Part shown: positions 1 through 52,041 of the stretch, in pieces | Layout: the number at the start of each line of letters is the position of its first letter | How positions within the stretch are numbered: position 1 is the first letter of the stretch | Source: Lachnospiraceae bacterium | GTDB taxonomy: Bacteria; Bacillota; Clostridia; Lachnospirales; Lachnospiraceae | Assembly: GCA_045603305.1 (NCBI GenBank) | Contig: JAZULV010000004.1 | Location: 1 to 52,041 of the forward strand | Direction: 5' to 3' | DNA: 52,041 bases | Made by a program: the position numbers and the translations under genes | The notes under the pieces: model-generated | The model's input: only the letters and a program-made list of their open reading frames with translations | Databases searched by the model: none | Told to the model about the DNA's origin: nothing

Positions 1-1689
1 ATTTTGTTCTATAAGTTTATTATGGTCTCCTTGTTCAATAATACCTGTTTTATCAATAACAATTATATTATCTGCATTTTTTACAGTTGATAATCTATGT
101 GCTACTACTAAAGTTGTTCTTCCTTTACTTAATTCATCAAGTGCTTGTTGAATTTGCATTTCTGTAACATTATCAAGTGCAGAAGTTGCTTCATCAAATA
201 TCAGAATCGGAGGATTCTTAAGAAATACCCTCGCAAGGGACAATCTCTGCTTCTGACCTCCTGAAAGCTTGACTCCGCGCTGACCGATATAAGTATCATA
301 ACCTTCCGGCAGAGACATAATGAATTCATGGGCATTTGCCGCCTTCGCCGCTGCAATAACCTCATCCTTAGAAGCTTTCGGTTTGCCGTACAATATATTC
401 TCCATTACAGTTCCCGCAAACATATATACATCCTGCTGAACTATACCGATTGCCTTTCGCAAATCTTTCATGGCAATGTCCCTTACGTCCATACCATCTA
501 TTTTAACTGAGCCGCCATTCACCTCATAAAATCTCGGTATCAGACTGCATATAGTAGATTTTCCTACACCTGATGAGCCGACCAAGGCAACATATTCACC
601 GCTGTTAACTTTTAAATTAAGATTGTTAAATATCATTGGTGTGTTCTCTTCATATCTGAAAGATACATTTTCAAATTCTACATCACCGTTAAAGCATTCA
701 GGGTGCAATGGGTTTTCTTTATCCTTTAAATCAGGATTCATGGAGACTATCTCATAAAATCTTTCGTAGCCGCTCATACCATTCTGGAACTGCTCTGTAA
801 GAGTCACCAGCTTCTTAATCGGTTCTGTAAAACTGCTTATATAAAGTAAAAATGCCAGCAAATCAGGAACACCAATATTTCCTCCCGCCAGAGATAAACC
901 TCCGACTAAAATTACCGCAACTGTTATAAGCGTAGTAAATGCACCGAGTCCTGCATGATAAGTTCCCATATTATAATAACTGTCTTTTTTGCTCTCTAAG
1001 AACTTTTCATTACCTGCAGCAAACTTCTCCATCTCAATTTCTTCGTTAGAAAAGGATTTTACTACCCTTATACCGGAGAGGCTGTCCTCTATCTGGGAGT
1101 TTACGTCAGCAATCTTTTCCCTGTTGCGCTTAAAAGCCTTTTTCATGCGTCGGTTAAGCACAATTGCAAAAGCAACCATAAAAGGGATCATTATAAATGA
1201 TGCAAAGGTAAGAGCGGTATTGATATTCCAGAGAATAATTAGTGAACCTACAAGCTTTATAATAGATATCACAATATCCTCCGGTCCGTGATGGCACAAC
1301 TCGCTTATGTCAAAAAGGTCATTAGTCACCCTTGACATCAGCTGCCCTACCTTCTGATTGTCATAGAAAGAAAAGGATAACTTCTGATAATGACTAAACA
1401 AATCATGACGCATATCCCTTTCCATCCTTGCACCCATTATATGACCGTAGGTTCCGATGAAAAAATTACAAAAAGCTTCAACGAGCACAAGTACAACCAT
1501 AACTATCACAAGTCCGATAATCATGTCTTTTGCCCGCTTTGCATCGAAATACACCACTGTACCGGTTATATATCTAATAATAAGCGGTATCATAAGAGTA
1601 ACGCCTGCACCAAGGCAGGCGAAAAATAAATCAGCAAACAACATCCCTAAATAAGGACGATAATATGAAATAAATCTCCTAAGCTTCAT
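1..1689 (-). CDS. ABC transporter, fused permease/ATP-binding protein (MsbA/multidrug-exporter type). It is partial: the C-terminus runs off the 5' edge of the window.
   Basis: Reverse-strand translation from the ATG at 1687-1689 (MKLRRFISYYRPYLGML...) gives six TM-like segments followed by an NBD. Walker A is GSSGVGKST, the ABC signature is LSGGQKQRLSLARVF, Walker B is ILIFDEATSALD and the H-loop is VVAHRLSTV. The reading frame is still open at position 1. Confidence 0.85.
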   Translation of the reverse strand, partial: MKLRRFISYYRPYLGMLFADLFFACLGAGVTLMIPLIIRYITGTVVYFDAKRAKDMIIGLVIVMVVLVLVEAFCNFFIGTYGHIMGARMERDMRHDLFSHYQKLSFSFYDNQKVGQLMSRVTNDLFDISELCHHGPEDIVISIIKLVGSLIILWNINTALTFASFIMIPFMVAFAIVLNRRMKKAFKRNREKIADVNSQIEDSLSGIRVVKSFSNEEIEMEKFAAGNEKFLESKKDSYYNMGTYHAGLGAFTTLITVAVILVGGLSLAGGNIGVPDLLAFLLYISSFTEPIKKLVTLTEQFQNGMSGYERFYEIVSMNPDLKDKENPLHPECFNGDVEFENVSFRYEENTPMIFNNLNLKVNSGEYVALVGSSGVGKSTICSLIPRFYEVNGGSVKIDGMDVRDIAMKDLRKAIGIVQQDVYMFAGTVMENILYGKPKASKDEVIAAAKAANAHEFIMSLPEGYDTYIGQRGVKLSGGQKQRLSLARVFLKNPPILIFDEATSALDNVTEMQIQQALDELSKGRTTLVVAHRLSTVKNADNIIVIDKTGIIEQGDHNKLIEQN

Positions 1690-1708
1690 ATACTCTATAA
1701 ACCTTTAA

Positions 1709-2653
1709 TTACTTACCTAAAATCATTCTGGCTGCACCATAAATACCGGCATCATTGCCAAGGGTTGCAAGAGCAATCTTTGCCTTCTCCTCTTTAAGTG
1801 TTGCAAGATTATTATAGTGACCGCTAATAACATCAATAATGTACTGGCCAGCCTTTGATACACCACCGCCGATTACGAAAATCTGTGGATCGCATACGTA
1901 TGAAACCTGCTGCATTACTAACGCAAGATACTTCATACAACTGTCAACTACTTCTATCGCAACTTTATCTCCAGCCTTCGCTGCATCAAGTACATCCTTA
2001 CATGAGAAGTTCTCAATATCCCTAAGAGTTGAAGCCTCCTCTGTCTTTGCAAGAGCACGCTTAGCTTCCTTCACAATACCTGTAGCTGAAGCATACTGCT
2101 CAAGGCATCCCTTTGCACCACAGCCGCACTTGTCCGGCTCTGAAAGATTCACTGTGATATGTCCTACTTCACCGCCCATGCCTTTGCTTCCGTTTACAAT
2201 CTGCTGGTCAAGGATGATACCGGCACCAACACCTGTACCAAGAGTGATAGCTGCAAGGCTTGTATATCCCTTGCCGCCGCCCTGCCACATCTCACCAAGA
2301 GCTGCAACATTAGCATCGTTACCAACCTTAACAGGAGCTCCGCCTAAAAGGGCACTTAACTCCTCGGCAGGATTCACCTTCTCCCAGCCAAGGTTAACAC
2401 ACTTCTCAACATAACCATTGTCCATAACCGGTCCCGGAACACCCATGCCGGCACCAACAAAGTCAGCCTTGTCAATACCCTTCTCCTCAAGCTTCGCATT
2501 GATTGAAGCCGCTATATCAGGAATAATATTCTTGCCGCCATCTTCTTTTCTGGTTACTACTTCCCACTTATCAAGGACTGTACCAGAGGTTTCAAATAAA
2601 CCTAACTTTACTGTTGTTCCGCCTACGTCTACACCGACACATATCTTGCTCAT
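1709..2653 (-). CDS. glcK: ROK-family glucokinase
   Basis: 314 aa starting MSKICVGVDVGGTTVKLGLF (the ROK N-terminal ATPase motif). It carries the CGCGAKGCLEQYASATG zinc motif typical of ROK sugar kinases. RBS GGGAGGA lies upstream. Confidence 0.85.
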   Translation of the reverse strand: MSKICVGVDVGGTTVKLGLFETSGTVLDKWEVVTRKEDGGKNIIPDIAASINAKLEEKGIDKADFVGAGMGVPGPVMDNGYVEKCVNLGWEKVNPAEELSALLGGAPVKVGNDANVAALGEMWQGGGKGYTSLAAITLGTGVGAGIILDQQIVNGSKGMGGEVGHITVNLSEPDKCGCGAKGCLEQYASATGIVKEAKRALAKTEEASTLRDIENFSCKDVLDAAKAGDKVAIEVVDSCMKYLALVMQQVSYVCDPQIFVIGGGVSKAGQYIIDVISGHYNNLATLKEEKAKIALATLGNDAGIYGAARMILGK

Positions 2654-2743
2654 CGCATATCCTCCCTGTTCTGTTAATCACAAATAATCTTGAAAACAGT
2701 CCGTTCTACTGACTCTTAGTTCTACTATAATACATTTACTCCA

Positions 2744-3934
2744 TTAATTCAAATATGATTTAAGGATTTCAGCCTTGTCAGTTCTCTCCCATGATAAATC
2801 AAGGTCGTTACGTCCAAAATGACCGTAAGCTGCAGTCTGCTTGTAAACAGGTCTTCTTAAGTCTAACATCTTAATGATTCCGGCCGGACGTAAGTCAAAA
2901 TTCTCGCGGATAATCTCAACAATCTTTTCGTTGCTAAGCTTGCCTGTACCAAAAGTCTCTACCATGATAGATGTAGGCTGGGCAACACCGATAGCATAAG
3001 AAAGCTGGATTTCACATCTGTCAGCAATACCTGCTGCAACAATGTTCTTTGCAACATATCTTGCTGCATAGGCTGCTGAACGGTCTACCTTAGTGCAATC
3101 CTTTCCTGAGAAAGCACCACCGCCATGACGGGCAACTCCACCGTAAGTATCTACGATAATCTTTCTTCCTGTAAGTCCACTGTCACCGTTTGGTCCGCCA
3201 ATTACGAATCTTCCTGTAGGGTTAATAAAATACTTTGTATTCTCGTCAATAAGATGCTTTGGAAGCACAGGCTCAAATACATACTTCTTAATATCCTCGT
3301 GAATCTGCTCCTGGGTTACCTCCGGTGAATGCTGGGTTGAAAGAACTACCGCGTCGATATGTACCGGCTTATCATTCTCATCATACTCAACTGTAACCTG
3401 GCTCTTTCCGTCAGGCCTTAAATAATTTAACACACCGTCCTTACGAACCTTTGTAAGCTGTCTTGTAAGCTTGTGGGCAAGAGCAATTGAATAAGGCATA
3501 TATTCCTCTGTCTCATTTGTAGCGTAACCAAACATCATACCCTGGTCACCGGCACCAATAGCCTCAATCTGCTCGTCAGTCATCTGGCTTTCCTTCGCCT
3601 CTAACGCCTTGTCAACACCCATAGCAATATCTGTAGACTGCTTGTCCAGCGATACCATAACTGCACAGGTGTTACCATCAAAGCCCTTGTCTGAGCTGTC
3701 ATAACCGATTTCAAGCACAGTGTCTCTAACGATTTTCTGATAATCAATATTTGCCTTTGTAGTAATCTCACCCATTACCATAACAAATCCTGTGTTAGTA
3801 CATGTCTCACAGGCAACACGACTCATAGGGTCCTGCTCTAATAATGCATCAAGTATTGCATCTGATACGGCATCACAGATTTTGTCCGGATGGCCTTCGG
3901 TAACTGATTCTGACGTAAATAAATATTTCTCCAT
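2744..3934 (-). CDS. metK: S-adenosylmethionine synthetase
   Basis: 396 aa starting [29 protein letters not shown]. It has the MetK signature GGGAFSGKD and the glycine-rich VDTYGG region. RBS AAGGAGGA lies 6 nt upstream. Confidence 0.95.
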
Positions 3935-3960
3935 TTGTTCCTCCTTGGATTGTAAACATG

Positions 3961-4097
3961 GTCTTGAAATTTTTACTCTTATATGCTTGTGTTAATATTT
4001 AAATTCTCGCAAGCTTAGGCTCCGGCGTAAACGCCTGCGATGCGCTTGCCAAGAATTTAAATATTAACGCAAGCAAGCAAACTAAAAGTTTCAAGAT
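3961..4097. promoter_or_regulatory. 137-bp near-perfect palindrome in the metK leader/promoter region. The inner arms are 17 bp perfect (gttaatatttaaattct / agaatttaaatattaac), the centre is ggcgt-aa-acgcc, and the outer arms are tcttgaaa / tttcaaga.
   Basis: Read directly off the sequence. It lies between the metK start (3934) and the tandem repeat array. The SAM-I core motifs (GGAGGGA, GCCC...CAACC) were not found. Confidence 0.35.
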
Positions 4098-4135
4098 AAG
4101 TTAATAGTTGCTTCTGTCGGGTCTCTAATGGTTTT

Positions 4136-4370
4136 CCCGGGTTGGGCCGCCTGCGGCGGGATGTTTGTTTGTTTTGTTCCGAGGACGCATGTGCTTTTGC
4201 CCGGATGGGCCGCCTGCGGCGGAATATTTGTTGTTACAACGAGCAAACAAATTGTTTGCCCGGATGGGGCGCCTGCGGCGGAATATTTGTTGTTACAACG
4301 AGCAAACGAATGGTTTGCCCGGATGGGCCGCCTGCGGCGGGATGTTTGCCGGTAAAAAAATCGGATCACA
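4136..4370. repeat. Tandem direct repeat with four copies and a 59-63 bp period. Each copy starts cccgg(a/g)t(g/t)gg(g/c)cgcctgcggcgg(g/a)at(g/a)tttg and contains the small palindrome ccgcc-tgc-ggcgg.
   Basis: Copies start at about 4136, 4199, 4258 and 4317. Copies 2 and 3 are nearly identical over their full 59 bp, so there are no unique spacers and this is not CRISPR-like. The repeats are GC-rich relative to their flanks. Confidence 0.8.
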
Positions 4371-4382
4371 AAGGACCCGATA
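4354..4382 (-). terminator. Possible intrinsic terminator on the minus strand: stem tcgg(a)tc / ga(c)ccga followed by a U7 tract.
   Basis: On the plus strand an a7 tract (4354-4360) precedes the atcgg...ccgat hairpin. The stem is weak. Confidence 0.3.
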
Positions 4383-4594
4383 ATACTCAATATCAAATCC
4401 TCTTATTGATCGATTGCTCGCTCAGGCTGGCACCTTCCTTTACAGGGGTTGCCGTGGCTTCACAGATCCTTTGTATCTCCACCACTCTGAATAAGAGAGA
4501 AATAGATTATGCAGAAAGCATAAAAACTCTGCACAATATATATTTAATTGTGTCTATATCATAAAATACACGAACTATGTCGATTCGTCAACAC

Positions 4595-5884
4595 TTAAAT
4601 TACTTCCAGTTTAAATTTCATAATGTCGCGCTCTGTATCAACCAGCTCTATCACAGCCCCAAGACCTCTAAGCTTCTCATCAAAACTCTCGTAGCCTCGT
4701 AAAATATACTGTATCTCATCAACAACTGTATATTCATCCGCAGCAAGACCCGCAAGCACAAGCGCCGCACCGGCTCTAAGGTCCGGAGCAGTTACATCAG
4801 CTCCGGTGTAATGATCAACACCGTCGATAACTGCAACATTACCTTCAACCTTTATAGATGCTCCCATCTTAGTAAGTTCATCTACATACTTAAATCTATT
4901 TTCAAAAATACTCTCTGTCACAATGCTGGTACCACCTGCCAGTGCAAGGGCAACTGCTATCTGTGGCTGCATATCTGTAGGGAATCCCGGATACGGAAGA
5001 GTCTTTACGTGGGTATGCTTAAGCTTCGGCTTACCTACAACACGAATAGCATCATCAAACTCCACTACTTCACAGCCCATCTCCATAAGCTTTGAAGATA
5101 TAGCCTCTAAATGCTTCGGTATAACATTCTTAACCATAATGTCACCCTTAGTAACAGCGGCTGCCATCATAAATGTTCCGGCTTCTATCTGGTCAGGAAT
5201 AATGTAATACTCTGTTCCGTGAAGCTTCTTAACGCCTTTGATACGAATAACATCAGTTCCTGCACCCTTAATATTAGCACCCATGCTGTTTAACATATTA
5301 GCAACATCAACTACATGAGGCTCCTTAGCTGCATTCTCTATAGTGGTGGTTCCGTCTACCATAGCTCCTGCAAGCATAATATTAATAGTAGCACCTACTG
5401 ACACCATATCCAAATATATATGTCCGCCGATAAGTTCTTTACCTTCTGCAATAACCATTCCTCGCGCTACTTCTGCATTGGCACCAAGCGCACGAAAGCC
5501 TTTGAGATGCTGGTCAATAGGACGGCTTCCTATATTGCAGCCACCCGGAAGTTCAACTTCTGCTTTTCTGAATCTTCCAAGCAAAGCACCTATAAGATAA
5601 TAAGAACCCCTTATTTTCTTTATAGCATCTCCTGTAACCTTTGATGTGTATATTGTAGAAGCATCTATCTTAACAGTATGTCTGTCAACTCTGTCTACCT
5701 TCGCACCTATATCAGCTATTGCATCAATCAAGGCATTAATATCTTTAACATCCGGTAAATTATTTATTGTAACAAGCTCATCAGTCATAATAGCTGCCGC
5801 TAAAATTCCTAATGCAGCATTCTTAGCCCCCCCAATAACAACGTCACCCACCAAAGGGTTACCGCCTTTCATAACATATTGCAT
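4595..5884 (-). CDS. murA: UDP-N-acetylglucosamine 1-carboxyvinyltransferase
   Basis: 429 aa starting MQYVMKGGNPLVGDVVIGGAKNAALGILAAAIMTDE. It has the typical MurA/EPT-fold repeats and the catalytic-loop region KLPGGCNIGSRPID. Confidence 0.95.
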   Translation of the reverse strand: MQYVMKGGNPLVGDVVIGGAKNAALGILAAAIMTDELVTINNLPDVKDINALIDAIADIGAKVDRVDRHTVKIDASTIYTSKVTGDAIKKIRGSYYLIGALLGRFRKAEVELPGGCNIGSRPIDQHLKGFRALGANAEVARGMVIAEGKELIGGHIYLDMVSVGATINIMLAGAMVDGTTTIENAAKEPHVVDVANMLNSMGANIKGAGTDVIRIKGVKKLHGTEYYIIPDQIEAGTFMMAAAVTKGDIMVKNVIPKHLEAISSKLMEMGCEVVEFDDAIRVVGKPKLKHTHVKTLPYPGFPTDMQPQIAVALALAGGTSIVTESIFENRFKYVDELTKMGASIKVEGNVAVIDGVDHYTGADVTAPDLRAGAALVLAGLAADEYTVVDEIQYILRGYESFDEKLRGLGAVIELVDTERDIMKFKLEVI

Positions 5885-6048
5885 TATGCCACCTCAGTTA
5901 TATATATTCTCTAACTATCAATAATAGACTTAAATGTTGTCGAAACATAAAAAATTGTCGACTTATCCCTCTCTCATCATTATATCATAAGAATACTTTT
6001 TGTAAATTAATTTTTATACAATTAAGACACACAAAGTTCACATTTCAA

Positions 6049-8601
6049 CTATCTGACATAGGATAAATATACATTTCCATTAGAACTGAATAGATTTTCT
6101 GCGTCCTGCCAGGAAAGAGTGTAGGTATTCTGAAGCATTGTATCATACATTATTATTGTGTTGCTTCCGTAAAAACCAACAATCAGTTCTACTTTATCCT
6201 TTCCCGTATATACCATTACAGGACTTCCTTTATCTACATAATAAAGCACCTGATTCAGTATACATCCCTGAAGATCTAATGCACCATTGTCTAAGGAACT
6301 GTTCAAAATACTGTATGCAGATTTGCCTTTGCCCAACTCTTTTTCTGCATTCGTTTTCTTTCCTTCTAAACTTAATATAGTATTTACACAGGCAGCCAGT
6401 GTTGATGCTTCATCAGTGGCTGCAAATTCCGCCGGAACTTTTATACTTCTGACAGGACTTCTGTTTGCTCTGGTCCAGATATAATTCTGCTTACTGTCAA
6501 CGACTATACCCATATTGTCATAGATCATCCCGATTGCATCTCCTACAGTCTCAGCAACTCCTGTAAGTTCTCCGCAGCTATAGGCGTAATAACGGTTATC
6601 CTGCTCTTTTTCTTCTGATGCCGCCATGGAAAGATTCTCTATTGCACTTGCAGGTATCTCCGGATAATTAATTGAGAACTCTTTTGATATGGCTATAGCC
6701 GGAAGTTCCAGACTATATACACGTTTTCTTAAGTTCAGTATCCTTGAGGTAATAGCTGATGACTTTTTCTCAGACTCCCAATTCTTAATGAGTACATCAT
6801 CTGCAGCTTCGCTAAAGCTTCCTTCCTGAGTCTTTACCTGTCTATTTATTATAATTCTCTCATCATCAATAATTATACCACTTATATAATACCCATCTTT
6901 ATAGTACTCGGCTTCAATCTCATATTCCTTATTTATTATCTCAAGTTTATACATCGGATAATTAACGACTGAAACGCCTTCTCTTATTATATCCTCTGCA
7001 TAAGCCCTTCCGATTACCATATCACCATCGAGGAAGCCTAATACTCTGATAAACTCTCCTTCCTCAGCTTTAACAGTATGCTCTGAGCCATCAGTTAAAA
7101 ACATCTGCCTAACCAGCGTACACTTACTCCAGTCATCCTGTTCCTGCCAAGCGGCAATGCCATTCTCGCCATCTACGGCATACATAGTATCAGAAAGTCC
7201 GTCTGCAATCTCAACATATTCCATTCCGCTAAAGTCAACTGAAAACAAACTGTCTCCAAATACCATATAATACATGTCATTACTTCCCATGAATGACAGT
7301 TTACCAAGGTCTTGTGCAATTACACCATAAGGTCTTGTTGACTGCATAAAGAATATTTCACTTAATGTATTTGTCTCGCTGGTATACTGATAAAACCCGA
7401 CTCCGCACTTACCCTCATGAATTCCGCTGTTCATATATCCGGCTACAGTAAACTGAATATTACCGCTACTGTCTACCGATACTATCTGAAACTTATGGTC
7501 ATCTAAAAGTGTTCGTACATCATTTACTTCTTCTTTAAAAGAAAAGACTCTTACAGCATTGTTTCTTGTAGAATTAAAACACCACAACTCTCCATCTGCA
7601 ACAAATACATTGTACGCTCCGTTTGATGCTGCCTCTAACGGCAGATAATCCCCGGATACAATACCAATCTCTACATTGTTTGAACTGATTCGTTCTTCGT
7701 TAAATTCAAACCTTTCATTTGCTACGCGCTCATATGCTATCAGATAATACGTACTATTCACATATCTGATACAGAAAAACTCCTCAACATCAATTAGTAT
7801 TTCTTTATTTCTCTCATTTAATGCTTTTGCTTCATACTCCAGAGTAACAGATCCTGTCATTTCATTAAACTCGTTGATAGACACACTAACATTGCCTGCA
7901 AGCTGTGGTTTCAAGTCTCCCCAGCTTACATGATTAAATGTAGATTTTATATTCGCATATCCAAAGGATGTGTTATCAGTAGAACTGTCACTCTCCAGCT
8001 GGTATATCAGATCGTTACCCATGGTATCAGCTAAAGCCTGGGCACTAAAATTCTTCACATAACCAAGAATACCTCCGATAACTGTATCATTGTAGTATCT
8101 GATTCTTGTATAATAATTAATCTTTTTGTAATCAGTTGTAGATACGTTTATCACAAGTTGATACTCTGTTGCCTCTTCAAAAATATCTTCCAAAGAGATG
8201 TTAACATCAAAGGTCTCTAATTCGGCATTATAATCACTGCACTTTTTGCTAACATACAGTTTTTCACCATCAAGACTCCATACTTCATAAGAAATATCTT
8301 TAATACTGCTCTCATATGTATCAACAGTAAGTGTCATATTCCTGTCCGAAGCAACAGGAGTAATGGTATCACGCATATAAGTCATATCCATGTCAATGGT
8401 ATATCCATAAAGGCGGTTGATTCTTTCGCCTTCAAAATTCATATATAAAACAGGAAGAGTTGCCTCATTCCATTCAGCATATGTCTTCTGTTTTTCATCA
8501 TCACCATTGATGATAAGTACTGCAGCAACAACACCTACAAACACCAGTATAAGCACCAAAGCTTTAATTAACCTACTCTTCACTGTTATCCTCCAAAACA
8601 A
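6049..8601 (-). CDS. Large membrane-anchored extracytoplasmic protein of unknown function. It has an N-terminal signal anchor.
   Basis: An 850-aa ORF with an N-terminal TM segment (LIKALVLILVFVGVVAAVLII). The first codon in the ORF track is TTG; an in-frame GTG at about 8583 follows a GGAGGA RBS and is the more likely start. No motif was recognised. Confidence 0.55.
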   Translation of the reverse strand: MFWRITVKSRLIKALVLILVFVGVVAAVLIINGDDEKQKTYAEWNEATLPVLYMNFEGERINRLYGYTIDMDMTYMRDTITPVASDRNMTLTVDTYESSIKDISYEVWSLDGEKLYVSKKCSDYNAELETFDVNISLEDIFEEATEYQLVINVSTTDYKKINYYTRIRYYNDTVIGGILGYVKNFSAQALADTMGNDLIYQLESDSSTDNTSFGYANIKSTFNHVSWGDLKPQLAGNVSVSINEFNEMTGSVTLEYEAKALNERNKEILIDVEEFFCIRYVNSTYYLIAYERVANERFEFNEERISSNNVEIGIVSGDYLPLEAASNGAYNVFVADGELWCFNSTRNNAVRVFSFKEEVNDVRTLLDDHKFQIVSVDSSGNIQFTVAGYMNSGIHEGKCGVGFYQYTSETNTLSEIFFMQSTRPYGVIAQDLGKLSFMGSNDMYYMVFGDSLFSVDFSGMEYVEIADGLSDTMYAVDGENGIAAWQEQDDWSKCTLVRQMFLTDGSEHTVKAEEGEFIRVLGFLDGDMVIGRAYAEDIIREGVSVVNYPMYKLEIINKEYEIEAEYYKDGYYISGIIIDDERIIINRQVKTQEGSFSEAADDVLIKNWESEKKSSAITSRILNLRKRVYSLELPAIAISKEFSINYPEIPASAIENLSMAASEEKEQDNRYYAYSCGELTGVAETVGDAIGMIYDNMGIVVDSKQNYIWTRANRSPVRSIKVPAEFAATDEASTLAACVNTILSLEGKKTNAEKELGKGKSAYSILNSSLDNGALDLQGCILNQVLYYVDKGSPVMVYTGKDKVELIVGFYGSNTIIMYDTMLQNTYTLSWQDAENLFSSNGNVYLSYVR

Positions 8602-8845
8602 AAGCAGTTTAACAACATATAGTCACAGCCCCAAAAGCTATGACTATATTGTAATTCCTTATATTAAAATTCACAACCATTTTTTGTGTTACAGCATAAT
8701 CAAAACATCTGTCACAACAAATGGTATCGTATATTATAGTATATGGCAAAAGCTTTTCAACGAGCCTGTCCCACATACACAAATTATTACTCAGCGGCAT
8801 ATCTTTAGGATTTACCGTCACTCATATTATTGCAAATATAATGAA

Positions 8846-9625
8846 TTAATACACATCATTAATAACCGGTGAACAAAGATAAAGTTTCGTCTTATTTTCA
8901 ATCTCATCATAGGTCATAATAATATTCACATTTATCTTTTCACCATTATTCACAATATATTTTTCTTCCGCGTCAGAATATGCATACAAATCAAAACTGC
9001 CGTCAATATATGTGCTGCTTACTTCTCTGGCAGACAAATCTTCAAGAAAGTCTTTTGACAAACGCTTCATTTCATCTTCAGAAAGCATACCTTCGGCTTC
9101 TCCCGTATAAACTACAGTTATCTCACTTTCAGCGCCATTGTCATCGCAATATCTCTCGAATTTGTTTTTGTACTCCAGTGCATTATCAAGAACTCCGTCG
9201 ACGCTAATGCACATATCCATATAATTTATGAGAGATATCTCCTTTGGTGAAACCTCAGTCTCTTTAGTTATGAGCTTAAACTCTGCAAAAGCATTTGCAC
9301 CTTCTCTGGTATATGCAGCAGTAATTATATTGGACTCTCTGCTATGTTCTATACAGCCATCTGTCGGAACATTAAGATATTCTGCAAAATCATTAAGCCA
9401 CTCTGATTTCTCTTCTTCTGTATAGTAAGAAGTGTCTATCATGCCGCGGCATCTGACCACAAAGCCTTTATTCTCCAACTGTTCACTTTCAATAATACCT
9501 GCCATACTCTGTATACTGCTGCCTTTTGCAGACTTTATATACTGAATCATTGCAGCTATCCAAAGCAACGCAAAAGCACACATAAGAATATAATTCACAA
9601 TTTTTCTATTTTTCAGCTTATTCAT
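8846..9625 (-). CDS. Hypothetical membrane protein with one N-terminal TM helix
   Basis: The start was moved to the second Met (MNKLKNRKIVNYILMCAFALLWIAAMIQYI) because a GGAGGA RBS sits 5 nt upstream of it. The protein is about 259 aa. Confidence 0.5.
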   Translation of the reverse strand: MNKLKNRKIVNYILMCAFALLWIAAMIQYIKSAKGSSIQSMAGIIESEQLENKGFVVRCRGMIDTSYYTEEEKSEWLNDFAEYLNVPTDGCIEHSRESNIITAAYTREGANAFAEFKLITKETEVSPKEISLINYMDMCISVDGVLDNALEYKNKFERYCDDNGAESEITVVYTGEAEGMLSEDEMKRLSKDFLEDLSAREVSSTYIDGSFDLYAYSDAEEKYIVNNGEKINVNIIMTYDEIENKTKLYLCSPVINDVY

Positions 9626-9717
9626 AATAATCCTCCAACTTCTAAATACAATCAATATTGGTTTACTTATTATGAAAGTATTGCCATAAAAACAGCAGTT
9701 ATACTATATTCAGTATT

Positions 9718-10527
9718 TTATCTGAAGGCATCAATAATATCACTTTCTTCATTGCCCACCGGTTCATCTGAACCAAATGTCTCTTCTTGTGCACCCTGTG
9801 TCTCAACAACAGAATCTCCTGCCTCACCAATAACCATAGCATTGATTACTGCAGTTACAACCTTTTCCGAATCATAAACCATACCTTCCTCTGATACACA
9901 GCTTTCAATAGATATGGCCACATATGAATCTGCTGCCGCTACATATGTCCATGCGTATGTCTCGTAAAAATGACTGGAATATGCAGGATAGTAAGACTCA
10001 AAGTATGACACCTCTATACCGTCAACATTAATAGTCTTTTCATCACCAATAGAAAACTCTCCGTAATCCTCATTATCCTTGACATATTCTTCGAAGCTCT
10101 CTACATCTGACTTGTAGTACACATAAGGATCACCATCCATATATTCAGCTTTATCAGCAGTAATATAAATACTGTCAGCATCTGTATCGTAATCTATTCC
10201 ATCATACACAAGAACAGTTGAGTCAGAATATTCAGGATCATATTCATACCCGTCTACTTCTCCAAAAGTTGCTACATACGCATCATCCCAGTTAAATAAT
10301 GCGGCCGGCAACGGATATAATTCCACTTCCTCATCATTATCCGGAACATAAATATCATCCATATCGATGTCAATGTCAGCTTCGAATGTTGCATTTTCAA
10401 GCTCATCCTCAATTTCTGCAACCTGTGATTCCACCTGATCAATAATGTCTGTAACTGCTGAACATGAACACATAATACATGCCATAAGCAGTGCAACTAC
10501 AGATACTAAAACTTTAATTCTATTCAT
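9718..10527 (-). CDS. Putative lipoprotein, strongly acidic (D/E/Y-rich)
   Basis: The start was moved to MNRIKVLVSVVALLMACIMCSCSA (a signal peptide with a Cys-rich lipobox-like region) because a GGAGGA RBS sits 7 nt upstream. The body is dominated by Asp/Glu/Tyr. Confidence 0.5.
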   Translation of the reverse strand: MNRIKVLVSVVALLMACIMCSCSAVTDIIDQVESQVAEIEDELENATFEADIDIDMDDIYVPDNDEEVELYPLPAALFNWDDAYVATFGEVDGYEYDPEYSDSTVLVYDGIDYDTDADSIYITADKAEYMDGDPYVYYKSDVESFEEYVKDNEDYGEFSIGDEKTINVDGIEVSYFESYYPAYSSHFYETYAWTYVAAADSYVAISIESCVSEEGMVYDSEKVVTAVINAMVIGEAGDSVVETQGAQEETFGSDEPVGNEESDIIDAFR

Positions 10528-10736
10528 AAACATATCCTCCATCTTTTTTATGATATATACTCTATCATTAATAAAAAATAATTTCAATATAAACGATTAA
10601 GAATGTAATATAAGTCCATTTATTATCACCACGGGCAATATACACATTAGCACCACCGGTAATGAAATGAACAACCCTTTTTAAGCATTGGGTGACATCC
10701 CATCCTTTTCGGTGGTGCTAATTCTACTTTTATTTA

Positions 10737-13013
10737 TTATTTAGAAACAAATGAATTTGCTGTGCTTCCCGGTGCTGCTTCACCCTTCTTCACAAGTACA
10801 ATTTCTATTCCTTCAAGTCTCTTTGCATATCCTGCTGTTCCTGCTGATGCTCCGTTCTTTGCCCAGCCTAACCATCCGTAACTCTGAGCGTGTACTCTGT
10901 AATATACATCATACTTCTGTGCCATCTCGCCGGTAAGGCGTATCTGGATTGCTTCAAGGCGCTTTGCCTCGCCACTTGTTCCACTGACTGCTCCGTTCCT
11001 TGCCCAGCCTAACCATCCAGAACTTTGAACATGAGTGCGATATTCAATATTTCCTGCAACCTCCTGTCCATCAAGCTTAATCTGAATTGCTTCAAGTCTC
11101 TTTGCCTGACCTTCTGTTCCGCTCATTGCACCATTCTGTGCCCAGTTATTCTCCCAACCGTAGGTCTGTACATGAGTACGATAATTTACATTTGCAATTT
11201 TTTCAATATATGCATTCTCAGTGCTTCCCGGTGCCGGTTTGCCTTTTTCTACAAGAACTATCTGTATACCTTCAAGTCTCTTTGCCAAACCTGCTGTTCC
11301 CGCTGATGCTCCGTTCTTTGCCCAGCCAAGCCAGCCATAGCTCTGTGCATGCACTCTGTAGTATATATCAAATTTTTCTGCCATACCTCCGGTAAGTCTG
11401 ATCTGGATTGCTTCAAGACGCTTCGCTTCGCCACTTGTTCCGCTTATCTCACCATTCCTAGCCCATTCATATTCCCAGCCATAACTCTGAATGTGGGTAC
11501 GATACTCAACACTGCCGTATGAAGAAATATTATCAAGCTTAATCTTAATTGCTTCAAGACGCTTTGCCTCGCCTTGTGTTCCACTCATCTCGCCATCTGC
11601 CGCCCATTCACTTTCCCAACCGTAGGTCTGGACATGAGTAGAGTACTGAACACTGTTAATTGGTAATTCAAGATCTACAAAAGTTATACTATCTGCTTCG
11701 GCAAACTGATGTACAACAGAATTTTTATAACCATAAATAGCTAAATCATAACAAACATTAAATGCATATTCACCTATGCTTGTAACACTGCGTGGTATCA
11801 TCATACTCTCCAAACTACGGCAACCTAGAAAAGCACATTTACCTATCGAGGTCACGCTATCCGGTATTATTACAGATGTCAAACTCTCACACTGACAAAA
11901 TGCATGGTCACCTATTGAAGTTACACTGTCTGGTATTGTTATACTCTCTAAGCTATAACAATTTTCAAATGTACTTTCACCTATACTTGTCACTCCATCA
12001 GGTATTGTTACACTAGTTAATTTGTAACAATTCTTAAACGCCCATTCACCTATTGAGGTTATGCTATCCGGTATTGCTATATTCTTTAAACCAGTACAAT
12101 TAAAAAATGCATTTCCACCTATAACTTTTACTCCATCCGGTATTGTCACTGTTGTCAAACTAGTACATCCGCTAAATGCGATTTCGCCTATACTTGTTGC
12201 ACTATCTGGTATTATTACCTCCACCAAACTATTACAATCGTTAAATGTTGCAGCCTCTATAACCGTTACTCCCTCTGGTATCATTATACTCGTCAAACTC
12301 TTACATTCAGCAAATGCCCATTCACCTATAGAGGTTACACTATCCGGTATATCTATACTTGTCAATTTTTCGCAATGAGCAAACGTATATCTTCCTATAC
12401 TTGTTACTCCTTCCGGTATTGTTATACTTATTGCTAAGCTGCTACAATTTAAAAATGCTCCTTGGCCAATAGAAGTTATAGTGTCAGGTATTGTTATGTT
12501 CACTAAACTACTGCAATTCTCAAATGCAAAATCACTTATATCTGTTGCCTTATCCGGCATCACCACCGTCGTCAAACCAGTGCAGTTTCTAAACATTTCC
12601 TCAGGTATTTCCATTACACTATCCGGTATATCTATACTTGTCAGACCACTACATCCATTAAACGCACCTTCGCCTATTGAAGTTACACTATCCGGTATTG
12701 TTACGCTTGCCAGATTAGTTTCCTTATAAAATGCTAAATCAGCTATACTTGTTACTTTCACTCCATCAATTTCTTCAGGTATCACAAGTTCTTCAATTTC
12801 AGAATCGCATCCTATAATTTCAATAGTGCCATCATCTTTGGTATAATAATATAATGGTATCTCCTCCGCGGCATACACTTTAGTACCTTCAGTTAGGTCT
12901 GCTACATTTGGCACTGATACCACTCTGCTTAAAACCAACAACAAAGCCATACATACAATGCCAGTTTTTCTGATTATACTGTTTTTACTTGATTTAAATC
13001 TACAATCTTTCAT
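10737..13013 (-). CDS. Cell-surface protein with BspA-type leucine-rich repeats (N-terminal half) and six ChW (clostridial hydrophobic-W) repeats (C-terminal half)
   Basis: It has a signal peptide. There are about 11 repeats of IPDSVTSIGEWAFxxCxxLTSxxIP, the LRR_5/BspA pattern. There are six copies of YRTHVQ(T/S)YGWxxxWAxNGxxSGTxGxAKRLEAIQIxL, the ChW pattern. RBS AGGAGAGGA lies upstream. Confidence 0.8.
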   Translation of the reverse strand: MKDCRFKSSKNSIIRKTGIVCMALLLVLSRVVSVPNVADLTEGTKVYAAEEIPLYYYTKDDGTIEIIGCDSEIEELVIPEEIDGVKVTSIADLAFYKETNLASVTIPDSVTSIGEGAFNGCSGLTSIDIPDSVMEIPEEMFRNCTGLTTVVMPDKATDISDFAFENCSSLVNITIPDTITSIGQGAFLNCSSLAISITIPEGVTSIGRYTFAHCEKLTSIDIPDSVTSIGEWAFAECKSLTSIMIPEGVTVIEAATFNDCNSLVEVIIPDSATSIGEIAFSGCTSLTTVTIPDGVKVIGGNAFFNCTGLKNIAIPDSITSIGEWAFKNCYKLTSVTIPDGVTSIGESTFENCYSLESITIPDSVTSIGDHAFCQCESLTSVIIPDSVTSIGKCAFLGCRSLESMMIPRSVTSIGEYAFNVCYDLAIYGYKNSVVHQFAEADSITFVDLELPINSVQYSTHVQTYGWESEWAADGEMSGTQGEAKRLEAIKIKLDNISSYGSVEYRTHIQSYGWEYEWARNGEISGTSGEAKRLEAIQIRLTGGMAEKFDIYYRVHAQSYGWLGWAKNGASAGTAGLAKRLEGIQIVLVEKGKPAPGSTENAYIEKIANVNYRTHVQTYGWENNWAQNGAMSGTEGQAKRLEAIQIKLDGQEVAGNIEYRTHVQSSGWLGWARNGAVSGTSGEAKRLEAIQIRLTGEMAQKYDVYYRVHAQSYGWLGWAKNGASAGTAGYAKRLEGIEIVLVKKGEAAPGSTANSFVSK

Positions 13014-13189
13014 TTACCCTTATCCTCTCCTTTTATTCTCTTTAGCTTAATATTTTGCCCTTAGCTAGACAAATGACTTATATAATTATAGCAAATAATT
13101 TCATATGCGCAACATAACAACCTACTAATTATACTCTTTTTTGTAAATAATTAATTCCGCGACTGGAGGTTTGTTTTTATGTAACATAA

Positions 13190-13256
13190 CAAAAACGGGA
13201 GCGTTGCTTCATAATACGATTTCTTTCAGAAAGCACTTATTTTGCAACATTCCCGT
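13190..13256 (-). terminator. Probable terminator of the flotillin gene: imperfect 13-bp stem (acgggaatgttgc / gcaacgctcccgt) followed by UUUUGUU
   Basis: Read directly off the sequence. The loop is long, about 36 nt. Confidence 0.35.
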
Positions 13257-13290
13257 CCTCAATTTATATACCCATATCCCCTGTATCTAA

Positions 13291-14700
13291 TTACTCCTGA
13301 ACCTCTTTGAAGTCCTCCGGCTGTGCCTCGACTGCCTGAACCTCTTCAACTTCCTTACCAAGGTATGTAGGAAGTTCCATGCCGGCCTGCTTGAAAAGTT
13401 CGTTCATAGGAGGAACTGCCTTCATCATGCCTGCGAGAAAATTAGCGGTTGTAGGGGTTCCGTCACCATTACCGTTCATAGAATCCCAAACTGTAACCTT
13501 GTCAATCTTAATATTCTTAATAGCTTCAACCTGAATCTGCATAAGATCCTGAAGCTTATCAGCAACGATAAGTTTAACAGCGTCGTCAGCATTGCCACCG
13601 GCTGCTGTTACGAGTTCACGCATACCTTCAGCCTGCTTTGAAAGCATCTCCTGGATACCCTTCGCCTGAGCCTCCATCTTAAGGTAAATAGCATCAGCCT
13701 CACCCTTAGCCTTACGTCTTGCAACTTCTGCCTCTGCCTCAGCTGCAATCTGAGCCTTCTCTTTATCAATCTGAGCCTTGATAATAATATCAGCCTGCTG
13801 GGTTGCTCTCTCGAGCTCTGCACGGGTCTGCTCTGCTTCCTTCTGAGCCATATATGCCTCTTCCTTAGCCTTAGCCTGCTGAACCGCCTCAGCTGCTGTC
13901 GCTTTCTTAAGAGCCTCAGCCTCTGCCTCACGTCTTGATGCTTCAGACTGTGCTACCTGAATTCTCGCCTCATTCTCACCCTGGATAGCTGCTGCATTCG
14001 CTGCTGCAACCTGAATACGCTGTTCTCTTCTGGCATTAGCCTGACCGATCTCACCGTCCTTATCCTTCTCAGCAACGCTTCTCTTAGCATCGTTGATAGC
14101 CTTAGCAGCTGCTTCCTTACCAAGAGCATCAATATAACCTGACTCGTCATTGATATCGGTTACGTTAACGTTGATAAGTCTTAAACCAATCTTCTTCAAC
14201 TCAATCTCTACATTGTTAGAAACTGCAACAAGGAACTTGTCACGGTCTGCGTTAATCTCTTCAATGTCCATAGTAGCGATAACAAGACGAAGCTGACCAA
14301 GAACGATATCCTTTGCAAGCTCCTGAATCTCATTCATCTTAAGACCAAGAAGTCTCTCTGCTGCATTCTGCATAATGCCCGGCTCTGTAGAAATACCAAC
14401 GGTAAATCTTGAAGGTACATCAATACGGATGTTCTGCTTTGAAAGGGCGTTCTTTAAATCTACATTAATAGAAATAGGTGTAAGATCCATGTACTGGTAT
14501 GACTGGATAACCGGCACGATAAATGCTGCACCACCGTGGATACACTTCGCTGAACGAGTCTGACCCTCTTTATCACTTCCAACCTTACCGTAGATAACGA
14601 GAACCTTATCTGACGGACACTTTCTGTATCTGGATAATATCCAGAGCAAACACGCAAATACAATAACTACAAGTACACAAATCAAAATTAACCATTCCAT
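13291..14700 (-). CDS. Flotillin-like SPFH/band-7 protein (FloT/YuaG family)
   Basis: 469 aa with an N-terminal TM segment and an SPFH core, followed by a long Ala/Glu/Gln-rich coiled-coil (EA repeats, AEAEAEVARRKAKGEADAIYLKMEAQAKG). RBS AGAGAGAGG lies upstream. Confidence 0.85.
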   Translation of the reverse strand: MEWLILICVLVVIVFACLLWILSRYRKCPSDKVLVIYGKVGSDKEGQTRSAKCIHGGAAFIVPVIQSYQYMDLTPISINVDLKNALSKQNIRIDVPSRFTVGISTEPGIMQNAAERLLGLKMNEIQELAKDIVLGQLRLVIATMDIEEINADRDKFLVAVSNNVEIELKKIGLRLINVNVTDINDESGYIDALGKEAAAKAINDAKRSVAEKDKDGEIGQANARREQRIQVAAANAAAIQGENEARIQVAQSEASRREAEAEALKKATAAEAVQQAKAKEEAYMAQKEAEQTRAELERATQQADIIIKAQIDKEKAQIAAEAEAEVARRKAKGEADAIYLKMEAQAKGIQEMLSKQAEGMRELVTAAGGNADDAVKLIVADKLQDLMQIQVEAIKNIKIDKVTVWDSMNGNGDGTPTTANFLAGMMKAVPPMNELFKQAGMELPTYLGKEVEEVQAVEAQPEDFKEVQE

Positions 14701-14728
14701 ATAAATACCTCTCTCTTTATTTTTCTAT

Positions 14729-15412
14729 CTATAACGACCTCTCTACTACAAGTGTGTTTCCGATAATGTCAATCACACGCACACTTGCTCCGGTAGGTAT
14801 CGTTTCAAGATCTTCTGTAACTGCTTCGCACTCGCGAAAGCTTCCCTGTATGGTAATATTAATCTTACCAACTCCCTGACCCTTAGGCGGTACCGGTATG
14901 TACACTGTACCTTCAACTCCTAAAGCGTTCCTATAATTTAACGTACCGTTCTGAGTCAGTCGCTTAATAGACTGGAACAGCTTTGCCATACCATACATAA
15001 CTATGAATCCGGCAGCAAATCCTATGACTGTAGCAACAAGAATATGTACTCCATTATGATAGCAGATAAGTGATACCCAGCCAAACACCGCAAGAAATGC
15101 AACCATTCCCTGAAGGGTAAATAACTTAAGTGCAGGTAAATCAGCAGGATTACCACCCTTGTCAAGAGCAATGTCATCACCTACATCAATGTCGGTATCG
15201 AAATCAATATCAATATCAAAATCTGTATCCACGTCTGTATCAAAATCTATACCCGATGTATCACTGGGATTAATTCCTTCTCCACCGTCTCCGCCGCCTA
15301 TTACCATAATAAGAGTATCAATCAGCATGATAAGAGTCGATGGAATAGCAATACAGTACAAAATCTTCTCAATTAATATCAAACCATCCCACCAATTGTT
15401 AAGCCACTCCAT
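14729..15412 (-). CDS. NfeD-like membrane protein, the flotillin operon partner (YuaF-like)
   Basis: The start was moved to MEWLNNWW because GGAGGT lies 6 nt upstream. It has several TM helices, an acidic D-x-D repeat linker (DFDTDVDTDFDIDIDFDTDIDVGDD) and a C-terminal OB-like beta domain (VRVIDIIGNTLVVE). It sits immediately upstream of the flotillin gene. Confidence 0.75.
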   Translation of the reverse strand: MEWLNNWWDGLILIEKILYCIAIPSTLIMLIDTLIMVIGGGDGGEGINPSDTSGIDFDTDVDTDFDIDIDFDTDIDVGDDIALDKGGNPADLPALKLFTLQGMVAFLAVFGWVSLICYHNGVHILVATVIGFAAGFIVMYGMAKLFQSIKRLTQNGTLNYRNALGVEGTVYIPVPPKGQGVGKINITIQGSFRECEAVTEDLETIPTGASVRVIDIIGNTLVVERSL

Positions 15413-15970
15413 AAGTATACCTCCGAATCGCTTCATGTAAATAACATTTACTTAATTATAACACCCTAAGGTCAGTTGTCAATGAATTTTAATGTTATTT
15501 TTATTTTTTATACATTAATTCGACTTAATTTATTTAGAAATGCATATTGATTTATGTTAATATATCTGCTAAACTTACATTAACGTAAATAAAATTTACA
15601 ACACGGTTGTTAAAGGCACTGTAACACTCTGCTTCGTAGCAGAATATGCACATTAACTACTGCTTACAGAGTTTATAATGCATATAACAACCCGCTTGCA
15701 ACACTATTTGTGTTTTATGAAAACATGGAGATTAGTGTGAAACTAGAGCTGCGCAAACGCAATCCTCGTGCTAGCACGCAGAATTGCGGATATTTGGCGA
15801 ATGTACAGTATGAGTAACGTAAAGCGTTAGCTTGAAGTTACGAATGCAGAAAAACTGTCACTGGCAGTTTTTCTTCATACTTTGGTATACAGGCGGGTGC
15901 GGTAGCTTCTTCAGAAGCGGAGCAACCGAGTTTCATCACTATTGGTGTTAATTAAAACATGGAGGATCAT

Positions 15971-16541
15971 TATGAACAGTATTGAACTAGGTAAGAAAAT
16001 ACGCGAGATAAGAATTTCAAAACATATGACTCAGAACGATGTGGCAGGTACATTTATCACCCGTAACATGCTCAGCCAGATTGAGAATGGTGTCGCATAT
16101 CCTTCGATAAAGACCCTCGAACACATTGCCAACGTTCTTGATGTTCCTTTAGAGCAGCTTGTGTCAATTGATACCATAGCAGAGAGTCCTGATTACCATG
16201 CAGGTGCCGGAACCGGTCTTACAACCGGCAAGCCGGGCACTACCGACTACCTTAACATTTTATCCTCTGCCAAGGGCATGTATAAGTCTAAGAAGTATAC
16301 CGAAGCAGTAACCCTTCTTGCTGACTGCACCAAGAAGAGCAGTCCTATTTATGACGAAGTCAATGCACTGCTTGCTATGTCCTATTATGAATTAGCGAAG
16401 CTTTCCCAGCGAAGCGGAGACACAACCGGTGCCGCAGCCTATGCCCGTCAGGCTGTAGAGTTTTCCGGTATCGGTATTTATGCCAGCGATGAACTGATGA
16501 TGAAGGCATTCAAGATTATCAAAGGTTCGGACAGCATATAG
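15971..16541 (+). CDS. XRE-family HTH transcriptional regulator with a C-terminal helical (TPR-like) domain
   Basis: ATG at 15971 preceded by GGAGGA. The HTH reads MNSIELGKKIREIRISKHMTQNDVAGTFITRNMLSQIENG. Confidence 0.7.
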
Positions 16542-16619
16542 AGCATATGTTTTTCAACAGTTGACAACTTGTTTTGTCTATTGATTCAATTATCATAGTA
16601 TTACTATTGGAGAGGACCA

Positions 16620-17035
16620 TGGCGAGACAATTAATCACCGTATACACTTCCCGGAACAGGGAGCAACTTGATTTACTTTTGAATAACTATTTTTATAAGA
16701 ACAACTACTCTTTAGCAACTGTTAATGACGAAGTTGTTATAAAAAAGAACAATCTCTTCGGATTTATCAGCTCCCACTATATCAGAATATATTATAGAAA
16801 GAGCAGCCTATTGATTGAAGGATGGTTTACCGCCTCCGGCAAGGATTACGGTCTTGATGACGGCATCATGTATTCTGAGAAGCATCGGGCATTAAGCCAG
16901 AGCATCGAGGCTATTGTGTCTTTACTTAATACTGCAGGTATGACGGTGGAGAACGGCACAATAGAACGTGGACAAGCAATTGATTATATTGCTGAGTATG
17001 AATTTAAGAAGCCTGAGAAACATATGAGCATATAA
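16620..17035 (+). CDS. Hypothetical protein
   Basis: ATG at 16620 (MARQLITVY...) preceded by GGAGAGGA. No motif was recognised. Confidence 0.45.
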
Positions 17036-17068
17036 CCTTTACAAAGATAATAAAAGAGGTGCATAGTA

Positions 17069-17551
17069 ATGACTCTATATGAAATTAAGTTCGAACTTCC
17101 ACTTTTCTTTCTAATACTTTTACTTGTATATGTATTAACCGGCTCCGGTTACTTTATAGAAAGAATAGTTGCCCGTCAGCTTGACTTAAAATATAACCGT
17201 AAGGTCAGAAAAACGAGTTTCATAATTTTTCTTGTAATTGCAGTTGTTTCTCTTTCAAGTATGTTTATATATCACTTATCTGCATACCTAAGAGCTGCCA
17301 GCCTATATAAATCCGGAGATTATAAAGTAGCAGAAGGTTTTGTAGAAAATTTCACCTCCGGCGAAGATGAGAGCTTTGATATAAATGATATACACTTTTC
17401 ATATTCCAATGCAAAAATCACTCAAGGCTACCACACACTTAAGGATAAGGGCGGTGTCATTACAGGAGATGGCCAATATCTGAGAATTGGATATGTAAAC
17501 TATGGATTTTCTTCTGATAATATTATTGTATATATTGAAGAATTAAAGTAA
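17069..17551 (+). CDS. Hypothetical membrane protein with two N-terminal TM helices
   Basis: RBS AAGAGGTG. TM segments are LPLFFLILLLVYVLTG and FIIFLVIAVVSLSSMFIY. Confidence 0.5.
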   Translation: MTLYEIKFELPLFFLILLLVYVLTGSGYFIERIVARQLDLKYNRKVRKTSFIIFLVIAVVSLSSMFIYHLSAYLRAASLYKSGDYKVAEGFVENFTSGEDESFDINDIHFSYSNAKITQGYHTLKDKGGVITGDGQYLRIGYVNYGFSSDNIIVYIEELK

Positions 17552-17565
17552 TTATAAACAAACTA

Positions 17566-17600
17566 AGCCATGCTGACAAACTCCGGCATGGCTTTAGTAT
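17566..17600 (+). terminator. Intrinsic terminator-like hairpin: agccatgc / gcatggct 8-bp stem with a 12-nt loop, then a T-rich tail
   Basis: Read directly off the sequence. It lies between the convergent 160-aa gene and gatB. Confidence 0.4.
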
Positions 17601-17692
17601 TCACATCATCTATCTTAATTGAATGCTTAATTCTTTTCCCAGACACTTTGCAACCTTAATGAGCATTTCAAAGCCACATCTTGTAAAGCCTT

Positions 17693-19132
17693 TTATTTTG
17701 TATTTAATATCTCAATAACCAATTTATTCACCGCCCCCGGGTCAGCCTTGCCCTTCATCGCCCTCATTGTCTGACCAACAATAAAGCCCATAGCTTTTGT
17801 CTTACCACTACGATAATCCTGAACCGACTGCGGGTTATTTAGCAATATCTCTTTTATTACAGCACGCAGCTCATCCTCGTTTGAAACCATTCCGAGGTCC
17901 TTTTCTTCAACATATACTTCAGGATCGATATTTTCAGTAAACATAACTTCAAAAATTTCCTTAGCTATGGTGCGGTTAATCTTTCCTCCTTCAACCAAAC
18001 CAATCAGTTTTGCAAGGTTTTCAGGCGAAAACTTAATTTCCTCCGGTTCCTGGTTCTGCTCCTTTAAAAGCCTCATAGTCTCAACCATCAGCCAGTTAGA
18101 AACCTCCTTAGGCTTGCAGCCAAGCTCTATGGTCTCCTCAAATATGTCAGCCATTTTCTTAGAAGAGGTAATAATATCAATATCATAATCCGGAATATCA
18201 TACTCTGCTTTATAACGACTGCGTTTTTCGTCACGAAGCTCCGGCTGATTTGCCCTGATGCTCTCAATCCACTCATCACTGATTACAATCGGTACAAGGT
18301 CCGGCTCAGGGAAGTAACGATAATCCTTGGCATCCTCCTTTGAACGCATGGAATAGGAACGGCCTTCCTTATCGTCCCAGCGTCTTGTCTCCATGGTGAC
18401 TTTCTCGCCACCGAGGATAAGTGCTATCTGGCGGTTTCGCTCTCCCTCAATTGCCCTTGAAATTGCCCTAAAGGAATTTAAGTTCTTCATCTCTGTTCTG
18501 GTTCCAAGTTCTTTTGCACCAGCCTCACGCACTGACAAATTCACGTCAACACGCATTGAACCCTCCTGAAGCTTACAGTCAGACGCTCCAAGGTACTGTA
18601 TTATAAGTCTAAGCTTCTCAAGATAAGCAATAACCTCGTCAGCAGAACGCATATCCGGCTTGGAGACTATTTCAATAAGAGGTACACCGCTTCTGTTATA
18701 ATCTATTAATGTACAATTCACCAGCTCATCATGCAAAAGCTTGCCCGCATCCTCTTCCATATGAATTTCGTGGATACCTATTATCTTGCTACCGGCTTCA
18801 GTTTCTATTTCGATTCCGCCGTCATAACAAATCGGAATATAGAGCTGGGATATCTGGTAGTTCTGTGGATTGTCAGGATAAAAATAATTCTTTCTGTCAA
18901 ATTTACAATACTGATTAATCTTGCAGTTCGTAGCCAGACCAACTGCAAGAGCATATTCAACCACCTGCTTATTAAGCACCGGCAGCGAGCCCGGCATACC
19001 TGTACACACAGGGCAGGTGTGACTGTTCGGTGCTCCGCCAAAAGCAGTGCTACAGCCGCAGAAAATCTTTGTCTTTGAGGCCAGCTCAACATGAACTTCA
19101 AGGCCTATGATTGTTTCATACTGTTTATTCAT
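17693..19132 (-). CDS. gatB: Asp-tRNA(Asn)/Glu-tRNA(Gln) amidotransferase subunit B
   Basis: 479 aa starting MNKQYETIIGLEVHVELASKTKIFCGCST. It has the canonical GatB N-terminus and a C-terminal YqeY-like domain. Confidence 0.95.
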   Translation of the reverse strand: MNKQYETIIGLEVHVELASKTKIFCGCSTAFGGAPNSHTCPVCTGMPGSLPVLNKQVVEYALAVGLATNCKINQYCKFDRKNYFYPDNPQNYQISQLYIPICYDGGIEIETEAGSKIIGIHEIHMEEDAGKLLHDELVNCTLIDYNRSGVPLIEIVSKPDMRSADEVIAYLEKLRLIIQYLGASDCKLQEGSMRVDVNLSVREAGAKELGTRTEMKNLNSFRAISRAIEGERNRQIALILGGEKVTMETRRWDDKEGRSYSMRSKEDAKDYRYFPEPDLVPIVISDEWIESIRANQPELRDEKRSRYKAEYDIPDYDIDIITSSKKMADIFEETIELGCKPKEVSNWLMVETMRLLKEQNQEPEEIKFSPENLAKLIGLVEGGKINRTIAKEIFEVMFTENIDPEVYVEEKDLGMVSNEDELRAVIKEILLNNPQSVQDYRSGKTKAMGFIVGQTMRAMKGKADPGAVNKLVIEILNTK

Positions 19133-19177
19133 CTTAACTCTCCATGATTTGGTTAAATCAAATTCATGATACCAGGG

Positions 19178-20635
19178 TCAAAAGGTCATACATTTCCCTA
19201 TGGAAACAGACTGTTCAATTGAATAACCGCCACGCAAAATATCCTTTTCCCTAAAGCAGTTGCCTATTAACTGAACACCAATCGGCATCCCCTTAGAATC
19301 TATACCGCAAGGCACACTCATAGCCGGAAGTCCGGCAAGATTGACCGCTACCGTGTAAATATCTCTAAGATACATTTTCATAGGGTCACTTATACTGTGG
19401 CCTATCTTCAATACTTCTCCCGGTGCAACCGGTCCTAAAATAACATCATATTTCTCAAAGGCTTTATCAAAAGCCTGCTTTATAAGTGCTTTTGTACGAA
19501 GGGCCTTTAAATAATAGGCATCATAGTAACCGCTGCTAAGCACAAAGGAGCCAAGCATAATTCTCCTCTTAACCTCTTCACCAAAGCCTTCCGAACGGCT
19601 CTTCTTATACATATCATGAAGTCCCTTTGCATCCGTCGAACGATAGGCGTACTTAACTCCGTCAAATCTGGCAAGGTTAGAACTTGCCTCCGCCGTGGCT
19701 ATAATGTAATAGGCGGGAATTGCATACTCCACCAGACTCAAATCAAATTCCTCTACAACAGCACCTTTACTCTTAAGAATCTCTGCGGCATTTAACACTG
19801 CTGCCTTTACATCCGGTTCAAGACCTTCTTTAAAGTAATCCTTTGGTATGCCAACTCTAAGTCCCTTAACATCCTCCGTTAATGCTGAACTAAAATCATA
19901 ATCGTCTCTCTTTATACTTGTGGAATCCTTTGAATCATAAGAGGAAATCGCCTCAAGAATTGCTGCACAGTCGGTTACATCCTTTGCAACCGGGCCTATC
20001 TGGTCCAAGGATGAAGCATAGGCTACAAGACCATATCTTGAAACCGTTCCGTAGGTAGGCTTAAGTCCCACAACTCCACAATAGGCAGAAGGCTGGCGCA
20101 CAGAGCCTCCGGTATCAGAACCCAAAGCAAAAAAACATTCATCTGCCGCAACCGCTGCACAGGAGCCACCGGAAGAACCACCCGGAACACACTCTTTGTT
20201 CCATGGATTTCTAACCACACCAAAGGCTGAGGACTCATTAGTATTTCCCATGGCAAACTCGTCCATATTTGTCTTGCCTATTACAACTGCCCCGGCTTTC
20301 TCAAGGTTTGCAACCGCTGTGGCAGTGTAGGTCGGCACAAAGGTCTCCAGCATCTTTGAGCCACAGGTTGTAAGCAAGCCTTTAGTGCACATATTATCCT
20401 TAATGGCAACCGGCACTCCGGCAAGAGGACCGGTAAGTTCGCCGGCATCTATTTTCCTCTGAACCTCTTCGGCACGTTTTAACGCACCTTCTCTATCTAC
20501 AGTGATATAACAATTTAACTCACTGTCATAGGTCTCAATGCGGCGAAGTACCGCCTCTGTGGCCTCCCGCACCGAAACCTCTCTACTTTGTATCTTCCTG
20601 CCAAGCTCTAAGGCAGTCAAATCTAAAACACTCAT
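19178..20635 (-). CDS. gatA: Glutamyl-tRNA(Gln) amidotransferase subunit A (amidase family)
   Basis: 485 aa with the amidase signature GGSSGGSCAAVAA and the Ser-cisSer-Lys triad region. Confidence 0.95.
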   Translation of the reverse strand: MSVLDLTALELGRKIQSREVSVREATEAVLRRIETYDSELNCYITVDREGALKRAEEVQRKIDAGELTGPLAGVPVAIKDNMCTKGLLTTCGSKMLETFVPTYTATAVANLEKAGAVVIGKTNMDEFAMGNTNESSAFGVVRNPWNKECVPGGSSGGSCAAVAADECFFALGSDTGGSVRQPSAYCGVVGLKPTYGTVSRYGLVAYASSLDQIGPVAKDVTDCAAILEAISSYDSKDSTSIKRDDYDFSSALTEDVKGLRVGIPKDYFKEGLEPDVKAAVLNAAEILKSKGAVVEEFDLSLVEYAIPAYYIIATAEASSNLARFDGVKYAYRSTDAKGLHDMYKKSRSEGFGEEVKRRIMLGSFVLSSGYYDAYYLKALRTKALIKQAFDKAFEKYDVILGPVAPGEVLKIGHSISDPMKMYLRDIYTVAVNLAGLPAMSVPCGIDSKGMPIGVQLIGNCFREKDILRGGYSIEQSVSIGKCMTF

Positions 20636-20645
20636 GGCTAATCTC

Positions 20646-20939
20646 CTAATTAATTACCTTCGGAACCGAAAAATAGTTGTCCTTCTTTGCCGGCGCATTT
20701 GCAAGCATATTCTCACTGTCATCACCATTTACAACCACGTCCTCGCGGAACACATTGGTTATCGGAAACACATGAGACATAGGCTCCACTCCGCTCGTAT
20801 CCAAATCATTTAACATATCAAAATAATCAAGCATCTTTGCCATCTCCTGCTTCGCCTTCTCCTTTTCCTCGCAAGAAAGCTCCAGCTTTGCAAGCACGCC
20901 CACATATTCCATAGTTTCATCACTAATAATATTAGCCAT
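20646..20939 (-). CDS. gatC: Glutamyl-tRNA(Gln) amidotransferase subunit C
   Basis: 97 aa starting MANIISDETMEYVGVLAKLELSCEEKEKAKQEM. It sits immediately upstream of gatA, so the order is gatCAB. Confidence 0.9.
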   Translation of the reverse strand: MANIISDETMEYVGVLAKLELSCEEKEKAKQEMAKMLDYFDMLNDLDTSGVEPMSHVFPITNVFREDVVVNGDDSENMLANAPAKKDNYFSVPKVIN

Positions 20940-20955
20940 AATATCGACCTCTCAA

Positions 20956-21141
20956 TTACTCACCCTTAGATGATTTCTTATACTTAATAAATCCCAGAAG
21001 AAATTGGGTTGCACCCGTTGCAATAAAAATAATAAAGCAGGTCAGCATGTCCACATCCTCAGGAAATATAAAATGAAGGGCAAATGCCAGCATAAAAAAT
21101 ATCAGCCCGAACTTAAGGGCATTTAGTAAAACATCACGCAT
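20956..21141 (-). CDS. Small hydrophobic protein (two TM helices) upstream of gatC
   Basis: A 61-aa ORF lying 17 bp upstream of gatC. Whether it is real is uncertain. Confidence 0.35.
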   Translation of the reverse strand: MRDVLLNALKFGLIFFMLAFALHFIFPEDVDMLTCFIIFIATGATQFLLGFIKYKKSSKGE

Positions 21142-21292
21142 AACAAATAAACGCTCCTATCCTGTTACTTTATTAGTATTCTATCATAGTGGCACATTCT
21201 ATACAAATACAAAACAACTTAAACATGGTAAAACCCCTTTTGCCGGACTTCTTCCATCAGACAAAAGGGGCGCTTAACGCTTCATATCAAAT

Positions 21293-21622
21293 TTATTTAT
21301 ATATTTCAGTCAGTCCCGGTGTGTTATTCCACTCATCAAGCCTGCTCTCATACTGCTCCTCAATCCAGTCCAGTGCTTTCTCTCTGCCCTCGGCACTAAA
21401 CTCAAATTTATTGTTCGTCTTCTTATCATCAGGTGTTTTATCAAAGGAAAGCGGCTCCGGCCAAACCCAGGCATCAAGCCAGACCTCCTTCTTCTCTACT
21501 CCATCCTCTTCGTACTTCCTGTCCTTCTTCACAAGAAAATACCTCATACCCTTATGGTCTCCGGTCAGCTTTCCGCCATAAGACAAAAAGTTAAAAGGTA
21601 ATATTTCGCTTCTATCCAGCAT
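21293..21622 (-). CDS. Hypothetical protein (109 aa)
   Basis: ORF only. The RBS is poorly placed: GGAGGAAAGG lies about 30 nt upstream. Confidence 0.3.
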   Translation of the reverse strand: MLDRSEILPFNFLSYGGKLTGDHKGMRYFLVKKDRKYEEDGVEKKEVWLDAWVWPEPLSFDKTPDDKKTNNKFEFSAEGREKALDWIEEQYESRLDEWNNTPGLTEIYK

Positions 21623-21913
21623 ACAAAATCATGGCGCATTTACAAATACACCTTTCCTCCGTTTAATTTATTTTCTCACATGTGTGTCAAACAATCACAA
21701 TCGTCTTGCTATCGTGCAGCTACGTTAGCGGTGACCAGTTTATCTCAATCAAACAATCTTCCTGCTATCGTACAGTCGTACCAAGCAAACTCTAGTCCTC
21801 TTAATTACAATGCAACTGCACAATGTATCTCTACCGGCAAATCTTTGCACAACTCAAAAGAAACCTCACAGCGGCTTTACACACCGTGATTTGATAAACC
21901 GGTAAATTCATAA

Positions 21914-22384
21914 TTACATCTTATCATATCCAAGGCTCTCAAGAAACTTCTCACACCCAAGCACAATCTCGTCATAGGTCAAATCAAAGTTCCTTGTATA
22001 CCAAGGGTCAGCAATGTCATGAGGCTTGTCCGTAAAATCCAGCAGTCTGCGAACTTTACCCTCGCTGTCGCCGCCTACAATCCTGAGAATTGCCCTTATG
22101 TTCATATCCTCCATACCAAGTATGTAATCGTACCTTTCGTAGTCCGCCCTCGTAATCTGGACCGCCTGCTTTCCATCGCAGGAAATGTTATGCTCCGCAA
22201 GCTTCTTGCACGCAAGGTAGTAAACCGGGTTGCCAATCTCCTCACGGCTGGTAGCCGCAGAGGCGATGTAAAAATCATTTTCTAAACCACGTTTGGACAC
22301 CATGTCCTTTAAGATGAATTCTGCCATAGGTGAGCGGCAGATGTTGCCGTAGCAGACCATGAGCACTTTTATCTTTTCTTTCAT
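21914..22384 (-). CDS. Low-molecular-weight protein-tyrosine phosphatase
   Basis: 156 aa starting MKEKIKVLMVCYGNICRSPMAEF, which is the CX5R P-loop (C-YGNIC-RS) of LMW-PTP/ArsC-type phosphatases. A DP(W)Y motif lies near the C-terminus. Confidence 0.85.
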   Translation of the reverse strand: MKEKIKVLMVCYGNICRSPMAEFILKDMVSKRGLENDFYIASAATSREEIGNPVYYLACKKLAEHNISCDGKQAVQITRADYERYDYILGMEDMNIRAILRIVGGDSEGKVRRLLDFTDKPHDIADPWYTRNFDLTYDEIVLGCEKFLESLGYDKM

Positions 22385-22687
22385 AAATTCTCAAATCCTT
22401 TCAAATGCCCATAAATACTGGGTTTGTGGAGTTTTTCATATTTTTGCTGTTTTGTCATTTCTTCTCAAAATAGAGCGTATTTTCTCAGGCAAGTGGTATA
22501 TAAATTGGTATATTTTCAAAAATTTATACCAGTAAATTTGACTGGTATAAATTTTCGCGAGTCCGCATAAACACTAGCTTTGCGAGACGTTCCATGGCAA
22601 ATTAACACACCAAAAACGCCTATTTTGAAGCTGGAAAGGCATGAATTTGTACCACGTTTTTACCACATATGGCAACTTGCTTTTTTT

Positions 22688-23894
22688 ACGCTTCCTTTGT
22701 TTTCAAGTAATCAAGCCGCTCCATCTCTGCAATTGCATCCTCTGATTTGATATGCGTATAGGTATCAAGTGTCACAGAAATGTCTCCGTGTCCCATGATA
22801 TACTGCAATACCTTTGGATTCATTCCCTACTTCGCCATATTGGTACAAAACGTATGTCTGCACACATGTGGCGTAATCTTCGGCAACTGCACTCGATAAG
22901 TCTTATTATACTTTGCAACCGAAAGCTGGAAGTATTTCTCCCAATGCAATGCTACCCTTGGTTTACTGTTCTTGTCTAAAAATAGAAATCCTGAGTATCC
23001 ATCTATAATCGGCTCAATCTTTGGCGTTGGGCGCATCTTGATAATTCGTTTAAATGCATCCATTACATCTGGCGTCATCGGAACCTCACGAACACCATTC
23101 TCGGTTTTCGTTTTCTCACAAACATACCTCATATCACTGGTACGCTGGAGCTGATGATTGACCTTAATGACTTTCTTTCTAAAATCAATATCCTTAATGG
23201 TCAAACCACAAAACTCGCTGATGCGAAGTCCCGTCTTGAACAAGATATAAAATGCATCATAGTATTGGCTATAATGGTCGTCCTCCAAAATAAACTGAAG
23301 GAACTTTCTCTCCTGTTCTCTTGTGAGTGCATCCCTTTTGACACTATCATTCACAACTACCGTATGAAGTTCGAACTGAAAAGGATTCTTGACTATCATA
23401 TCATCATCTTCCGCCATCTGAAATGCAGGACGAAGTACGCCTCGTACGGTATGAATGGTACTGTAGCCACGCCCATTCTTCTGCATGTTAATCAGAAAAA
23501 TCTTTGCATCCGATGTTTTGATACTCGCAATCTTCCTTTGTCCGAAAGGTTCTTTCGCCAAGATATTTTGCACAAATTTGTACCCAGTCTGAGTGCTGTG
23601 TTTTACTCCGGTTTTTGTCATCAAATATTTCTCTACCAATTCACAAACCGTAATATCCTCACAACAGATTTCTAGTCTTAGTTTTTTCTCAATCTCCTTA
23701 ATTTTTTCTCTCAAGGATTTGTCTTTTCGCTTTCCTGCCGGCATAGGGTCCGAAGCAGTAAGTCTCCAACTGTAAACCGTTTTCCTCTGACCAAATGGGG
23801 TAGTATAACGATACGCATAACGCCCATCGTCTAACTGGTTTTCTCCCATTTGAAGCACTCTACCTTTATTGTCACGTCTCTTTGTATTACTCAT
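22688..23894 (-). pseudogene. int: Tn916-family tyrosine integrase (Int-Tn-like) interrupted by an in-frame amber codon at 22827-22829
   Basis: The N-terminus MSNTKRRDNKGRVLQMGENQLDDGRYAYRY... closely parallels Tn916 Int (MSEKRRDNRGRILKTGESQRKDGRY...). The ORF reads ...HVCRHTFCTNMAK then TAG, and the same frame continues GMNPKVLQYIMGHGDISVTLDTYTHIKSEDAIAEMERLDYLKTKEA*. That continuation carries the conserved C-terminal HxxR and catalytic-Tyr motifs. RBS AAAGGAGAA precedes the ATG at 23894. Confidence 0.8.
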
Positions 23895-23961
23895 AATCAT
23901 TCTCCTTTCAAAGAGCTGTGACATGGCTTACAGTTAATATATCATAGCTCTTTAGATTTTT

Positions 23962-24168
23962 CTATATTGCTTCCAATGTATCTACGAATTTCTCAAATTT
24001 TACTCGCTTAATTTGAACACGATTCCCATTCCAAAGAAGGTAATCTGCATTCTTATTCTGATTGATGAGTCTACGCAATTTATGCTCACCGATTCGAAAA
24101 TAAGCTGCTGCTTCCTCCACTGTTAAAGTATACTTCTCCCACAAAGGAACATTCTGACTATGCTTCAT
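23962..24168 (-). CDS. xis: Excisionase (Tn916 Xis-like)
   Basis: 68 aa reading [68 protein letters not shown]. It is collinear with Tn916 Xis ([33 protein letters not shown]...). Confidence 0.8.
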
Positions 24169-24739
24169 CTACATTCACGCCCCTTTCCTTTAATCTTCGA
24201 TGTAGGTCTATTACTAGTCCCATTGTTTCATCCATCTTTTGAAAGTATCTACACGATCCAACTTCATCACCTTTAGCCTCTGCTAAGTCTGACTTCGCAT
24301 CATAATATCTTGCCTTCACATCTAGATAGCGATAACGAAGTAAATCATATTCCAGTTCCAGGGCTGCATATTTTTTCTTCATTTCAATCAATCCATCCCT
24401 TGCTTCCGTCTCCTCTTTAGGCGGATATGGATAAGGCTTTAACCTGATAGGATAGATAGAACGCAAATCCTCTATAACTGCCTTAAATTTCTCCTCGTCT
24501 AAGTAAAACTTCCATCCAAAGCTTTTGACAATTCCATCCTCATCCTCCAAGGCTCGAAGCATCTGATACCGAGCCGTTGCCTCCGGCAATCCCAACTCCT
24601 GCATCAAGTACTCCTTGATTTCTTCCTTCTCTTTGCCCTCACTACCAAGGAACTCACAAATGTGTCTGTACTTACAAAAATGTTCTAACCACTGTTTCTG
24701 CATTTTCTTTTCCTCCTTCTGTTTAGTACTTAGGGTCAA
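24158..24739 (-). CDS. Hypothetical protein (193 aa) upstream of and overlapping xis
   Basis: ORF with RBS GAAGGAGGAAAAG. It is Lys/Glu-rich. No motif was recognised. Confidence 0.5.
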
Positions 24740-25237
24740 AAAAAGCTGATTGCAAAAAATGCGTTAATTTTCTTCAACTTTTTCTCCTGTCAGTTATTAC
24801 TTGGAGTCAAAAAATGCTGATGACAAAAAATCCGGCAAAAAAGAAGAAAGTCACCAACATTTCTGCTGATGACTCTAAACCTCAACAATATTTACTTGTA
24901 ACTTCTCATAAGTGGCATTTTCTCACATTCTGAAATTACCGGAAAATTAGTCTCAAAAAATGAGACTGACTTGTCCAGCGTCTCTAAAAAGAATCCATCG
25001 TCGTTAGACAGTTCCCAGTGTCTCTGGACAGAGACACCCAGCAAAATCAAGGGTTTCAGAGGCTCTGTCTAAAATTCCGAAAACGTAGAATTGGTCTACG
25101 TAATTGGACTGCGAAAAAAGCAGGATACGCCTAAAGTTGTATACTTTACGCCAGAAACTTCACTCCCAGGGCGTTCACATTAGGGTTCCCCTAAGACCCG
25201 AATATTGATCATAAAGAACACTTTTGGTCACGATGAC

Positions 25238-25281
25238 CAAAAGTGCATAAAAAATACCAGTGAAACTACAAGACTGTATTT
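25238..25281 (-). terminator. Strong Rho-independent terminator closing the minus-strand defence array
   Basis: On the minus strand, a 12-bp perfect stem ataccagtgaaa / tttcactggtat with a 14-nt loop is followed by U6. A second perfect palindrome, acttttggtca-cga-tgaccaaaagt, lies just downstream at 25209-25235. Confidence 0.6.
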
Positions 25282-25392
25282 TCACTGGTATAGTGCGTTA
25301 CCTATGCATAATATAATGCTCTATAGCAAACAATATAACCATAAATATAATTCTTCTATCCCTCAAACCAATAATAAAACTTGACTATATAT

Positions 25393-27186
25393 TTATACAA
25401 CAAACACCTTACAACTTAATTCTAATAAATAATTTAGCCAATTATCCATGTTTTCTTGTGACCACTCTTCGTACTGTTCAAATTTAGCATTTATGTGATA
25501 CTCCGACTGCATATATATTAGTCTTTTCTCTTCATATGGCTTATTCTTAACACGTTCACCATTTTCTTCTAATGTTAAAAGTGTCAAATTGCGTAATTCA
25601 TTGATATCAAAGGTAGGTTCAACACCATCCTGGGGATTTTGTGAATAAATATGTTCAATAGACACATTCTCAAAATTGATAACAGTTCCTGTCTCTGCAT
25701 GCGGTCTTCCATTAGCACCATCATCACACCACTTATGGTATTCATTCAATGTCGCAAACAAATATTTGAGTAATTTATTACTACCTTTCTTTATATATTT
25801 CAAAGATTTAAGATTTTCCTTGAACAAAGCATCCCCTGCTTCTGAAACAATTAGGGGTCTAAGCTGTTCTGTCAAATGACCGACTCTGTACTCCAACAAA
25901 TTATCACGAATATATTTTGCTTCCTTCATAAAAATATCCGCAACTTTTTGATGTTTATTATTGCAAATACCTTTATATCTAAACATAAACCTTTCAAGCA
26001 TTTGAACAATATCGTTAAATTTGGTGTGATTCAACTCCGCTGCAGAAATAAGCAATGCTAACGTTATTTCATAATCCAGGTAATCAATCAAGTTCTTCAG
26101 TCTATTTCTATCCCATACAGTTATTGGTTGCCTTCCTTCAAATGGCCACTCACCCGACTGAATCTTGTAAAATTTGCAACTAGCCTCGTATATAGCCTCA
26201 ACAATGCTTACAACTTTTTCTTTTTCTTCTTCAGTATATTCTGCTTTATTTTCCGTTATTCCAAATATATTTTCTATGTAGTCATCAAATAGCGAATTAG
26301 TTCCCGCTCGTTTTCCCATAACGGACATATAATAATACCTTAAAAATCTGTCGACAGCCTTGCTCTCTCCTGATAATATCTCATCCCACTTGTTAAGAAT
26401 CAAATCTTCTTCCCTTGACGAACTATCTTTTGCCACAATTTCCAAAGTTCTCGATTTTAACAAATCTCCTACAGTCAGTCCCATTCCTCGATCATTTAAA
26501 ACCTGGAATAAAGTATATGCATCTCTTTTAGTCTTTGCATCAATAAATATGATAGTACAGCATTTATCGATTGCATCTTCAATATTTGCTAATACATTTA
26601 TTTTTTCATTAAAATCCGATTCTTCATCAACGCTTGTAGACACATACGAAAGCAACTTCTCATAGGCTTTATTCATTCTTTTATGAGACTCTCTGTTTCC
26701 CGCCTTTGGTGTACCAGAAATAATTGCTTCATAACATTCCTCGTCAGCATGTGACACCGTTAAATGTCGCACAACCACTGGTTTGCGATTTATTTCATCT
26801 TCATAATTAATATATTTTCGTTCTATCTTCTCCAAACGTTTCTTGACAATTATAGAACTATCTTCATCGGGTGCCAATGCGATAATCTCCCCATATTTTT
26901 TATAGATAGACAATATCAACAACATTGTAGTGGTTATTCTTTGTTGGCCATCCACTAATTCTCTCTGTTGTCTATTAGACCCCGGTACTGTTTTTTCAAC
27001 ACATACAATTCCCCCAAAAAAATGATCCTTATTATTCTGATTCTTAATTAGTGTCGCCACGTCTCTAATGTAATCTTCAACCTGCTCATCTTCCCATGCA
27101 TAATATCTTTGATATTTGGGAACTTCAAATAAAAAATTTTGTTCAAAAATCTTTCCTATAGTAGTATATGATGGAAATATATCCAT
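25393..27186 (-). CDS. GmrSD-family type IV (modification-dependent) restriction endonuclease: DUF262 N-terminus plus DUF1524 C-terminus
   Basis: 597 aa. The N-terminus has FEVPKYQRYYAWE and VDGQQRITT, the ParB-like DUF262 motifs. The C-terminus has IEHIYSQNP, a His-Me finger / DUF1524-like motif. RBS GGAGGATAAAG. Confidence 0.75.
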   Translation of the reverse strand: MDIFPSYTTIGKIFEQNFLFEVPKYQRYYAWEDEQVEDYIRDVATLIKNQNNKDHFFGGIVCVEKTVPGSNRQQRELVDGQQRITTTMLLILSIYKKYGEIIALAPDEDSSIIVKKRLEKIERKYINYEDEINRKPVVVRHLTVSHADEECYEAIISGTPKAGNRESHKRMNKAYEKLLSYVSTSVDEESDFNEKINVLANIEDAIDKCCTIIFIDAKTKRDAYTLFQVLNDRGMGLTVGDLLKSRTLEIVAKDSSSREEDLILNKWDEILSGESKAVDRFLRYYYMSVMGKRAGTNSLFDDYIENIFGITENKAEYTEEEKEKVVSIVEAIYEASCKFYKIQSGEWPFEGRQPITVWDRNRLKNLIDYLDYEITLALLISAAELNHTKFNDIVQMLERFMFRYKGICNNKHQKVADIFMKEAKYIRDNLLEYRVGHLTEQLRPLIVSEAGDALFKENLKSLKYIKKGSNKLLKYLFATLNEYHKWCDDGANGRPHAETGTVINFENVSIEHIYSQNPQDGVEPTFDINELRNLTLLTLEENGERVKNKPYEEKRLIYMQSEYHINAKFEQYEEWSQENMDNWLNYLLELSCKVFVV

Positions 27187-27212
27187 TTCTTTATCCTCCG
27201 TCTACCTTGCCT

Positions 27213-27878
27213 CTATGCATTAAATGTTATTTTAATTTTATCTGAGAGTTTTTTTTCCTTTATCCACTCTATTATTTCACTTGACAAATCGCCTATTGTC
27301 GCTTTTCCGTCACTAGCCAATCTTAAAAACAGCAATATTTCCGAATCTTGTCCAAGCTCTAAATCATCCAAAATCTGCTCTGCATCCATTTTCCCTTGTT
27401 TCAGATAATTATAACTTTCAACTGAACCATTCCATGTACTTGCTTTTTTTATTTTATTAATTGCAAATGTCGCTCTACTCTCATCTGGCAATATTCCTCT
27501 CACCACATTCAGCAAGCTAAGTATGTTCTCAGTAGTTGCTATATAATACTCTGTCCACTCTTGCCCCAACACAGCATACAATTTCTTTGATTCAGATGAA
27601 ATATATTGTGTTGTTGCATTATTCGCAGCTCCTGATTGAACCACTTTGTCACATGCAACCAAAAAGCCTTTTAACGCACTTACCACATTAGCAGATGGTC
27701 TAAAATCCGAGTTTTCAACTGCAAGATTAACCTCATCAATTATTTGCTTTAAACTTGCAATCAACTGTTTAAAGTTGTAGTCCGCAGTCGCCTGCTTCTT
27801 AGTATCTGCAGAAGCTGTTTCCATTTCGCGAACAGTCTTCATATCAATTATGCATTCATTTAATGTATCAATTAACAT
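27213..27878 (-). CDS. Hypothetical protein (221 aa). It is the last of a three-gene overlapping unit.
   Basis: RBS GGAGGGGA. Its start overlaps the preceding gene by 7 nt. No motif was recognised. Confidence 0.5.
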   Translation of the reverse strand: MLIDTLNECIIDMKTVREMETASADTKKQATADYNFKQLIASLKQIIDEVNLAVENSDFRPSANVVSALKGFLVACDKVVQSGAANNATTQYISSESKKLYAVLGQEWTEYYIATTENILSLLNVVRGILPDESRATFAINKIKKASTWNGSVESYNYLKQGKMDAEQILDDLELGQDSEILLFLRLASDGKATIGDLSSEIIEWIKEKKLSDKIKITFNA

Positions 27879-30800
27879 ACTGTCCCCTCCAATTCAGCAA
27901 TTATTCTACTGCATTCACTAATAGTAACTTTCTCATTATCGAATACATTTTGAGAACCTGTTGGATTACTTCCTCCTCCAAGTTTTGCTTTTCGTACATC
28001 GAGTTCAGCCTGAATCTTTGCTATGTCAGCAACAACTTTCTTTAATAGCAGTTCCAATTTTTCAACTTTTCTAATAGGATCTTGTGAAAATGCCAAAATG
28101 CAATCTAAAGCATTTGCTGTTTTCTGTGCAGCAACTATTTCTTTAATCGCTTTGCTCGTTGACGTAGAGTATTTCTTAACTTCATCAAACAACTCCTGAT
28201 CATACTTTCCAGGCAGCTTTCCATCCTCTGCGGTTCTATAAAATTCAACTATCTTTTCAACCATATCTTCAATTTCTTCGTCATCAACATCCGTTGTTCC
28301 AAAATTTTCTTCGATAGTTGTCATTATCTCAGCAGCCTTTGCAAGCTCATCATCCCGAACTTTATCAAGTCTTTCTAAAATCGTCCTGAGATAATCTCGG
28401 GCATCTCTACGCGGCTTAACAGGATCAACCAAATCTAATACGGAAGATTCAACTGTCAATTTTTCATTTTTAACAGTTCTTACCATTGCATCAAATTTTT
28501 CTCTGTCTAAGAATACTTGCACACGACTCTCACCTTGAATAACATTGCAATACTGTATTACAGTATCTCTATTAATCTTATCATTCTCACTTCTCGTAAT
28601 GATTCCGAGTAACGAATTCCATGCATCTGAATGAGAATTAACACCTAAACCTCTTATTCCATTATCAAGAATGTGTTCTGCTTTTAATCCTTCAACTGTT
28701 GTAGCCTTTGATGACCCAAAGAGAATAACACGATAAAATTCAGCCATCATAGCGCATTTGAAATAATCTATATCTCTATTCTCAAATGTAGTAATGACCT
28801 CTATTAAAGGCTTCTTTATTTTCTCTGTCCAGAGTTGAACTCGATATACACGTCTATCTGCACCGTCAAAATTCCAGCTACGTTTACCAAGTACATTCCA
28901 TTCAAGAAACGCCTCGATAACAGCCTGGGTCTCTCTATCTGCTGGAAGTTTATAAAACATCTGATCCGCGCCTCGCTTCTGACGATCGAAACCTACCAAA
29001 CGGTCCTTTACCCTTTTAATTTTATCAATGTTATCCATAGAAACACCCTCAGCCTGCCAATCAATAGCTGAGTATAAGTAACTGCACATATCCTCTCTTG
29101 CTTTTGAAATTAGAACAACATTACCCGTAGTGGCACCAACATTAATGGTACCTCCTGCAATCCAATTTTCTATTACTTGCAAGCTTTCATTAAGCTGAGC
29201 TCTTTCAGCCTGAATCTTCTGTTCTGCTGCAATCTGCGCAGGTGTTTTTACCACAGTCGTACTTGTTGGAGTTTGACCTGCAGGCTGGTTTGCCGGCTTA
29301 GATTGTGTAGGTTTTCCAGATACTTTCTTTCCGTTTATAAGTGGAAATCCCATATCCTCATATACCTGTGTTGAAAGTCCTGATATATAAGTAGCTTCAC
29401 CTTCTTGGTAAATATCAGTTGTTGCATCACCCCAGATACACATAAAAAGATACATTCTTTCAAACTGTTCATTTGAAGCACCGGTCTTCTGAATAGCATC
29501 TCTAAGGCTTGAATTGATATTTGTATTTATGATTTTAAACCCAGGGAAATTATCAAAATTCCACAAGGCATCTCGAACAGTTTTTTCTACAACATCTCTT
29601 AACAGATATCGAGGGGTTCGATAATTCTCTTGCAAAAGATTATTATACAAATACACTATTGCTCTTCTTGAAAATGGGAAAAGATTTAATGATTTTCCTT
29701 CTTCGGTTATAGCAACATCCCATCCATTACCTTGCTTCACTTCATGCACAGGCAAAGAATCTCCTGAGCCATCCGAAGCAGCCCACTCATCAACTTCATC
29801 TTTAGGTAAAGACATTGCATTCAAGTATCTTCCCACAAACTCGCATAAATCAGCTTCACTAGAGCCGAAAACATCATCTGGGATTACAATGAACTGAGTA
29901 ACACGATCCTTATAGTTATCACGGAAATTACTCTTATAATATTCGCTTGTAGTTCCAATAATTGATGAAATTCTACACATACCTTCCTGCTCGTAATCAC
30001 CGGTATGCCACGTAGTAAGTACATTTAGTAACGCTTCATTGACACCTGTAAAAGCCGTAATATCTTCTATCAACAGCGTTAATGATTTACCTTGCTTCTT
30101 TAATTCTTTTCTTATTTCTTTAAATACCTGTTCAAAGTCTCCTGGTTCCAATCCCGCGCAGCTCTGAATTACTGTATCAACCTTTGAATTAAGATATTTG
30201 GCTACAGCATCTGCAACCTCTGGCTCCATATACAACTTTTCGAGCAAACGTACAGCCTTTTTATCTCCTCCGTCATACTGAACTTTGTCACAGAATGCGA
30301 TATCAACTTGAAAATCCTCTGAAAGGAATTCAGGAACAACATCTCGATTATCTGATGTACTGCTTTCAGCAACTTTAGAATAAATTCTTGCAATTGGACC
30401 ATCATCCGCCATCATTCGTGCCTTAAACAATTCATTATTTAAAAGTGGTGCAATTCTCTTTCTATCAGCATTATTAAGATAATCAATATCTTCGCCATTA
30501 TCATCCTCTATTTCAACAATAAACTGATGATAAATAGCATTCATCAATTTGCTCTCACTAATAGTTGATGTCGCATTAACTAATCTCTCATATAAATCTT
30601 TATTCTGAATGGATGCTACTTCCGGTTTTTCTAAAAGCTGCTTAATTGTTCCTTTCAATGTGTTGTCACTTCTTCGCACAAAAAGAACAACCTCGCTATC
30701 TGGTTTCTGCTTTTCTATTTTTGCATCAAACCATCTAATCAGATGAGATTTACCTGCACCACTTGATCCAATTACAAGAACAAACTGATGCTGATCTTTT

Positions 30801-30991
30801 GGATTTAGTACGACTCTTTTGTATATCTGTTCTTCCGTATATGCTTTGGATGCCGCACTCGAATCATATTCCTTTTGCAATTTAATTTGCTTGAAAGGAA
30901 CATGCGTAGCCATAAAATCACCATATGAACTGGTAATAGTATCTATTCTTACTACTTCTGATAATCTCTGTTTTGCAACTTCTGAATTCAT
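27872..30991 (-). CDS. Large P-loop NTPase (about 1039 aa) of unknown family
   Basis: The ORF track opens on TTG. A likely ATG at 30989-30991 follows an AGGGGG RBS. Walker A is VLVIGSSGAGKSHL and the Walker B-like motif is TLLIEDITAF. There is an internal low-complexity linker (KPTQSKPANQPAGQTPTSTTVVKTPAQIAAEQKIQAERAQ) and a long helical C-terminus. Confidence 0.65.
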   Translation of the reverse strand: MNSEVAKQRLSEVVRIDTITSSYGDFMATHVPFKQIKLQKEYDSSAASKAYTEEQIYKRVVLNPKDQHQFVLVIGSSGAGKSHLIRWFDAKIEKQKPDSEVVLFVRRSDNTLKGTIKQLLEKPEVASIQNKDLYERLVNATSTISESKLMNAIYHQFIVEIEDDNGEDIDYLNNADRKRIAPLLNNELFKARMMADDGPIARIYSKVAESSTSDNRDVVPEFLSEDFQVDIAFCDKVQYDGGDKKAVRLLEKLYMEPEVADAVAKYLNSKVDTVIQSCAGLEPGDFEQVFKEIRKELKKQGKSLTLLIEDITAFTGVNEALLNVLTTWHTGDYEQEGMCRISSIIGTTSEYYKSNFRDNYKDRVTQFIVIPDDVFGSSEADLCEFVGRYLNAMSLPKDEVDEWAASDGSGDSLPVHEVKQGNGWDVAITEEGKSLNLFPFSRRAIVYLYNNLLQENYRTPRYLLRDVVEKTVRDALWNFDNFPGFKIINTNINSSLRDAIQKTGASNEQFERMYLFMCIWGDATTDIYQEGEATYISGLSTQVYEDMGFPLINGKKVSGKPTQSKPANQPAGQTPTSTTVVKTPAQIAAEQKIQAERAQLNESLQVIENWIAGGTINVGATTGNVVLISKAREDMCSYLYSAIDWQAEGVSMDNIDKIKRVKDRLVGFDRQKRGADQMFYKLPADRETQAVIEAFLEWNVLGKRSWNFDGADRRVYRVQLWTEKIKKPLIEVITTFENRDIDYFKCAMMAEFYRVILFGSSKATTVEGLKAEHILDNGIRGLGVNSHSDAWNSLLGIITRSENDKINRDTVIQYCNVIQGESRVQVFLDREKFDAMVRTVKNEKLTVESSVLDLVDPVKPRRDARDYLRTILERLDKVRDDELAKAAEIMTTIEENFGTTDVDDEEIEDMVEKIVEFYRTAEDGKLPGKYDQELFDEVKKYSTSTSKAIKEIVAAQKTANALDCILAFSQDPIRKVEKLELLLKKVVADIAKIQAELDVRKAKLGGGSNPTGSQNVFDNEKVTISECSRIIAELEGTVC

Positions 30992-30993
30992 AC

Positions 30994-31788
30994 TCAACCC
31001 CCTATCGTAATATGGGTAACTGTAGTCTCAAGCTCATGTCCTTCACAGGGATATAACGACCATATTTCTTGAGCATCCAGTCTATGCTCTGCTTTGATTA
31101 CTCCTAAATCGTTGAGCATTCTAATCGCATTTGAAAAACCATAATTAAATGTCTTTGTATCAACAGTATTATGCAAGGCGATTTTTGCATACGGCATTAT
31201 CACATCGACAAATTCATCTATTGCATATTCTGTTTTTTTCTTTAACTTGAGGCTTTCAATAATATCTCTGAGAAAAGCGGCTGCATTTGGAAGCAAAATA
31301 CCAGCAGCACCAGCCTGTGAGTCATGCATATACCCAAATCCCAGAAACGCCATCCAGAATCTCCACGCACGCATATCATCCTCTATTACTTTTTCTCCGA
31401 TATTACGTTCCATAACATCACTCATTTTAGAAACACTATTATGGTCAAGCACTTCTGTTCCCATGTCTAAATACCCTTGAGTAACCTTATAGAACAAGCT
31501 ATCTGAAACAAGCTCCAAGTGCATATTGATATAATGCCTCATGTTATCCATGCTTTTTACTGCATCCTTATCTACCGCTAACGAGATTGTATTTTCCTTT
31601 GTATTTATAAGCTGCAATTGTTCTGCAGCAGTCCTTACAATACCAAAATAAGGCGTCTTACCTCCGAGGTTCTGCGGTTCAAGCAATAGTTTTAGTGTAT
31701 TCTCATCCATTGGCTTGCTTGCCACTTCTCTACAAAGTGCATATACTCTTTCAGGTATTGCAGATGTTTGCATTCTATTTCCAAACAT
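30994..31788 (-). CDS. Hypothetical protein (264 aa)
   Basis: ATG with RBS AAAGGATG. Its stop lies 2 nt from the start of the ATPase gene. No motif was recognised. Confidence 0.5.
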   Translation of the reverse strand: MFGNRMQTSAIPERVYALCREVASKPMDENTLKLLLEPQNLGGKTPYFGIVRTAAEQLQLINTKENTISLAVDKDAVKSMDNMRHYINMHLELVSDSLFYKVTQGYLDMGTEVLDHNSVSKMSDVMERNIGEKVIEDDMRAWRFWMAFLGFGYMHDSQAGAAGILLPNAAAFLRDIIESLKLKKKTEYAIDEFVDVIMPYAKIALHNTVDTKTFNYGFSNAIRMLNDLGVIKAEHRLDAQEIWSLYPCEGHELETTVTHITIGG

Positions 31789-31792
31789 AATC

Positions 31793-34294
31793 CTACATCC
31801 TTTCCAAAATATAACTATCTATCTTTGGCCCTTCGACCATAGCAGATATAGGCTTTTGAACCTTTTGAATAAAGTAATCCTCTTTAACTATGTGAATCAA
31901 TTTAATATCTTTATTCTTATACTTTCTCAATGTCATGCAAAACTCATATACTTTATCTGCACCGGAATTATACAATGCAACAACACCTCCCGAGACATAG
32001 TAACCTGACCCCTGCGTGCACAATTCTCGATATTCTTTGATTCCTAAAATCATTACATTACTCTGCTTACTCATATTAAGAATTAATTCAAAATCATTCT
32101 CAATACTTGTATCCTCAACAACTATTACAACAGCGCCAGCACTCACATAACGATTTATTAAGGAATAATCGTCCTCTTCACCAATAACAAGAACCTCATT
32201 TTCGCCCTGGCACAACTTATTTAATTCGGGTGATATTTGCTTCTTAGGCTCTTTTACTGGTAATAGCAGTGGAAATTTACCCTCTTCCATCGTTTCAGGA
32301 TACTTATGTTTTGCACATCCACCGCAATACATAGACACTTTATCGTATGTAGAATAGAACATTTCCGACCAGCAAATCCTATCACTGAAGTCAATACCAT
32401 TTTTTATTCTCTTGATTTCTCTTTCAAAACCTTCCGACTCTCTATCCCTGATTTCATTTATTATTGCCGGAACATCTGCGGATTCATTTCTAAGAGCATC
32501 ATCCAATATGTCAACACGAATCTTATAACATTCATTTTTAGAATCATAAATCATTGACTTAATTGAAATCAGATTGTGTCGACGCAAAAGAAGAATAACA
32601 TACACATTCCACTGAATGTCTATTTCACTCGCATCGTCATCTTCTTTTGTAACATTGTAAATAGGTTTCACAGCTGTATCTAATGTTACCATTCCCTTAA
32701 ACCACAAGGATGTCTTGCTCTTATACATACTAAGCCAACGTCCCCATATCTTATCTGCGCTAAGAACTTTATTCATTCTCTTATGTGCAGAATCAATGTC
32801 ATCAACTGGATTAATACACATTACACTTAAGCTCACTAACCCATCTCGACCGCCTCGACCAAGCTCCTGGTAGTATTGATTGGGTGTATCCGGAATGTAC
32901 AAATGTAGTACAGTTCGTACATCTCCTTTATCTACACCTACACCAAATGCTGAAGTTGCAATGATTAGATCTATTTTATTATTTGTCCAATCCTTTATTA
33001 TTCTCTCTCTCTCAGCAGACTTTGTATCACCGGTAAATGTCTCTAAGTTATTGAGCCCTGCAGAAACAAGAGTCTTTTTTATCTCTTCCGCTTCCTTGGG
33101 CGAATTAATGTAAACAACCATTGGATGTGGCAATTTTTTTACCAGCTCAATCATCTTTCGTTTTTTATCTGAATAGCTCTTGGCTTTCACAAGCAAATAC
33201 CGTGGCTCATGTCTCAGCGCATCACACCTAATCTCAATCCACTTTCCAGTTGTTGTAAACATTTGCTTAAGTTTCATCACGGCTGTTTTTGTATACGTCG
33301 CAGATAACAACACTGTGCGCAACTGCGAATTCATTACTAACAATTCCTTGCGCCATGGTTCGAGACATTGATAATCTACTCTAAAGAAATCACCCCATTC
33401 AATAACTATATGGGCCTCATCAACAATCAGATTTTTCAAATATTTCTTGGCATTAGCCTCATTTATCATATTCACAAATTCAGTATTTCTAATAAGAGCT
33501 TCTGGTGATATAAACAGCAATCTGGCAGTTTCAGCTTTAAGTGCATTTCTAAGAGCATTTTTACGTTCTAATTCAATTCCGCTGTAATAACAGAATATCT
33601 CATTATCCGCATTATGCTTAACATTATTCTTCGCATTACGAACCTGGTCAATTGCTAACGATACCGTAGGTACTATAACAATTGTAAGCCCTTCTTGTTG
33701 ATATGCCATTGTCTGTGTAATTAAGCTTTTCCCACCACCGGTTGGAAGTGAAACTAGAGTAGTGTATCCTTCTGGAGTGTTCAATGCTCCAAATACTGCC
33801 AGCTTCTGCTCTAAAGACTTGAATTCTTTGTAACAAGTCAAATTGTAAATATATGCATTATTACCATAAAATATATCTTTCTGTTTTTCCGCATCTCCTC
33901 CAACTTTCTTTCTCTGAAATGCCTGGTCCACAAAGAAAGAATCAATATAGACTGGCATTTCAAGACTTGCATAGTATAGCCCTTCCGCATTCAACATAAT
34001 GCCATACTCATTTTCTGGTGGTATCATCCCATCGGGAATGGATATTTCATTCTGAAAAACTAACAAATAGTTTCTCAAAGAGCATAAAAAGACATCTTTA
34101 TTTGCAACTCCCGACTTAAACTTTTCGAAATAGATAACCAATCTTTTTGCTGTATTATATCGGAAGCTATCAATTGCAGAGTCCTCCCCAACGAATGTGG
34201 GCATAGCACCACTGGCATTACCATTTATATAATTTTCAACATAGGTTTCTATCACCTTCGTATCCATTATTTCTTCACCATCCAAACAAAGCAC
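31793..34294 (-). CDS. RecQ-like SF2 DEAH helicase with N- and C-terminal extensions
   Basis: Motif I is LPTGGGKSL, motif II is IVDEAHIV (DEAH) and the RecQ-type motif VI is QELGRGGRDG. The C-terminal roughly 350 aa contain Cys pairs (YCGGCAKHK). The track start is GTG. An ATG at about 34267 (MDTKVIETY) overlaps the stop of the upstream SNF2 gene as TAATG and is the likely true start. Confidence 0.75.
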   Translation of the reverse strand: MLCLDGEEIMDTKVIETYVENYINGNASGAMPTFVGEDSAIDSFRYNTAKRLVIYFEKFKSGVANKDVFLCSLRNYLLVFQNEISIPDGMIPPENEYGIMLNAEGLYYASLEMPVYIDSFFVDQAFQRKKVGGDAEKQKDIFYGNNAYIYNLTCYKEFKSLEQKLAVFGALNTPEGYTTLVSLPTGGGKSLITQTMAYQQEGLTIVIVPTVSLAIDQVRNAKNNVKHNADNEIFCYYSGIELERKNALRNALKAETARLLFISPEALIRNTEFVNMINEANAKKYLKNLIVDEAHIVIEWGDFFRVDYQCLEPWRKELLVMNSQLRTVLLSATYTKTAVMKLKQMFTTTGKWIEIRCDALRHEPRYLLVKAKSYSDKKRKMIELVKKLPHPMVVYINSPKEAEEIKKTLVSAGLNNLETFTGDTKSAERERIIKDWTNNKIDLIIATSAFGVGVDKGDVRTVLHLYIPDTPNQYYQELGRGGRDGLVSLSVMCINPVDDIDSAHKRMNKVLSADKIWGRWLSMYKSKTSLWFKGMVTLDTAVKPIYNVTKEDDDASEIDIQWNVYVILLLRRHNLISIKSMIYDSKNECYKIRVDILDDALRNESADVPAIINEIRDRESEGFEREIKRIKNGIDFSDRICWSEMFYSTYDKVSMYCGGCAKHKYPETMEEGKFPLLLPVKEPKKQISPELNKLCQGENEVLVIGEEDDYSLINRYVSAGAVVIVVEDTSIENDFELILNMSKQSNVMILGIKEYRELCTQGSGYYVSGGVVALYNSGADKVYEFCMTLRKYKNKDIKLIHIVKEDYFIQKVQKPISAMVEGPKIDSYILERM

Positions 34295-37200
34295 GCTGAT
34301 TCAAGTCTAACAGTCGGTTTGGTAAGACTTTCTAATACAACGTCATATATTTCTTTCATCCTATCGTAATCTTCAAGTTCCTGATTATAGTATTCAGAAG
34401 TAGCAACCATTGATGTAAGAATTCTGTCCATCTCTGCTTTAGCCTCTGCCGTATGAGATCTTTCTCTAAGAACCTTTAATGCTTTATCCTTACTAACTTT
34501 TCTTGACTTCTTAACTAAATCTACCCATCTTTCCTGTGGATAAACACTTCTAAAATAGTCAATATTAGTGGCTCTATATTGAGAGAAGATATGTAAAAAT
34601 CCTTCATTCTTACTACGTCTTCCAAGATGATCAATATCATCCTTGCTACTCTCAAAATCACGCTGTAGCATCAGATTAAATTCTCTTATAACCTTATCAT
34701 CCGGTATTTCACCCTCAGCACGAATTCTCACAGGTACCTGTACCTGCTCTACCGCTAGATAGTTTCTAAATACACTCAAATAGGAAAGCGGAACTCCTTT
34801 TTCAATCAGCAGCCTTTCATTTGGATACAGTGACCATGTATAAACAAAACCAGTCCAATTTATACTTGACTTCATCGCAAAGGCTGCTGCCTGACCTCTA
34901 CAAGACCTCATTGCATTATCAACAATACAATCGAATATATCATCTCCAGGTGCAAAGAAGTGAATATAGTCGTTTTCAATTGCCTTCTTTCTACTAAAGG
35001 TACCATCAATCGACCGGCTATGATGCATTGTGTTTTTATCCTGCTTGTCCTGTCTTAATTCATGTATCTTACTAATAAACTGATTTTGTTTCTGTGCAAA
35101 ATATGAATCCCAATCCGGAGGAATTAGCAATGAATTTTCTGCAGATCTTGTTGAGAAGGAATTATCACTAAAACTAATAACCTCGTCCTTTTCCTCAACA
35201 TCTCTAAACCCTGCAAGCATTGCCCATTGAAGCATCGCATCCGCAAACATTTTATTTTCATTACGATTATAGTATTTAACCAAACTAATCAATTCCTGAT
35301 TCATCGGTCTATAGATATACGCCGCAGTATCAAAATGCTGTTCTTCACGCACTTCTTCTTTTAGCTTTGCTGATCTTTCAATTACATTCTGTATTTCATT
35401 TGTTAATCCAAATCTGAAATCTTTAATAATAGCTGATACTATCGCATTATTAATATCATTCATAATAATCTCTAATCCACTCAGAGAATGATTAAATATT
35501 TTCAATCCGTTGTTCCAGAACTTAAACAGCTCTTCTTCCAATGTTTCTTCTGCATAAGGAACCACAGATACGATAGGTCGTCCACTTTCTCTTCCCATAC
35601 GATCCAGTCGACCTATTCTCTGTTCTATTGCATTTGCATCCCACGGCAGGTCAATATGAACCACATAGTCCGCGCATTGGAAGTTTCTACCTTCTCCACC
35701 TGATTCATCACAAAGCATGATTGTACAATTCTTATCATTTTGAAATTTGCAAACATTAACCTCTAACTCATCAGCAGACATGCCTCTTCTAAAACAACTG
35801 AATCCGTCCTCTGTATAAAAGTCAGCAAGCATTTCTTCATATACTTCAAAAGTCTCTTTATAATTTGTAAATAACACAACTTTTGAATCAGTTGCATATT
35901 CATCAAGATAGTACATCGTCTGCACTATTCTAGAAGTATGTTCTTCTGGCTCATCCAGAACACCTACAATATTCTCGGCAATGTCCTGTTCATACATTTT
36001 CCATCTATGTAGATTTTCCTTCAGGCTATCCGGTATAACCACTCCATCTGCTTCCAAGAACTTAACCTGCTGTTCAAAAGCCCATGGTGAACTAAAGAAC
36101 GTACCAAAAAGAGGCTTGAATATCTTTTCAAATTTCTCTTCCGTTATTTCCTTTTCAGTAATCCATGTCACTAAATCCTGATATGCACCGTATTCATAAA
36201 AGTTTTTATCCGGATCTAAAGCATACGGAAGCGAAGTTAGCTGACGCTCCGGCAAATCTTCAAGTGTTTCTCTTCTATTTCTGATAATATTCTTTTCAAT
36301 CTGATAATTTTCACACAAGTACGAAATAGCAACTTTGAAATGATGAAGGCCCAAATCATCGTCATCAAAATCAGCCTTTTCATACATTTCTTTAAGCATT
36401 TCATCTCCTACGTTTTTATAAAGCTTTTTAAAACCGCTCAGAATATCCTCGTAGAAATCCTCGCTATCTTCATTATCATGCGGATTTTCTTCTGCCTCTA
36501 AAGAGTCTCTAAAAATCTCATCTAAATCCTCAATATTAGACAACACCATTGCTGCCACTTTAGTAATATTTCCTTGTTTTTCAACCAATTCATCAAATTG
36601 CTCTTTAGTACAAGAATCATACTTTTCAGGAAGAATCAAACGAAGTAAATCCAGATAATCTGTTCTCTTCTGCTGAACTGGCGTAGCACTAAGCAAAAGC
36701 AGATTTGTAGTGTTGCAACTCAGTCTATGGAACGCATCATAATATGCCTTATATCTTAACAATCTGTGTGCTTCATCAATTATTGTAAAATCCCATTGTT
36801 CTTTACATTCTCGATCAGCTGCTGTCTCTAGCTCTGCAAATGTAATAAAGTTATTATTCTCATTTTTTCCTTCATACAAGTCGAACTTTAAGAACAGCTC
36901 CGTTTTCCATTGTCCTAACAATGCCCCTGGAACAACAATCAATGCATTAACATCACTATGTCTTGAGAAATACACCTTCAAAACAGATGCTGCTTCGATA
37001 GTTTTACCCATACCAACCTCGTCAGCTAGCATATATCTGCAAACGTCATCCTGAAGACATCTCATAATAGACTTAAGCTGATGCGGCATTAGAAAAATCT
37101 TGCAACCCGCTAATTCTTTAAATCCCATAATAGAATTATCCAGAACATTCATTGTCTTTGTAACAATACTTCTACCAAACAGCCAGCAAGGATTTTGGAA

Positions 37201-37605
37201 TTCATAACCCTGCAACTGAGAAGCCGGATCCACTTTGCCTACCATGAATGGTGCTATAATTCGATTTTCCGGAACACAAATTAATGTTTTGTCATACTCG
37301 TTCTCAATATAATAATCATAGAATTCATCTTCCTTTTTTACACAGGCTACAACCTTATACTTCTCCTTCTCGTAGAGAACAATCGAGCCCACAAAGAACT
37401 GACATCTTTGAACCATTGATGTTGGAAGAGGCGCAGTTTTTGGGAAGTTGTCATAATACACTCGATAATTAAATGGGTCGTTAAAAACAACCTCGACAGT
37501 ATCTGCGTAACTATCTATTTTAGTAATCTGCCCCATCAAAAAATCACGCGGATTAATCATGTCATAATCAATCGGACAGCGTACATACATCTTCTCTAAT
37601 AACAT
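34267..37605 (-). CDS. SNF2/RAD54-family helicase (1112 aa)
   Basis: SNF2_N motifs LADEVGMGKTIEAASVL and TIIDEAHRL. The helicase-C motif is IDLPWDANAIEQRIGRLDRMGRESG. It has roughly 150-aa N-terminal and roughly 450-aa C-terminal extensions. RBS AAAGGATGAG. Confidence 0.85.
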   Translation of the reverse strand: MLLEKMYVRCPIDYDMINPRDFLMGQITKIDSYADTVEVVFNDPFNYRVYYDNFPKTAPLPTSMVQRCQFFVGSIVLYEKEKYKVVACVKKEDEFYDYYIENEYDKTLICVPENRIIAPFMVGKVDPASQLQGYEFQNPCWLFGRSIVTKTMNVLDNSIMGFKELAGCKIFLMPHQLKSIMRCLQDDVCRYMLADEVGMGKTIEAASVLKVYFSRHSDVNALIVVPGALLGQWKTELFLKFDLYEGKNENNNFITFAELETAADRECKEQWDFTIIDEAHRLLRYKAYYDAFHRLSCNTTNLLLLSATPVQQKRTDYLDLLRLILPEKYDSCTKEQFDELVEKQGNITKVAAMVLSNIEDLDEIFRDSLEAEENPHDNEDSEDFYEDILSGFKKLYKNVGDEMLKEMYEKADFDDDDLGLHHFKVAISYLCENYQIEKNIIRNRRETLEDLPERQLTSLPYALDPDKNFYEYGAYQDLVTWITEKEITEEKFEKIFKPLFGTFFSSPWAFEQQVKFLEADGVVIPDSLKENLHRWKMYEQDIAENIVGVLDEPEEHTSRIVQTMYYLDEYATDSKVVLFTNYKETFEVYEEMLADFYTEDGFSCFRRGMSADELEVNVCKFQNDKNCTIMLCDESGGEGRNFQCADYVVHIDLPWDANAIEQRIGRLDRMGRESGRPIVSVVPYAEETLEEELFKFWNNGLKIFNHSLSGLEIIMNDINNAIVSAIIKDFRFGLTNEIQNVIERSAKLKEEVREEQHFDTAAYIYRPMNQELISLVKYYNRNENKMFADAMLQWAMLAGFRDVEEKDEVISFSDNSFSTRSAENSLLIPPDWDSYFAQKQNQFISKIHELRQDKQDKNTMHHSRSIDGTFSRKKAIENDYIHFFAPGDDIFDCIVDNAMRSCRGQAAAFAMKSSINWTGFVYTWSLYPNERLLIEKGVPLSYLSVFRNYLAVEQVQVPVRIRAEGEIPDDKVIREFNLMLQRDFESSKDDIDHLGRRSKNEGFLHIFSQYRATNIDYFRSVYPQERWVDLVKKSRKVSKDKALKVLRERSHTAEAKAEMDRILTSMVATSEYYNQELEDYDRMKEIYDVVLESLTKPTVRLESACFVWMVKK

Positions 37606-37623
37606 AATCTCATCCTTTCATCG

Positions 37624-40287
37624 TTAGTTTCTTCCATATTTGTATGGTTCCAAACAAATCTCTCTTACACCACAGTACTGACACCACTCATCACAAGATT
37701 TTGCACAGCCAGTTGCATTTACTCTGTTACTGCTTAATCTCGCATCGATTTCACCCTGCGGAACATCCTTAAAATACCCAAAGAAGCTTCCATCACCATT
37801 TCCAAGTTGAAGGTAAATGAACTCCTCACGTTTTTTCATATATATGTCATCCGTAGGACTTATCATTGGAAATGTAGTACCATTTTTAAGCACACTCTTT
37901 TGCAAATAGTTTTTTGCATTCGTAATAATATCCATACGCTCTGTGTGCATATCCTTAACAAACTCAAACTTTCGTTCAAGTTTTTTATACTCATCATTTA
38001 AAGTATCAAGCAACACATCCTCGGTAGCAATCTGTCCCTGCAACACAACTCTCGCCACATTCTCCAACAAAATCTCCAAGTATTTTAACAACAGAAAATG
38101 ATCCCTAAAAACTGCCCTCTTCTCAATTGTAGATTCCAACAAAAATCTGTATTTACATATCTTGTATCGGTAGAAATCATATTGTCCATAATTATTCTCT
38201 GTATTAAGTTCAAGGTGCAAATTTCTTACTGCTTTCGGTAAAGTTCCAGTAGGTTTATCTTTTGGATAAACTTTCTGAGCCTCCAATATCTTCAACAAAT
38301 AGAACATCTCATTCTCTTTATCATCAACATTTTTTACATAGCTTAACTTAAACTTTACCCTGTTAAACTGGAGCCCATATATCAACGCATATCTCTTAAA
38401 ATTCTTATACTCTCTTCTAGATTTAACATAAACCTGGTACTTCCAATCAATTGGATCTTGCGCAACTTCAAAGAAAGTCACGTCCAAAGGCCATGGAAAT
38501 CTATCTCTTCGAGTTACGTTCATATCGTTATCTGAAAGGCAGGCAAAATGATATATTATATCCTTATTCTGTTTTCTACTCTTTAAGATATCGCCATCAA
38601 TCTGCTCAAAATCTCTTACTATCCAATTTGCACTTATCCCCTTTTTAGTCTCCTGTTTCAGATAATAAGCCATTGTCTCTTTCAGCACATCAAAAGAACC
38701 TGTAGCGTCAATCTTATCAACCTCTTCCAAGCGAATGAGCACACGCTTTACTACATCTCTAAATTCATCTTCAATATCTTCCGCTTCAAGTATTCTTGTT
38801 TCAAGGAACTCTTTTATTCTCTTATAGAATTTTTTAAAGTTATTCTCTGTATCCTCAAAATCTGCATAAAATAGCTTTGTAATCTGATCCAGCTGCTCCA
38901 ATGCCGCAACTAATGTATCTATTTCCTCTGAAGTAACGTCAAAGTATACCAATCTACTACCTATGCGTTTTTCAGTTACATCTTTCTCAGCTTTTTTAAT
39001 TCGCTTCTTAAGCTTTCCTAATAGGTCAGTTATCTGATCAATGGTTTCCGCACGTACAAAAAATTCTTTTGTTCTGTTGAAAATAGAATAAAGCTTTCCA
39101 GGAGTTTCTTCTTTTATAAATCCTGAATTCAGACATTCTACAATATCATTCATATTTTCAATCTGAATTCCACCTTCCTCTGGATTCCACATATTCGTAA
39201 TGGAAAGAAAAAAATGTCCAATAGGATATGTCAGGAAATGACGTTCACCAAATTGTCCTGGGTAATAAATCTTGAGGATATTGTTTACGCTGTTATTAGC
39301 CGCATAGAATTGCTCTTGCATATAATAAAGCGTTGATCGCCTTACGTCTTTATCTCTTTCTTGGCGTTTCAATGCGTCCTCAAATACACTAGCAACATAG
39401 CTGGCAAACTCCGTATTATTATCAAACTCCATTACTTCAAAAGGACAATCTTCTTCATTTTCTTCCGGATGTCCCTCTATTAAATTTGCCATTCTATCTG
39501 CTAGCAAATTTCCTTCATAGCTATTCGTCAGCAATGGATTAGGCTTAAACTCATTCGTAAACTGACTTTTGATAGGCATGTCAAATGATGAATATACATC
39601 TATCCATGTCTGATATACATTCTTGTACTGCTGCTGATAATTGAACAAAAGAATTACTCTTTTATACTTTGCCACCAATTCAATAGTTTGAAGAATCATT
39701 GGCGAAAACTGATGTACTCCATGAATCACAATGGTATCTAAATCAACAGCACTTATGTCTGCGTCTTCACGTTCTAACTTCATGCCTTCTCGAATCGCAT
39801 TCTCGATTTCAGCTTCTGAAAAATGTCTTTTCAACGTAAAATCCTGAACCAAATCTGATTTTCTTATTATTCTATAAAGCTCTACAAGGTGGCGTTGTTC
39901 CTCTGTCAACAAATCAGTTCGCATTTCATCAAGGCTCATATCTAGTTCAAACAAAATGCGCAAACTATTACTGAGTTGCTTTCTATTGAATCTTAGCGAC
40001 TGCCTAATCTTTTCTGAATTATCCGTAATGTTCAATCTGGAGATAGCCTCATCTATCACGGTGTATTGCTTTATTTTGCATTCACTGCTTTCCCAATATG
40101 CAAAGAGTCCTTTTACCAAGTTCTCAACAGTAGATACTTTACCTGCTGTCATATCTTCGTACGTTCCCATCATTCCGTTTGCCATAGTTTGTGACACACA
40201 GAAATGAGGGCTATTTTTAATGGAATCCCAGTATAATTCTTTATTTATTTCATATGGATTGCTGTATGTATAAATAGAAAACGGCAT
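37624..40287 (-). CDS. Hypothetical 887-aa protein with a C-terminal Cys cluster that resembles the iron-staple of RecB-family nucleases
   Basis: RBS GGAGGTG. It has no P-loop. A lone Cys lies in HFACLSDNDM about 280 aa before the C-terminus, and the last 30 aa read GCAKSCDEWCQYCGVREIC, which contains C-x2-C-x5-C. That arrangement is used by AddB, Cas4 and Dna2 to frame a PD-(D/E)xK domain. The nuclease motifs themselves could not be confidently located by eye. Confidence 0.5.
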   Translation of the reverse strand: MPFSIYTYSNPYEINKELYWDSIKNSPHFCVSQTMANGMMGTYEDMTAGKVSTVENLVKGLFAYWESSECKIKQYTVIDEAISRLNITDNSEKIRQSLRFNRKQLSNSLRILFELDMSLDEMRTDLLTEEQRHLVELYRIIRKSDLVQDFTLKRHFSEAEIENAIREGMKLEREDADISAVDLDTIVIHGVHQFSPMILQTIELVAKYKRVILLFNYQQQYKNVYQTWIDVYSSFDMPIKSQFTNEFKPNPLLTNSYEGNLLADRMANLIEGHPEENEEDCPFEVMEFDNNTEFASYVASVFEDALKRQERDKDVRRSTLYYMQEQFYAANNSVNNILKIYYPGQFGERHFLTYPIGHFFLSITNMWNPEEGGIQIENMNDIVECLNSGFIKEETPGKLYSIFNRTKEFFVRAETIDQITDLLGKLKKRIKKAEKDVTEKRIGSRLVYFDVTSEEIDTLVAALEQLDQITKLFYADFEDTENNFKKFYKRIKEFLETRILEAEDIEDEFRDVVKRVLIRLEEVDKIDATGSFDVLKETMAYYLKQETKKGISANWIVRDFEQIDGDILKSRKQNKDIIYHFACLSDNDMNVTRRDRFPWPLDVTFFEVAQDPIDWKYQVYVKSRREYKNFKRYALIYGLQFNRVKFKLSYVKNVDDKENEMFYLLKILEAQKVYPKDKPTGTLPKAVRNLHLELNTENNYGQYDFYRYKICKYRFLLESTIEKRAVFRDHFLLLKYLEILLENVARVVLQGQIATEDVLLDTLNDEYKKLERKFEFVKDMHTERMDIITNAKNYLQKSVLKNGTTFPMISPTDDIYMKKREEFIYLQLGNGDGSFFGYFKDVPQGEIDARLSSNRVNATGCAKSCDEWCQYCGVREICLEPYKYGRN

Positions 40288-40290
40288 CCC

Positions 40291-43200
40291 TTACACCTCC
40301 AGAAACTTACTCCAGCTCATATTGGATTTCTTGTCTGTATCCTTCATCCAGATACAATTTCTTATTGCTCTCGTCAATGCGACATAAAGTATTCTTGCCT
40401 CTTCACATATTCTCTGTCCGATTTCTTCCTGAGAATCATAATTTGAATTACAATCTTTTTTATTCTCATCAATCTTAATTGAGTACGCTAACTTCGAATT
40501 ACTATAATTGACATCTGTGTTTGCTTTTTTTAAATTATCAATAGCTTGACCAGTGAAAGGTAATATTACTGTCCCATATTCCAATCCCTTAGCCTTATGC
40601 ACGGTCGTGCAAAGAAATTTGATTCCTGTTTGATCTTCTGCAACAGCTCTTGCCAATTCTTGCTGCTTAGTTAAAATATTAATTTGAATGGAATTAGCAA
40701 TGACTGTTAATGTTAAATAATCAACACTATATGATTTAATTATTTTTTCAATCAAAAGCTCATAATTAGATTTATAGAATCTTTGCTTATCAACATCCTC
40801 GCTATACTTATTCCATGGTTTAAGCGTTTCAAATATCGCCTTCAGAACAACAAGAACTGGATTAGCCTGGACATACGCAACCAACTCATTCCAAGTCTTA
40901 TCCATCCTCGCCATAAAATACGTATCTAAAGCTTCAACCAATTTTTTTGTTTGAGAACTCTTGTCTTCATTCTGAAGTCCTTGATACAAGAGTGGCATAT
41001 CTACATAATTGGATTCCATAAAGTTAACAAGATACACCGGATTATCGGGATTCGTTAACGCCATCAAAAGCTTACAAAAATCAATGGTCGAATCTAACTG
41101 ATACAGGTCACCGCCGACCTTTGTTTCAATTTCAACCTCTTCATCCAACTCCTTGCATCCCTTTATAATTGTTTCAATCTGCCAATTTTCTCTTACAAGA
41201 ATGGCAATTGTCTTTTCCTCTTTGCTAAGCTTTCTCCTTTTCTCTAATTCAATAATTTTAGCTTTTTCTCTCTTGAGTAAACCAAGTAAAACTTCTAACT
41301 GTTCATCATTCTTTCCATGAAATGGAATACATTCAAACAATTCTTCCTCATTAGCACCGCCATTTAAATTACTCACTAAATGATCTGAATCATAAGTATA
41401 TGGAAGCCAAGCACTTGCTCCCATTCCTTGAAAGATTTCATCCATTATTTCAAGTAGTCTGGAATCTGTTCGATAATTCGTATTAATGGTATGCTCTTCC
41501 CATTTATCGGGAGTTGCATTAAGTCTCTTAAATGCACTTATTGTTGCCCCTCTGAAACGATAAATACTTTGCTTCAAGTCGCCAACAACAAACAAATTAC
41601 AGTTCTTACCAATAAGCTGCTGAATCTTCAAAAATGAATCTATTTGCGCATCATCAGTATCCTGAAATTCGTCAATAAAAATATATTTGTAATCTAAATG
41701 TGTTTTCTCCTTGTCTTTCTGGTTAACAACATCATTCAGAATTATCATCGTTTCTCGTAAATCTATCTTATTGCTTTCTTGAATCTTTGTTTCATACTCA
41801 AGTTCCGCAGCAATAATGACCTCCATTATTATTTCATTGAAGAAAGAAAGTAATCCTGGAGCCTGCCCCAACTCGTCTTCCCTAATCTTTTTTATATCAA
41901 TGCTCTTGTTGTAGAGCTGGTTTGAAAATTCTACTAGCATTCTTCTAAACTGATACAAAGGAAGTTTTATTTCATTTATAAAATTAGGATTTTCGGCTTC
42001 CTTCTTTGCAATAAAATCATTGAGATATCTCTCATATATCTGCTCTTTTACGTAGTCTCCAGACGTGATTGCAAAATTATCTCCTAAGCCCATTTGCATG
42101 GATGCTTCCTTAATAATTTCACGAGCAAACTTATGGATAGTTGAAATACGCATGAAGTCGATATCTTCTATATATTTCAAAAATTTCGGATTCGATGTTA
42201 GTACAAAATAATTAATAAACATCTGCTTAAGTCTATTCTTCATGTTGTCAGCTGCATCGTTTGTAAAAGTAACCATCGCAACATCATCAATCAGATTAAC
42301 TGTAGGATTCTCATATTTATTGCAGAGAAAAGCAATTCTTGAAACCATGGAATATGTTTTTCCGGTGCCTGCTCCTGCTCTAACCAAGATGTTTTTTTCC
42401 GGAGAGGCATGTTCAATAAAATACTGCTGAATATTGAAAGGGCTTTTTTCTGCCAATCTCTCCAACAACTGTCTTTCTTCTGGTGTACATTCTCCTTCAT
42501 ATATTGTTGCGGATTCATCAAGTATATCTGCCAAATCTTCTACAACATACAATTCAAAATTAAATATTCTAAATACATTATTCTTTACTGAAAACTCATT
42601 GTCTGCATCTTTTTTTAATTTAAGATTATTCTTCTCTGCTAATATTCCCTTCTCGTTGAGCTCTCCCTCTAAAACATAAAGAATAGAGTCAGCCATATCT
42701 TCAGATGATACGAAAACAACCGTCTTTGTTCCTTTCAAATATCCATCTACAATATCGTGAATTTGCCTCTTCACAAACTTCTTAGTATTAGCTACAACCA
42801 CAGAATAAGGAACCTGATTGCCAAGTTCAAATGGCTTTTTCATCTGAAAATGTGGTTCAAAATGCTGCCTGATTTTTCCCATCAAATCATCATCCATTTC
42901 CGCGTGAGGAATGGATTTACACTGATTATATGCGTTAAGCAACTTGTCACCTAAACGCATAGAATCTGACAAATCTTCCTTGAAAATCGTTAATGTTTCT
43001 TCAGATACAATGTCTAACCTTTTTTCGTAGTATTCCTTCTTTGAAATAAATGGATAACATACTAAATCAAATATTAATGGACTTACATTGTATTTATCAC
43101 TTATCAAGTTTAATAATCCAAATCTGTAGGCTCTAGCTTGCTTCTTAGGCGATTTTTCAGGTTTTTCATATCCCTGAACAATAATCTCATCAACACCGGC

Positions 43201-43407
43201 TACATCAAAAATACTCTCTGCAAGCCAACCCTTCACCTCGATAATGATCATTCCAACATTCTTCATAAGAATGCAGAAATCAAACTCTCTTCCATTTACT
43301 TCACGGCCATTGTATACAATAGCCTCTCCCGGAAGATTATCAGAAAGACTCTCCCATACTTTTCCTTCGCCTTTATATTCAGGTTTTTTATCAATCATTA
43401 TAGCCAT
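40291..43407 (-). CDS. UvrD/PcrA-type SF1 helicase with an N-terminal NERD (nuclease-related) domain
   Basis: The track starts on TTG. An ATG at about 43407 (MAIMIDKKPEY) follows a GGGGGT RBS. The N-terminus (FDFCILMKNVGMIIIEVKGW) is a NERD/PD-(D/E)xK-like EVK motif. Helicase motif I is RAGAGTGKTYSM, motif II is IFIDEFQDTD, and motifs V-VI are CTTVHKAKGLEYGTV ... YVALTRA. Confidence 0.8.
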   Translation of the reverse strand: MAIMIDKKPEYKGEGKVWESLSDNLPGEAIVYNGREVNGREFDFCILMKNVGMIIIEVKGWLAESIFDVAGVDEIIVQGYEKPEKSPKKQARAYRFGLLNLISDKYNVSPLIFDLVCYPFISKKEYYEKRLDIVSEETLTIFKEDLSDSMRLGDKLLNAYNQCKSIPHAEMDDDLMGKIRQHFEPHFQMKKPFELGNQVPYSVVVANTKKFVKRQIHDIVDGYLKGTKTVVFVSSEDMADSILYVLEGELNEKGILAEKNNLKLKKDADNEFSVKNNVFRIFNFELYVVEDLADILDESATIYEGECTPEERQLLERLAEKSPFNIQQYFIEHASPEKNILVRAGAGTGKTYSMVSRIAFLCNKYENPTVNLIDDVAMVTFTNDAADNMKNRLKQMFINYFVLTSNPKFLKYIEDIDFMRISTIHKFAREIIKEASMQMGLGDNFAITSGDYVKEQIYERYLNDFIAKKEAENPNFINEIKLPLYQFRRMLVEFSNQLYNKSIDIKKIREDELGQAPGLLSFFNEIIMEVIIAAELEYETKIQESNKIDLRETMIILNDVVNQKDKEKTHLDYKYIFIDEFQDTDDAQIDSFLKIQQLIGKNCNLFVVGDLKQSIYRFRGATISAFKRLNATPDKWEEHTINTNYRTDSRLLEIMDEIFQGMGASAWLPYTYDSDHLVSNLNGGANEEELFECIPFHGKNDEQLEVLLGLLKREKAKIIELEKRRKLSKEEKTIAILVRENWQIETIIKGCKELDEEVEIETKVGGDLYQLDSTIDFCKLLMALTNPDNPVYLVNFMESNYVDMPLLYQGLQNEDKSSQTKKLVEALDTYFMARMDKTWNELVAYVQANPVLVVLKAIFETLKPWNKYSEDVDKQRFYKSNYELLIEKIIKSYSVDYLTLTVIANSIQINILTKQQELARAVAEDQTGIKFLCTTVHKAKGLEYGTVILPFTGQAIDNLKKANTDVNYSNSKLAYSIKIDENKKDCNSNYDSQEEIGQRICEEARILYVALTRAIRNCIWMKDTDKKSNMSWSKFLEV

Positions 43408-43428
43408 GACGTTTACCCCCAATGTACA

Positions 43429-44247
43429 TTACTCAAAGAAGTCCTCATTAATCTTATACACTGTATAGGTCTGAACCTTTTCAAGTCCAATACCATACTT
43501 AATCATCAATTCTGCGAGCAAATCCCCATCTATAAGTTTCAAACTTTTCTGCTGCTGTTTTTCAGCATAATTTCTTGCTTCTTTTGTAAATGAAGACGTT
43601 GTAATAAACACACCTTTTTGAACATCCTGCATAGCACCAACAAAAGCCTGTAACAACGGTCTTCCAACTGTATTACTACTATCATTTCTTTTTGCCTGAA
43701 TATATATCTTACTTAATCCAAGCTTGTCCTCATATATTACGCCGTCAATACCACCATCATGAGATTTACCTAATACACGACCCGACAATTCATCCGAGCC
43801 ATATCCCATTTCAAGTAACAAATTAACCACTAACCGTTCAAAGAAACTTGGGTGACATTCCATAATATGATCCAAAATTTGTCGTTTCATGTTACTCTTA
43901 TAGAAATGATACGTACGATCTATCTTTTCTTCTGGTAACAAGTCGTCCTCTGACACCAGTTTTTCTTTCTCCTCTTCCTTTTCAGTCGAGTTCTCTTGTC
44001 CTTCCTTTACTAATGCATAAAGATTCCTTGTTCCCTTCTGTCCTACAATATGAAAATATTTAACCGGCGATGCACCAGGGAAGTCCAACCCCTCACAATG
44101 ACAACGTAGTTTCGCATTGACTGCCGCCTCTGGATCCTTAGCCCCAAACTGGTATAAGTTCCTCTCTTTAATTTTTAAATACGCTTCTTTATATGTTAAA
44201 CTCTCATTTTCTTTTAGAACTTCAACCAATGCATCTACAATTCTCAT
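43429..44247 (-). CDS. Mrr-like restriction endonuclease (N-terminal winged-helix plus Mrr_cat PD-(D/E)xK)
   Basis: 272 aa with RBS GAAGGTGA. The catalytic region is GGIDGVIYEDKLGLSKIYIQAKR, a D...QxK Mrr-type core. It lies 11 nt downstream of dndA in the same orientation. Confidence 0.7.
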   Translation of the reverse strand: MRIVDALVEVLKENESLTYKEAYLKIKERNLYQFGAKDPEAAVNAKLRCHCEGLDFPGASPVKYFHIVGQKGTRNLYALVKEGQENSTEKEEEKEKLVSEDDLLPEEKIDRTYHFYKSNMKRQILDHIMECHPSFFERLVVNLLLEMGYGSDELSGRVLGKSHDGGIDGVIYEDKLGLSKIYIQAKRNDSSNTVGRPLLQAFVGAMQDVQKGVFITTSSFTKEARNYAEKQQQKSLKLIDGDLLAELMIKYGIGLEKVQTYTVYKINEDFFE

Positions 44248-44258
44248 ACGTTCACCTT

Positions 44259-45452
44259 CTACACTTCTTCTCTTAATACCTTTATCAGCTGATTAATATC
44301 TGCTTCTGTCGTATGTTTATTAAGCGATATTCTTAATACCTTTGAAACCTTGTCTTTCAACCCCAATGCAGTTATTACATATGACGGTTCTCCTGCACTA
44401 CATGCAGAACCTGCTGATAATGCTATTCTGTCGCTTATATGCTTTATAAACCTTTCATTATTGAAATCCTTCTTATCGACCACTATACTTATAATTCCGG
44501 GCAATCTCTTCTCTGATAGGTTTGTTAATGATATATCTGGTAACGTCTTTAATCCAGCAACAAGCATCTGATCAAACTGTAAAATCTTCTGTTCATTTGT
44601 ATCGAAATCCCTCATTGCAATGTCTGCAGCTTTACCAAAACCTACAATATTATGAACTGCTAAAGTCCCAGCCCTAAACCCATTTTCCTGTTCACCACCA
44701 TGCATAAATGCAGTAATTGGAGGAATACCATACGCATCACTTTTAATAAATGCTGCTCCTATTCCTTTGGGGCCATAAATCTTGTGCGCTGAACACGAAG
44801 CAAAATCCAATCCCATCGCATGAACATCAATAGCCATTTTCCCTATTGCTTGTGTTAGGTCAGAATGAATTGCAATACCCTTCATTGAACACATCTTAGC
44901 AATTCCAGAGACATCACTAATAGTACCAACTTCATTATTCACATAGATAACAGAAACCATTGCGGTGTTATTCTTTAGCGCTTCCTCTATAGTTGTAACA
45001 AGTATTTCTCCCGTTTCAGTAATACCAACAAAAGAAGCTTCATATCCTCTGTCTACAGATTTTCTCCCACCAAACAATGTTACAGTAGGATCATTATTAG
45101 AATACAAATCACCATTAAGGAATTTGCACGTATTCAATGTGGCCTTATGTTCTGCAACAGATGTAATGATATGGTTCTTTCCATCTCCGTAGTAACGTCG
45201 ATAATCCATATAACCTTTAATAATAAAATTTGTGCTTTCTGTTGCACCTGCTGTAAAAATTATTTCTTCTGGATTAGCTCCCAACAGTTTTGCAACCTGA
45301 ACACGTGCATTTTCTACTGCATTATGAGCGTTAACTGCCTTGCAATAATACTTACTTGAAGGATTGCCATATTCTTCTCGGAGATAAGGGAGCATTGCCT
45401 CCAACACTTCCTCATCCACCGGAGAAGTTGCACTATTATCCAAATAAATCAT
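44259..45452 (-). CDS. dndA: Cysteine desulfurase (NifS/IscS-like), the DndA role in DNA phosphorothioation
   Basis: 397 aa starting MIYLDNSATSPVDEEVLEAMLPYLREEYGNPSS. It has the PLP-lysine region and the active-site Cys loop LSAGSACSAG. Its start overlaps the dndE stop (ATGA). Confidence 0.85.
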   Translation of the reverse strand: MIYLDNSATSPVDEEVLEAMLPYLREEYGNPSSKYYCKAVNAHNAVENARVQVAKLLGANPEEIIFTAGATESTNFIIKGYMDYRRYYGDGKNHIITSVAEHKATLNTCKFLNGDLYSNNDPTVTLFGGRKSVDRGYEASFVGITETGEILVTTIEEALKNNTAMVSVIYVNNEVGTISDVSGIAKMCSMKGIAIHSDLTQAIGKMAIDVHAMGLDFASCSAHKIYGPKGIGAAFIKSDAYGIPPITAFMHGGEQENGFRAGTLAVHNIVGFGKAADIAMRDFDTNEQKILQFDQMLVAGLKTLPDISLTNLSEKRLPGIISIVVDKKDFNNERFIKHISDRIALSAGSACSAGEPSYVITALGLKDKVSKVLRISLNKHTTEADINQLIKVLREEV

Positions 45453-45829
45453 ACAGTATCACCTACTCCTAATACTTGAAGTATGTATTTATCCATGCTT
45501 CCAGCATGATTATACATATCAAGTAGTAATTCACTACCCCTATCAATGTGTGCCTTAACATACTTCGGAAAAAATTCTTCCTCCGGCAAATATCTTCCTT
45601 CAACTTCTTCAATCAAAACCTTGAAATATGTTTCATTATCACCTGTAATTGTCTGCCTGTTAAGATCCAATCCGTCTGAATCAGATTCATAATCTGCAAC
45701 TGAAGAATTCTCTTTCAAAGACCACGCTATTGCATGTTTTACCAAAGTATATGGTTTATAGTTTGTTCTATTTTCTAACTCTTGGAATATTTCCTGAGTT
45801 CTCTTTGATGTTTTTAATCTGAATATCAT
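45449..45829 (-). CDS. dndE: DndE-like small protein
   Basis: 126 aa starting MIFRLKTSKRTQEIFQELENRTNYKPYTLVKHAIAWSL. Its size and its position between dndD and the desulfurase fit DndE. Confidence 0.7.
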   Translation of the reverse strand: MIFRLKTSKRTQEIFQELENRTNYKPYTLVKHAIAWSLKENSSVADYESDSDGLDLNRQTITGDNETYFKVLIEEVEGRYLPEEEFFPKYVKAHIDRGSELLLDMYNHAGSMDKYILQVLGVGDTV

Positions 45830-45832
45830 TGC

Positions 45833-47977
45833 TTACACCTCAAAAAAATAATGTTGTTCTACAGTAGTTCTGTTTTGACTCTCATCATTTATAAGAAGAT
45901 ATTCCTTAGCAATATATGGCTTTATAATCTCGTAATACTCTTCATTTATTTCTTCATCGGTTGAAAGAATTACTACCTGTTTGCTGATATTAGGGAAGAA
46001 CTTCTCTGATATCTCTTTTCTATGGTTAGCATCGATACGCGCATAAGGAGTATCAATAACAAACGGTATATCCTTGCCCGACATTTCTATAATTGCCCAA
46101 TACAATGACAATATAAATATCTGACGTTCACCCTTTGACAAGCGACTAATATCTATACGCTTATACAAATCATAGCTACCACGCTGCGTGTCACACTCTA
46201 TTGCCTGTTGCAATTGTAGAACAGTCTTCGCCTTATACTTTTCACAAAGGATCTTCATTCCCTGCTTTCCAATTTCAAATGCAAACACTTCTTTCCCAAG
46301 ATTCTTCATTAAATAAAGTAATTCTGTGGCACTGTACTTAACATTTTGATAAAGGTTGAATTGAAAATCATCCTCTATTTCGATATGTGTAATTAAATTA
46401 TTCTTTCTATAAATATGCTGTAATTTCTCTACTATCAGTTTTTCAAGTTTACATTTGATCGACTCCGATTTATTATCAAGCATCTTTCCCATCATTTGAG
46501 ACAAGCCCATACTCAATTCAAATATATGTTTATTCTGAGCGTTATCCTTAATACCTTGAAATGCTCGGTCTCTTTGCTGAATTGCTACTGCCAGTTCCTC
46601 TTTCAAAGTTGTTAAACTAATCTCTGCATCATGAATTCTTGACAAAATCTCTTCTTTCTTTTTTAGCAGCGCATTTTCTTTTTCCGCAAACTTCCCTGCA
46701 TCTTCGTCTGTCATCGCACTCTTCAAAATGCGGTTGATTTCCATAGTTCTATCAGCAGCTTCCCGTCTTTTTTCAACCAACTCTACCATTTCCGCAACTT
46801 CAAAATCATCAATCGCAGAAATCATTGCGCTTACTCGACCGTAGTCTTCCTTAGATAGGTCATGCACAGGCTGTGCACCTTCTTTAAAGCCCTTCGGTTT
46901 AAACTTCCTAAGCAAGAATTCCATCAATGCATCAACAGTATCATCACTAACTTCCTGATTCGCATTAAGTGTATTCTGAATTTCCTGTCTCTTTAATTTT
47001 TGCTGAACATAATAATAGATTTCACCTTTTTCCTCAAAATCTAATTGTTCAGAAATTTTTCCTGTAAAATCGCGAAGGATATAAAAAGGCATCAATCCTT
47101 CAACAAACATTTTGATTTTTGTAAGGGTTTCCGTTTTAATATGTTCAGCTTCTGAATACTCTTTCAGAAGTGACTGTCGTTCGATTTCTGTTATTCCTCC
47201 GGCATTCTTAAAGGCACTCTCAACCTCAATCAATTCCGTTTCAATTTTCTCTAACTCACTTCTATCCGCTACAAGTTGAGATTCTAACGCTGAATAGTTT
47301 GTCTCTATTTCCTCTGCATTTCTACGCAGCTCTTCATATTGTGTATATATTTCTTCTTCATCATTACTTAAAGCTTTTCCCGCATATCCTGTTGTATACT
47401 TTCTAATAATTTCAAAGATATCTAATCCACACAAAGTATAAACTGCATTTTTGACGTAAGAGTTGTATGTGCTCGTCGAGAAAATGCTTCCAACTTCCTC
47501 ACCATCGAACAAGAAAAATTCAAACAAGTCCGGTGGAATCATACCCTGTAAATAGTTCTGGAAATATGACAACTCTTGATTATCTAATATACGACCTTCT
47601 GTTTTAACATAATACTTTTCTTCTAATTTGTGTTTTGTATAATCCCACGCTCTTGTTATCTCGTATTCTTTAACTTCTCGCTCAACCATCAAAGATACAA
47701 ATATCTGAACTCTTGATTCGACAACATCTTTCTGAAAAGATTTAGAATTAATGCAATCCTTGATTTTTGCAATATACGTAGGATTAACACCCACATAACC
47801 AAATGATAATGGTCCATATAGCGCTATCTTAATAGCAGAAAATAACGAGGTCTTTCCCGCTCCATTCTTTCCACCAATCAGAATAATGTTTTTACTATTA
47901 TCATCACTTGTGAAGTCAAACTCATTCAATCCTTCATAGGAGTTGAAATTATATAACACTATTTTATTTATTTTCAT
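45833..47977 (-). CDS. dndD: DndD, SMC/ABC-like ATPase of the DNA phosphorothioation system
   Basis: The track start is TTG. An ATG at about 47977 (MKINKIVLYNF) follows AAGGAG. Walker A is IGGKNGAGKTSLFSAI. There are long coiled-coil segments. The C-terminus has LSKGERQ (signature-like), PFVIDTP (Walker B) and ARID (D-loop). Confidence 0.85.
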   Translation of the reverse strand: MKINKIVLYNFNSYEGLNEFDFTSDDNSKNIILIGGKNGAGKTSLFSAIKIALYGPLSFGYVGVNPTYIAKIKDCINSKSFQKDVVESRVQIFVSLMVEREVKEYEITRAWDYTKHKLEEKYYVKTEGRILDNQELSYFQNYLQGMIPPDLFEFFLFDGEEVGSIFSTSTYNSYVKNAVYTLCGLDIFEIIRKYTTGYAGKALSNDEEEIYTQYEELRRNAEEIETNYSALESQLVADRSELEKIETELIEVESAFKNAGGITEIERQSLLKEYSEAEHIKTETLTKIKMFVEGLMPFYILRDFTGKISEQLDFEEKGEIYYYVQQKLKRQEIQNTLNANQEVSDDTVDALMEFLLRKFKPKGFKEGAQPVHDLSKEDYGRVSAMISAIDDFEVAEMVELVEKRREAADRTMEINRILKSAMTDEDAGKFAEKENALLKKKEEILSRIHDAEISLTTLKEELAVAIQQRDRAFQGIKDNAQNKHIFELSMGLSQMMGKMLDNKSESIKCKLEKLIVEKLQHIYRKNNLITHIEIEDDFQFNLYQNVKYSATELLYLMKNLGKEVFAFEIGKQGMKILCEKYKAKTVLQLQQAIECDTQRGSYDLYKRIDISRLSKGERQIFILSLYWAIIEMSGKDIPFVIDTPYARIDANHRKEISEKFFPNISKQVVILSTDEEINEEYYEIIKPYIAKEYLLINDESQNRTTVEQHYFFEV

Positions 47978-49355
47978 CTTCAATCTCCTTTAGAATTTCA
48001 TGATGAAGCCATTGCTGATTAAGCAAACGTTCCAAAGCATCCTTCATAATTTTTTGATTCGAATAATTTTTATTATGATAAACAGAAAGAATTACATTTC
48101 TAACCAAATCAAATGGAACATCGTTTGCTTCTGCTAATCTCTCTAATTCATCTACAGTCTCTTTATCAATCAGAGGTTCTTTATACTGATCCCATGGTAA
48201 TTTCTCGCCGGTTAGCTCTTCGTATAACTCGACAAGCGTTCGTCTTGAAAGATCTAATTCATCATCCCATATCTCATCAATTGCTTTAAGTTCTTCCTGA
48301 GTGATGAGTTCGTATCCCATTTGTTGCTGAGTTTCTATTAGCTTTGTCAAAATTAGCTTTCTGGCCTCCCAGGTAAATGGGCCATAGCCCATCTCTCCCG
48401 TCTTTGTTTCATAGACAGTTCCGTTCCTTCGCTTTTTCTCACGGTATTCATCTTTATCACGAATACTCATAATCCAAGTTCTAAATTCTGCTAAAGGAAT
48501 CAATTCTCTATGACCACTCCTGATAAATCCATTTAATGATTTATCATCTTTAACAACAGTACACACCCAACATCCAAATCTAGAATTACCACATGACTGT
48601 GTCTGCCCACCAGCATTAGCTCCTGCAAAAGGACATTCTCCACTATCCGCATCAGCATATAACGCGACAAGTTCATTATTGTTAGAACCCCAAGGTGTTT
48701 TCCCGCCATCAAGCTTTAAAAGAACATCCCAAACATCATCTGTTGTCAATTCGACTATTGGATTATATACATACGCATCTTGAATTGTTTCATGTCTATT
48801 CATCAAACGATTAGCTAATTCTCTACCTTCAATACGCCTTCTACGCGCTTCACTTTCAGCTTTTCGAACGCCTAGAAGAACAACAACCTCTTCACCTTCT
48901 TTTTTTATCACATCCCTAATATAATCAGCACTAGGATTAATCTTAAGCCTATCCGTACACCATCTAAAAGTTCCATTCATTCTTGGCGTTGGAAACCCTC
49001 GACCTATTACATTTGCCCAAAATGAGTTATCTGCTGGTGGTGTTACCATCGTAGAAATAACAGGCAACTCATCTTTGGCTGCAGCGTCACCAAGAAGTTT
49101 ATTCATTTTATTGAGATATATTTTTATCAAAGGATTCTCAATAAGTGTATCTGAAGAAACAATATAAACACTCTTATTTCTTTCCTCTTTCGGAAGGGTT
49201 AATAACATCTTATAAACCAATTCAACGACGGTCGTAGAATCCTTTCCTCCGCTATATCCAATTACCCAAGGGCGCTTATCCGACTGATAAACATACTTAA
49301 TCTCTTCTATCAGTTCCTCTAGCGTATTCTCATTAAAATAACTATTCGTTGCCAT
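47964..49355 (-). CDS. dndC: DndC, PAPS-reductase-like PP-loop ATP pyrophosphatase with a Cys cluster
   Basis: 463 aa with GYSGGKDSTTVVEL (PP-loop SGGKDS) and DSGECPFAGANAGGQTQSCGNSRFGCWVCT (Fe-S Cys cluster). RBS GAGGTAG. It overlaps dndD by about 14 nt. Confidence 0.9.
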   Translation of the reverse strand: MATNSYFNENTLEELIEEIKYVYQSDKRPWVIGYSGGKDSTTVVELVYKMLLTLPKEERNKSVYIVSSDTLIENPLIKIYLNKMNKLLGDAAAKDELPVISTMVTPPADNSFWANVIGRGFPTPRMNGTFRWCTDRLKINPSADYIRDVIKKEGEEVVVLLGVRKAESEARRRRIEGRELANRLMNRHETIQDAYVYNPIVELTTDDVWDVLLKLDGGKTPWGSNNNELVALYADADSGECPFAGANAGGQTQSCGNSRFGCWVCTVVKDDKSLNGFIRSGHRELIPLAEFRTWIMSIRDKDEYREKKRRNGTVYETKTGEMGYGPFTWEARKLILTKLIETQQQMGYELITQEELKAIDEIWDDELDLSRRTLVELYEELTGEKLPWDQYKEPLIDKETVDELERLAEANDVPFDLVRNVILSVYHNKNYSNQKIMKDALERLLNQQWLHHEILKEIEDENK

Positions 49356-49689
49356 CGTTACTACCTCGATGCTGAGCGACTTGGCTTAGTAGTCCAAGAC
49401 TCAACTCTTTCCCTTCGTCATCCATTTGCTTTATATAACTTAATATTTTGCGTTCAACATCATCTGCATCATCATTAAAAAATTCTCTTCCCACTAATTG
49501 ATCAAGTGAAATATTATATATGTCCGCAATCTTTTTAAGCTGTTCAATATCTGGGGTCGTAACTCCCCTCTCAATGTTGCTTATCACTTGCTGTGATACA
49601 TTCAGCCTTTCAGCCAGCTCCATTTGCTTAAGTTTTTTGCTTTTTCTTATTTCTGCTAATCGTTTTCCTATAGTCTGCATATCTTTCAT
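49342..49689 (-). CDS. XRE-family HTH regulator overlapping the start of dndC. It is the likely regulator of the array and stands in place of dndB.
   Basis: 115 aa with the HTH IGKRLAEIRKSKKLKQMELAERLNVSQQVISNIERG. Its 3' end overlaps dndC by 14 nt. Confidence 0.75.
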   Translation of the reverse strand: MKDMQTIGKRLAEIRKSKKLKQMELAERLNVSQQVISNIERGVTTPDIEQLKKIADIYNISLDQLVGREFFNDDADDVERKILSYIKQMDDEGKELSLGLLSQVAQHRGSNDGNE

Positions 49690-49887
49690 TCTCCATCAAA
49701 ACAAAGGATACAATAGGGCATATTTTACCCAGTTTGCACAGTTATACCGAATACAAATTATACACGAAAAGCTCAATAAATACAACAAAATTACGTATAT
49801 TCGCCCTTGACCAACAATATTATTGTATTTTATAATATATACAAACTTTTTGTTAGTCGTTACAAAGAAAAGGAGGATAAAACAAAA

Positions 49888-50889
49888 ATGATTTGTAAAA
49901 AATGCCAAGAAAAACTTACTCCCAATAATACTTATCCATCAGACCACCGATACTGCATAACATGTGGTAAGGAACATACCGAACACCTCTCTGAACGTAG
50001 ACAAACCTTATTATCGTTACGCGAAATGAATTTGGAATCTAAAATTATTCAAACCAAGTACCTAATAAAATGTGCCATTAGGGAATTCGGACTTGACAAA
50101 GTGTATATATCATATTCTGGCGGTAAAGATTCAACAGTTCTTTCCCATATTGCCAAAAGCATATACCCCGATATCTTACACTTGTTTGCTAATACAACAA
50201 ACGAATATCCCGAAACCATCCAACATATCAAGTGGGAAAAGGACGAAAATGGAACAAATATCATTTCCGTCCTTCCCATAGATTGCCACGGAGAACTTTG
50301 GACTTTTAAAAAAGTTGTCGAGCGATATGGATATCCGATGTTCTCCAAGCGGGTGTCTAATGCTATACGAACATATCAACATGCACTTTCCGAACGTACA
50401 AAGCAGAATTCACAAAATTACATCGATCGGAACTTTAAAAAGTATGATAAGTACAAAGATCTACCAATATCTGATAAGTGTTGTGATAAATTAAAAAAGG
50501 AACCTCTTCGTCGAAAAGCTAAAGAACTCGGATTAGAATGTGCTATCTTAGGCATACTTGCCTCCGAAAGTTACCAACGTGAAAAAGATTGGTTAGAACA
50601 TGGTTGCAACGTATTCCACAAACGAAATGATAATCAAAGTCGTCCATTATCTTTTTGGACTGATGAGGATATCCTCGAATACATCGCCAAATACGATGTT
50701 AACATTCCCAAACTCTATGAGATGGGCTATAACAGAAATGGCTGTATGTATTGCGGTTTTGGCGTTCATTTAGAACCTTCACACTGCAATAGATTCCAAA
50801 AGCTAAAGCAAACACATCCAACTCAATATACCTATTTTCTAAATAACTTTGGACAACTTATGCTTGAATTCGAGATAAATATTGTATAA
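49888..50889 (+). CDS. Zinc-ribbon plus PAPS-reductase-like (PP-loop) protein, divergent from the HTH/dnd operon
   Basis: The track start (49807) is TTG. A real ATG at 49888 follows AAGGAGGA. The N-terminus has CKKCQEKL...CITCGKEH (a C4 ribbon). It then has YISYSGGKDSTVL (PP-loop) and C-terminal Cys residues (NGCMYCGF). Confidence 0.75.
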   Translation: MICKKCQEKLTPNNTYPSDHRYCITCGKEHTEHLSERRQTLLSLREMNLESKIIQTKYLIKCAIREFGLDKVYISYSGGKDSTVLSHIAKSIYPDILHLFANTTNEYPETIQHIKWEKDENGTNIISVLPIDCHGELWTFKKVVERYGYPMFSKRVSNAIRTYQHALSERTKQNSQNYIDRNFKKYDKYKDLPISDKCCDKLKKEPLRRKAKELGLECAILGILASESYQREKDWLEHGCNVFHKRNDNQSRPLSFWTDEDILEYIAKYDVNIPKLYEMGYNRNGCMYCGFGVHLEPSHCNRFQKLKQTHPTQYTYFLNNFGQLMLEFEINIV

Positions 50890-50937
50890 AAAAGAGACTA
50901 ATCCGGAAAACTCCTTTTCTTGATTAGTCTCTTTTTG
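50888..50937. terminator. Bidirectional intrinsic terminator: 11-bp stem agagactaatc / gattagtctct flanked by A5 and T5
   Basis: It lies directly after the stop of the PAPS-reductase-like gene. Confidence 0.6.
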
Positions 50938-51002
50938 AACAATTAACTTTATTAACCTACATTCCTTTATCTAAATAGTTCTTTCATATTTTTATATGTT
51001 GA

Positions 51003-51120
51003 CTGCAGGGACCCGTAGCCATGCTTCCAAGGCATAAAGAAACGCACCAACTTATAGACTACATCAGTCCACAAATCAGTGCCTTGTTGGCAGGACAGCC
51101 TATCATGGCTACCTCCTGCC
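51003..51120. other. About 118-nt imperfect long hairpin. Arm pairs are gcagg/cctgc, gtagccatg/catggctac and aaggca/tgcctt. Its function is unknown; it could be a small RNA or a recombination site.
   Basis: Read directly off the sequence. It is noncoding and lies between two terminator-flanked genes. Confidence 0.25.
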
Positions 51121-51330
51121 GTAAACATATTTATCCAACTTTCCATTCATATATCATTCTTTTTCCCTCTGTATATGAAGTCGAAAAATGAACCTTTTCA
51201 TTCCATCTAAAATAGTAACAGTACTCCTTACTCTCAACCAAACTATCACTTATCATCACAAGCTTCTCAATCATTTTTTATTACATGTTATTTCAGCAAA
51301 CCATATCTCTTTCTTTTCCCAGTCAATTTC

Positions 51331-52041
51331 TTATAGTTTACATCCCAAAAACAAAGCACTTTCAACCAATTGCGCTACAACATCATCTTTTCGCTTATTA
51401 TCAGACTTAATTATGTTTTTGCGGATTTCACTTATTTCATCCCGCAAATCATTTGTTATCATTGTTAGTGCAATTTTTTGTGCATATGTTAACACTTCTA
51501 TTGTTTTAGCTAGCAACTTAATTTCTTTAAAAGTGTACATTTTATTCCTCAGCAAATTACCTTGACCCAAAGTTACGTTTACACCATTATTCAAAATCTG
51601 ATAGTTATCATGATTCGCAACATTTCTCCAATTAGATATTTTTTCATTCAACAACATATCCTTATATACAGCTTCAAATAGCTTGCTATTTTGTAAGAGA
51701 TTATCTACATGAACACCTAACTTGAAATTCTTTATCTCTTTCGACTTAACAATTCTACAACACGAATCAATAAAAAGTATATAATCTTTATCCACACCTT
51801 CTATTATACGGCCTATGTATTCGAACGCATCGGAGATTACATAATCTTCTCTATTGTCTTTGTTAAATACTTGGAGCAACTTGTCCGAATTTATAGTCAC
51901 CTTCTCCCCAAAATATAACATTCTCGGATAGAAATCTTTTAATATATTCTTTGCCCTTTCTTCATCAGCCTTTCGTGCAGACCAATATATATTTATAATC
52001 TCAGTTATCAAATCCTCAAAAACACCATCTTTAATAAAACA
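51331..52041 (-). CDS. Hypothetical protein, 5'-partial: the frame stays open to the window edge
   Basis: The track start at 52011 is TTG with no RBS. The same frame is open through 52041 (..CFIKDGVFEDL-ITEIINIYW..), so the N-terminus lies outside the window. It is AT-rich and no motif was recognised. Confidence 0.4.
   Translation of the reverse strand, partial: CFIKDGVFEDLITEIINIYWSARKADEERAKNILKDFYPRMLYFGEKVTINSDKLLQVFNKDNREDYVISDAFEYIGRIIEGVDKDYILFIDSCCRIVKSKEIKNFKLGVHVDNLLQNSKLFEAVYKDMLLNEKISNWRNVANHDNYQILNNGVNVTLGQGNLLRNKMYTFKEIKLLAKTIEVLTYAQKIALTMITNDLRDEISEIRKNIIKSDNKRKDDVVAQLVESALFLGCKL

Follow-up and report, generated by a model that had tools for sequence, protein, structure and literature searches.

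Tn916 makes use of coupling sequences and can enter a large number of AT-rich sites, and Tn1549, a vanB ICE, likewise shows low target specificity. ICESt1 and ICESt3 integrate in the 3' end of fda, rebuilding the end of their target gene. The integrase locus considered here lies in a 52,041-nucleotide stretch of DNA (positions 1 to 52,041 of Lachnospiraceae bacterium contig JAZULV010000004.1), which we refer to as the window. It resembles the Int/Xis module of Tn916 in that a PF02920 arm-binding domain is followed by a C-terminal tyrosine-recombinase domain with the nucleophile at residue 379, and in that a PF09035 Xis is encoded next to it. The closest solved relative is the integrase of Tn1549 (PDB 6EMY, 6EMZ, and 6EN0-2), with which all catalytic positions align, although only about half of the residues are identical and the window copy has a premature stop. 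We consider it likely that a genuine, very recent, and lineage-private nonsense mutation has inactivated the integrase gene of a site-specific element of the Tn916/Tn1549 type that sits in the 5' end of a gene for a low-molecular-weight phosphotyrosine phosphatase (LMW-PTP).

The integrase gene (int) runs on the minus strand from 23894 to 22686 and, as delimited by PF02920, PF00589, and homologues, comprises 402 codons starting with MSNTK, of which codon 356 is TAG. Its frame has two possible starts on that strand, ATG 23894 and an upstream ATG at 23924; the former is more likely to be used because it is preceded by a well-spaced AAGGAG and because most homologues start there. The frame proceeds through HTFCTNMAK to TAG (22829-22827), resumes with GMNPKVLQYIMGHGDISVTLDTYTHI, and ends in TAA (22688-22686). 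In other words, the residues ahead of the stop are PHVCRHTFCTNMAK, and the same frame picks up behind it as GMNPKVLQYIMGHGDISVTLDTYTHIKSEDAIAEMERLDYLKTKEA. In Pfam searches, Integrase_DNA (PF02920) matched residues 13-81 of the 365-aa ORF with an E value of 1e-27. The match to Phage_integrase (PF00589) was split by the stop: profile positions 3-141 align ahead of it and 144-170 behind it. When the TAG was read through in translation, a single unbroken PF00589 match at 2e-32 resulted. A chance arrangement of ORFs around the TAG could be ruled out, as more than 60 intact proteins of 402 aa match both flanks at 94-99% identity. The frame, the Pfam matches, and the homologues all bear out an earlier, sequence-only reading that had described an in-frame TAG in a Tn916-type integrase at these coordinates, with the small adjustment that 22688, given there as the end, is the first base of the TAA and that the gene extends in full to 22686. 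The amber codon itself occupies 22827..22829 (minus strand), with 22828 as the mutated base. Behind it, the orphaned 3' segment of int (22686..22826, minus strand) has kept its frame open from Gly357 to Ala402, including His369 and the nucleophile Tyr379, and these 46 codons are identical at the protein level to the closest homologue. Directly upstream of int sits an intact excisionase gene, xis (23962..24168, minus strand; 68 aa), that matches PF09035 (Tn916-Xis) at 3.6e-20.

The ancestral state of codon 356 was assessed with the best 120 of at least 8,000 matches in a large protein collection, which are 79-99% identical to the Int of the window. Nearly all of these 120 are 402 aa long (412 aa if the upstream ATG is used), and every one reaches the C terminus. 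None has a premature stop at codon 356, where the residue is Ser in 115 of the 120, Ala in three, and Phe in two. Tyr379 and Arg346 are present in 120/120 and His369 in 118/120, and Met358 is invariant in the family alignment. A comparison of the same locus in relatives, as the earlier reading had proposed, found a sense codon throughout: codon 356 is TCT, TCA, TCC, or TCG in all 10 full-length relatives for which DNA was compared, and it is TCN in L004, L005, and L087 as well. The related locus L007, from a Lachnospiraceae metagenome-assembled genome (MAG) with an integrase of 96% protein identity, reads TTT TGT ACC AAT ATG GCG AAG TCG GGA ATG AAT CCA AAG GTA around the site, and these 14 codons are identical to those of the window save for TCG, which is TAG in the window. 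Because L007 keeps TCG in an otherwise identical 14-codon context, the lesion is, on this comparison, one C-to-A transversion on the coding strand at base 22828 that turned Ser356 (TCG) into TAG; on the plus strand, the base is now T and was presumably G. The change is thus a single nonsense substitution and not a frameshift, as had been proposed. A scan of species-representative genomes returned 80 relatives, of which none represents the window's own genome and the best is 96% identical. One 96%-identical integrase (P0014) carries the NCBI label "Thermoguttaceae bacterium" (Planctomycetota); all other named hosts belong to the Lachnospiraceae or Clostridia, and the label is likely to reflect a mis-binned or mislabelled record.

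The full catalytic set, R224, H343, R346, H369, and Y379, is encoded in frame but is split by the TAG at codon 356: Arg224 and the His343-x-x-Arg346 motif come first, whereas His369 and Tyr379, the nucleophile, are encoded beyond it. The claim that the catalytic Tyr is removed therefore holds, and the loss extends to His369. Among solved structures, the best matches are the Int-DNA complexes of Tn1549, 6EMY, 6EMZ, and 6EN0 (E=1.7e-85 over residues 81-394), and the N terminus matches the N-domain structures of Tn916 Int, 1B69 and 2BB8 (E=2e-20). The three deposited Tn1549 sequences differ from one another at two positions, those of Tyr379 and Arg224: 6EMY, the Y-to-F variant, shows F opposite Tyr379, and 6EMZ, the R-to-K variant, shows K opposite Arg224. 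These are the usual catalytic-site substitutions, which marks both residues as catalytic. By established mechanism, a tyrosine recombinase without its nucleophilic Tyr binds DNA but cannot cleave it. By descent, the window int is a member of the Tn916 integrase family, but what it encodes is not a complete tyrosine recombinase. The 355-aa product would retain the N-terminal arm-binding domain, the core-binding domain, Arg224, His343, and Arg346 and would be without His369 and Tyr379. Such a protein might still bind DNA but would neither cleave nor join it, and the element would be unable to excise or reintegrate by means of its own Int. Since the tyrosine-recombinase mechanism needs the nucleophilic Tyr, we infer that the 355-aa product cannot cleave DNA and that autonomous excision has been lost.

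The alternative that survives best is that the TAG is absent from the genome, having come from a mistake in base calling or consensus building or from a minority variant carried into the consensus, and that the integrase is intact and functional. We regard this as unlikely, though it deserves serious weight. The TAG allele appears private to the window sequence, being found in no other public assembly among collections without a sister strain, and such uniqueness would suit an error. The truncated Int products (355 and 365 aa) have no exact record in the protein collections; neither do the host LMW-PTP and the GmrSD protein of the island, which is what points to collections without a sister strain of the window. 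When metagenomes were scanned for the 34-nt haplotype with N at the mutated base, one contig (L087) was returned, and it reads TCG. Four recorded contigs contain the 45-aa orphan ORF, with TCA or TCT wherever codon 356 is visible; these four were rejected as further carriers of the TAG, as they represent contig ends, short-fragment gene calls, or a scaffold gap, and none has TAG. L004, which was considered as an independent frameshifted integrase, was likewise rejected, as the alignment shows a run of Ns and a 46-nt gap, which is an assembly artefact. The one other premature stop in the family is an independent, in-frame TGA at codon 368 of L014 (6680-7888; GGA to TGA, YIM*HGD), ahead of Tyr379 and 12 codons downstream of the stop position of the window; the coverage of this MAG contig is 2.6x, and the TGA may be an error.

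The rest of the gene looks healthy. Six nucleotide states in int are private to the window, namely three synonymous changes, A162E, G310S, and the nonsense change, and at columns conserved to at least 95% the window has one private residue against a median of two per homologue among the best 120. This private-substitution test gave no signal of relaxed selection on int. With no other decay in the gene, the nonsense change must have arisen very recently or else be an error of the consensus, and this pattern suits the two equally; the faithful match of the 46 downstream codons to the closest homologue and the lack of excess private substitutions thus also fit an error. A G-to-T change, which is what the plus strand shows here, is also a signature of oxidative (8-oxoG) library damage, and the observed substitution fits that signature. 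Moreover, apparent lesions in public assemblies often prove to be artefacts, as the low coverage of L014 and the scaffold gap of L004 illustrate. Against an error speaks that consensus substitution errors are rare where assembly coverage is adequate. No other interrupted gene was noticed among the approximately 35 main ORFs examined in the 52 kb, and the larger intergenic gaps of the window yielded no recognizable gene remnant; both points suggest that the assembly is good. Finally, genuine integrase pseudogenes and decayed integrative elements are common among integrated elements (PMC5704250). Taken together, we favor a real mutation because the change is a substitution and not a homopolymer indel, because no other broken gene was noticed among the main ORFs of the window, and because decayed elements are common.

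If the stop is real, Int might still be partly functional through read-through, through a suppressor tRNA encoded elsewhere in the genome, or through termination and reinitiation at the ATG of Met358, a combination of possibilities that we consider improbable. The sequence at the stop is AAG TAG GGA ATG, which places a native ATG 3 nt past the stop. Reinitiation there could add to the 355-aa body a 45-aa peptide bearing the Tyr, and the two might reassemble. Past the stop, the frame has remained pristine, and a rare excision event would need very few integrase molecules. However, this ATG is merely the conserved Met358 and nothing that evolved here, it is not preceded by a well-spaced Shine-Dalgarno sequence, the stop is conserved in no relative and hence is not programmed, and the window contains no tRNA gene. 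To our knowledge, there is also no precedent for a split tyrosine recombinase that reassembles across the nucleophile-bearing helix. The specific version in which the amber codon is tolerated by read-through or reinitiation and gives a two-piece recombinase, with the 45-residue C-terminal peptide supplying His369 and Tyr379, seems to us more doubtful still; were it true, the stop would be a throttle on excision of the defense island and not a knock-out. Programmed stop-codon recoding was rejected, as no relative has a stop at codon 356 and TAG is a normal terminator here. Least credible of all, to the point of being nearly negligible, is the idea that TAG is a sense codon in this organism, by code reassignment or as pyrrolysine: nothing beyond the in-frame TAG itself speaks for it, whereas the homologues carry Ser (TCN) at codon 356, not Lys or Pyl, and TAG ends nine of the 34 other ORFs whose stops were tallied in the window (TAA 22, TAG 9, TGA 3) at points where homologous or full-length domain matches end, the chromosomal genes 6049-8601, 14729-15436, and 15942-16541 being among them. 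Because of these nine ORFs, the genetic code can be taken as standard in the window, and reassignment of the amber codon is excluded for this stretch.

A nonsense mutation that very recently inactivated int thus remains our preferred reading, and the surroundings of the gene show what kind of element it affects. The target is the LMW-PTP gene (21914..22384, minus strand; 156 aa), which is reconstituted and intact and matches PF01451 over profile positions 1-144 of 144. Its 5' end (22335..22384, minus strand), up to the codons of the CX5R P-loop (TGCTACGGCAACATCTGCCG, 22354-22335), is an element-borne replacement; homology within the family ends here, and it probably forms the crossover or core region of the element. 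The noncoding arm on the attR side (22385..22685, minus strand) is conserved across the family, as judged from its repeats and from alignment. When the DNA downstream of int was aligned over 15 loci, conservation extended over about 330 nt and on into the LMW-PTP gene for its initial 45-50 nt; past the CX5R-loop codons, the alignment diverges with the host. The LMW-PTP core lies some 330 nt downstream of int, as in the window, in nine of the 15 related loci checked. In L003, L006, L007, L011, and L087, the match to the window breaks off inside the core or adjacent to it, with unrelated DNA beyond. The element-type 5' end of the LMW-PTP (MKEKIKVLMVC) is common to the window and L007 and differs from that of other members. 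Because conservation runs to the CX5R codons of the LMW-PTP gene and then gives way to host-specific divergence, the alignments indicate that the element integrates site-specifically in the LMW-PTP 5' end, bringing along a replacement promoter and 5' coding end.

The arm also holds candidate binding sites for Int. TATACCA occurs four times within 56 nt (22494-22549), compared with 16 times in the whole window, and two of the four copies form an inverted pair; GTGGTA occurs twice near the int stop (22650-22666). In sublineages, all copies of the arm repeats switch together to TATGCCA or TAAGACA, and all are intact in the window. Since the TATACCA copies change in concert between sublineages, these repeats are likely to be arm-type Int-binding sites that apparently coevolve with the integrase. 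At the other end, no attL was found in the window in the form of a second LMW-PTP core copy or direct repeats, and as the last ORF (51331 onward) runs off the end, attL should lie beyond 52,041 or have been lost. Several relatives have more complex junctions. In L003 (~470-1712), an LMW-PTP 5' fragment is followed by an acyltransferase gene and then by a complete LMW-PTP gene; L011 (1385-3970) has a 2.6-kb insert inside the arm; and in L007, unrelated DNA follows the LMW-PTP 5' fragment from ~2290 onward. Such arrangements would fit either tandem accretion or secondary insertions into one and the same target.

Beyond xis, the element shows a short conserved backbone and a variable load. The backbone includes an ORF of 193 aa (24158..24739, minus strand) that has no family match and is 99% identical to its counterpart in L001. 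The window and L001 are 94.7% identical over 22248-25245, comprising attR, int, xis, the 193-aa ORF, and about 500 nt more, and are unrelated beyond. Upstream of the 193-aa gene lie 650 nt (24740-25392) that lack a long ORF; L001 shares this sequence as far as 25245, and L009 shares part of it. This segment could hold regulatory elements or an element origin. Then follows at least 26 kb of defense cargo (25393..50889), recognized by domain matches and encoded on the minus strand save for one gene. Read along the minus strand from the far end, the order is an HTH regulator, DndC, DndD, DndE, DndA, an Mrr-type type IV enzyme, a NERD-UvrD helicase, an 887-aa protein with no match, DpdE- and DpdF-like proteins, a 264-aa ORF, a DpdH-like protein, a 221-aa ORF, and a GmrSD-like protein. 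The presence of DndACDE, the Mrr-type enzyme, the DpdE/F/H-like helicases, NERD-UvrD, and GmrSD-like proteins confirms that this is a defense island. The GC content of the cargo is 0.34-0.37, compared with 0.39-0.44 on the chromosomal side. The latter carries housekeeping genes of the Clostridia (a ROK kinase, metK, a MurA-type enzyme, a ChW/LRR protein, and gatAB) and a SAM riboswitch (RF00162, 68 bits; 4400-4497, minus strand), which occupies part of the 660 nt that separate the MurA-type gene from metK (2744-3934).

Between 27213 and 49689, DndA, -C, -D, and -E and the HTH regulator occur without DndFGH or PbeABCD and are accompanied by the DpdE-, DpdF-, and DpdH-like helicases/ATPases, NERD-UvrD, the Mrr-type enzyme, and the no-match ORFs (887, 264, and 221 aa), which may represent a hybrid arrangement of Dnd modification and Dpd-like restriction. 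The one plus-strand gene (49807-50889) encodes a second, divergent PAPS-reductase-like protein of 360 aa with CxxC pairs near the N terminus; it is transcribed divergently from the dnd operon, and its BrxP/SspD-like matches are weak. A 140-nt segment at 50994-51131 has a counterpart of 77% identity at 7161-7296 of L087, some 5.4 kb upstream of the int of that locus, and may mark where the cargo slot ends, as a conserved boundary.

In related loci, viewed to 10 kb upstream of int, the same place is taken by other cargo or by a RepA_N/DnaC-like module, which adjoins xis in L009 and L010. The cargo consists of FokI-like, HNH, DEAD-helicase, and reverse-transcriptase genes in L001, of AIPR, three methylases, and an AAA_15 protein in L009, of a DUF3427 helicase and an HNH protein in L010, and of YaaC, GNAT, and RtcB genes in L012. 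Across the family, restriction-modification, Abi, reverse-transcriptase, and helicase-HNH modules thus stand in place of the Dnd genes and Dpd-like helicases of the window. Clearly, the Int/Xis family is mobile and carries swappable defense cargo next to xis. Conjugation genes (an FtsK/TcpA-type coupling protein, a relaxase, and a VirB4-like ATPase) were not seen in 24.2-52.0 kb, and the element continues past the window. The named hosts of relatives include Roseburia, Acetatifactor, and Agathobacter MAGs and unclassified Lachnospiraceae. In phage and plasmid collections, Int has only distant relatives, at most 60% and 49% identical, respectively; the matches of ~49% identity come from Enterococcus plasmid records and are probably the Tn1549 integrase. 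A literature search retrieved no paper that names the LMW-PTP 5' end as an integration target and nothing specific on nonsense-disrupted integrases of the Tn916 type. Apparently, this element family of Lachnospiraceae-type gut and rumen bacteria is undescribed.

What, then, does the stop mean for the island? The suggestion that the element is immobilized, which would fix the island in place, can be upheld for autonomous excision only, and there as an inference from the recombinase mechanism. The island might still move by other routes: through reversion of the one base, through a related integrase supplied in trans from elsewhere in the genome, or through mobilization in cis once a related element has entered the regenerated target, as described for CIMEs (PMC5704250). 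The term "domesticated" goes too far, as the allele is private, the rest of int shows no relaxed constraint, and Xis, the attR junction, and the arm repeats have all stayed intact. Within collections that lack a sister strain, there is no indication of selection for the stop, of long residence, or of sharing among strains. Inactivation of an integrase by a point mutation, once the element has integrated, is a well-known and ordinary form of mobile-element decay. The stop alone matters little: it tells us only that this copy is probably unable to leave on its own, and it may even be a base-call error. The Int/Xis module could nevertheless serve as a landmark for finding defense islands in Lachnospiraceae-type genomes, and the family would offer a natural test case for how fast the carriers of such islands become stranded.

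In comparison with known systems, the designation Tn916-type is apt for Int and the adjacent Xis, by virtue of PF02920 and PF09035, but not for target choice. Unlike Tn916, with its many AT-rich sites, the family of the window is specific for the 5' end of the LMW-PTP gene; the 27 kb adjoining its xis are defense cargo, with no Tn916 conjugation genes there; and, unlike Tn916 Int, the window Int ends before His369 and Tyr379. The family also recalls the decayed ICEs, IMEs, and CIMEs of streptococci (PMC5704250), in that the junctions of L003, L007, and L011 fit tandem accretion. Compared with the streptococcal CIMEs (PMC5704250), however, the window still has its int, one base from intact, and a whole xis, while its attL lies outside the window. 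The likeness to ICESt1 and ICESt3 concerns the way in which the target is treated: integration occurs inside a conserved gene, the element supplies a replacement end, and the gene stays functional. In contrast to the 3' end used by ICESt1 and ICESt3, the target in the window is a 5' end, so that promoter and start codon must come from the element, and, again unlike in ICESt1 and ICESt3, its core overlaps the codons of the catalytic CX5R loop.

What the first reader, a model, noticed from the sequence alone, without database searches (positions are those of the whole stretch)
25393..50889. A 24-kb single-strand array couples a dndCDEA phosphorothioation module to a non-canonical helicase/nuclease/ATPase block
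There are fourteen co-directional genes on the minus strand. Their gaps are 0-20 nt or they overlap outright (TAATG, ATGA, 7-, 14- and 28-nt overlaps). One terminator hairpin plus U6 sits at the far end (25238-25281) and an HTH regulator sits at the head. This is operon-like organisation.

The modification half (dndC, dndD, dndE, dndA) is unambiguous from PP-loop, Walker and desulfurase motifs. The block behind it comprises:
- an Mrr-like nuclease
- a NERD-UvrD helicase
- an 887-aa iron-staple protein
- an SNF2 helicase
- a RecQ-like helicase
- a 264-aa unknown
- a 1041-aa P-loop ATPase
- a 221-aa unknown
- GmrSD

None of the effector sets I know to partner PT modification is recognisable here (DndFGH, SspE, SspFGH, or ScoMcrA-type SBD-HNH). 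Either this is a new PT-sensing effector system, or it is a nested stack of three or four separate systems that merely share an operon. Both readings are worth testing. The locus sits behind a decayed Tn916-type int/xis, which explains how it could move.
Basis: partly seen in the sequence, partly recalled or inferred. Interest (0 to 1): 0.9.

Follow-up and report, generated by a model that had tools for sequence, protein, structure and literature searches.

The report
Phosphorothioate writer coupled to Dpd-like restriction block
A gut-Firmicute operon joins the enzymes that put sulfur into the DNA backbone to a seven-gene helicase/nuclease block related to the restriction half of the 7-deazaguanine (Dpd) system, and this block sits next to sulfur-modification genes in every lineage where its neighbours could be seen, so it is probably an undescribed restriction partner for phosphorothioate DNA marks.

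Summary
Fourteen co-directional minus-strand genes (25393-49689) have gaps of 26 nt or less, or overlap. An Xre-type HTH regulator sits at the head and tandem terminator hairpins at the tail.

The interpretation needs three corrections:
- The "non-canonical" block is homologous, gene for gene and in order, to DpdE-F-G-H-I of the Dpd restriction system. A NERD-UvrD helicase plus an 887-aa four-cysteine protein take the place of DpdJ/DpdK/DpdD.
- The terminal "GmrSD" is a full-length homologue of DndI (PDB 9JFL), a published PT-sensing nickase. A known PT effector is therefore present.
- Mrr and DndI occupy variable slots. The seven-gene block does not vary.

I examined 138 related loci, all from Bacillota where the source organism is named. 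The block's order never changes. It lies either directly downstream of dndCDEA (65 loci) or directly upstream of dndBCDEA (20 loci). One locus has it behind dptGH. The only locus with both flanks visible and no PT gene carries an IS66 insertion at the junction.

I conclude that this is a PT-coupled, Dpd-like restriction module flanked by swappable accessory nucleases. I found no description of it in the searchable literature. PT modification and restriction activity remain untested.

The parts
49807..50889 (+). Divergent PAPS-reductase/PP-loop family gene with an SGGKDS motif and an N-terminal Cys-rich segment. It is a conserved neighbour of the HTH-dndC head in the window's clade. Its role is unknown.
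   Evidence: Pfam PAPS_reduct E = 1.1e-24. PADLOC gives weak BrxP/SspD matches. Homologues sit in the same divergent position in 17 related loci, including L003, L007, L011-13, L016-18, L038, L053, L055, L058, L060 and L061.
49342..49689 (-). Xre-family HTH regulator and first gene of the operon. It overlaps dndC by 14 nt.
   Evidence: Pfam HTH_3 E = 2e-17. NCBIfam RstR-like E = 3.8e-20. It is conserved at the head of clade-A loci. A role as autoregulator in place of DndB is inferred.
47964..49355 (-). DndC, the PP-loop sulfurtransferase of DNA phosphorothioation.
   Evidence: TIGR03183 scores 420 bits (cut-off 290). A member of the same 90% cluster is named DndC by NCBI in Blautia producta.
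45833..47983 (-). DndD, an SMC/ABC-type ATPase.
   Evidence: TIGR03185 scores 342 bits (cut-off 246).
45449..45829 (-). DndE.
   Evidence: TIGR03184 E = 7e-12, 45.7 bits, below the 71.85 cut-off. The 97%-identical orthologue in L003 carries Pfam DndE PF08870.
44259..45452 (-). Cysteine desulfurase in the DndA position (NifS/IscS class).
   Evidence: TIGR03235 DndA E = 1.8e-106, 356 bits against a 480 cut-off. IscS and NifS models score similarly.
43429..44247 (-). Mrr-type (type IV-like) restriction endonuclease in a variable accessory slot.
   Evidence: Pfam Mrr_cat E = 5e-33. PADLOC mREase_IV E = 2e-49. It is present in some and absent from other dnd-upstream loci.
40291..43422 (-). NERD nuclease domain fused to a UvrD/AddA-type SF1 helicase. 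First gene of the invariant block.
   Evidence: Pfam NERD, UvrD-helicase and UvrD_C. The NERD D...EVK motif and helicase motifs I, II, III, V and VI are at least 95% conserved in 98 unique homologues.
37624..40287 (-). 887-aa partner protein with four invariant cysteines (C711, then C869-x2-C872-x5-C878). Proposed AddB/RecC-like scaffold with a Cas4-like iron-staple domain. This assignment is inferred and weakly supported.
   Evidence: - No significant Pfam, NCBIfam, PADLOC or PDB sequence hit.
- Invariant cysteines.
- Faint Exonuc_V_gamma (3 of 31 members) and ADDB_N (1 of 31) matches.
- It always follows the NERD-UvrD gene. The pair occurs alone in L047.
34267..37605 (-). DpdE-like SNF2/RapA-type helicase (BrxHII-like).
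   Evidence: NCBIfam DpdE E = 6e-107, full length (residues 60-1107 against model positions 41-1044 of 1048), 359 bits, below the 500 cut-off. Multiple PADLOC DpdE models match. It is 23% identical and colinear over 1143 columns with Nostoc DpdE.
31793..34294 (-). DpdF-like RecQ-type DEAH helicase with a C-terminal Cys cluster.
   Evidence: NCBIfam DpdF E = 5.6e-138, 462 bits, below the 550 cut-off. It is 30% identical to Nostoc DpdF. Motifs are conserved in 103 homologues.
30994..31788 (-). DpdG-like protein (264 aa).
   Evidence: hhalign of the family alignment A4 against Nostoc DpdG gives probability 96.3%, E = 1.6e-9, co-terminal. BLASTP matches the protein in the DpdG position of the Paenibacillus Dpd cluster. 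It occupies the same position between DpdF and DpdH.
27872..30997 (-). DpdH-like P-loop ATPase (BrxC-like).
   Evidence: NCBIfam DpdH E = 6.5e-100, residues 10-990 against model positions 7-982 of 1014, 336 bits, below the 450 cut-off. It is 23% identical to Nostoc DpdH. Walker A and B are conserved in 102 homologues.
27213..27878 (-). DpdI-like protein (221 aa). Fast-evolving.
   Evidence: hhalign of A5 against the 234-aa gene after Nostoc dpdH gives probability 91.4%, E = 9e-7. It clusters by BLAST with the equivalent Paenibacillus gene. Its nearest database relative is only 77% identical, whereas neighbouring genes have relatives at 92-97%.
25393..27186 (-). DndI-like DUF262/DUF1524 (GmrSD-type) nuclease in a variable terminal slot.
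   Evidence: PDB 9JFL (Salmonella DndI) E = 2.7e-72, full length, with Y25 and DGQQR conserved. PADLOC 'Orf5' E = 4.8e-185. The slot holds other genes in close relatives. Its 90% cluster has 2 members, against 443 for DpdE.
25218..25290 (-). Tandem intrinsic-terminator-like hairpins; the first is followed by U6.
   Evidence: -37 kcal/mol, z = -8.7.
22700..24168 (-). Tn916-type integrase pseudogene (in-frame stop) and an intact 68-aa Xis-like ORF. They mark the island boundary next to housekeeping genes, including gatA and gatB.
   Evidence: Pfam Integrase_DNA and a truncated Phage_integrase match. Read-through translation shows the stop ahead of the LDTYTH segment. Xis ORF.

Best explanation
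The locus is one composite modification-restriction system carried on a horizontally acquired island.

**Writer.** DndA, DndC, DndD and DndE, under an Xre-type regulator, write phosphorothioate (PT) marks on host DNA. This follows from established family function and is inferred for this organism.

**Restriction half.** The seven genes that follow are the proposed restriction half. It has two parts:
- A five-gene core homologous to DpdE-DpdI of the 7-deazaguanine Dpd system. It comprises an SNF2 translocase, a RecQ-type helicase, a BrxC-like ATPase and two small partners. This core would load on DNA and use ATP to survey it.
- A two-gene executor: a NERD-nuclease/UvrD helicase with an AddB/RecC-like four-cysteine partner. 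It stands where DpdJ and DpdK stand in Dpd. It would unwind and cut DNA that lacks the host's PT pattern.

PT on self DNA is proposed to switch the machine off. This is by analogy with DndFGH, where PT represses ATP hydrolysis and translocation, and with DndI, where PT triggers release from DNA.

**Accessory nucleases.** The Mrr-type enzyme and the DndI-like nickase occupy exchangeable slots at either end of the block.

**Shown here:** gene identities, homology to DpdE-I, invariance of the block, and its constant adjacency to PT genes in two architectures.

**Inferred:** PT is made, the block restricts DNA, and PT gates it.
For: 1. **Homology to DpdE-I.** It is gene for gene, in canonical order and with matching sizes.
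   - NCBIfam DpdE 6e-107, DpdF 5.6e-138, DpdH 6.5e-100, all near full length. PADLOC agrees.
   - DpdG by hhalign: probability 96.3%. DpdI: 91.4%.
   - The annotated Nostoc dpd cluster has the same order E-F-G-H-(I).
2. **Invariance.** The block UvrD-p887-DpdE-F-G-H-(I) keeps its order in 57 species-level genome loci, all named ones but a single 46-residue Bacteroidaceae fragment from Bacillota, and in 80 metagenome loci.
3. **PT adjacency in every clade.**
   - dndCDEA lies directly upstream in clades A and B (65 loci).
   - Bona fide dndB (392 bits, cut-off 328) and dndC (618 bits), followed by genes with the Pfam signatures of DndD, DndE and a DndA-type desulfurase, lie directly downstream in clades C and D and the L031 group.
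   - The single clade-A locus without dndCDEA has dptG and dptH upstream.
   - The one locus with both flanks visible and no PT gene has an IS66 element inserted after DpdI.
4. **Dnd modules differ between architectures.** One lacks DndB and the other has it; DndC is only 33-37% identical between them. Within type 1 the Dnd and block phylogenies are not fully congruent: L013 has DndC at 63% but p887 at 61%, while clade B has DndC at 74% but p887 at 39%. The pairing was therefore re-made more than once.
5. **Tight operon fusion** in the window and its relatives.
6. **Catalytic motifs are conserved** across about 100 unique homologues of the NERD-UvrD, DpdF-like and DpdH-like genes.
7. **Literature.**
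   - DpdD-K give the restriction phenotype of Dpd (PMC10164549).
   - 45.6% of dndBCDE clusters lack dndFGH, and alternative partners were anticipated (PMC6435447).
   - Gut Clostridiales and Lachnospiraceae isolates with dnd genes carry PT (PMC12914056).
Against: - No experiment links this block to PT or to restriction. The argument rests on gene adjacency plus homology.
- Matches to DpdE, DpdF and DpdH fall below NCBIfam equivalog cut-offs. These are a sister lineage whose function could differ.
- How any DpdE-I module senses a mark is unknown even in Dpd.
- Defence genes cluster in islands for reasons other than joint function. Type 2 loci have a 75-86 nt gap between DpdI and dndB, so they may be separate transcripts.
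- The reciprocal question was not measured: how many dnd modules of these subfamilies lack the block.
- For 26 loci of clades C and D the downstream side was not visible. They are assigned to type 2 only by clade membership.
Confidence: 0.65

Rival explanations
1. Defence-island stacking. The seven-gene block is an autonomous anti-phage system that does not depend on any DNA mark. It would sense DNA ends or replication intermediates, as Hachiman, Gabija or AddAB-like machines do. It merely travels with Dnd genes because both are favoured in the same islands.
For: - The locus is a mobile island with a Tn916-type int/xis.
- The flanking Mrr and DndI slots clearly are exchangeable add-ons.
- The UvrD+p887 pair occurs without the rest in L047.
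- The UvrD protein matches GajB models at about 1e-31.
- Type 2 loci have a 75-86 nt gap before dndB.
Against: - Adjacency to PT genes holds in all five lineages and in two opposite architectures with different Dnd subtypes.
- No PT-free neighbourhood was found among 86 assessable loci, apart from one IS66-disrupted case.
- Upstream regions of type 2 loci are otherwise unrelated to one another, so only the PT genes are the constant neighbour.
- The closest homologues (DpdE-I) belong to a modification-dependent restriction system.
- There is no GajA, HamA or other partner of the named autonomous systems.
Confidence: 0.2
2. PT maintenance or repair module. The helicases, the AddAB-like pair and the ATPase process nicks and breaks that arise at PT sites through oxidative cleavage or Dnd nicking. 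Alternatively, they help the Dnd proteins reach or redistribute target sites. In either case they would not attack foreign DNA.
For: - Constant linkage to PT writers.
- RecQ-, UvrD/AddA- and SNF2-type proteins are classical repair and remodelling enzymes.
- From family knowledge, PT DNA is prone to oxidative cleavage and DndD is reported to nick DNA.
Against: - The homologous DpdD-K set is credited with the restriction phenotype of Dpd, not with modification, which needs only DpdABC (PMC10164549).
- The block co-occurs with dedicated restriction nucleases (Mrr, DndI, HNH) and with dptGH.
- DpdI and the terminal slot evolve fast, as expected for arms-race genes.
- Most Dnd systems work without such genes.
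Confidence: 0.08
3. PT-activated abortive system. Like SspE, the block would need PT in host DNA as a cofactor for activation on infection. It would then damage DNA indiscriminately or halt the cell, rather than reading absence of PT on the invader.
For: SspE is a precedent for PT-stimulated activity (PMC11662687). Only a minority of consensus sites carry PT in known Dnd hosts, which makes simple 'unmarked means foreign' logic problematic.
Against: Nothing in the sequences distinguishes this from the main model. The Dpd precedent, taken from memory of Thiaville et al. 2016 (not readable here), is reduced transformation by unmodified DNA, which points to classical restriction.
Confidence: 0.07

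Closest known systems
Dpd system (dpdABC modification plus dpdD-K restriction; 7-deazaguanine in DNA; Thiaville et al. 2016; PMC10164549)
   Same: It shares five consecutive genes, DpdE (SNF2), DpdF (RecQ-type), DpdG, DpdH (BrxC-like ATPase) and DpdI. They are in the same order, have similar sizes and show full-length homology. Both are multi-gene, helicase-rich partners of a DNA-modification module.
   Different: - There is no DpdA/TGT, DpdB, DpdC or preQ0 gene. The writer is DndCDEA, which marks the backbone with PT rather than modifying a base.
- DpdJ (YprA helicase), DpdK (PLD nuclease) and DpdD are absent. NERD-UvrD plus p887 stand in their place.
- Scores fall below NCBIfam equivalog cut-offs, and identity to canonical proteins is 23-30%.
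DndBCDE-DndFGH and IscS-DndBCDE-DndI (PT restriction-modification; PMC11662687)
   Same: The PT writer family is the same (DndC, D, E and A). The last gene is a full-length DndI homologue with the PT-sensing Tyr25 and the DGQQR motif. The logic of writer plus ATP-driven restriction partner is the same.
   Different: - The window has no DndF, DndG or DndH and no DndB.
- The gene order is dndCDEA, as in the archaeal dndCDEA-pbeABCD loci.
- Seven Dpd-like genes lie between the writer and DndI.
- DndI is dispensable in relatives.
dndCDEA-PbeABCD (archaeal PT system; PMC6459918; reinterpreted in PMC10853773)
   Same: It has the same DndB-less dndCDEA order, followed on the same strand by a helicase-containing effector set.
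   Different: According to PMC10853773, PbeA is an HKD nuclease fused to an SF2 helicase, PbeC is a CxC-type ABC ATPase and PbeD is a DndE paralogue. None of these is present here. Only a C-terminal helicase-domain match of PbeA models to the DpdF-like gene was seen (5e-13).
AddAB/RecBCD-type helicase-nuclease pairs, and Gabija GajB
   Same: A UvrD-family SF1 helicase with a PD-(D/E)XK nuclease domain is paired with a large partner. That partner has a C...CxxCxxxxxC cysteine pattern like the AddB/Cas4/Dna2 iron staple.
   Different: - The nuclease (NERD) is N-terminal, not C-terminal.
- The partner has no significant sequence match to AddB or RecC.
- There is no GajA.
- The pair is embedded in a PT/Dpd-like operon.
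BREX type 3, DISARM and ARMADA (BrxHII/DrmD SNF2 helicase with BrxC-type ATPase; bioRxiv 10.1101/2025.09.15.676423)
   Same: The DpdE-like gene matches BrxHII, DrmD and RapA models. DpdH plus DpdI are regarded as BrxC-like.
   Different: There is no PglX methyltransferase, PglZ, BrxL, DrmA/B or YprA helicase.

Membership tests
Dnd phosphorothioate modification module | DndC PP-loop sulfurtransferase that passes the curated model | tested here: met
   TIGR03183 scores 420 bits (cut-off 290).
Dnd phosphorothioate modification module | DndD SMC-like ATPase that passes the curated model | tested here: met
   TIGR03185 scores 342 bits (cut-off 246).
Dnd phosphorothioate modification module | DndE | tested here: inconclusive
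   TIGR03184 E = 7e-12 but 45.7 bits, below the 71.85 cut-off. The 97%-identical orthologue carries Pfam PF08870 DndE. Position and size fit.
Dnd phosphorothioate modification module | DndA/IscS cysteine desulfurase | tested here: met
   It is a class V aminotransferase and cysteine desulfurase. The DndA model gives E = 1.8e-106, below the equivalog cut-off, and IscS and NifS models score similarly. Family knowledge holds that IscS can substitute for DndA.
Dnd phosphorothioate modification module | DndB (DGQHR/ParB-like regulator) | tested here: not met
   No DndB was found among the operon's genes. An Xre-type HTH regulator heads the operon instead. DndB is not required for modification. Type 2 relatives do have a bona fide DndB.
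Dnd phosphorothioate modification module | PT dinucleotides present in host DNA | not testable with these tools
   This needs LC-MS/MS or PT-seq.
Dpd restriction set (DpdD-K) | DpdE, DpdF and DpdH that pass NCBIfam equivalog cut-offs | tested here: not met
   Scores are 359 against 500, 462 against 550 and 336 against 450 bits. E-values are 1e-100 to 1e-138 and coverage is near full length. They are homologues, not equivalogs.
Dpd restriction set (DpdD-K) | DpdG and DpdI small partners in the order E-F-G-H-I | tested here: met
   hhalign gives 96.3% (E = 1.6e-9) and 91.4% (E = 9e-7) against the Nostoc genes. The order matches.
Dpd restriction set (DpdD-K) | DpdJ (YprA-family helicase), DpdK (PLD nuclease) and DpdD | tested here: not met
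   No matches in NCBIfam, Pfam or PADLOC. The comparison of p887 with DpdD gives nothing.
Dpd system as a whole | Adjacent DpdA (TGT paralogue), DpdB, DpdC and preQ0 synthesis genes | tested here: not met
   None is present among the 15 genes of the locus. The window genes beyond it that were checked are housekeeping or mobile-element genes, or had no Pfam match. A canonical cluster (Paenibacillus pART37) shows what is missing.
DndI (IscS-DndBCDE-DndI) | DUF262 N-terminal domain with DGQQR, a DUF1524/HNH C-terminal domain, and full-length similarity to the solved DndI | tested here: met
   9JFL E = 2.7e-72, residues 1-595 against 1-593. Y25 and DGQQR are conserved. Pfam GmrSD_N plus GmrSD_C.
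DndI (IscS-DndBCDE-DndI) | PT-stimulated ATPase and nicking of PT-free DNA | not testable with these tools
   This is a biochemical property shown for Salmonella DndI only.
DndFGH | DndF, DndG and DndH homologues | tested here: not met
   The only hit is a P-loop-only DndF match (4.9e-4) to the DpdH-like gene. DptG and DptH do occur upstream of the block in L001.
Gabija | GajA (OLD-family ATPase/Toprim nuclease) next to GajB | tested here: not met
   GajB models hit the UvrD domain (about 1e-31), but there is no GajA in the locus.
DISARM | DrmA and DrmB (DUF1998 helicase), DrmC (PLD) and a methyltransferase with DrmD | tested here: not met
   Only sub-threshold DrmD-type matches to the SNF2 gene were found (148 bits against a 610 cut-off).
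AddAB/RecBCD-type helicase-nuclease | Partner subunit recognisable as AddB or RecC | tested here: inconclusive
   - Faint Pfam hits: Exonuc_V_gamma in 3 of 31 members (best E = 0.013) and ADDB_N in 1 of 31 (E = 0.0098).
- Four-cysteine pattern.
- The profile search against PDB sequences found nothing.

The most novel reading that the evidence does not exclude
The DpdE-I core is a mark-agnostic surveillance chassis. Evolution would have wired it to two chemically unrelated DNA marks: a 7-deazaguanine base in Dpd and a backbone phosphorothioate here. It would also have given it interchangeable executors, YprA helicase plus PLD nuclease in one case and NERD-UvrD plus an AddB-like partner in the other.

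If so, the core cannot recognise the mark by direct chemistry common to both. It must read it indirectly. Two routes are possible: contacts with the writer or with ParB-like DndB/DpdB proteins, or translocation stalling at modified sites.

The Bacillota loci would then be a sixth PT-linked restriction partner, after DndFGH, PbeABCD, SspE, SspFGH and DndI. It would explain many 'solitary' Dnd modules in gut Firmicutes.
Probability: 0.35. Interest if true: 0.9.

Novelty: new variant of a known kind. Interest (0 to 1): 0.78.

Why it matters
- **Solitary Dnd clusters.** Nearly half of known dndBCDE clusters have no DndFGH partner, and the field has asked what they pair with (PMC6435447). This locus family gives a concrete, widespread candidate in human and animal gut Bacillota. 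Cultured hosts include Blautia, Agathobacter, Eubacterium ramulus, Schaedlerella, Lacrimispora and Ruminococcus, so the candidate can be tested.
- **Link between two modification systems.** It connects the phosphorothioate and 7-deazaguanine systems through a shared five-gene core. How DpdE-I recognises self is unsolved. Comparing the same core working with two different marks is a direct way to address it.
- **Annotation.** Current defence-finder models would probably score these loci as partial 'dpd' plus 'dnd'. I did not run those pipelines. The census here argues that the two are one unit.

Tried and rejected
1. **p887 as DpdD, or as the large hypothetical proteins of Paenibacillus pART37.** hhalign gave nothing for DpdD or for the 935-aa protein. 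For the 947-aa neighbour of a UvrD gene it gave only a weak colinear match (E = 0.027).
2. **p887 fold.**
   - The AF2 model on a 14-sequence alignment was poor (pLDDT 53.6, pTM 0.32).
   - A profile search of PDB sequences and Pfam scans of 31 members and of 9 distant relatives gave no significant family.
   - The AddB/RecC reading therefore stays a hypothesis.
3. **Gabija, DISARM, BREX, Hachiman, Zorya and PbeABCD as complete systems.** Each has only single-domain matches, without its defining partner genes.
4. **"The block occurs without PT genes".**
   - The 23 genome loci lacking dnd upstream looked like counter-examples.
   - Metagenome loci and contig look-ups of the same clades showed dndB and dndC (full dndBCDEA in L152-L156) immediately downstream.
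   - L001 has dptGH upstream, and L125 has an IS66 insertion.
5. **Literature.** Searches combining Dpd gene names with phosphorothioate or dnd terms found no description of this pairing. This includes the two large comparative papers on Dnd and BREX neighbourhoods. Thiaville et al. 2016 (PMC4801273) is not held and could not be checked.
6. **PADLOC 'Orf5'.** I could not find its definition. From the 9JFL match I read it as DndI.

Full report
**1. Observation**

The window carries fourteen minus-strand ORFs from 49689 down to 25393. Every junction is an overlap (4, 7, 14, 20 or 28 nt) or a gap of 26 nt or less.

About 100 nt past the last stop codon lie two tandem hairpins (about 25290-25218, minus strand). 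The first is followed by six U residues. Together they fold at -37 kcal/mol, z = -8.7 against shuffled sequence.

The island has lower G+C (0.34-0.37) than the neighbouring housekeeping genes (0.41-0.44; gatA, gatB, a low-molecular-weight phosphatase). At the boundary sit a Tn916-type integrase and an intact 68-aa Xis-like ORF. The integrase is cut by an in-frame stop ahead of the segment with the LDTYTH motif. The stated interval also includes an unmentioned divergent plus-strand PAPS-reductase-family gene (49807-50889).

**2. Gene identities**

- DndC (TIGR03183, 420 bits against a 290 cut-off).
- DndD (342 bits against 246).
- DndE (E = 7e-12; Pfam DndE in the 97%-identical orthologue).
- A NifS/IscS-class cysteine desulfurase in the DndA position.

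There is no DndB. An Xre-type HTH regulator overlaps the start of dndC.

Behind the writer genes come:
- an Mrr_cat enzyme;
- a NERD+UvrD helicase;
- an 887-aa protein without any family match;
- an SNF2 helicase, a RecQ-like helicase, a 264-aa protein, a 1041-aa P-loop ATPase and a 221-aa protein;
- a GmrSD_N/GmrSD_C protein.

Two results change the picture.

First, the SNF2, RecQ-like and ATPase genes match the NCBIfam models DpdE (6e-107), DpdF (5.6e-138) and DpdH (6.5e-100) over nearly their full lengths. All three score below the equivalog cut-offs. PADLOC agrees.

An annotated dpd cluster on a Nostoc plasmid has the order dpdE-dpdF-dpdG-dpdH-(234-aa gene)-dpdJ...dpdK-dpdD, with almost the same gene sizes. 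Direct comparison gives 23%, 30% and 23% identity in colinear alignments.

Profile comparison places the 264-aa family with DpdG (probability 96.3%, E = 1.6e-9). It places the 221-aa family with the gene in the DpdI position (91.4%, E = 9e-7). Both alignments run to the C-termini. The five genes are therefore DpdE-I homologues in canonical order.

DpdJ, DpdK, DpdD and DpdABC are absent.

Second, the terminal gene is a full-length homologue of DndI from Salmonella Cerro 87 (PDB 9JFL, E = 2.7e-72). It conserves Tyr25, which the DndI study implicates in PT sensing, and the DGQQR motif. DndI was shown in 2024 to form a PT-based defence with IscS-DndBCDE (PMC11662687).

**3. The 887-aa protein**

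It has no significant hit in Pfam, NCBIfam, PADLOC or PDB sequences, alone or as a 31-sequence profile. Four cysteines are invariant (C711, then C869-x2-C872-x5-C878). This is the spacing known from the AddB/Cas4/Dna2 iron staple, a point taken from family knowledge.

The remaining evidence is weak:
- Individual members give faint Pfam matches to RecC (3 of 31, best E = 0.013) and AddB_N (1 of 31, E = 0.0098).
- The AlphaFold model is poor (pLDDT 53.6).

The gene always follows the NERD-UvrD gene, and in one Erysipelotrichales contig the pair stands alone. I read it as an AddB/RecC-like partner of the NERD-UvrD helicase-nuclease, with moderate confidence. The family is large: 643 representatives at 50% identity.

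**4. Comparative census**

I ran two scans:
- A scan of one genome per species, using a p887 alignment, returned 57 loci. All but a single 46-residue Bacteroidaceae fragment are from Bacillota. The families and genera include Lachnospiraceae, Ruminococcus, Clostridium, Sedimentibacter, Selenomonadaceae/Pectinatus and Erysipelotrichales.
- A metagenome scan, anchored on the family-specific C-terminal part of the DpdE-like protein, returned 80 more loci.

In every locus long enough to judge, the order is the same: NERD-UvrD, p887, DpdE, DpdF, DpdG, DpdH, DpdI.

Neighbour-joining trees of three block proteins define several clades. PT genes sit next to the block in all of them:
- **Clades A** (including the window) **and B** (Ruminococcus). 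dndCDEA lies immediately upstream.
- **Clades C and D and the Lacrimispora/Blautia marasmi group.** Nothing conserved lies upstream. Immediately downstream of DpdI, on the same strand, come a bona fide DndB (392 bits against a 328 cut-off) and DndC (618 bits), followed by DndD, DndE and a desulfurase.
- **L001.** This is the one clade-A locus without dndCDEA. It has DptG and DptH (737 bits against a 620 cut-off) directly upstream.

Counts over 138 loci with at least two core genes:

| Class | Loci |
|---|---|
| dnd upstream (type 1) | 65 |
| dndB/C downstream (type 2) | 20 |
| No dnd upstream, downstream side not visible (all in type 2 clades or dptGH-linked) | 26 |
| Too short to judge | 26 |
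| Both flanks visible, no PT gene | 1 |

The single exception carries an IS66 element inserted right after DpdI.

The two architectures use different Dnd lineages. Their DndC proteins are 33-37% identical, and one module has DndB while the other lacks it. Within type 1 the Dnd and block identities do not rank alike: L013 has DndC at 63% and p887 at 61%, whereas clade B has DndC at 74% and p887 at 39%. The pairing has therefore been assembled repeatedly.

**5. Constant and variable parts**

The seven-gene block is constant. The rest varies:
- The Mrr gene between dndA and the block is present in some type 1 loci and absent in others.
- The slot after DpdI holds different genes in different loci. 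Examples:
  - a DndI-like gene (the window and two metagenome loci at 68% identity);
  - a 380-aa HNH_4 protein (13 loci, including Blautia stercoris);
  - longer GmrSD_N proteins;
  - an LRR protein.
- At 90% identity the window's DpdE and DndC clusters have 443 and 408 members. Its DndI cluster has 2.
- DpdI itself evolves fast. Its nearest relative is 77% identical, against 92-97% for the neighbouring genes.

Catalytic motifs are at least 95% conserved in about 100 unique homologues. This covers the NERD D...EVK motif, the UvrD helicase motifs, the DpdF DEAH box and Zn-type Cys cluster, and the DpdH Walker A and B motifs.

**6. Mechanism proposed**

- **Shown:** identities, order, linkage.
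- **From family knowledge:** DndACDE install Rp-phosphorothioates at short motifs, usually at a minority of sites. The DpdD-K genes give Dpd its restriction phenotype, while DpdABC suffice for modification. DpdE resembles BrxHII and DpdH+I resemble BrxC.
- **Inferred:**
  - The DpdE-I-like core surveys DNA with ATP-driven translocation.
  - PT on self DNA silences or releases it, as PT does for DndFGH and DndI.
  - On unmarked DNA the NERD-UvrD/p887 pair unwinds and cleaves, taking the role of DpdJ and DpdK.
  - Mrr and DndI are extra nucleases that widen coverage.
  - The HTH regulator probably replaces DndB as regulator of the writer genes.

**7. Rivals**

- **Island stacking of an autonomous system** remains possible (0.2). 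It has to explain why PT genes are the only constant neighbour across five lineages and two architectures.
- **A PT repair or maintenance role** (0.08) fits the enzyme classes. It does not fit the Dpd precedent, the company of restriction nucleases, or the fast-evolving components.
- **PT-activated abortive action** (0.07) cannot be separated from the main model by sequence.

**8. Comparison with known systems, and novelty**

The locus is not a member of Dpd. It has no DpdABC, DpdJ, DpdK or DpdD, and its matches are sub-threshold. It is also not a DndFGH, Pbe, Ssp, Gabija, DISARM or BREX system, because their defining partners are missing.

It does contain a complete Dnd writer and a DndI homologue. 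It is best described as a Dnd writer coupled to a Dpd-like restriction core with an AddAB-like executor.

I found no description of this pairing in the searchable literature. That includes the large comparative studies of Dnd and BREX neighbourhoods and of YprA/Dpd-related systems. The original Dpd paper could not be read.

A 2018 review notes that 45.6% of dndBCDE clusters are 'solitary' and asks whether other nucleases pair with them. Gut Clostridiales and Lachnospiraceae isolates with dnd genes do carry PT.

I rate it a new variant of a known kind, with interest 0.78.

Noticed in passing
window 49807-50889 (+): A second PP-loop/PAPS-reductase-family gene (SGGKDS motif, N-terminal Cys-rich segment) is transcribed divergently from the HTH-dndC head. 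It is conserved in that position in 17 related loci and absent from the Ruminococcus clade. Its function relative to DndC is unknown. PADLOC gives weak BrxP/SspD matches.
   Followed up: partly
window 22700-24168 (-): The Tn916-type integrase is a pseudogene. An in-frame stop follows ...CTNMAK, and the same frame continues into the LDTYTH region. The adjacent 68-aa Xis-like ORF is intact. Just upstream, a 193-aa ORF (24158-24739) has no family match.
   Followed up: yes
window 27213-27878 (-), with P0121-P0240: The DpdI-like gene is much more divergent than its neighbours. Its closest database relative is 77% identical, against 92-97% for p887, DpdE and DpdH. This suggests diversifying selection or recombination at this gene and the slot after it.
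   Followed up: partly
L067 3606-6086; L069 268-3606; L092, L096, L137: In some Blautia stercoris-type contigs DpdF or DpdE is split into two ORFs. Three metagenome loci have many broken block genes. This could be natural inactivation of a costly system or assembly error.
   Followed up: no
L125 18059-20582: An IS66-type element (TnpA-like, TnpB-like and transposase ORFs) is inserted directly after DpdI, where related loci have dndB.
   Followed up: yes
L047 1406-7154: In an Erysipelotrichales contig the NERD-UvrD plus p887 pair stands alone, without DpdE-I genes or dnd genes nearby. The pair may be a separable two-gene module.
   Followed up: partly
L064 and L157 (Paenibacillus sp. 37 plasmid pART37, 335-402 kb): This canonical Dpd island has dpdA, queC/D/E and a VUT-family (queuosine-salvage) gene. 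It also has two dpdJ copies and an additional pair of a 947-aa protein and a UvrD helicase downstream. Its DpdG- and DpdI-position proteins are the closest non-PT-linked relatives of the window's 264-aa and 221-aa proteins.
   Followed up: partly
L008 2859-4832; L010; L014: A gene of about 650 aa encoding a GmrSD_N (DUF262) protein is inserted between dndE and dndA in three type 1 loci.
   Followed up: no
L072 19343-; L084-L089 about 18275-19600: DGQHR/DndB-family proteins of 417-439 aa (Pfam DndB 6.6e-41, below the DndB equivalog cut-off) lie downstream of the block in some type 1 loci that lack a canonical dndB.
   Followed up: partly
P0401 (1439 aa): A distant p887-family member is fused to a C-terminal PIN domain (E = 1.2e-16).
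   Followed up: no
L001 1-6660: dptG and dptH (and a 777-aa DUF4145 protein upstream) directly precede the block. This suggests that in at least one lineage the block is stacked with the classical DndFGH restriction genes.
   Followed up: partly

Follow-up and report, generated by a model that had tools for sequence, protein, structure and literature searches.

A putative restriction module with divergent DpdG, DpdH and DpdI homologues adjoining phosphorothioation genes in a Lachnospiraceae bacterium

To which family do three tightly packed genes of a Lachnospiraceae bacterium belong, and what do they do in a locus that also carries genes for DNA phosphorothioation (PT)? The genes (encoding a 264-aa protein, a large P-loop ATPase and a 221-aa protein) were analysed within a stretch of 52,041 nucleotides, hereafter the window. 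The list of open reading frames and a direct reading of the junctions placed the genes on the minus strand and bore out the preliminary description of a packed unit, including the two distances given in it: the 264-aa gene ends in ...ITIGG-TGA, with the ATPase ATG (at 30991, preceded by AGGGGG) two bases on, and the ATPase stop and the ATG of the 221-aa gene share 7 nt (ATGTTAA, with GGAGGGG upstream). The length of 1041 aa first proposed for the ATPase is obtained from an upstream TTG, but 1039 aa is most likely, because the ATG at 30991 has the AGGGGG ahead of it and the listed homologues are mostly 1039-1040 aa long. The trio recurs in identical order in about 50 loci of other genomes and its junctions are equally tight in the few loci whose gene tables were inspected; the arrangement is thus not a product of chance.

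Profile comparisons identify the ATPase as a divergent DpdH homologue. It matches the NCBIfam DpdH model (NF041065) with E 6.5e-100 over profile positions 7-982 of 1014, and the PADLOC DpdH model with 6e-50; its 336 bits fall short of the NF041065 equivalog cut-off (450 bits), although homology is clear. The clean Walker A and Walker B motifs reported earlier are present (GSSGAGKSH at 77-85; LLIED at 308-312) and, of 49 homologues, at least 93% keep them in the forms G.SG.GKSH and IED. The Pro/Thr/Gln-rich flexible linker was found at about 560-590, where the protein is variable and predicted to be disordered (pLDDT <50), and the long helical region described before is recovered as a mostly helical remainder in a low-confidence model (pLDDT 65, no structural matches).

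Its two small partners are likewise, by family-level alignment, divergent Dpd homologues. The 264-aa protein, a DpdG homologue, consists of three tandem winged-helix domains (AF2 model pLDDT 89.7) with a conserved WRFW...G.G motif; while a search with the single NCBIfam DpdG model fails (E 0.052), the family alignment (A1) matches four DpdG sequences over its full length (hhalign 97.5%, E 6e-12), and the Paenibacillus pART37 counterpart is recovered by BLASTP (E 3e-20). The 221-aa protein, a DpdI homologue, is fast-evolving and has a C-terminal motif, about 45 aa long, that is conserved: an alignment of 47 diverse members (A8) matches four DpdI sequences over the C-terminal 127 columns (hhalign 97.1%, E 6.3e-11), and the single PADLOC DpdI model matches one of these 47 members. 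It follows the DpdH-like gene, as DpdI does in canonical dpd clusters, and almost all of its 385 cluster representatives are stand-alone proteins, 215-228 aa in length.

The preliminary description had instead tentatively proposed a Pbe- or SspFGH-like PT-dependent module, made of a DUF499-type ATPase, a DUF4007 protein and a divergent PP-loop gene. This assignment, which the PT-related character of the locus and the multi-winged-helix nature of the DpdG-like protein might seem to invite (published work places DUF4007/BrxA-type proteins in the same fold class), did not survive and is now very improbable: no trio protein matches Pfam DUF499, DUF4007, DUF1819 or DUF1788 even at E<=10, no PADLOC model for Pbe or Ssp matches the trio (SspE-type matches are confined to the neighbouring GmrSD gene), the best family is DpdG/H/I, and the PT genes are of the dnd rather than the ssp type. 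Membership of the divergent PP-loop gene (49807-50889) in the unit found no support: it is missing from all other loci as far as they are visible, although those of the window type end short of that position. BREX, already judged unlikely, is excluded because PglZ, PglX and BrxL are missing; PglZ, BrxC (DUF499), BrxA (DUF1819) and BrxB (DUF1788) have no Pfam or PADLOC match. A BREX locus (pEFER) resembles the window in having a GmrSD gene (BrxU) after brxC, as the window has one after the trio, and differs in that the window lacks PglZ, PglX, BrxL and BrxB. Against the pEFER BrxA/B/C proteins hhalign aligns only the Walker A loop, so that a BrxC/BrxA relationship is not recovered by sequence profiles. 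Still, the idea of a BrxC relative is not unreasonable at the superfamily level, since a 2025 preprint equates DpdH plus DpdI with BrxC (BrxC-like) and DpdE with BrxHII.

The trio closes a seven-gene module (NERD-UvrD, 887-aa Cys-cluster protein, DpdE-like, DpdF-like, DpdG-like, DpdH-like, DpdI-like) that is itself part of a 24-kb array of 13 genes, running from dndC-D-E-A through an Mrr gene and the module to a DndI-like GmrSD gene, with all gaps <=26 nt (Table 1).

Table 1. Features of the array in the window
Feature	Position	Strand	Basis or remark
Phosphorothioation gene block dndC-D-E-A	44259-49355	-	
dndC	47964-49355	-	PADLOC DndC 2.2e-139
dndD	45833-47983	-	PADLOC DndD 4.3e-122
dndE	45449-45829	-	PADLOC DndE 1.2e-11; Pfam DndE 7.5e-25
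dndA	44259-45452	-	PADLOC DndA 1.6e-119
Mrr-type restriction endonuclease, 272 aa	43429-44247	-	Pfam Mrr_cat 5e-33; PADLOC mREase_IV 2e-49
NERD nuclease-UvrD/RecB-type SF1 helicase fusion, 1043 aa, first module gene	40291-43422	-	Pfam NERD + UvrD-helicase + UvrD_C
887-aa Cys-cluster protein	37624-40287	-	Four conserved cysteines: C711, C869-x2-C872-x5-C878
DpdE-like SNF2 helicase, 1112 aa	34267-37605	-	NCBIfam DpdE E 6e-107, 359 bits, cut-off 500; PADLOC DpdE 2.2e-77
DpdF-like DEAD/RecQ-type helicase, 833 aa	31793-34294	-	NCBIfam DpdF E 5.6e-138, 462 bits, cut-off 550; PADLOC DpdF 3.2e-109
DpdG-like protein, 264 aa, ATG start	30994-31788	-	ORF list + profile comparison
DpdH-like P-loop NTPase, 1039 aa	27872-30991	-	Alternative TTG start at 30997 = 1041 aa
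DpdI-like small helical protein, 221 aa, ATG start	27213-27878	-	ORF list + profile comparison
GmrSD-type (DUF262 + DUF1524) protein, DndI/'Orf5' kind, 597 aa	25393-27186	-	PADLOC Orf5 4.8e-185, full length; Pfam GmrSD_N + GmrSD_C
Terminator-like hairpin, ~150 nt past last array gene	25218-25246	-	13-bp stem, then T-run; consensus scan only

The NERD-UvrD protein carries a conserved nuclease motif (D48...E62-V-K64) and matches the NCBIfam recB (1.1e-45) and addA (6e-32) models. The 887-aa protein, found in all module loci and always between the NERD-UvrD and DpdE-like genes, has 168 positions that are at least 93% conserved; it yielded no sequence match in Pfam, PADLOC, NCBIfam or PDB, and no similarity to the 935-aa protein at the equivalent position in Paenibacillus. 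The Mrr gene (mainly in window-type loci) and the GmrSD gene (last in the array, and among the loci compared present only in the window and in L017; for DndI see PMC11662687) are accessory. A Tn916-type integrase is also encoded on the window island.

The closest parallel to this arrangement is the 7-deazaguanine (Dpd) system. Five consecutive homologous genes are shared, and their E-F-G-H-I order is identical to that of the dpd clusters annotated on E. cloacae pPOL9A and Nostoc plasmid pNFSY08 (the Caulobacter cluster lacks dpdE and has F-G-H-I together with an unnamed helicase); the junctions are tight in both the window and the annotated clusters, and in both a DpdH-type NTPase (here aligned over nearly the whole model) is accompanied by DpdG-type and DpdI-type small partners. 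The window differs in lacking DpdA/B/C and the preQ0 genes, the adjoining modification genes being dndCDE(A), and in having the NERD-UvrD and Cys-cluster proteins in place of DpdJ (YprA helicase), DpdK (PLD nuclease) and DpdD. Moreover, all four Dpd-like proteins for which an NCBIfam model exists score below the equivalog cut-offs, and their function may hence have diverged. Homology and gene order would also be expected of an ordinary Dpd system whose modification genes reside elsewhere in the genome, a reading that we regard as hardly credible: tblastn found no DpdA, DpdB, DpdJ, DpdK or DpdD in the 52-kb window (E<=0.01), and none of the 47 genome loci of the dnd type (L013-L059) shows DpdA, or DpdB (queried as well, outside the table), while the informative ones among them all have dnd. 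Apart from one putative cDpdJ match in L043, canonical Dpd genes occur among the genome loci only in L060. Reuse of DpdG and DpdH/I in a rearranged system has a likeness in BRIGADE (Dpd/ARMADA hybrids of halophilic archaea, 2025 preprint), which retains 7-deazaguanine biosynthesis genes and YprA helicases, whereas the window system is bacterial (Bacillota) and has neither.

The conservation of the linkage with dnd was assessed in loci collected by means of peptide patterns based on the DpdE-like protein in the window's own clade, and the sample therefore describes this clade only. At least six of the seven module genes were found in 44 of 48 species-representative genome loci, and all seven in every fetched locus with a DpdH homologue of 47-71% identity. 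Where at least 2.8 kb was visible on both sides of the module (the loci termed informative), dnd genes directly adjoin it in 39 of 39 species-level loci, in three arrangements (dndCDEA upstream; dndB-C-D downstream and codirectional; convergent dndA-E-D-C-B) and down to DpdH identities of about 29%; in each of the eight module loci where no dnd is visible, a contig end interrupts the locus. The linkage spans about 40 species of Firmicutes from gut and soil, and for gut Clostridiales and Lachnospiraceae that carry dnd, measurements of PT modification have been published (PMC12914056). In Bacillus sp. 165, the single locus in which DpdA and DpdJ occur, neither dnd nor NERD-UvrD nor the gene for the 887-aa protein is present. 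Considering this invariable adjacency in some 40 species, the module is probably an undescribed restriction partner of the dnd genes. The synteny of the trio with PT genes that was looked for is thus conserved, and the earlier view of the trio as one functional unit on the restriction side of a PT locus gains support.

We weighed whether the module could be a self-contained, modification-blind defence that shares mobile islands with dnd. Rakesh et al. (2024) argue that Dnd modification modules often operate independently of the restriction modules beside them, further independent nucleases (Mrr, GmrSD) lie on the window island besides the integrase, and the region past the last module gene differs among loci; dnd adjacency could stem from co-transfer within defence islands. 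Set against this are the persistence of the adjacency through all three rearrangements and deep DpdH divergence, the gap-free placement of the window module between dndA and the DndI-like gene, and the circumstance that the only dnd-less relative possesses DpdA, another DNA-marking enzyme; we consider such independence unlikely. Less probable again is a module that aids or regulates phosphorothioation (e.g., through DNA scanning or target selection) instead of restricting DNA. Its wealth of DNA motors and DNA-binding domains would suit that role, as would the absence of the known regulator DndB from the window and from its usual place in window-type loci (in L020, a match of 23% identity lies downstream of the DpdI-like gene), but DndB and the module coexist in most loci, the module contains a conserved PD-(D/E)xK NERD nuclease motif, and published genetics assigns its nearest relatives, dpdD-K, to restriction in the Dpd system.

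Judged from sequence and synteny, it is likely that the trio of divergent DpdG/H/I proteins belongs to the restriction half of a PT restriction-modification system, of which DndCDE(A) would be the modification half; the locus may accordingly be described as a putative restriction core of the Dpd type, re-coupled to PT marking, a combination for which we found no description in the searchable literature. It resembles Dnd restriction-modification (DndBCDE with DndFGH or DndI) in its modification genes, in the adjoining multi-gene, ATP-dependent restriction-type module and in the DndI/Orf5-like GmrSD protein, and departs from it in that the partner module is Dpd-derived and the window has no DndF, DndG or DndH homologues (the sole trace being a 29-residue P-loop match of the ATPase to DndF, E 4.9e-4).

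Homology, gene order and the strict linkage with dnd are observed, whereas the roles of the single proteins and the dependence on PT are inferred. The system would work in the manner of Dpd, with sulfur in the DNA backbone taking the place of 7-deazaguanine as the self mark. Host DNA would be marked by DndCDEA; a G/H/I sub-complex would sit on DNA, with NTP hydrolysis as a switch for surveillance or licensing; translocation along DNA would be the task of the SNF2 and DEAD motors; and unmarked DNA would be degraded by NERD-UvrD, which may form an AddAB-like pair with the 887-aa protein. Both the ATPase and the NERD nuclease have conserved catalytic motifs, and no PT-sensing domain is recognisable in the trio.

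In a broader sense, we lean slightly towards the idea that DpdE-F-G-H-I is a mark-agnostic DNA-surveillance core serving two chemically unrelated self marks. In its 7-deazaguanine form the core would be combined with marking by DpdA/B/C and the effectors DpdJ/K/D, and in its phosphorothioate form with marking by DndBCDE and the effector pair of NERD-UvrD and the Cys-cluster protein. If this is true, the Dnd-coupled form would add a new class to the PT-dependent restriction partners DndFGH, DndI, PbeABCD, SspE, SspFGH and TdpAB, and would be the main such partner in human-gut Lachnospiraceae.

The three-gene unit of overlapping frames, described beforehand from the sequence alone, proved to be real when its ORF coordinates and both of its junctions were read directly. 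The gene for the 264-aa protein stops at a TGA, the ATG of the ATPase gene (position 30991, preceded by an AGGGGG ribosome-binding site) follows 2 bases on, and the stop of the ATPase gene overlaps the ATG of the 221-aa gene by 7 nt (ATGTTAA, with GGAGGGG before it). The ATPase length of 1041 aa holds for the ORF counted from its TTG, but since the listed homologues are mostly 1039-1040 aa long, the ATG is the likely start codon and 1041 aa a likely overestimate by two residues. The proposed Walker A (GSSGAGKSH) and Walker B (LLIED) motifs were both found intact, some 230 residues apart, and are kept in at least 93% of 49 homologues. The Pro/Thr/Gln-rich flexible linker was located as well, in a segment near residues 560-590 that varies across homologues and is predicted to be disordered.

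Features of the window discussed in the text, with strand and the evidence recorded for each
Feature	Position	Strand	Evidence or remark
758-aa surface-type protein	10737-13013	-	BspA-type leucine-rich repeats and six ChW repeats
Tn916-type tyrosine integrase	22827-23924	-	inner island edge
GmrSD gene, DndI/'Orf5' kind	25393-27186	-	PADLOC Orf5, E 4.8e-185
DpdI-like gene, 221 aa	27213-27878	-	ORF list
DpdH-like ATPase gene, 1041 aa counted from TTG	27872-30997	-	ORF list
DpdG-like gene, 264 aa	30994-31788	-	ORF list
887-aa protein, unannotated	37624-40287	-	four conserved cysteines, C711 and C869-x2-C872-x5-C878
NERD-UvrD/RecB-like helicase	40291-43422	-	always precedes the 887-aa gene
360-aa PAPS-reductase-domain protein	49807-50889	+	Pfam 1e-24; weak PADLOC BrxP/SspD matches

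The family assignment of the preliminary description (a Pbe/SspFGH-like part with a DUF499-type ATPase and a DUF4007 protein) turned out to be wrong. Pfam returned only generic P-loop matches for the ATPase (AAA_22 and AAA_16, residues 67-135) and nothing for the 264-aa and 221-aa proteins; DUF499, DUF4007, DUF1819 and DUF1788, the families singled out for checking, were absent from the matches of the trio even at E <= 10. The ATPase was instead recognized as DpdH of the 7-deazaguanine restriction-modification (Dpd) system by 12 PADLOC models (best 6e-50) and by NCBIfam NF041065 (E 6.5e-100, spanning 7-982 of its 1014 profile positions), its score of 336 bits lying under the equivalog cut-off of 450 bits. 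The gene directly upstream of the trio matched DpdF (E 5.6e-138) and the second gene upstream DpdE (E 6e-107), both below their cut-offs. By profile-profile comparison (hhalign) the 264-aa family (25 sequences) aligned end to end with four DpdG sequences (97.5%, E 6e-12), while the 221-aa family reached 91% against four DpdI sequences with a shallow alignment and 97.1% (E 6.3e-11, C-terminal 127 columns) once 47 diverse members were used. Intermediates came from a Paenibacillus plasmid, whose DpdG-like protein matches the 264-aa protein (BLASTP E 3e-20) and whose DpdI-like protein matches the 221-aa protein through its own C-terminus (E 7e-10).

The annotated dpd clusters of E. cloacae pPOL9A and of a Nostoc plasmid run dpdE, dpdF, dpdG (291-306 aa), dpdH (about 1040-1070 aa), DpdI (a nameless 234-282-aa gene after dpdH), dpdJ, dpdK and dpdD; the window has the same E-to-I order and similar sizes. 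Taken together, the model and profile-profile matches and the gene order indicate that the trio very probably consists of DpdG, DpdH and DpdI homologues, an assignment drawn from sequence comparison. The DpdG-like and DpdI-like proteins escape the standard models, but as many proteins of the 264-aa family carry PF28110.1 in precomputed annotation, a recent Pfam release may already model the DpdG-like family (PF28110). An exact-sequence look-up of the ATPase with either start codon gave no match, and PDB sequence searches with the ATPase and with the DpdG-like and 887-aa profiles gave nothing meaningful.

The predicted model of the DpdG-like protein (pLDDT 89.7) consists of three tandem winged-helix domains. 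Its strongest conserved motif, WRFW...G.G, falls in the middle domain, where helix 136-149 ends and the next beta-hairpin begins, a site that we read from the model as a putative recognition helix with its wing. The consensus of the four DpdG proteins contains a related motif, RW.R.LGFA. For the ATPase, AF2 gave a poor model (pLDDT 65, pTM 0.38), to which Foldseek found no match below E 0.1. The DpdI-like protein is fast-evolving except for a C-terminal motif common to DpdI, and when its profile was used to seek DpdH-I or BrxC-like fusions, nearly all of the 150 listed matches were stand-alone proteins of ~220 aa.

The trio is part of a larger unit. All the loci fetched around DpdH homologues at 47-71% identity share one set of seven genes in identical order: a NERD-UvrD helicase (~1040 aa), an unannotated protein of ~887 aa, an SNF2 helicase, a DEAD helicase, and proteins of ~260, ~1035 and ~220 aa. 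Past the 220-aa gene the content differs among loci (resolvase, HNH or dnd), which places the end of the module at the DpdI-like gene. One genome per species was then scanned with an alignment of DpdE-like proteins, which yielded 48 loci (Lachnospiraceae, other Clostridia, Negativicutes, Erysipelotrichales, a Raoultibacter and others), and the window proteins and canonical Dpd proteins were mapped onto them by tblastn; at least six of the seven module genes were present in 44 of the 48. The module is widespread: DpdH-like proteins form 1365 clusters at 90% identity, and DpdI-like proteins form 385 at 50%.

The window carries dndC-D-E-A and an Mrr gene upstream of the module and a GmrSD gene downstream; across the 13 genes from dndC to GmrSD every gap is at most 26 nt, and a terminator-like hairpin follows this last gene of the array. 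The proposed link of the trio to phosphorothioation (PT) genes was borne out, as a synteny search found the same order recurring with dnd genes immediately adjoining the module in all 39 loci that show at least 2.8 kb on each side. The dnd genes are arranged in three ways (dndCDEA upstream; dndB-C-D downstream and co-directional; dnd convergent), the last exemplified by Clostridium butyricum, where convergent dndA-E-D-C-B comes after the seven module genes. Each of the eight module loci in which dnd is not visible is truncated by a contig end. We thus consider it probable that the module is functionally coupled to Dnd.

In a rough NJ tree of DpdH, most dnd-linked sequences form one clade within the Dpd-type diversity, adjoining the Dpd forms of Paenibacillus and Bacillus; the dnd-linked Oceanirhabdus sequence (L049) clusters with the latter forms, outside the main clade. 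The one scanned locus left over, that of Bacillus sp. 165 (~30% identity), is a true Dpd system, given that DpdA lies upstream and DpdJ downstream and that dnd, NERD-UvrD and the 887-aa gene are absent. On pART37 of Paenibacillus sp. 37 (fetched locus L002, 3005-26363), which has the closest non-dnd relative of the window trio, DpdE/F/G/H/I-like genes are flanked by two dpdJ copies and a dpdK, and neither dpdA nor dpdB is annotated up to 18 kb away in either direction; this appears to be one more rearranged Dpd-like variant. In two alphaproteobacterial plasmids (Skermanella, locus L004, 19009-27662; Caulobacter, locus L005, 18914-27507) F-G-H-I precedes two convergent genes, one for an AAA-domain protein of ~2100 aa and one for a ~770-aa protein, in place of dpdJ/K/D, another exchange of effectors next to this core.

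The window system resembles two known systems without equalling either: it has five genes (E-I) in common with Dpd but scores below the equivalog thresholds and is without DpdA/B and DpdJ/K/D, and it has the modification genes of Dnd systems but is without DndFGH. None of DpdA, DpdB, DpdJ, DpdK, DpdD and DndB was found in the 52-kb window. Pbe, Ssp and BREX were rejected as its identity, all profile tests being against them, and the earlier judgement that BREX was unlikely is upheld. According to a 2025 preprint, DpdE is BrxHII-like and DpdH+I are BrxC-like; as hhalign of the three trio families against BrxA, BrxB and BrxC of pEFER (a weak comparison with single-sequence targets) returned only the Walker A loop, we treat the BrxC-like link as unconfirmed here. 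The pEFER BREX locus has a GmrSD gene, BrxU (L061:18711-20474), directly after brxC, much as the window has one after the trio.

DndI, a DUF262 + DUF1524 protein encoded beside dndBCDE in Salmonella, is a PT-sensing nickase (PMC11662687). The GmrSD gene of this kind was seen only in the window and in one other fetched locus (L017), and hence represents an accessory second PT-linked effector. The divergent 360-aa PAPS-reductase-domain gene faces dndC across a 450-nt gap and was found in none of the other fetched loci, the window-type ones having ended before its position. The GC content, ~0.41-0.44 at first, drops to ~0.35-0.37 at roughly 24 kb and stays there up to the end of the contig; housekeeping genes (MetK, MurA, GatA/GatB) make up the left flank, and an integrative element may carry the entire defence array. 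The window holds no tRNA genes, and its promoter-like sites were not above chance. Surface proteins of the ChW/BspA type are typical of Clostridia, and the 758-aa protein is consistent with a Lachnospiraceae-like host.

The NERD domain of the NERD-UvrD protein retains D...EVK. Its 887-aa neighbour has 168 positions conserved at 93% or more and shows no similarity to the 935-aa protein in the same position in Paenibacillus. The cysteine spacing of the 887-aa protein (C...CxxCxxxxxC) is that of the iron-staple in AddB, Cas4 and Dna2 nucleases; together with the recB and addA matches of its UvrD/RecB-like partner, it suggests that the two may form an AddAB-like helicase-nuclease pair. We envisage that the Dnd proteins would mark host DNA, that G/H/I could act as a DNA-binding NTPase switch, that the SNF2 and DEAD motors would translocate, and that unmarked DNA would be destroyed by the NERD-UvrD protein, alone or together with its 887-aa neighbour. 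This detailed mechanism is speculative; what the data show is homology, synteny and motif conservation.

The searchable literature yielded no account of DpdE-I-type genes coupled to a Dnd module, although papers outside it or supplementary tables may contain one. Dpd surveys start from DpdA/B or YprA helicases, and the Dnd neighbourhood survey of Rakesh et al. 2024 reports NERD nucleases at system edges and makes no mention of UvrD, Dpd or such a module. Standard models name only some of the module genes, and because G and I are missed and DpdE/F/H fall below equivalog cut-offs, such loci are called 'dnd modification only'. PT was measured in dnd-bearing Clostridiales and Lachnospiraceae in a gut-microbiome study that left the restriction partner unnamed (PMC12914056), and the module is a concrete candidate for that partner. 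The same E-I core on a different DNA mark, with its effectors swapped, separates the generic part of the machinery from what is possibly mark- or effector-specific.

Follow-up and report, generated by a model that had tools for sequence, protein, structure and literature searches.

A DpdE/DpdF-like helicase pair in a dnd-linked gene cassette, a probable restriction module, of a Lachnospiraceae bacterium

Two adjacent genes for an SNF2 protein and a DEAH helicase lie in the same transcript as phosphorothioation (dnd) genes in a 52,041-nucleotide stretch of Lachnospiraceae DNA (GCA_045603305.1, JAZULV010000004.1:1-52041), the window analysed here. This raises the question of which defence system the two helicases belong to. 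A preliminary description took them for the helicase core of class 1 DISARM, perhaps retargeted to phosphorothioate, or else for part of a Pbe-type replication-blocking module. The comparisons below point elsewhere: the pair probably represents DpdE- and DpdF-like subunits of a seven-gene restriction cassette, in which the E-to-I core of Dpd is paired with a dnd writer and an AddAB-like nuclease module.

Genomic Context

The helicase genes are located inside a 14-gene operon on the minus strand, with dndCDEA at its upstream end (Table 1). The operon genes overlap or nearly abut, without a strong internal terminator. The gene of the HTH regulator overlaps dndC by 14 nt and occupies the place of DndB in other dnd clusters. 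DndC, DndD and DndE all exceed the cut-offs of their models, which supports the earlier recognition of Dnd as the modification machinery of the transcript. As also stated earlier, no methyltransferase, PLD or DUF1998 is present among the operon genes and the remaining window ORFs that were scanned. The DpdA, DpdB and DpdC writers and the preQ0 genes are missing among the window genes scanned, and the search of the operon for DndF, DndG and DndH gave only a 17-bit P-loop match to the DndF model.

Table 1. Features of the dnd-linked operon, listed in the direction of transcription.
Feature	Position	Strand	Basis or remark
Cro/C1-type HTH regulator, first operon gene	49342-49689	-	Pfam HTH_3 2e-17; NCBIfam RstR-type repressor 72 bits (cut-off 80)
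DndC, phosphorothioation sulfurtransferase (PAPS-reductase fold)	47964-49355	-	TIGR03183 419.9 bits (cut-off 290.4)
DndD, SMC/ABC-like ATPase	45833-47983	-	TIGR03185 341.8 bits (cut-off 245.9)
DndE	45449-45829	-	Pfam DndE 87.8 bits (cut-off 25)
DndA/IscS-type cysteine desulfurase	44259-45452	-	Aminotran_5 2.8e-73; TIGR03235 DndA 356 bits (cut-off 480)
HARE-HTH + Mrr_cat restriction endonuclease, accessory	43429-44247	-	Mrr_cat 5e-33; weak HARE-HTH, E 0.04
NERD nuclease fused to UvrD/AddA-like SF1 helicase, cassette gene 1	40291-43422	-	NERD, UvrD-helicase and UvrD_C domains
AddB-like protein, 887 aa, cassette gene 2	37624-40287	-	Putative degenerate helicase scaffold and C-terminal four-cysteine 'iron-staple' module
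SNF2 protein, 1112 aa, cassette gene 3, first gene of the pair	34267-37605	-	DpdE-like translocase; predicted RapA/BrxHII architecture
DpdF-like RecQ-family DEAH helicase, cassette gene 4, second gene of the pair	31793-34267 from ATG (31793-34294 from GTG)	-	C/C/C/H zinc-type motif
DpdG-position homologue, 264 aa, cassette gene 5	30994-31788	-	BLASTP, hhalign
DpdH-like P-loop ATPase, 1041 aa, cassette gene 6	27872-30997	-	NF041065, BLASTP, hhalign
DpdI-position homologue, 221 aa, cassette gene 7	27213-27878	-	BLASTP, hhalign
GmrSD/SspE-like enzyme (DUF262 + DUF1524), accessory, last operon gene	25393-27186	-	GmrSD_N 1e-32; GmrSD_C 3e-17
Terminator-like hairpin, 13-bp stem, first strong one 3' of the operon	25218-25246	-	Consensus match only

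Of the 65 related cassettes, only 10 have the accessory Mrr_cat gene, which falls outside the conserved cassette, and only two have the GmrSD/SspE-like gene, whose product scores 614 bits with PADLOC 'Orf5'. The whole locus is situated on an integrase-bearing island with the stand-alone restriction genes Mrr and GmrSD.

At the junction of the helicase genes (...GAAATAATGGAT...), the SNF2 stop codon TAA (34269-34267) and an in-frame ATG of the DEAH helicase (34267-34265) share one base, as the TAATG overlap noted earlier implied. The length of 833 aa given for the coupled helicase, on the contrary, is counted from the GTG at 34294 and not from this ATG. The protein measures 824 aa from the ATG of TAATG, its relatives 825 aa, and this ATG is the probable start. 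Across 61 related cassettes, the in-frame ATG of the second gene that is closest to the SNF2 stop is always found at -32 to +4 nt from it, most commonly with an overlap of 8 nt (22 loci), 1 nt (15) or 4 nt (6). Because it is kept within this range in 61/61 cassettes, the tight junction is no chance feature.

Identity of the Two Helicases

The SNF2 protein (SNF2-rel_dom and Helicase_C domains) reaches 358.9 bits with the NCBIfam DpdE model (NF041062, cut-off 500) vs. 147.9 bits with that of DrmD (NF038317, cut-off 610); the corresponding PADLOC scores are 259 and 138. With DrmD far below cut-off and below DpdE in both libraries, its description as DrmD-like does not hold. It is 31% identical over its full length to the protein at the DpdE position of a Paenibacillus Dpd cluster. 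A Foldseek search with its AF2 model (pLDDT 80.8) retrieved RapA (6bog_A) at E 2.1e-40 over 1163 columns, vs. ~1e-15 for other SNF2 enzymes with the same query. The model has the RapA/BrxHII architecture, in which an SNF2 core is preceded by beta-barrel (Tudor-like) domains and followed by alpha+beta domains.

For the DEAH helicase (DEAD and Helicase_C domains; DEAH box; Walker A motif GGGKS), the best family is DpdF, at 461.8 bits (NF041063, cut-off 550) vs. 181 for RecQ and 14.7 for DrmA (NF038326, cut-off 999). The hhalign alignment with the DpdF family covers 802 columns at probability 100, and the PDB relatives, BLM and RecQ, match the core only. The Cys-containing C-terminal extension of the preliminary description was indeed found: the motif C632-x15-C648-x2-C651-x2-H654 (824-aa numbering) is invariant across 62 relatives and also occurs in DpdF. 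The C-terminus (residues 500-833) has zero Pfam matches at E<=10, so no DUF1998. With DUF1998 absent and DrmA at 14.7 bits, the protein is not DrmA/MrfA-like; however, it groups with DpdF and not with housekeeping RecQ.

A DISARM-like system (DrmD and DrmA) minus its methyltransferase would agree with the matches to the DrmD models (148 bits in NCBIfam, 138 in PADLOC) and with the placement of DpdE, DrmD and BrxHII together as RapA-like helicases (bioRxiv 10.1101/2025.09.15.676423). Class 1 DISARM also resembles the locus in being a multi-helicase defence operon with an SNF2 helicase of this group. However, DrmD remains under its cut-off and under DpdE, DrmA reaches 15 bits where 999 would be required, and, compared with the class 1 set (DrmA, DrmB, DrmC, DrmD and DrmMI), the locus is without DrmA/YprA, DrmB (DUF1998), DrmC (PLD) and a methyltransferase. 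The YprA/DrmA-type helicase is a common link between DISARM, Dpd and Druantia, and none of the 65 cassettes has it; in Dpd, this YprA-family helicase is DpdJ (bioRxiv 10.1101/2025.09.15.676423). Judged from domain content and scores, the DISARM reading is already contradicted and very improbable. The assignment of the pair to a DISARM core is hence replaced by DpdE-like plus DpdF-like; the general idea of a helicase-rich restriction engine joined to phosphorothioate as the self mark is supported, with the cassette next to dnd at 46/46 full-flank loci.

Even less credible is a Pbe-type module that blocks replication, for which a single 46-bit match of a helicase C-domain to the PbeA model can be cited. 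PbeABCD comprises a PLD-helicase, a 66-aa protein, an SMC-like ATPase and a 152-aa protein (PMC6459918). PbeA, PbeC and the two small partners are all missing here, and DndD is the operon's only SMC-like protein; the domain content already contradicts this reading. BREX type 3 (BrxHII, BrxC) shares the RapA-like SNF2 helicase, but its PglZ, PglX methyltransferase, BrxA and BrxB are absent.

The E-to-I Core and its Relation to Dpd

The proteins E, F, G, H and I are full-length homologues (BLASTP, hhalign) of those at the same positions in a genuine Dpd cluster; this Paenibacillus reference has dpdA, queCDE, dpdJ and dpdK. As in Dpd of Salmonella Montevideo and relatives, the five genes are consecutive, in equal order and of equal sizes, the E-F junction is tight, and the core is tied to a DNA-modifying gene set. 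The core proteins are, however, only about 25-32% identical to their Dpd counterparts, and E, F and H remain below the NCBIfam equivalog cut-offs (359/500, 462/550 and 336/450 bits) while aligning over full length at hhalign probability 100.

The 264-aa protein matches the Paenibacillus Dpd-cluster protein over its full length (BLASTP 3e-20) and the DpdG-position family in hhalign (probability 100, E 3.8e-53). The DpdH-like ATPase is recognized by NF041065 (336 bits, cut-off 450), BLASTP (7e-96) and hhalign (E 6e-159), and a PDB sequence search with it was empty. For the 221-aa protein, the BLASTP match (7e-10) covers the C-terminal 45 aa only, and hhalign extends over 222 columns (probability 99.9, E 1.1e-31). 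Single-sequence scans of the 264-aa and 221-aa proteins gave no useful match in Pfam (even at E<=10), NCBIfam or PADLOC. In keeping with the earlier statement that no DUF1998-only gene is obvious, Pfam finds no DUF1998 in either of them. DpdH and DpdI together have been described as a BrxC-like ATPase (bioRxiv 10.1101/2025.09.15.676423); a BrxC relationship of the DpdH- and DpdI-like proteins was below detection with the profile libraries used here.

Alignments of the five proteins with those of Dpd run from one end to the other, with no domain-level swap that would mark a phosphorothioate sensor. The divergence is diffuse, and greatest in the DpdF N-terminus, the C-terminal half of DpdH and the DpdI N-terminus. 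The two systems differ in their writers: DndCDEA (backbone sulphur) here, DpdABC and the preQ0 genes (7-deazaguanine base) in Dpd. Furthermore, DpdJ (YprA helicase), DpdK (PLD) and DpdD are absent here (tblastn gave no match to them at the relatives of the window), and a NERD-UvrD protein and an AddB-like protein are present instead. In Salmonella, dpdD-K confer the restriction phenotype and DpdA/B/C are enough for modification; the mechanism of Dpd restriction is described as unknown (PMC10164549).

A Possible AddAB-like Pair

The NERD-UvrD protein, kept in 65 related loci, has intact D..EVK, GAGTGKT and DEFQD motifs, and in sequence AddA (3u44_A, 1e-18) is the PDB entry closest to it. For the 887-aa protein, the best PDB relative by fold is AddB, in a poor model (pLDDT 56, TM ~0.27). 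The Cas4/AddB-type C...CxxCxxxxxC motif is invariant in its family, and no invariant residues of a RecB-type D...(D/E)xK were found in the putative C-terminal Fe-S domain among nine diverse homologues. Scans of the 887-aa protein with Pfam (even at E<=10), NCBIfam, PADLOC and PDB sequences gave no useful match, and in nine distant family members no Pfam domain ties the family to AddB. One of these nine carries a PIN fusion. As their closest PDB relatives are two subunits of one complex, the two proteins may form an AddAB-like pair.

The pair would resemble AddAB and RecBCD in that a UvrD-type SF1 helicase, probably active, adjoins a putative degenerate-helicase partner with a C-terminal four-cysteine module. 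The nuclease here, however, is a NERD domain at the N-terminus of the helicase subunit, whereas AddAB and RecBCD have a C-terminal RecB-type domain and act in a repair context rather than within a defence operon. The AddB-like subunit is also shorter than AddB (887 vs. about 1160 aa) and without a conserved catalytic motif. Its gene sits at the DpdD position and is not homologous to DpdD: a divergent DpdD was considered and rejected (no relationship by BLASTP, hhalign probability 0.1% against the DpdD family).

Distribution and Linkage to dnd

With the SNF2 protein, 80 loci were retrieved (one genome per species, flanks of +-10 kb), and the seven-gene cassette, recognized by NERD-UvrD and the 887-aa protein, is present in 65 of them. 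Where the 10-kb flanks are complete, in 46 cassettes, dnd genes are present without exception. TGT/DpdA and DpdJ are absent from 65/65 cassettes (tblastn within the census flanks). In the 11 DpdJ-type loci, dnd genes are found in none and DpdA/TGT in four. The dnd-linked SNF2 proteins form a single large clade, separate from the Dpd-linked ones.

The dnd genes occur in two placements, dndCDEA upstream or dndB-C-D downstream of the cassette, and DndC is ~35% identical between them. The two arrangements with divergent DndC proteins argue for selection on the cassette-dnd pairing and against a single accident of inheritance. At one dnd-linked locus (L036), E to I are retained with another peripheral helicase/nuclease set; a further locus (L033) ends 1.3 kb past the last cassette gene, with no dndB in that span.

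Proposed Function

The cassette, which is widespread in Lachnospiraceae and other anaerobes, is most likely an undescribed restriction module that depends on phosphorothioate. The homology of its parts, their order, the tight coupling of the genes and the co-occurrence with dnd are shown by the comparisons above; that the proteins form a complex, that phosphorothioate is required, which subunit reads it and that DNA is degraded are inferred. The HTH protein would control a single long transcript, and DndCDEA would put the phosphorothioate mark on host DNA. The RapA-like SNF2 translocase, the RecQ-like helicase, the DpdH/I ATPase and DpdG could make up a DNA-scanning complex, which would be held back on marked DNA. 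On unmarked incoming DNA, this complex would load or activate the AddAB-like motor, whose NERD domain would then degrade it.

Adjacency to dnd alone is no proof of dependence, since for DndFGH, the classical partner of Dnd, a frequent functional decoupling has been argued (Rakesh et al. 2024, PMC10853773). The cassette could instead be a self-contained defence that does not read phosphorothioate, for example by sensing DNA ends or replication intermediates like Hachiman or RecBCD-type systems, and that merely travels with dnd on mobile islands. The decoupling of DndFGH, the integrase-bearing island shared with stand-alone Mrr and GmrSD, and the requirement of an AddAB-like motor for DNA ends would fit such a defence, as would the search of the seven cassette proteins with Pfam, NCBIfam and PADLOC, in which no known phosphorothioate-reading domain was detected. 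However, dnd genes are found at 46/46 full-flank loci, in two independent arrangements with two divergent Dnd lineages; the cassette is co-oriented with dnd, in the window within one tightly packed operon; and in Dpd, too, the homologous core from E to I is invariably coupled to a module for DNA modification. A self-contained defence is therefore unlikely, if the most plausible of the alternatives.

It is more doubtful still that the helicases assist or police the modification, by loading Dnd proteins or repairing phosphorothioate-associated nicks, rather than restrict foreign DNA. Enzymes of the AddAB and RecQ types are classically involved in repair, and some Dnd clusters modify with a helicase-fused DndEi (cited in PMC7464106). 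On the contrary, Dpd modification is rebuilt by DpdA/B/C alone, with D-K being restriction (PMC10164549), and in many dnd clusters DNA is modified although such genes are absent. The intact NERD nuclease motif and the typical defence make-up of SNF2, BrxC-like ATPase and nuclease also speak against a helper role.

Under phosphorothioate-dependent restriction, the cassette might, tentatively and with a little less than an even chance, constitute a further class beside DndFGH, PbeABCD, SspE and SspFGH, and the missing effector of many 'orphan' dnd clusters of gut Firmicutes. Like these systems, it adjoins phosphorothioation genes and would have the presumed role of restricting unmarked DNA. Its proteins, however, have no sequence relationship to DndF/G/H or PbeA-D, and the last gene of the operon, the SspE-like GmrSD, is accessory (2/65 loci). 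About half of the phosphorothioate-modifying bacteria are without a known restriction partner, and gut microbiome papers hold that undiscovered PT-dependent genes must exist (PMC7464106); the cassette is a concrete and widespread candidate for such a partner. No described pairing of Dnd with a Dpd-like core was found in open-access papers and bioRxiv.

If this is true, one five-protein engine (DpdE to DpdI) serves two chemically unrelated marks, the backbone sulphur and the 7-deazaguanine base, and mark reading would either not be hard-wired in a dedicated reader domain or have re-evolved within a conserved scaffold. For Dpd, the cassette would be a natural experiment, with the same E-to-I core but differing DNA marks and nuclease modules, and comparison of the two should separate the subunits that read the mark from those that only travel on DNA or cut it. 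The hosts of the cassette are Lachnospiraceae, other Clostridia, Erysipelotrichaceae, Coriobacteriia and Negativicutes, with cultured type strains among them.

Operon Organization

The gene array occupies the minus strand of the window from 49689 down to 25393. Two of its genes had been described in a preliminary description as translationally coupled SNF2 and RecQ-like DEAH helicases, and both open reading frames are genuine. The TAATG overlap between them is correct, since the SNF2 stop codon TAA (34269-34267) shares one base with an in-frame ATG (34267-34265) in the junction sequence GAAATAATGGAT. The 833 aa given for the DEAH helicase hold from an upstream GTG; from the ATG of the overlap, the protein has 824 aa, as in its 825-aa relatives. 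Across 61 related cassettes, the second gene has its nearest in-frame ATG -32 to +4 nt from the SNF2 stop, overlaps of 8 nt, 1 nt and 4 nt being the commonest. The tight junction is thus a trait of the whole family. The remaining genes of the operon are packed as closely, and the first strong terminator-like hairpin on this strand follows the last gene; otherwise, only weak consensus matches are present.

Features of the operon and its surroundings in the window
Feature	Position	Strand	Remarks
PAPS-reductase-family protein, 360 aa	49807-50889	+	divergent from the dnd operon
Cro/C1-type HTH protein	49342-49689	-	transcribed first; overlaps dndC
DndC	47964-49355	-	420 bits (cut-off 290)
DndD	45833-47983	-	342 bits (cut-off 246)
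DndE	45449-45829	-	
IscS/DndA-type desulfurase	44259-45452	-	
Mrr-type endonuclease, 272 aa	43429-44247	-	
NERD-UvrD protein, 1043 aa	40291-43422	-	
887-aa protein	37624-40287	-	no family match
SNF2 protein, 1112 aa	34267-37605	-	SNF2-related and Helicase_C domains
DEAH helicase	31793-34267	-	first described as 31793-34294; DEAD and Helicase_C domains, GGGKS Walker A, DEAH box
Codon of residue 654 (DEAH helicase)	32306-32308	-	fourth zinc-type ligand
264-aa protein	30994-31788	-	
P-loop protein, 1041 aa	27872-30997	-	
221-aa protein	27213-27878	-	
GmrSD-type enzyme	25393-27186	-	last gene of the operon
Terminator-like hairpin	25246-25218	-	
Tn916-type integrase	22827-23924	-	
gatCAB	17693-20939	-	housekeeping

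Family Placement of the Helicases

In defence-specific and NCBI profile libraries, the SNF2 protein scored 359 bits with DpdE, 204 with RapA and 148 with DrmD. The DEAH helicase scored 462 bits with DpdF, 181 with RecQ and 15 with DrmA, and the 1041-aa P-loop protein 336 bits with DpdH. Judged from these profiles, the three proteins are predicted to belong with the 7-deazaguanine defence system Dpd rather than with DISARM, and the helicases are not the DrmD-like and DrmA/MrfA-like enzymes that they had been taken for. All three Dpd scores are below the NCBI equivalog cut-offs; hence, these are divergent relatives and not strict orthologues.

The predicted structure of the SNF2 protein is good (pLDDT 80.8, pTM 0.76) and resembles RapA from end to end (6bog_A, E 2.1e-40); matches to the remaining SNF2 enzymes are confined to the ATPase core, at about 1e-15. 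This agrees with the grouping of DpdE, BrxHII and DrmD as RapA-like helicases in a 2025 preprint, where the DrmA-type (YprA-family) helicase of Dpd is DpdJ (bioRxiv 10.1101/2025.09.15.676423). DpdH together with DpdI is described there as a BrxC-like ATPase.

The DEAH helicase resembles RecQ-family structures in its core only (residues 167-489). The Cys-containing C-terminal extension attributed to it is present, as C632-x15-C648-x2-C651-x2-H654 (824-aa numbering), a motif invariant across 62 dnd-linked relatives and kept in 10 Dpd-linked DpdF proteins with Cys as the last ligand. At this last position, residue 654, His is found in 61/62 dnd-linked and Cys in 10/10 Dpd-linked proteins, a clean clade-specific difference. 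Even at E<=10, Pfam finds nothing in the C-terminal third, which is therefore not DUF1998. With these profile scores and no DUF1998, the defining components of DISARM are missing; those of a Pbe-type module, the other reading proposed, are missing as well (composition according to PMC6459918).

Comparison with a Dpd Cluster

A bona fide Dpd cluster for comparison was found by tblastn of plasmids: a Paenibacillus plasmid carries an annotated dpdF clustered with queC, queD, queE, dpdA, dpdJ and dpdK. The proteins around dpdF have 935, 1099, 867, 287, 1078 and 217 aa, sizes mirrored in the same order by their counterparts in the window (887, 1112, 824, 264, 1041 and 221 aa). By pairwise and profile-profile comparison, five of the six are homologous end to end: the DpdE pair is 31% identical over 1058 aligned columns, the DpdF pair aligns over 802 columns, and the DpdG, DpdH and DpdI pairs reach E-values of 3.8e-53, 6e-159 and 1.1e-31, respectively. 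The 887-aa protein and DpdD, in the same position, are unrelated (hhalign probability 0.1%). Moreover, Dpd possesses DpdJ, an SF2 helicase of 1506 aa, and DpdK, a PLD protein of 172 aa, whereas the window has a counterpart of neither.

Linkage to Phosphorothioation Genes

Scanning one genome per species with the SNF2 alignment yielded 80 loci, chiefly in Lachnospiraceae and other Clostridia, and also in Erysipelotrichaceae, Coriobacteriia, Negativicutes, Bacillus and Chloroflexota. Genomes of Acetatifactor and Lachnospiraceae are nearest to the window, at 92-93% identity. Gene content, scored by tblastn, splits the loci cleanly. In 65, the NERD-UvrD and 887-aa genes adjoin the block for the DpdE- to DpdI-like proteins (the E-to-I core); 55 of these cassettes have dnd genes, and none has DpdA/TGT or DpdJ. 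Cultured carriers include Sellimonas caecigallum JCM 35759 (L019), Faecalicoccus acidiformans DSM 26963 (L023), Papillibacter cinnamivorans DSM 12816 (L024), Anaerocolumna xylanovorans DSM 12503 (L025) and Eubacterium ramulus ATCC 29099 (L062). The 11 DpdJ-type loci, with SNF2 proteins 26-33% identical to that of the window, carry no dnd genes, and four have DpdA/TGT. Flanks of 10 kb are complete in 46 of the 65 cassettes, all 46 with dnd genes; where the flanks are truncated, dnd genes are present in 9/19. In one exception, L033, the sequence stops 1.3 kb past the cassette, is non-coding there and lacks dndB.

Two layouts are encountered. In 16 loci, including the window, dndCDEA lies upstream of the cassette, and in 38 dndB-dndC-dndD follows its last gene; the DndC proteins of the two layouts are only about 35% identical. 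The strongest rival explanation has the cassette as an autonomous defence system merely located on the same islands as dnd, a decoupling that Rakesh et al. argue for DndFGH (PMC10853773). However, a linkage of 46/46, in two arrangements, makes such autonomy less probable.

A neighbour-joining tree groups the SNF2 proteins of dnd-linked loci into one large clade, except for a single deep outlier. This outlier, L068 (Oceanirhabdus seepicola, 2115-20472), branches near the Dpd-linked clade; its cassette is complete but very divergent (27-33% identity), the SNF2 gene is preceded by two additional genes (216 and 380 aa), and dnd is on the opposite strand. Another exception, L036 (Butyrivibrio sp. 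JL13D10, 1190-9981), keeps dnd and the E-to-I core without the NERD-UvrD and 887-aa genes. Other helicase and NERD genes lie upstream in their place (UvrD-like, 641 aa; DEAD, 1130 aa; a 629-aa protein of no known family; NERD-SF1, 526 aa), with an MT-A70 methyltransferase further upstream.

A Dnd-linked Dpd-type cassette is absent from the papers covered (open-access and bioRxiv) on DpdE/DpdF, reviews of Dnd neighbourhoods, and surveys of YprA helicases and BREX. Since no YprA helicase is part of the cassette, the YprA survey would not have picked it up. Lachnospiraceae are among the dnd carriers listed in a study of the gut microbiome, which stated that there must be undiscovered phosphorothioate-dependent genes (PMC7464106).

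Putative Helicase-Nuclease Pair

The NERD motif D...EVK (D47, E62 and K64) is intact in the NERD-UvrD protein, which also carries Walker A as GAGTGKT and a DEFQD box; the closest protein of known structure is AddA (3u44_A, 1e-18). The 887-aa family comprises 674 clusters at 50% identity, without Pfam coverage. An alignment of nine diverse members revealed four invariant cysteines (C711 and C869-x2-C872-x5-C878), spaced as in the iron-sulphur 'staple' that AddB and Cas4 share with related nucleases, and an invariant HGxHQFxP at the position of UvrD-type motif II. Furthermore, a 92%-identical relative bears the UniRef name 'PD-(D/E)XK endonuclease-like domain'. Together with the AddA match, these features indicate, with moderate confidence, that the two proteins are an AddAB-like pair. 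The cysteine domain shows no conserved catalytic motif; thus, the NERD domain is the likelier active nuclease. One distantly related protein of this 887-aa family (P0323, 1439 aa) ends in a PIN domain; an effector of RNase type may thus have been added in some versions.

Proposed Mechanism

In Salmonella, DpdA/B/C suffice for modification, and the restriction phenotype comes from dpdD-K (PMC10164549). By analogy with this system, we infer the whole of the following mechanism. Host DNA would be marked by DndCDEA. A complex of the E-to-I proteins (a dsDNA translocase of RapA type, a helicase of RecQ type, the large P-loop ATPase and the two small proteins) would scan DNA and be kept inactive where the mark is present. 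Where the mark is missing, this complex would engage the AddAB-like motor, and the DNA would be destroyed by the motor's NERD nuclease. The Dpd precedent and the intact nuclease make it less likely that the cassette serves modification or repair instead.

Because dnd is still linked to the core in L036, where the AddAB-like pair is missing, the mark in the proposed restriction mechanism is more likely to be read by the E-to-I core, or through contacts with Dnd proteins, than by the exchanged peripheral module. When the core of the window was aligned with that of Dpd, no difference at the level of domains emerged that would single out the reader.

Accessory Genes and Genomic Island

An Mrr gene is found in 10/65 cassettes and a GmrSD gene in 2/65; both are therefore accessories, outside the system proper. 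The Mrr-type protein, encoded directly after dndA, has a weak N-terminal HARE-HTH and a strong Mrr_cat domain. This architecture is a frequent Dnd neighbour and a possible restriction enzyme (Rakesh et al. 2024, PMC10853773). The GmrSD/SspE-like enzyme (DUF262 and DUF1524) matches the PADLOC model 'Orf5' over the full length, at 614 bits, and the SspE models only weakly.

The regulator seems to change along with the dnd layout. Cassettes with dndCDEA upstream (L003, L019 and others) have no DndB except for a weak match of 23% identity in L015, and in the window the small HTH gene takes its place. With dnd downstream, dndB comes first in 27/38.

The integrase lies between the operon and gatCAB, and the GC content drops there from about 0.43 to about 0.35; hence, the operon is on an integrated element, the other end of which is past the window. 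The PAPS-reductase-family protein is a second member of that family, is not DndC and belongs to no named family. In L050, a gene upstream of the cassette encodes a protein distantly related to it (24% identity).

What the first reader, a model, noticed from the sequence alone, without database searches (positions are those of the whole stretch)
37624..43422. AddAB-like two-protein helicase-nuclease pair: NERD-UvrD helicase plus an 887-aa protein with a C-x2-C-x5-C iron-staple
The 1038-aa protein has a PD-(D/E)xK-like NERD module N-terminal to a complete SF1 UvrD core (motifs I, II and VI are present). Its stop codon is embedded in the RBS of the 887-aa gene (GGAGGTGTAAGGGATG), which implies a 1:1 complex.

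The partner has no ATPase motifs. It ends in GCAKSCDEWCQYCGVREIC, with a lone upstream Cys about 280 aa earlier. That spacing is what AddB, Cas4 and Dna2 use to clamp a RecB nuclease fold with a 4Fe-4S cluster.

A helicase-active AddA-like subunit plus a helicase-dead, Fe-S nuclease AddB-like subunit inside a PT-modification operon would be a DNA-end-processing defence effector that has not been described in this context.
Basis: partly seen in the sequence, partly recalled or inferred. Interest (0 to 1): 0.8.

Follow-up and report, generated by a model that had tools for sequence, protein, structure and literature searches.

The report
AddAB-like helicase pair in defence operon
Two tightly coupled genes in a gut-bacterium defence island encode a distant cousin of the AddAB/RecBC DNA-end-processing machine: an active helicase carrying a NERD nuclease, plus an unannotated partner that folds like AddB and keeps its four-cysteine clamp but seems to have lost its own nuclease core.

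Summary
The observation mostly holds. Two adjacent minus-strand genes encode a 1038-aa NERD + SF1 UvrD-type helicase (40291-43407) and an 887-aa protein (37624-40287). The helicase stop lies inside the partner's ribosome-binding site, and this coupling is kept in 14 related loci.

Four cysteines are invariant in 123 diverse homologues: C711, C869, C872 and C878. The fourth is C711, in a Cas4/AddB-type "CP[YH][RK][FY]" helix 158 aa upstream. It is not the Cys about 280 aa upstream (C583, 37% conserved).

The clamped domain is predicted all-helical and has no conserved D...(D/E)xK. The partner is therefore probably not a nuclease. The catalytic nuclease is most likely the NERD domain (D43/E57/K59 invariant) on the motor subunit.

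The pair recurs in defence islands, most often between dnd phosphorothioation genes and a DpdE/F/G/H-like module. I found no description of it in the literature searched. I class it as a new variant of a known kind.

The parts
40291..43407 (-). Motor-nuclease subunit, 1038 aa from ATG (the ORF extends to TTG at 43422). It has an N-terminal NERD PD-(D/E)xK nuclease, a roughly 200-aa linker and a complete SF1A UvrD/AddA-type helicase. It has no C-terminal RecB nuclease.
   Evidence: Pfam NERD, UvrD-helicase, AAA_19 and UvrD_C. Best NCBIfam match is recB at 1.1e-45, far below the model cut-off. Best PDB sequence match is AddA 3u44_A at 1e-18.
43063..43377 (-). NERD nuclease domain (aa 11-115). 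The putative catalytic residues D43, E57 and K59 ('FDF...IIIEVKGW') are at about 43231-43281.
   Evidence: Pfam PF08378, E 1.4e-7. D43, E57 and K59 are invariant in 10 orthologues of 32-92% identity.
40363..42441 (-). SF1 helicase core (aa about 323-1015), carrying motif I GAGTGKT, motif II DEFQD, motif III GDxKQxIYRFRGA, motif V TVHKxKGLEY and motif VI YVAxTRA.
   Evidence: invariant columns G345-T351, D579-D585, R617-A621, T934-K938, R1013.
40285..40300 (-). Translational-coupling junction GGAGGTGTAAGGGATG. The helicase stop (40293-40291) lies inside the Shine-Dalgarno sequence of the partner gene, whose ATG is at 40287.
   Evidence: In the 14 of 15 related loci where the helicase end could be located, the stop lies 1-3 nt before the partner start or overlaps it by 4-7 nt.
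37624..40287 (-). Partner subunit, 887 aa (stop codon at 37624-37626). It is an AddB/RecC-like inactivated SF1-helicase scaffold with a C-terminal four-Cys domain. The family has at least 535 clusters at 50% identity and matches no Pfam, NCBIfam or PADLOC model.
   Evidence: no hits. (535 representatives). (pLDDT 90.2, pTM 0.84). (AddB first, RecC second).
38218..40287 (-). Dead helicase-like region (aa 1 to about 690). It has alpha/beta RecA-like lobes but no Walker A. 'IVIHGxHQF' occupies the position where SF1 motif II (DEFQD) would be expected; this placement is my inference. W228, Y232, G565, P600 and S649 are invariant.
   Evidence: One member gives a weak ADDB_N Pfam match over this motif region (P0174, E 0.042).
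37627..38184 (-). C-terminal staple domain (aa 702-887). It is all-alpha in the models, is bracketed by the invariant Cys residues, and is interpreted as a degenerate AddB/Cas4/Dna2-type nuclease domain.
38155..38157 (-). Codon of C711, the first staple cysteine. It lies in the motif [FY]x[LIV]-C-P-[YH]-[RK]-[FY]-x-L (here YKICKYRFLL).
   Evidence: Present in 123 of 123 homologues. Motif consensus. The PDDEXK_1 N-terminal segment (HMM positions 11-64) matches this region in P0249 at 21.4 bits.
37654..37683 (-). Codons of C869-x2-C872-x5-C878 (CQYCGVREIC), followed by a conserved Leu.
   Evidence: Each Cys is present in 123 of 123 homologues. This stretch aligns to the Cys tails of Cas4 and AddB.
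43429..44247 (-). Mrr_cat (type IV-like) restriction endonuclease gene between dndA and the helicase. It is a variable accessory gene.
   Evidence: It is absent from L008, L009, L012 and L013.
44259..49689 (-). Upstream modification genes: HTH regulator (49342-49689), dndC (47964-49355), dndD (45833-47983), dndE (45449-45829) and dndA (44259-45452).
   Evidence: PADLOC DndC 2e-139, DndD 4e-122, DndE 1e-11, DndA 2e-119.
27213..37605 (-). Downstream Dpd-like module: DpdE-like SNF2 helicase (34267-37605), DpdF-like RecQ/DEAD helicase (31793-34294), DpdG-like 264 aa (30994-31788), DpdH-like ATPase (27872-30997) and a 221-aa protein (27213-27878).
   Evidence: NCBIfam DpdE 6e-107, DpdF 6e-138 and DpdH 6e-100, all below the equivalog cut-offs. 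PADLOC results. An orthologue of the 264-aa protein carries PF28110 DpdG. The gene order is conserved down to about 30% identity.

Best explanation
The two genes encode the subunits of an AddAB/RecBC-class heterodimeric helicase-nuclease that has been recruited to, and has diverged within, anti-phage defence islands.

Subunit 1 (1038 aa) is the only catalytic subunit. It is an active SF1A 3'-5' motor most like AddA/RecB, and its nuclease is an N-terminal NERD PD-(D/E)xK domain in place of the C-terminal RecB nuclease.

Subunit 2 (887 aa) is a catalytically dead AddB/RecC-type scaffold. It has two RecA-like lobes with no ATP-binding motifs and a small C-terminal domain descended from the AddB/Cas4/Dna2 iron-staple nuclease. 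That domain keeps the four cluster-ligating cysteines (C711, C869, C872, C878), most likely holding a [4Fe-4S] cluster as a structural clamp. It has lost the beta-sheet catalytic core.

By analogy with AddB and RecC, I infer that the partner binds the DNA end, splits the strands and guides them, while the motor translocates and NERD cuts.

In this window the pair is co-transcribed with dndCDEA (phosphorothioate self-marking) and a DpdE/F/G/H-like sensing and translocation module. I infer that it is the DNA-degrading effector of a modification-dependent restriction system.

Shown by computation: the folds, the motifs, their conservation and the gene linkage. Inferred: the heterodimer, the Fe-S cluster, DNA-end loading and the effector role.
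For: Partner fold:
- The AF2 model has pLDDT 90.2 and pTM 0.84.
- Foldseek against PDB puts AddB chains at ranks 1-5 (E 1.6e-11 to 1.2e-10) and RecC at ranks 6-7, ahead of UvrD, Rep and PcrA.
- A Walker A-like motif occurs in 1 of 123 members.

Staple:
- C711, C869, C872 and C878 are each present in 123 of 123 members.
- The first-Cys motif CP[YH][RK][FY] and a C1-C2 spacing of mostly 124-190 aa are Cas4-like.
- The C-terminal profile's best PDB sequence hit is Cas4 (E 0.041), and AddB is fourth (E 0.57).
- 12 of 44 members hit PDDEXK_1 and 2 hit Cas_Cas4. No other Pfam family is hit by more than 2 members.

Dead nuclease core:
- The domain is all-helical in two independent models.
- There is no conserved D/ExK.
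- PDDEXK_1 matches are confined to HMM positions 11-64 or 181-247.
- One family member has a PIN_4 nuclease fused to its C-terminus.

Active subunit:
- NERD D43/E57/K59 and helicase motifs I-VI are invariant.
- AddA is the best PDB sequence match and recB the best NCBIfam match.

Coupling:
- The stop codon lies inside the RBS.
- The gap is 1-3 nt, or the overlap 4-7 nt, in the 14 related loci where it could be read.
- A NERD-UvrD gene lies immediately upstream of every distant homologue that had enough flanking sequence.

Defence context:
- Dnd, Mrr, Dpd-like and GmrSD genes surround the pair.
- The island has low GC and sits beside an integrase.
- Distant loci carry WYL, DrmE_C, GmrSD and AAA_15/21 genes.
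Against: - No physical evidence shows that the two proteins interact.
- I could not read model coordinates, so I have not verified that the four Cys converge in the model.
- Sequence-level similarity of the partner to AddB and Cas4 is marginal. E values are 0.04-0.6 for the profile, and the best single-member PDDEXK_1 score is 21.4 bits against a cut-off of 22.
- D786 (90%), D/E783 and R/K820 are conserved in the C-terminal domain, so some unrecognised activity cannot be excluded.
- The pair also occurs without Dnd or Dpd genes (L021), so its role in the PT system may be accessory rather than that of the central effector.
- A Mrr nuclease and a GmrSD nuclease in the same operon could be the primary effectors.
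Confidence: 0.6

Rival explanations
1. One reading: the 887-aa protein is an active Fe-S-stapled RecB-family nuclease like B. subtilis AddB. The complex would then have two nucleases, NERD and the partner's C-terminal domain, one for each DNA strand.
For: The four-Cys staple signature is invariant. Weak PDDEXK_1 and Cas4 matches exist. UniProt auto-names a 92%-identical orthologue 'PD-(D/E)XK endonuclease-like domain-containing protein'. D786 is about 90% conserved, with D/E783 and R/K820 nearby.
Against: There is no conserved (D/E)xK. The segment between the Cys residues is confidently all-alpha in two models, with no strands to carry a PD-(D/E)xK site. The Pfam matches never cover the catalytic middle of the profile. 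One lineage has added a PIN nuclease to the partner, which suggests the domain itself is not the nuclease.
Confidence: 0.12
2. The four invariant cysteines bind zinc, or form a small redox or structural Zn site, and do not hold a [4Fe-4S] cluster. The resemblance to the iron staple would then be convergent or vestigial.
For: Cys4 sites are commonly Zn sites. The domain has lost the nuclease core that the staple normally clamps. Structural similarity of the isolated domain to AddB and Dna2 is only moderate.
Against: The pattern is exact: one distal Cys in a CP[YH][RK][FY] helix plus C-x2-C-x5-C-L at the extreme C-terminus. From my own knowledge of these families, that pattern is the signature of the Cas4/AddB/Dna2 [4Fe-4S] site. 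Cas4 and AddB are the sequence hits recovered over these segments. The whole protein is AddB-like.
Confidence: 0.18
3. The pair is not a defence effector. It would be a mobile-element-borne or housekeeping double-strand-break repair or recombination enzyme (an AddAB paralogue) that merely hitch-hikes in defence islands, or that protects the island's host from self-inflicted breaks.
For: Its closest structural relatives are repair enzymes. A published survey noted unfused UvrD plus Cas4-like operons in Clostridiales in non-defence contexts (PMC5704561). The pair occurs apart from Dnd/Dpd genes in L021.
Against: The same operon-like array, with overlapping or near-abutting genes running from dndC to the GmrSD gene, is conserved down to about 30% identity. 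Every context examined carries defence genes. NERD is typical of conflict systems (PMC10853773 and PMC12839542). The sequences score far below the AddA/AddB/RecB equivalog cut-offs.
Confidence: 0.08
4. The two proteins do not form a stable AddAB-like heterodimer. The 887-aa protein would instead be a non-enzymatic adaptor or sensor that bridges the helicase to the DpdE/F/G/H-like complex, or that binds DNA on its own.
For: Profile-profile comparison detects no sequence similarity between the two subunits. There is no interaction data. The pair is embedded in a large multi-helicase operon.
Against: The two genes stay adjacent and coupled even where the Dpd-like genes are absent or on the other strand (L021, L016, L015, L024). 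From my own knowledge of these complexes, all solved proteins with this fold (AddB, RecC, AdnA/AdnB) act as obligate partners of an SF1 motor.
Confidence: 0.1

Closest known systems
AddAB helicase-nuclease (Bacillus subtilis; PDB 3U4Q, 3U44, 4CEH-4CEJ)
   Different: The motor's nuclease is an N-terminal NERD domain, not a C-terminal RecB domain. The partner is about 280 aa shorter. Unlike B. subtilis AddB (from my own knowledge), it lacks a Walker A. Its stapled domain is Cas4-sized (158 aa between Cys1 and Cys2), all-alpha, and lacks D...(D/E)xK. The sequences fall far below the AddA model cut-off and do not hit AddB models at all. The genomic context is defence, not housekeeping.
RecB-RecC of RecBCD (PDB 1W36)
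   Same: RecC is the second-best structural match. As proposed here, RecC is dead as both helicase and nuclease and serves as a strand-splitting and strand-guiding scaffold for one catalytic motor-nuclease subunit. Its helicase ancestry is visible only in structure, and the same is true here.
   Different: RecC has no Cys staple (from my own knowledge). RecB's nuclease is C-terminal. There is no RecD-like third subunit adjacent here.
Cas4 and UvrD-Cas4-like fusions in defence loci (PF01930 / PF12705; Hudaiberdiev et al. 2017, PMC5704561)
   Same: The four-Cys spacing and the flanking motifs are Cas4-like. That paper already links SF1 UvrD-type helicases to Cas4-like domains in type III R-M and Dcm/Vsr defence contexts, and to unfused operons in Clostridiales.
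   Different: Here the Cas4-like remnant sits on a roughly 700-aa dead-helicase scaffold, not on the active helicase and not as a small stand-alone protein. It appears catalytically degenerate. The active nuclease is NERD.
Dpd (7-deazaguanine) restriction module DpdD-K
   Same: The genes immediately downstream are DpdE-, DpdF-, DpdG- and DpdH-like, in the canonical order.
   Different: The modification module is Dnd (phosphorothioate), not DpdABC. The scores fall below the NCBIfam equivalog cut-offs. No DpdJ (a YprA-family helicase, bioRxiv 10.1101/2025.09.15.676423) or DpdK was found. The NERD-UvrD plus AddB-like pair occupies the helicase/nuclease effector slot.
Helicase-nuclease defence heterocomplexes such as Gabija GajAB and Hachiman HamAB
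   Same: These are also defence-island modules that pair an SF1 or SF2 helicase with a nuclease function. GajB models hit the UvrD core here.
   Different: In Gabija and Hachiman the nuclease is the separate partner (the OLD/TOPRIM protein GajA, or HamA). Here the nuclease is fused to the helicase, and the partner is a dead AddB-like scaffold. No GajA or HamA homologue is present.

Membership tests
AddAB (AddA subunit) | Active SF1A UvrD-type helicase core with motifs I-VI | tested here: met
   Pfam UvrD-helicase 7.8e-44. Motifs are invariant in 10 orthologues. AddA is the best PDB sequence hit.
AddAB (AddA subunit) | C-terminal RecB-family PD-(D/E)xK nuclease domain | tested here: not met
   The protein ends about 25 aa after motif VI. 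Its only nuclease domain is the N-terminal NERD.
AddAB (AddA subunit) | Scores above the NCBIfam AddA equivalog cut-off | tested here: not met
   addA_Gpos scores 110.6 bits against a cut-off of 707.65. recB scores 156.3 bits against 696.
AddAB (AddB subunit) | Helicase-like fold with no helicase activity, partnering an SF1 motor | tested here: met
AddAB (AddB subunit) | One distal Cys plus a C-terminal C-x2-C-x5-C that ligate a [4Fe-4S] 'iron staple' | tested here: inconclusive
   The cysteine pattern is met and invariant: C711, C869, C872, C878. The metal identity cannot be tested in silico. The Cys1-Cys2 spacing is 158 aa, against about 320 aa in AddB (the AddB figure is from my own knowledge).
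AddAB (AddB subunit) | Catalytic RecB-type nuclease core (D...(D/E)xK on a beta-sheet) inside the staple | tested here: not met
   No motif is conserved. The domain is all-alpha in two models. PDDEXK_1 hits miss the catalytic middle.
AddAB (AddB subunit) | Sequence membership (AddB / ADDB_N / PDDEXK_1 models above threshold) | tested here: not met
   The window protein has no hit. Family members score at most 21.4 bits on PDDEXK_1 (cut-off 22) and E 0.042 on ADDB_N.
AddAB / RecBCD | Stable heterodimer, DNA-end loading and Chi-regulated resection | not testable with these tools
   No complex prediction was possible (1925 aa exceeds the 1200-aa limit). Biochemistry is needed.
Cas4 family (PF01930) | A roughly 200-aa stand-alone PD-(D/E)xK exonuclease with a four-Cys cluster | tested here: not met
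   The Cys pattern and spacing fit. However, the domain is the C-terminus of an 887-aa protein, lacks catalytic residues and lacks a beta-core.
NERD nuclease (PF08378) | PD-(D/E)xK core with a conserved D...ExK | tested here: met
   32.5 bits against a cut-off of 22.1. D43, E57 and K59 are invariant.
Dpd restriction system (DpdD-K) | A DpdE/F/G/H/I/J/K gene set coupled to DpdA/B/C 7-deazaguanine modification | tested here: not met
   DpdE-, DpdF-, DpdG- and DpdH-like genes are present but score below the equivalog cut-offs. None of the proteins I scanned in or around the operon matched DpdA-D or DpdI-K models. The modification genes are dndCDEA.
Dnd phosphorothioation system with DndFGH restriction | dndBCDE(A) plus dndFGH | tested here: not met
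   dndC, dndD, dndE and dndA are present. There is no DndB, DndG or DndH. The only trace of DndF is a P-loop match at E 5e-4 on the DpdH-like protein.

The most novel reading that the evidence does not exclude
The dead-helicase partner may read the unwound strand the way AddB and RecC read Chi, but for a self-mark: the Dnd phosphorothioate, or the Dnd target motif. The pair would then be a processive NERD exonuclease that is switched off by an epigenetic backbone modification rather than by a sequence. On this reading the retained Fe-S domain acts as the DNA-end clamp. This would be the first RecBCD-class machine gated by DNA modification, and it would explain how PT systems discriminate self when only a minority of sites are modified.
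Probability: 0.1. Interest if true: 0.85.

Novelty: new variant of a known kind. Interest (0 to 1): 0.6.

Why it matters
From my own knowledge, AddAB and RecBCD are usually cast as repair enzymes that also degrade phage DNA and that phages inhibit. This finding points to a dedicated, diverged member of that class that belongs to defence islands.

- The partner family is large (at least 535 clusters at 50% identity) and has no annotation in Pfam, NCBIfam or PADLOC.
- The design is unusual: the nuclease has moved to the motor's N-terminus as a NERD domain, and the partner keeps only the cysteine staple of its former nuclease.
- It supplies a candidate DNA-degrading effector for dnd clusters in gut Lachnospiraceae that lack dndFGH.
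- It shows that a Dpd-type restriction chassis can be wired to phosphorothioate marking instead of 7-deazaguanine.
- It offers a natural test of what the iron staple does once catalysis is gone.

Each of these points can be tested by expression, spectroscopy and phage or plasmid challenge.

Tried and rejected
- Single-sequence searches of the 887-aa protein against Pfam, NCBIfam, PADLOC and PDB sequences found nothing meaningful. Only profiles and structure were informative.
- Profile-profile comparison of the partner family with its own helicase partner found no similarity (probability 0.2%). A recent duplication origin is therefore not detectable.
- The full-length family profile against PDB sequences gave only Cas4 at E 0.4. 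The C-terminal profile improved this to E 0.041.
I replaced it with the A2 scan and a scan of ten full-length members.
I rejected it because it is a Cys in only 37% of homologues.
- I considered the conserved region 555-670 (RxFEQIDG...YHF..LSD) as a hidden PD-(D/E)xK site. I rejected it because it lies outside the stapled segment and belongs to the second RecA-like lobe in the model.
- I considered membership of Gabija, Nhi/Hna-type single-chain helicase-nucleases and DpdJ/K. No partner or model matches supported any of them.
- Literature searches for Dnd + Dpd, NERD-UvrD + AddB and related terms found no description of this module. The library is incomplete, so this is absence of evidence only.

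Full report
**1. The observation**

The region holds two minus-strand ORFs: 40291-43422 (1043 codons from TTG; 1038 aa from the ATG at 43407) and 37624-40287 (887 aa). The junction reads ...CTGGAGGTGTAAGGGATGCCG... on the coding strand. The helicase TAA (40293-40291) lies between a GGAGG Shine-Dalgarno sequence and the partner's ATG (40287).

The larger protein carries Pfam NERD (aa 11-115), UvrD-helicase, AAA_19 and UvrD_C. The smaller protein hits nothing in Pfam, NCBIfam, PADLOC or PDB sequences. Its C-terminus is ...GCAKSCDEWCQYCGVREICLEPYKYGRN.

**2. The partner is a large, unannotated and very consistently built family**

An exhaustive HMMER search of 1.84 billion cluster representatives found 535 relatives at E ≤ 1e-3, of which 200 were at E ≤ 1e-30. 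Close relatives are from Lachnospiraceae, including Blautia, Lacrimispora, Acetatifactor and Agathobacter. NCBI calls them hypothetical proteins. UniProt auto-labels one as 'PD-(D/E)XK endonuclease-like domain-containing'.

I aligned 123 mostly full-length members, with identity to the query as low as 23% (A1). The only invariant residues are W228, Y232, G565, P600, S649 and four cysteines: C711, C869, C872 and C878.

**3. Which cysteines matter**

- C869-x2-C872-x5-C878 is present in every full-length member.
- The fourth invariant Cys is C711, 158 aa upstream. It sits in the consensus [FY]-x-[LIV]-C-P-[YH]-[RK]-[FY]-x-L-[ED].
- C861 and C865 in the tail are not conserved.
- The Cys1-Cys2 spacing across the family is mostly 124-190 aa. 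From my own knowledge, that is the size of a Cas4 domain, whereas AddB has about 320 aa.

**4. Fold of the partner**

AlphaFold2 on A1 gave a confident model (mean pLDDT 90.2, pTM 0.84).

- Foldseek against the PDB ranks AddB chains first to fifth (E 1.6e-11 to 1.2e-10; TM-score normalised to the query 0.46-0.49). RecC is sixth and seventh. UvrD, Rep, PcrA and AdnAB follow.

The N-terminal 690 residues therefore form an SF1 helicase-like scaffold. It is catalytically dead. A Walker-A-like string occurs in 1 of 123 members, at a non-homologous site. 'IVIHGxHQF' occupies the place where I would expect motif II.

As with RecC, the helicase ancestry is invisible in sequence. hhalign of the family against its own partner helicase finds nothing. 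One member gives a weak ADDB_N match over the motif-II-like region (E 0.042).

**5. The C-terminal 'staple' domain is related to the AddB/Cas4/Dna2 nuclease domain but looks degenerate**

Evidence for relatedness:

- A profile of residues 676-887 (A2) has Cas4 (8d3l_I) as its best PDB sequence hit at E 0.041. AddB (3u44_B, residues 1053-1132) is fourth at E 0.57. Both alignments run over the Cys tail.
- 12 of 44 members individually hit Pfam PDDEXK_1 (best E 6.5e-4) and 2 hit Cas_Cas4. No other family is hit by more than 2 members.
- In full-length members these hits map either to HMM positions 11-64, the first-Cys helix (P0249, 21.4 bits against a cut-off of 22), or to positions 181-247, the Cys tail.

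Evidence for degeneracy:

- No Pfam hit covers the catalytic middle of the PDDEXK_1 profile.
- Residues 702-887 are helical, with no beta-strands. This holds in both the full-length model and a separate domain-only model (pLDDT 87.6).
- No D...(D/E)xK is conserved. Only D786 (90%), D/E783, R/K820, Y/H816 and an FPF motif stand out.
- One lineage has appended a PIN_4 nuclease to the partner's C-terminus (P0162).

My reading is that the cysteine clamp was kept and the nuclease core was lost. The partner would then resemble RecC in function while keeping AddB's staple. Whether the site holds [4Fe-4S] or Zn cannot be decided in silico. I also could not access the model coordinates to check that the four Cys converge.

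**6. The motor subunit**

- Its best PDB sequence match is AddA (E 1e-18), ahead of UvrD, RecB, PcrA and GajB.
- Its best NCBIfam match is recB (1.1e-45), followed by addA. Both are far below the equivalog cut-offs.
- Helicase motifs I, II, III, V and VI and the NERD D43...E57-x-K59 are invariant in ten orthologues of 32-92% identity.
- The protein stops about 25 residues after motif VI, so it has no C-terminal RecB nuclease.

The complex therefore has one obvious nuclease active site. It sits at the opposite end of the motor from where AddA and RecB carry theirs.

**7. Linkage**

In the 14 of 15 related loci where the helicase end could be located, the stop lies 1-3 nt before the partner's start or overlaps it by 4-7 nt. 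I looked up the contigs of seven distant homologues (24-31% identity). In the six with enough upstream sequence, a NERD-UvrD gene of 1008-1096 aa lies immediately upstream (L013, L015, L016, L021, L023, L024).

L016 even carries a second, tandem pair. It consists of a 2120-aa UvrD-domain protein and an 888-aa distant paralogue of the partner (hhalign probability 99.85%). This is strong comparative evidence for an obligate two-gene unit. The 1:1 complex itself remains an inference.

**8. Context**

In the window the pair sits in a roughly 24-kb array of same-strand genes that abut or overlap. In order, they are:

1. HTH regulator
2. DndC, DndD, DndE, DndA
3. Mrr_cat nuclease
4. NERD-UvrD helicase
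5. 887-aa partner
6. DpdE-like SNF2 helicase
7. DpdF-like RecQ/DEAD helicase
8. DpdG-like protein (264 aa)
9. DpdH-like ATPase
10. 221-aa protein
11. GmrSD

. The 264-aa protein's orthologue carries PF28110 DpdG.

The order from helicase to DpdH is conserved down to about 30% identity. In L013 it sits next to a canonical dndBCDEA operon on the other strand. Mrr is variable. The array lies in a low-GC segment (35-36%, against 39-44% in the flank) next to a Tn916-type integrase and housekeeping genes (gatA/gatB, metK, murA).

The pair also occurs in other settings:
- without Dnd or Dpd genes (L021, with WYL, AAA_13 and AGOG-domain genes);
- with HSP70-like, DrmE_C, AAA_15/21 and GmrSD genes and dnd on the opposite strand (L024);
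- with HSP70-like genes and DpdF/G/H on the opposite strand (L015).

It is therefore a portable defence-island module. In this lineage it is wired between a PT-marking module and a Dpd-type chassis.

**9. Mechanism proposed**

Computation shows the folds, the active-site conservation, the dead sites, the Cys invariance and the gene coupling. The rest is inferred.

I infer that the two proteins form a heterodimer in which the partner binds and splits a DNA end and guides the strands, as AddB and RecC do. The SF1A motor would pull 3'-5' on one strand and the NERD domain would cut. From my own knowledge of the AddAB literature, the AddB Fe-S cluster is required for binding broken DNA. A retained staple on a nuclease-dead domain fits a purely structural, end-binding role.

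In this operon the DpdE/F/G/H-like proteins would sense or translocate on unmarked DNA, and the pair would degrade it. Mrr and GmrSD would add modification-dependent back-up.

The alternatives are an active partner nuclease, Zn instead of Fe-S, a repair role, or no stable heterodimer. Each is scored in the rival-explanations section with its refuting experiment.

**10. Comparison and novelty**

The pair works like AddAB or RecBC but fails membership of AddAB on several defining features:
- the nuclease position in the motor;
- the catalytic core in the partner;
- all curated model thresholds.

The details are in the membership table. UvrD-Cas4 fusions and unfused UvrD plus Cas4-like operons in defence settings have been described (PMC5704561). 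The architecture here has not: NERD-motor, dead AddB-like scaffold and a vestigial staple.

Recent surveys did not mention this module or a Dnd + DpdE-H combination in the passages my term searches returned. The surveys were of Dnd neighbourhoods (PMC10853773), BREX-related systems (PMC12839542), YprA/Dpd systems (bioRxiv 2025.09.15.676423) and gut PT systems (PMC12914056). The searchable library is incomplete, so prior description elsewhere cannot be excluded.

I rate it a new variant of a known kind, with interest 0.6. It would be moderately surprising to specialists, and it opens clear experiments on the function of the iron staple and on how dndFGH-less PT systems restrict DNA.

Noticed in passing
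window 49807-50889 (+): A 360-aa protein with a PAPS_reduct domain (Pfam 1.1e-24; weak BrxP/SspD PADLOC hits) and faint N-terminal zinc-ribbon-like Pfam matches (E 0.05-2.6, all below cut-off). It is transcribed divergently from the dnd operon, in the place where dndB usually sits. No DndB was found. It is conserved next to dndC in L001, L002, L006-L009, L011 and L012. This would be a second PAPS-reductase-type protein besides DndC.
   Followed up: partly
window 43429-44247 (-): A Mrr_cat (type IV-like) restriction endonuclease gene lies between dndA and the helicase. It is present in most close loci but absent from L008, L009, L012 and L013, so it is an exchangeable accessory gene.
   Followed up: partly
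window 25393-27186 (-): A GmrSD-type (GmrSD_N + GmrSD_C) modification-dependent nuclease closes the operon-like array. It matches the PADLOC models 'Orf5' and 'HEC-06'. GmrSD_N genes also lie near the pair in L024, and a weak GmrSD-like match (33% identity over about 80 aa) lies between dndE and dndA in L003.
   Followed up: no
window 22827-23924 (-) and 24000-52041: A Tn916-type integrase (Integrase_DNA + Phage_integrase) lies at the boundary between housekeeping genes (gatA/gatB, metK, murA; GC 39-44%) and the defence array (GC 34-37%). ARAGORN found no tRNA gene anywhere in the window. The array is probably a horizontally acquired island that runs off the right end of the window.
   Followed up: partly
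L019 1332-5651 and L020 728-5047 (protein P0162): A 1439-aa family member carries a C-terminal PIN_4 nuclease domain after the Cys tail. This amounts to a natural experiment in which a nuclease has been added to the partner.
   Followed up: no
L016 1-12829: Two helicase-plus-partner pairs occur in tandem: a 2120-aa UvrD-domain protein with an 888-aa distant paralogue of the partner (hhalign probability 99.85%), then a 538-aa UvrD protein, then the NERD-UvrD helicase with a 942-aa partner.
   Followed up: partly
L015 7074-8732 and L024 3785-5236: HSP70/MreB-like ATPase genes lie close to the pair in two unrelated distant loci. In L015 there are also two small genes of about 210 aa that recur in L016. 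This may be a further module variant.
   Followed up: no
window 37624-40287 (-), residues C30 and C385 of the 887-aa protein: Two further cysteines in the dead-helicase region are about 90% conserved (113 and 111 of 123 sequences). Their significance is unknown; a second metal site or a structural role are possibilities.
   Followed up: no
L021 4697-6793: A 698-aa protein with DUF7664 and AGOG (8-oxoguanine glycosylase-like) domains lies immediately upstream of the pair. This locus has no Dnd or Dpd genes in the 19 kb examined. It may be a different DNA-lesion or modification sensor feeding the same effector.
   Followed up: no
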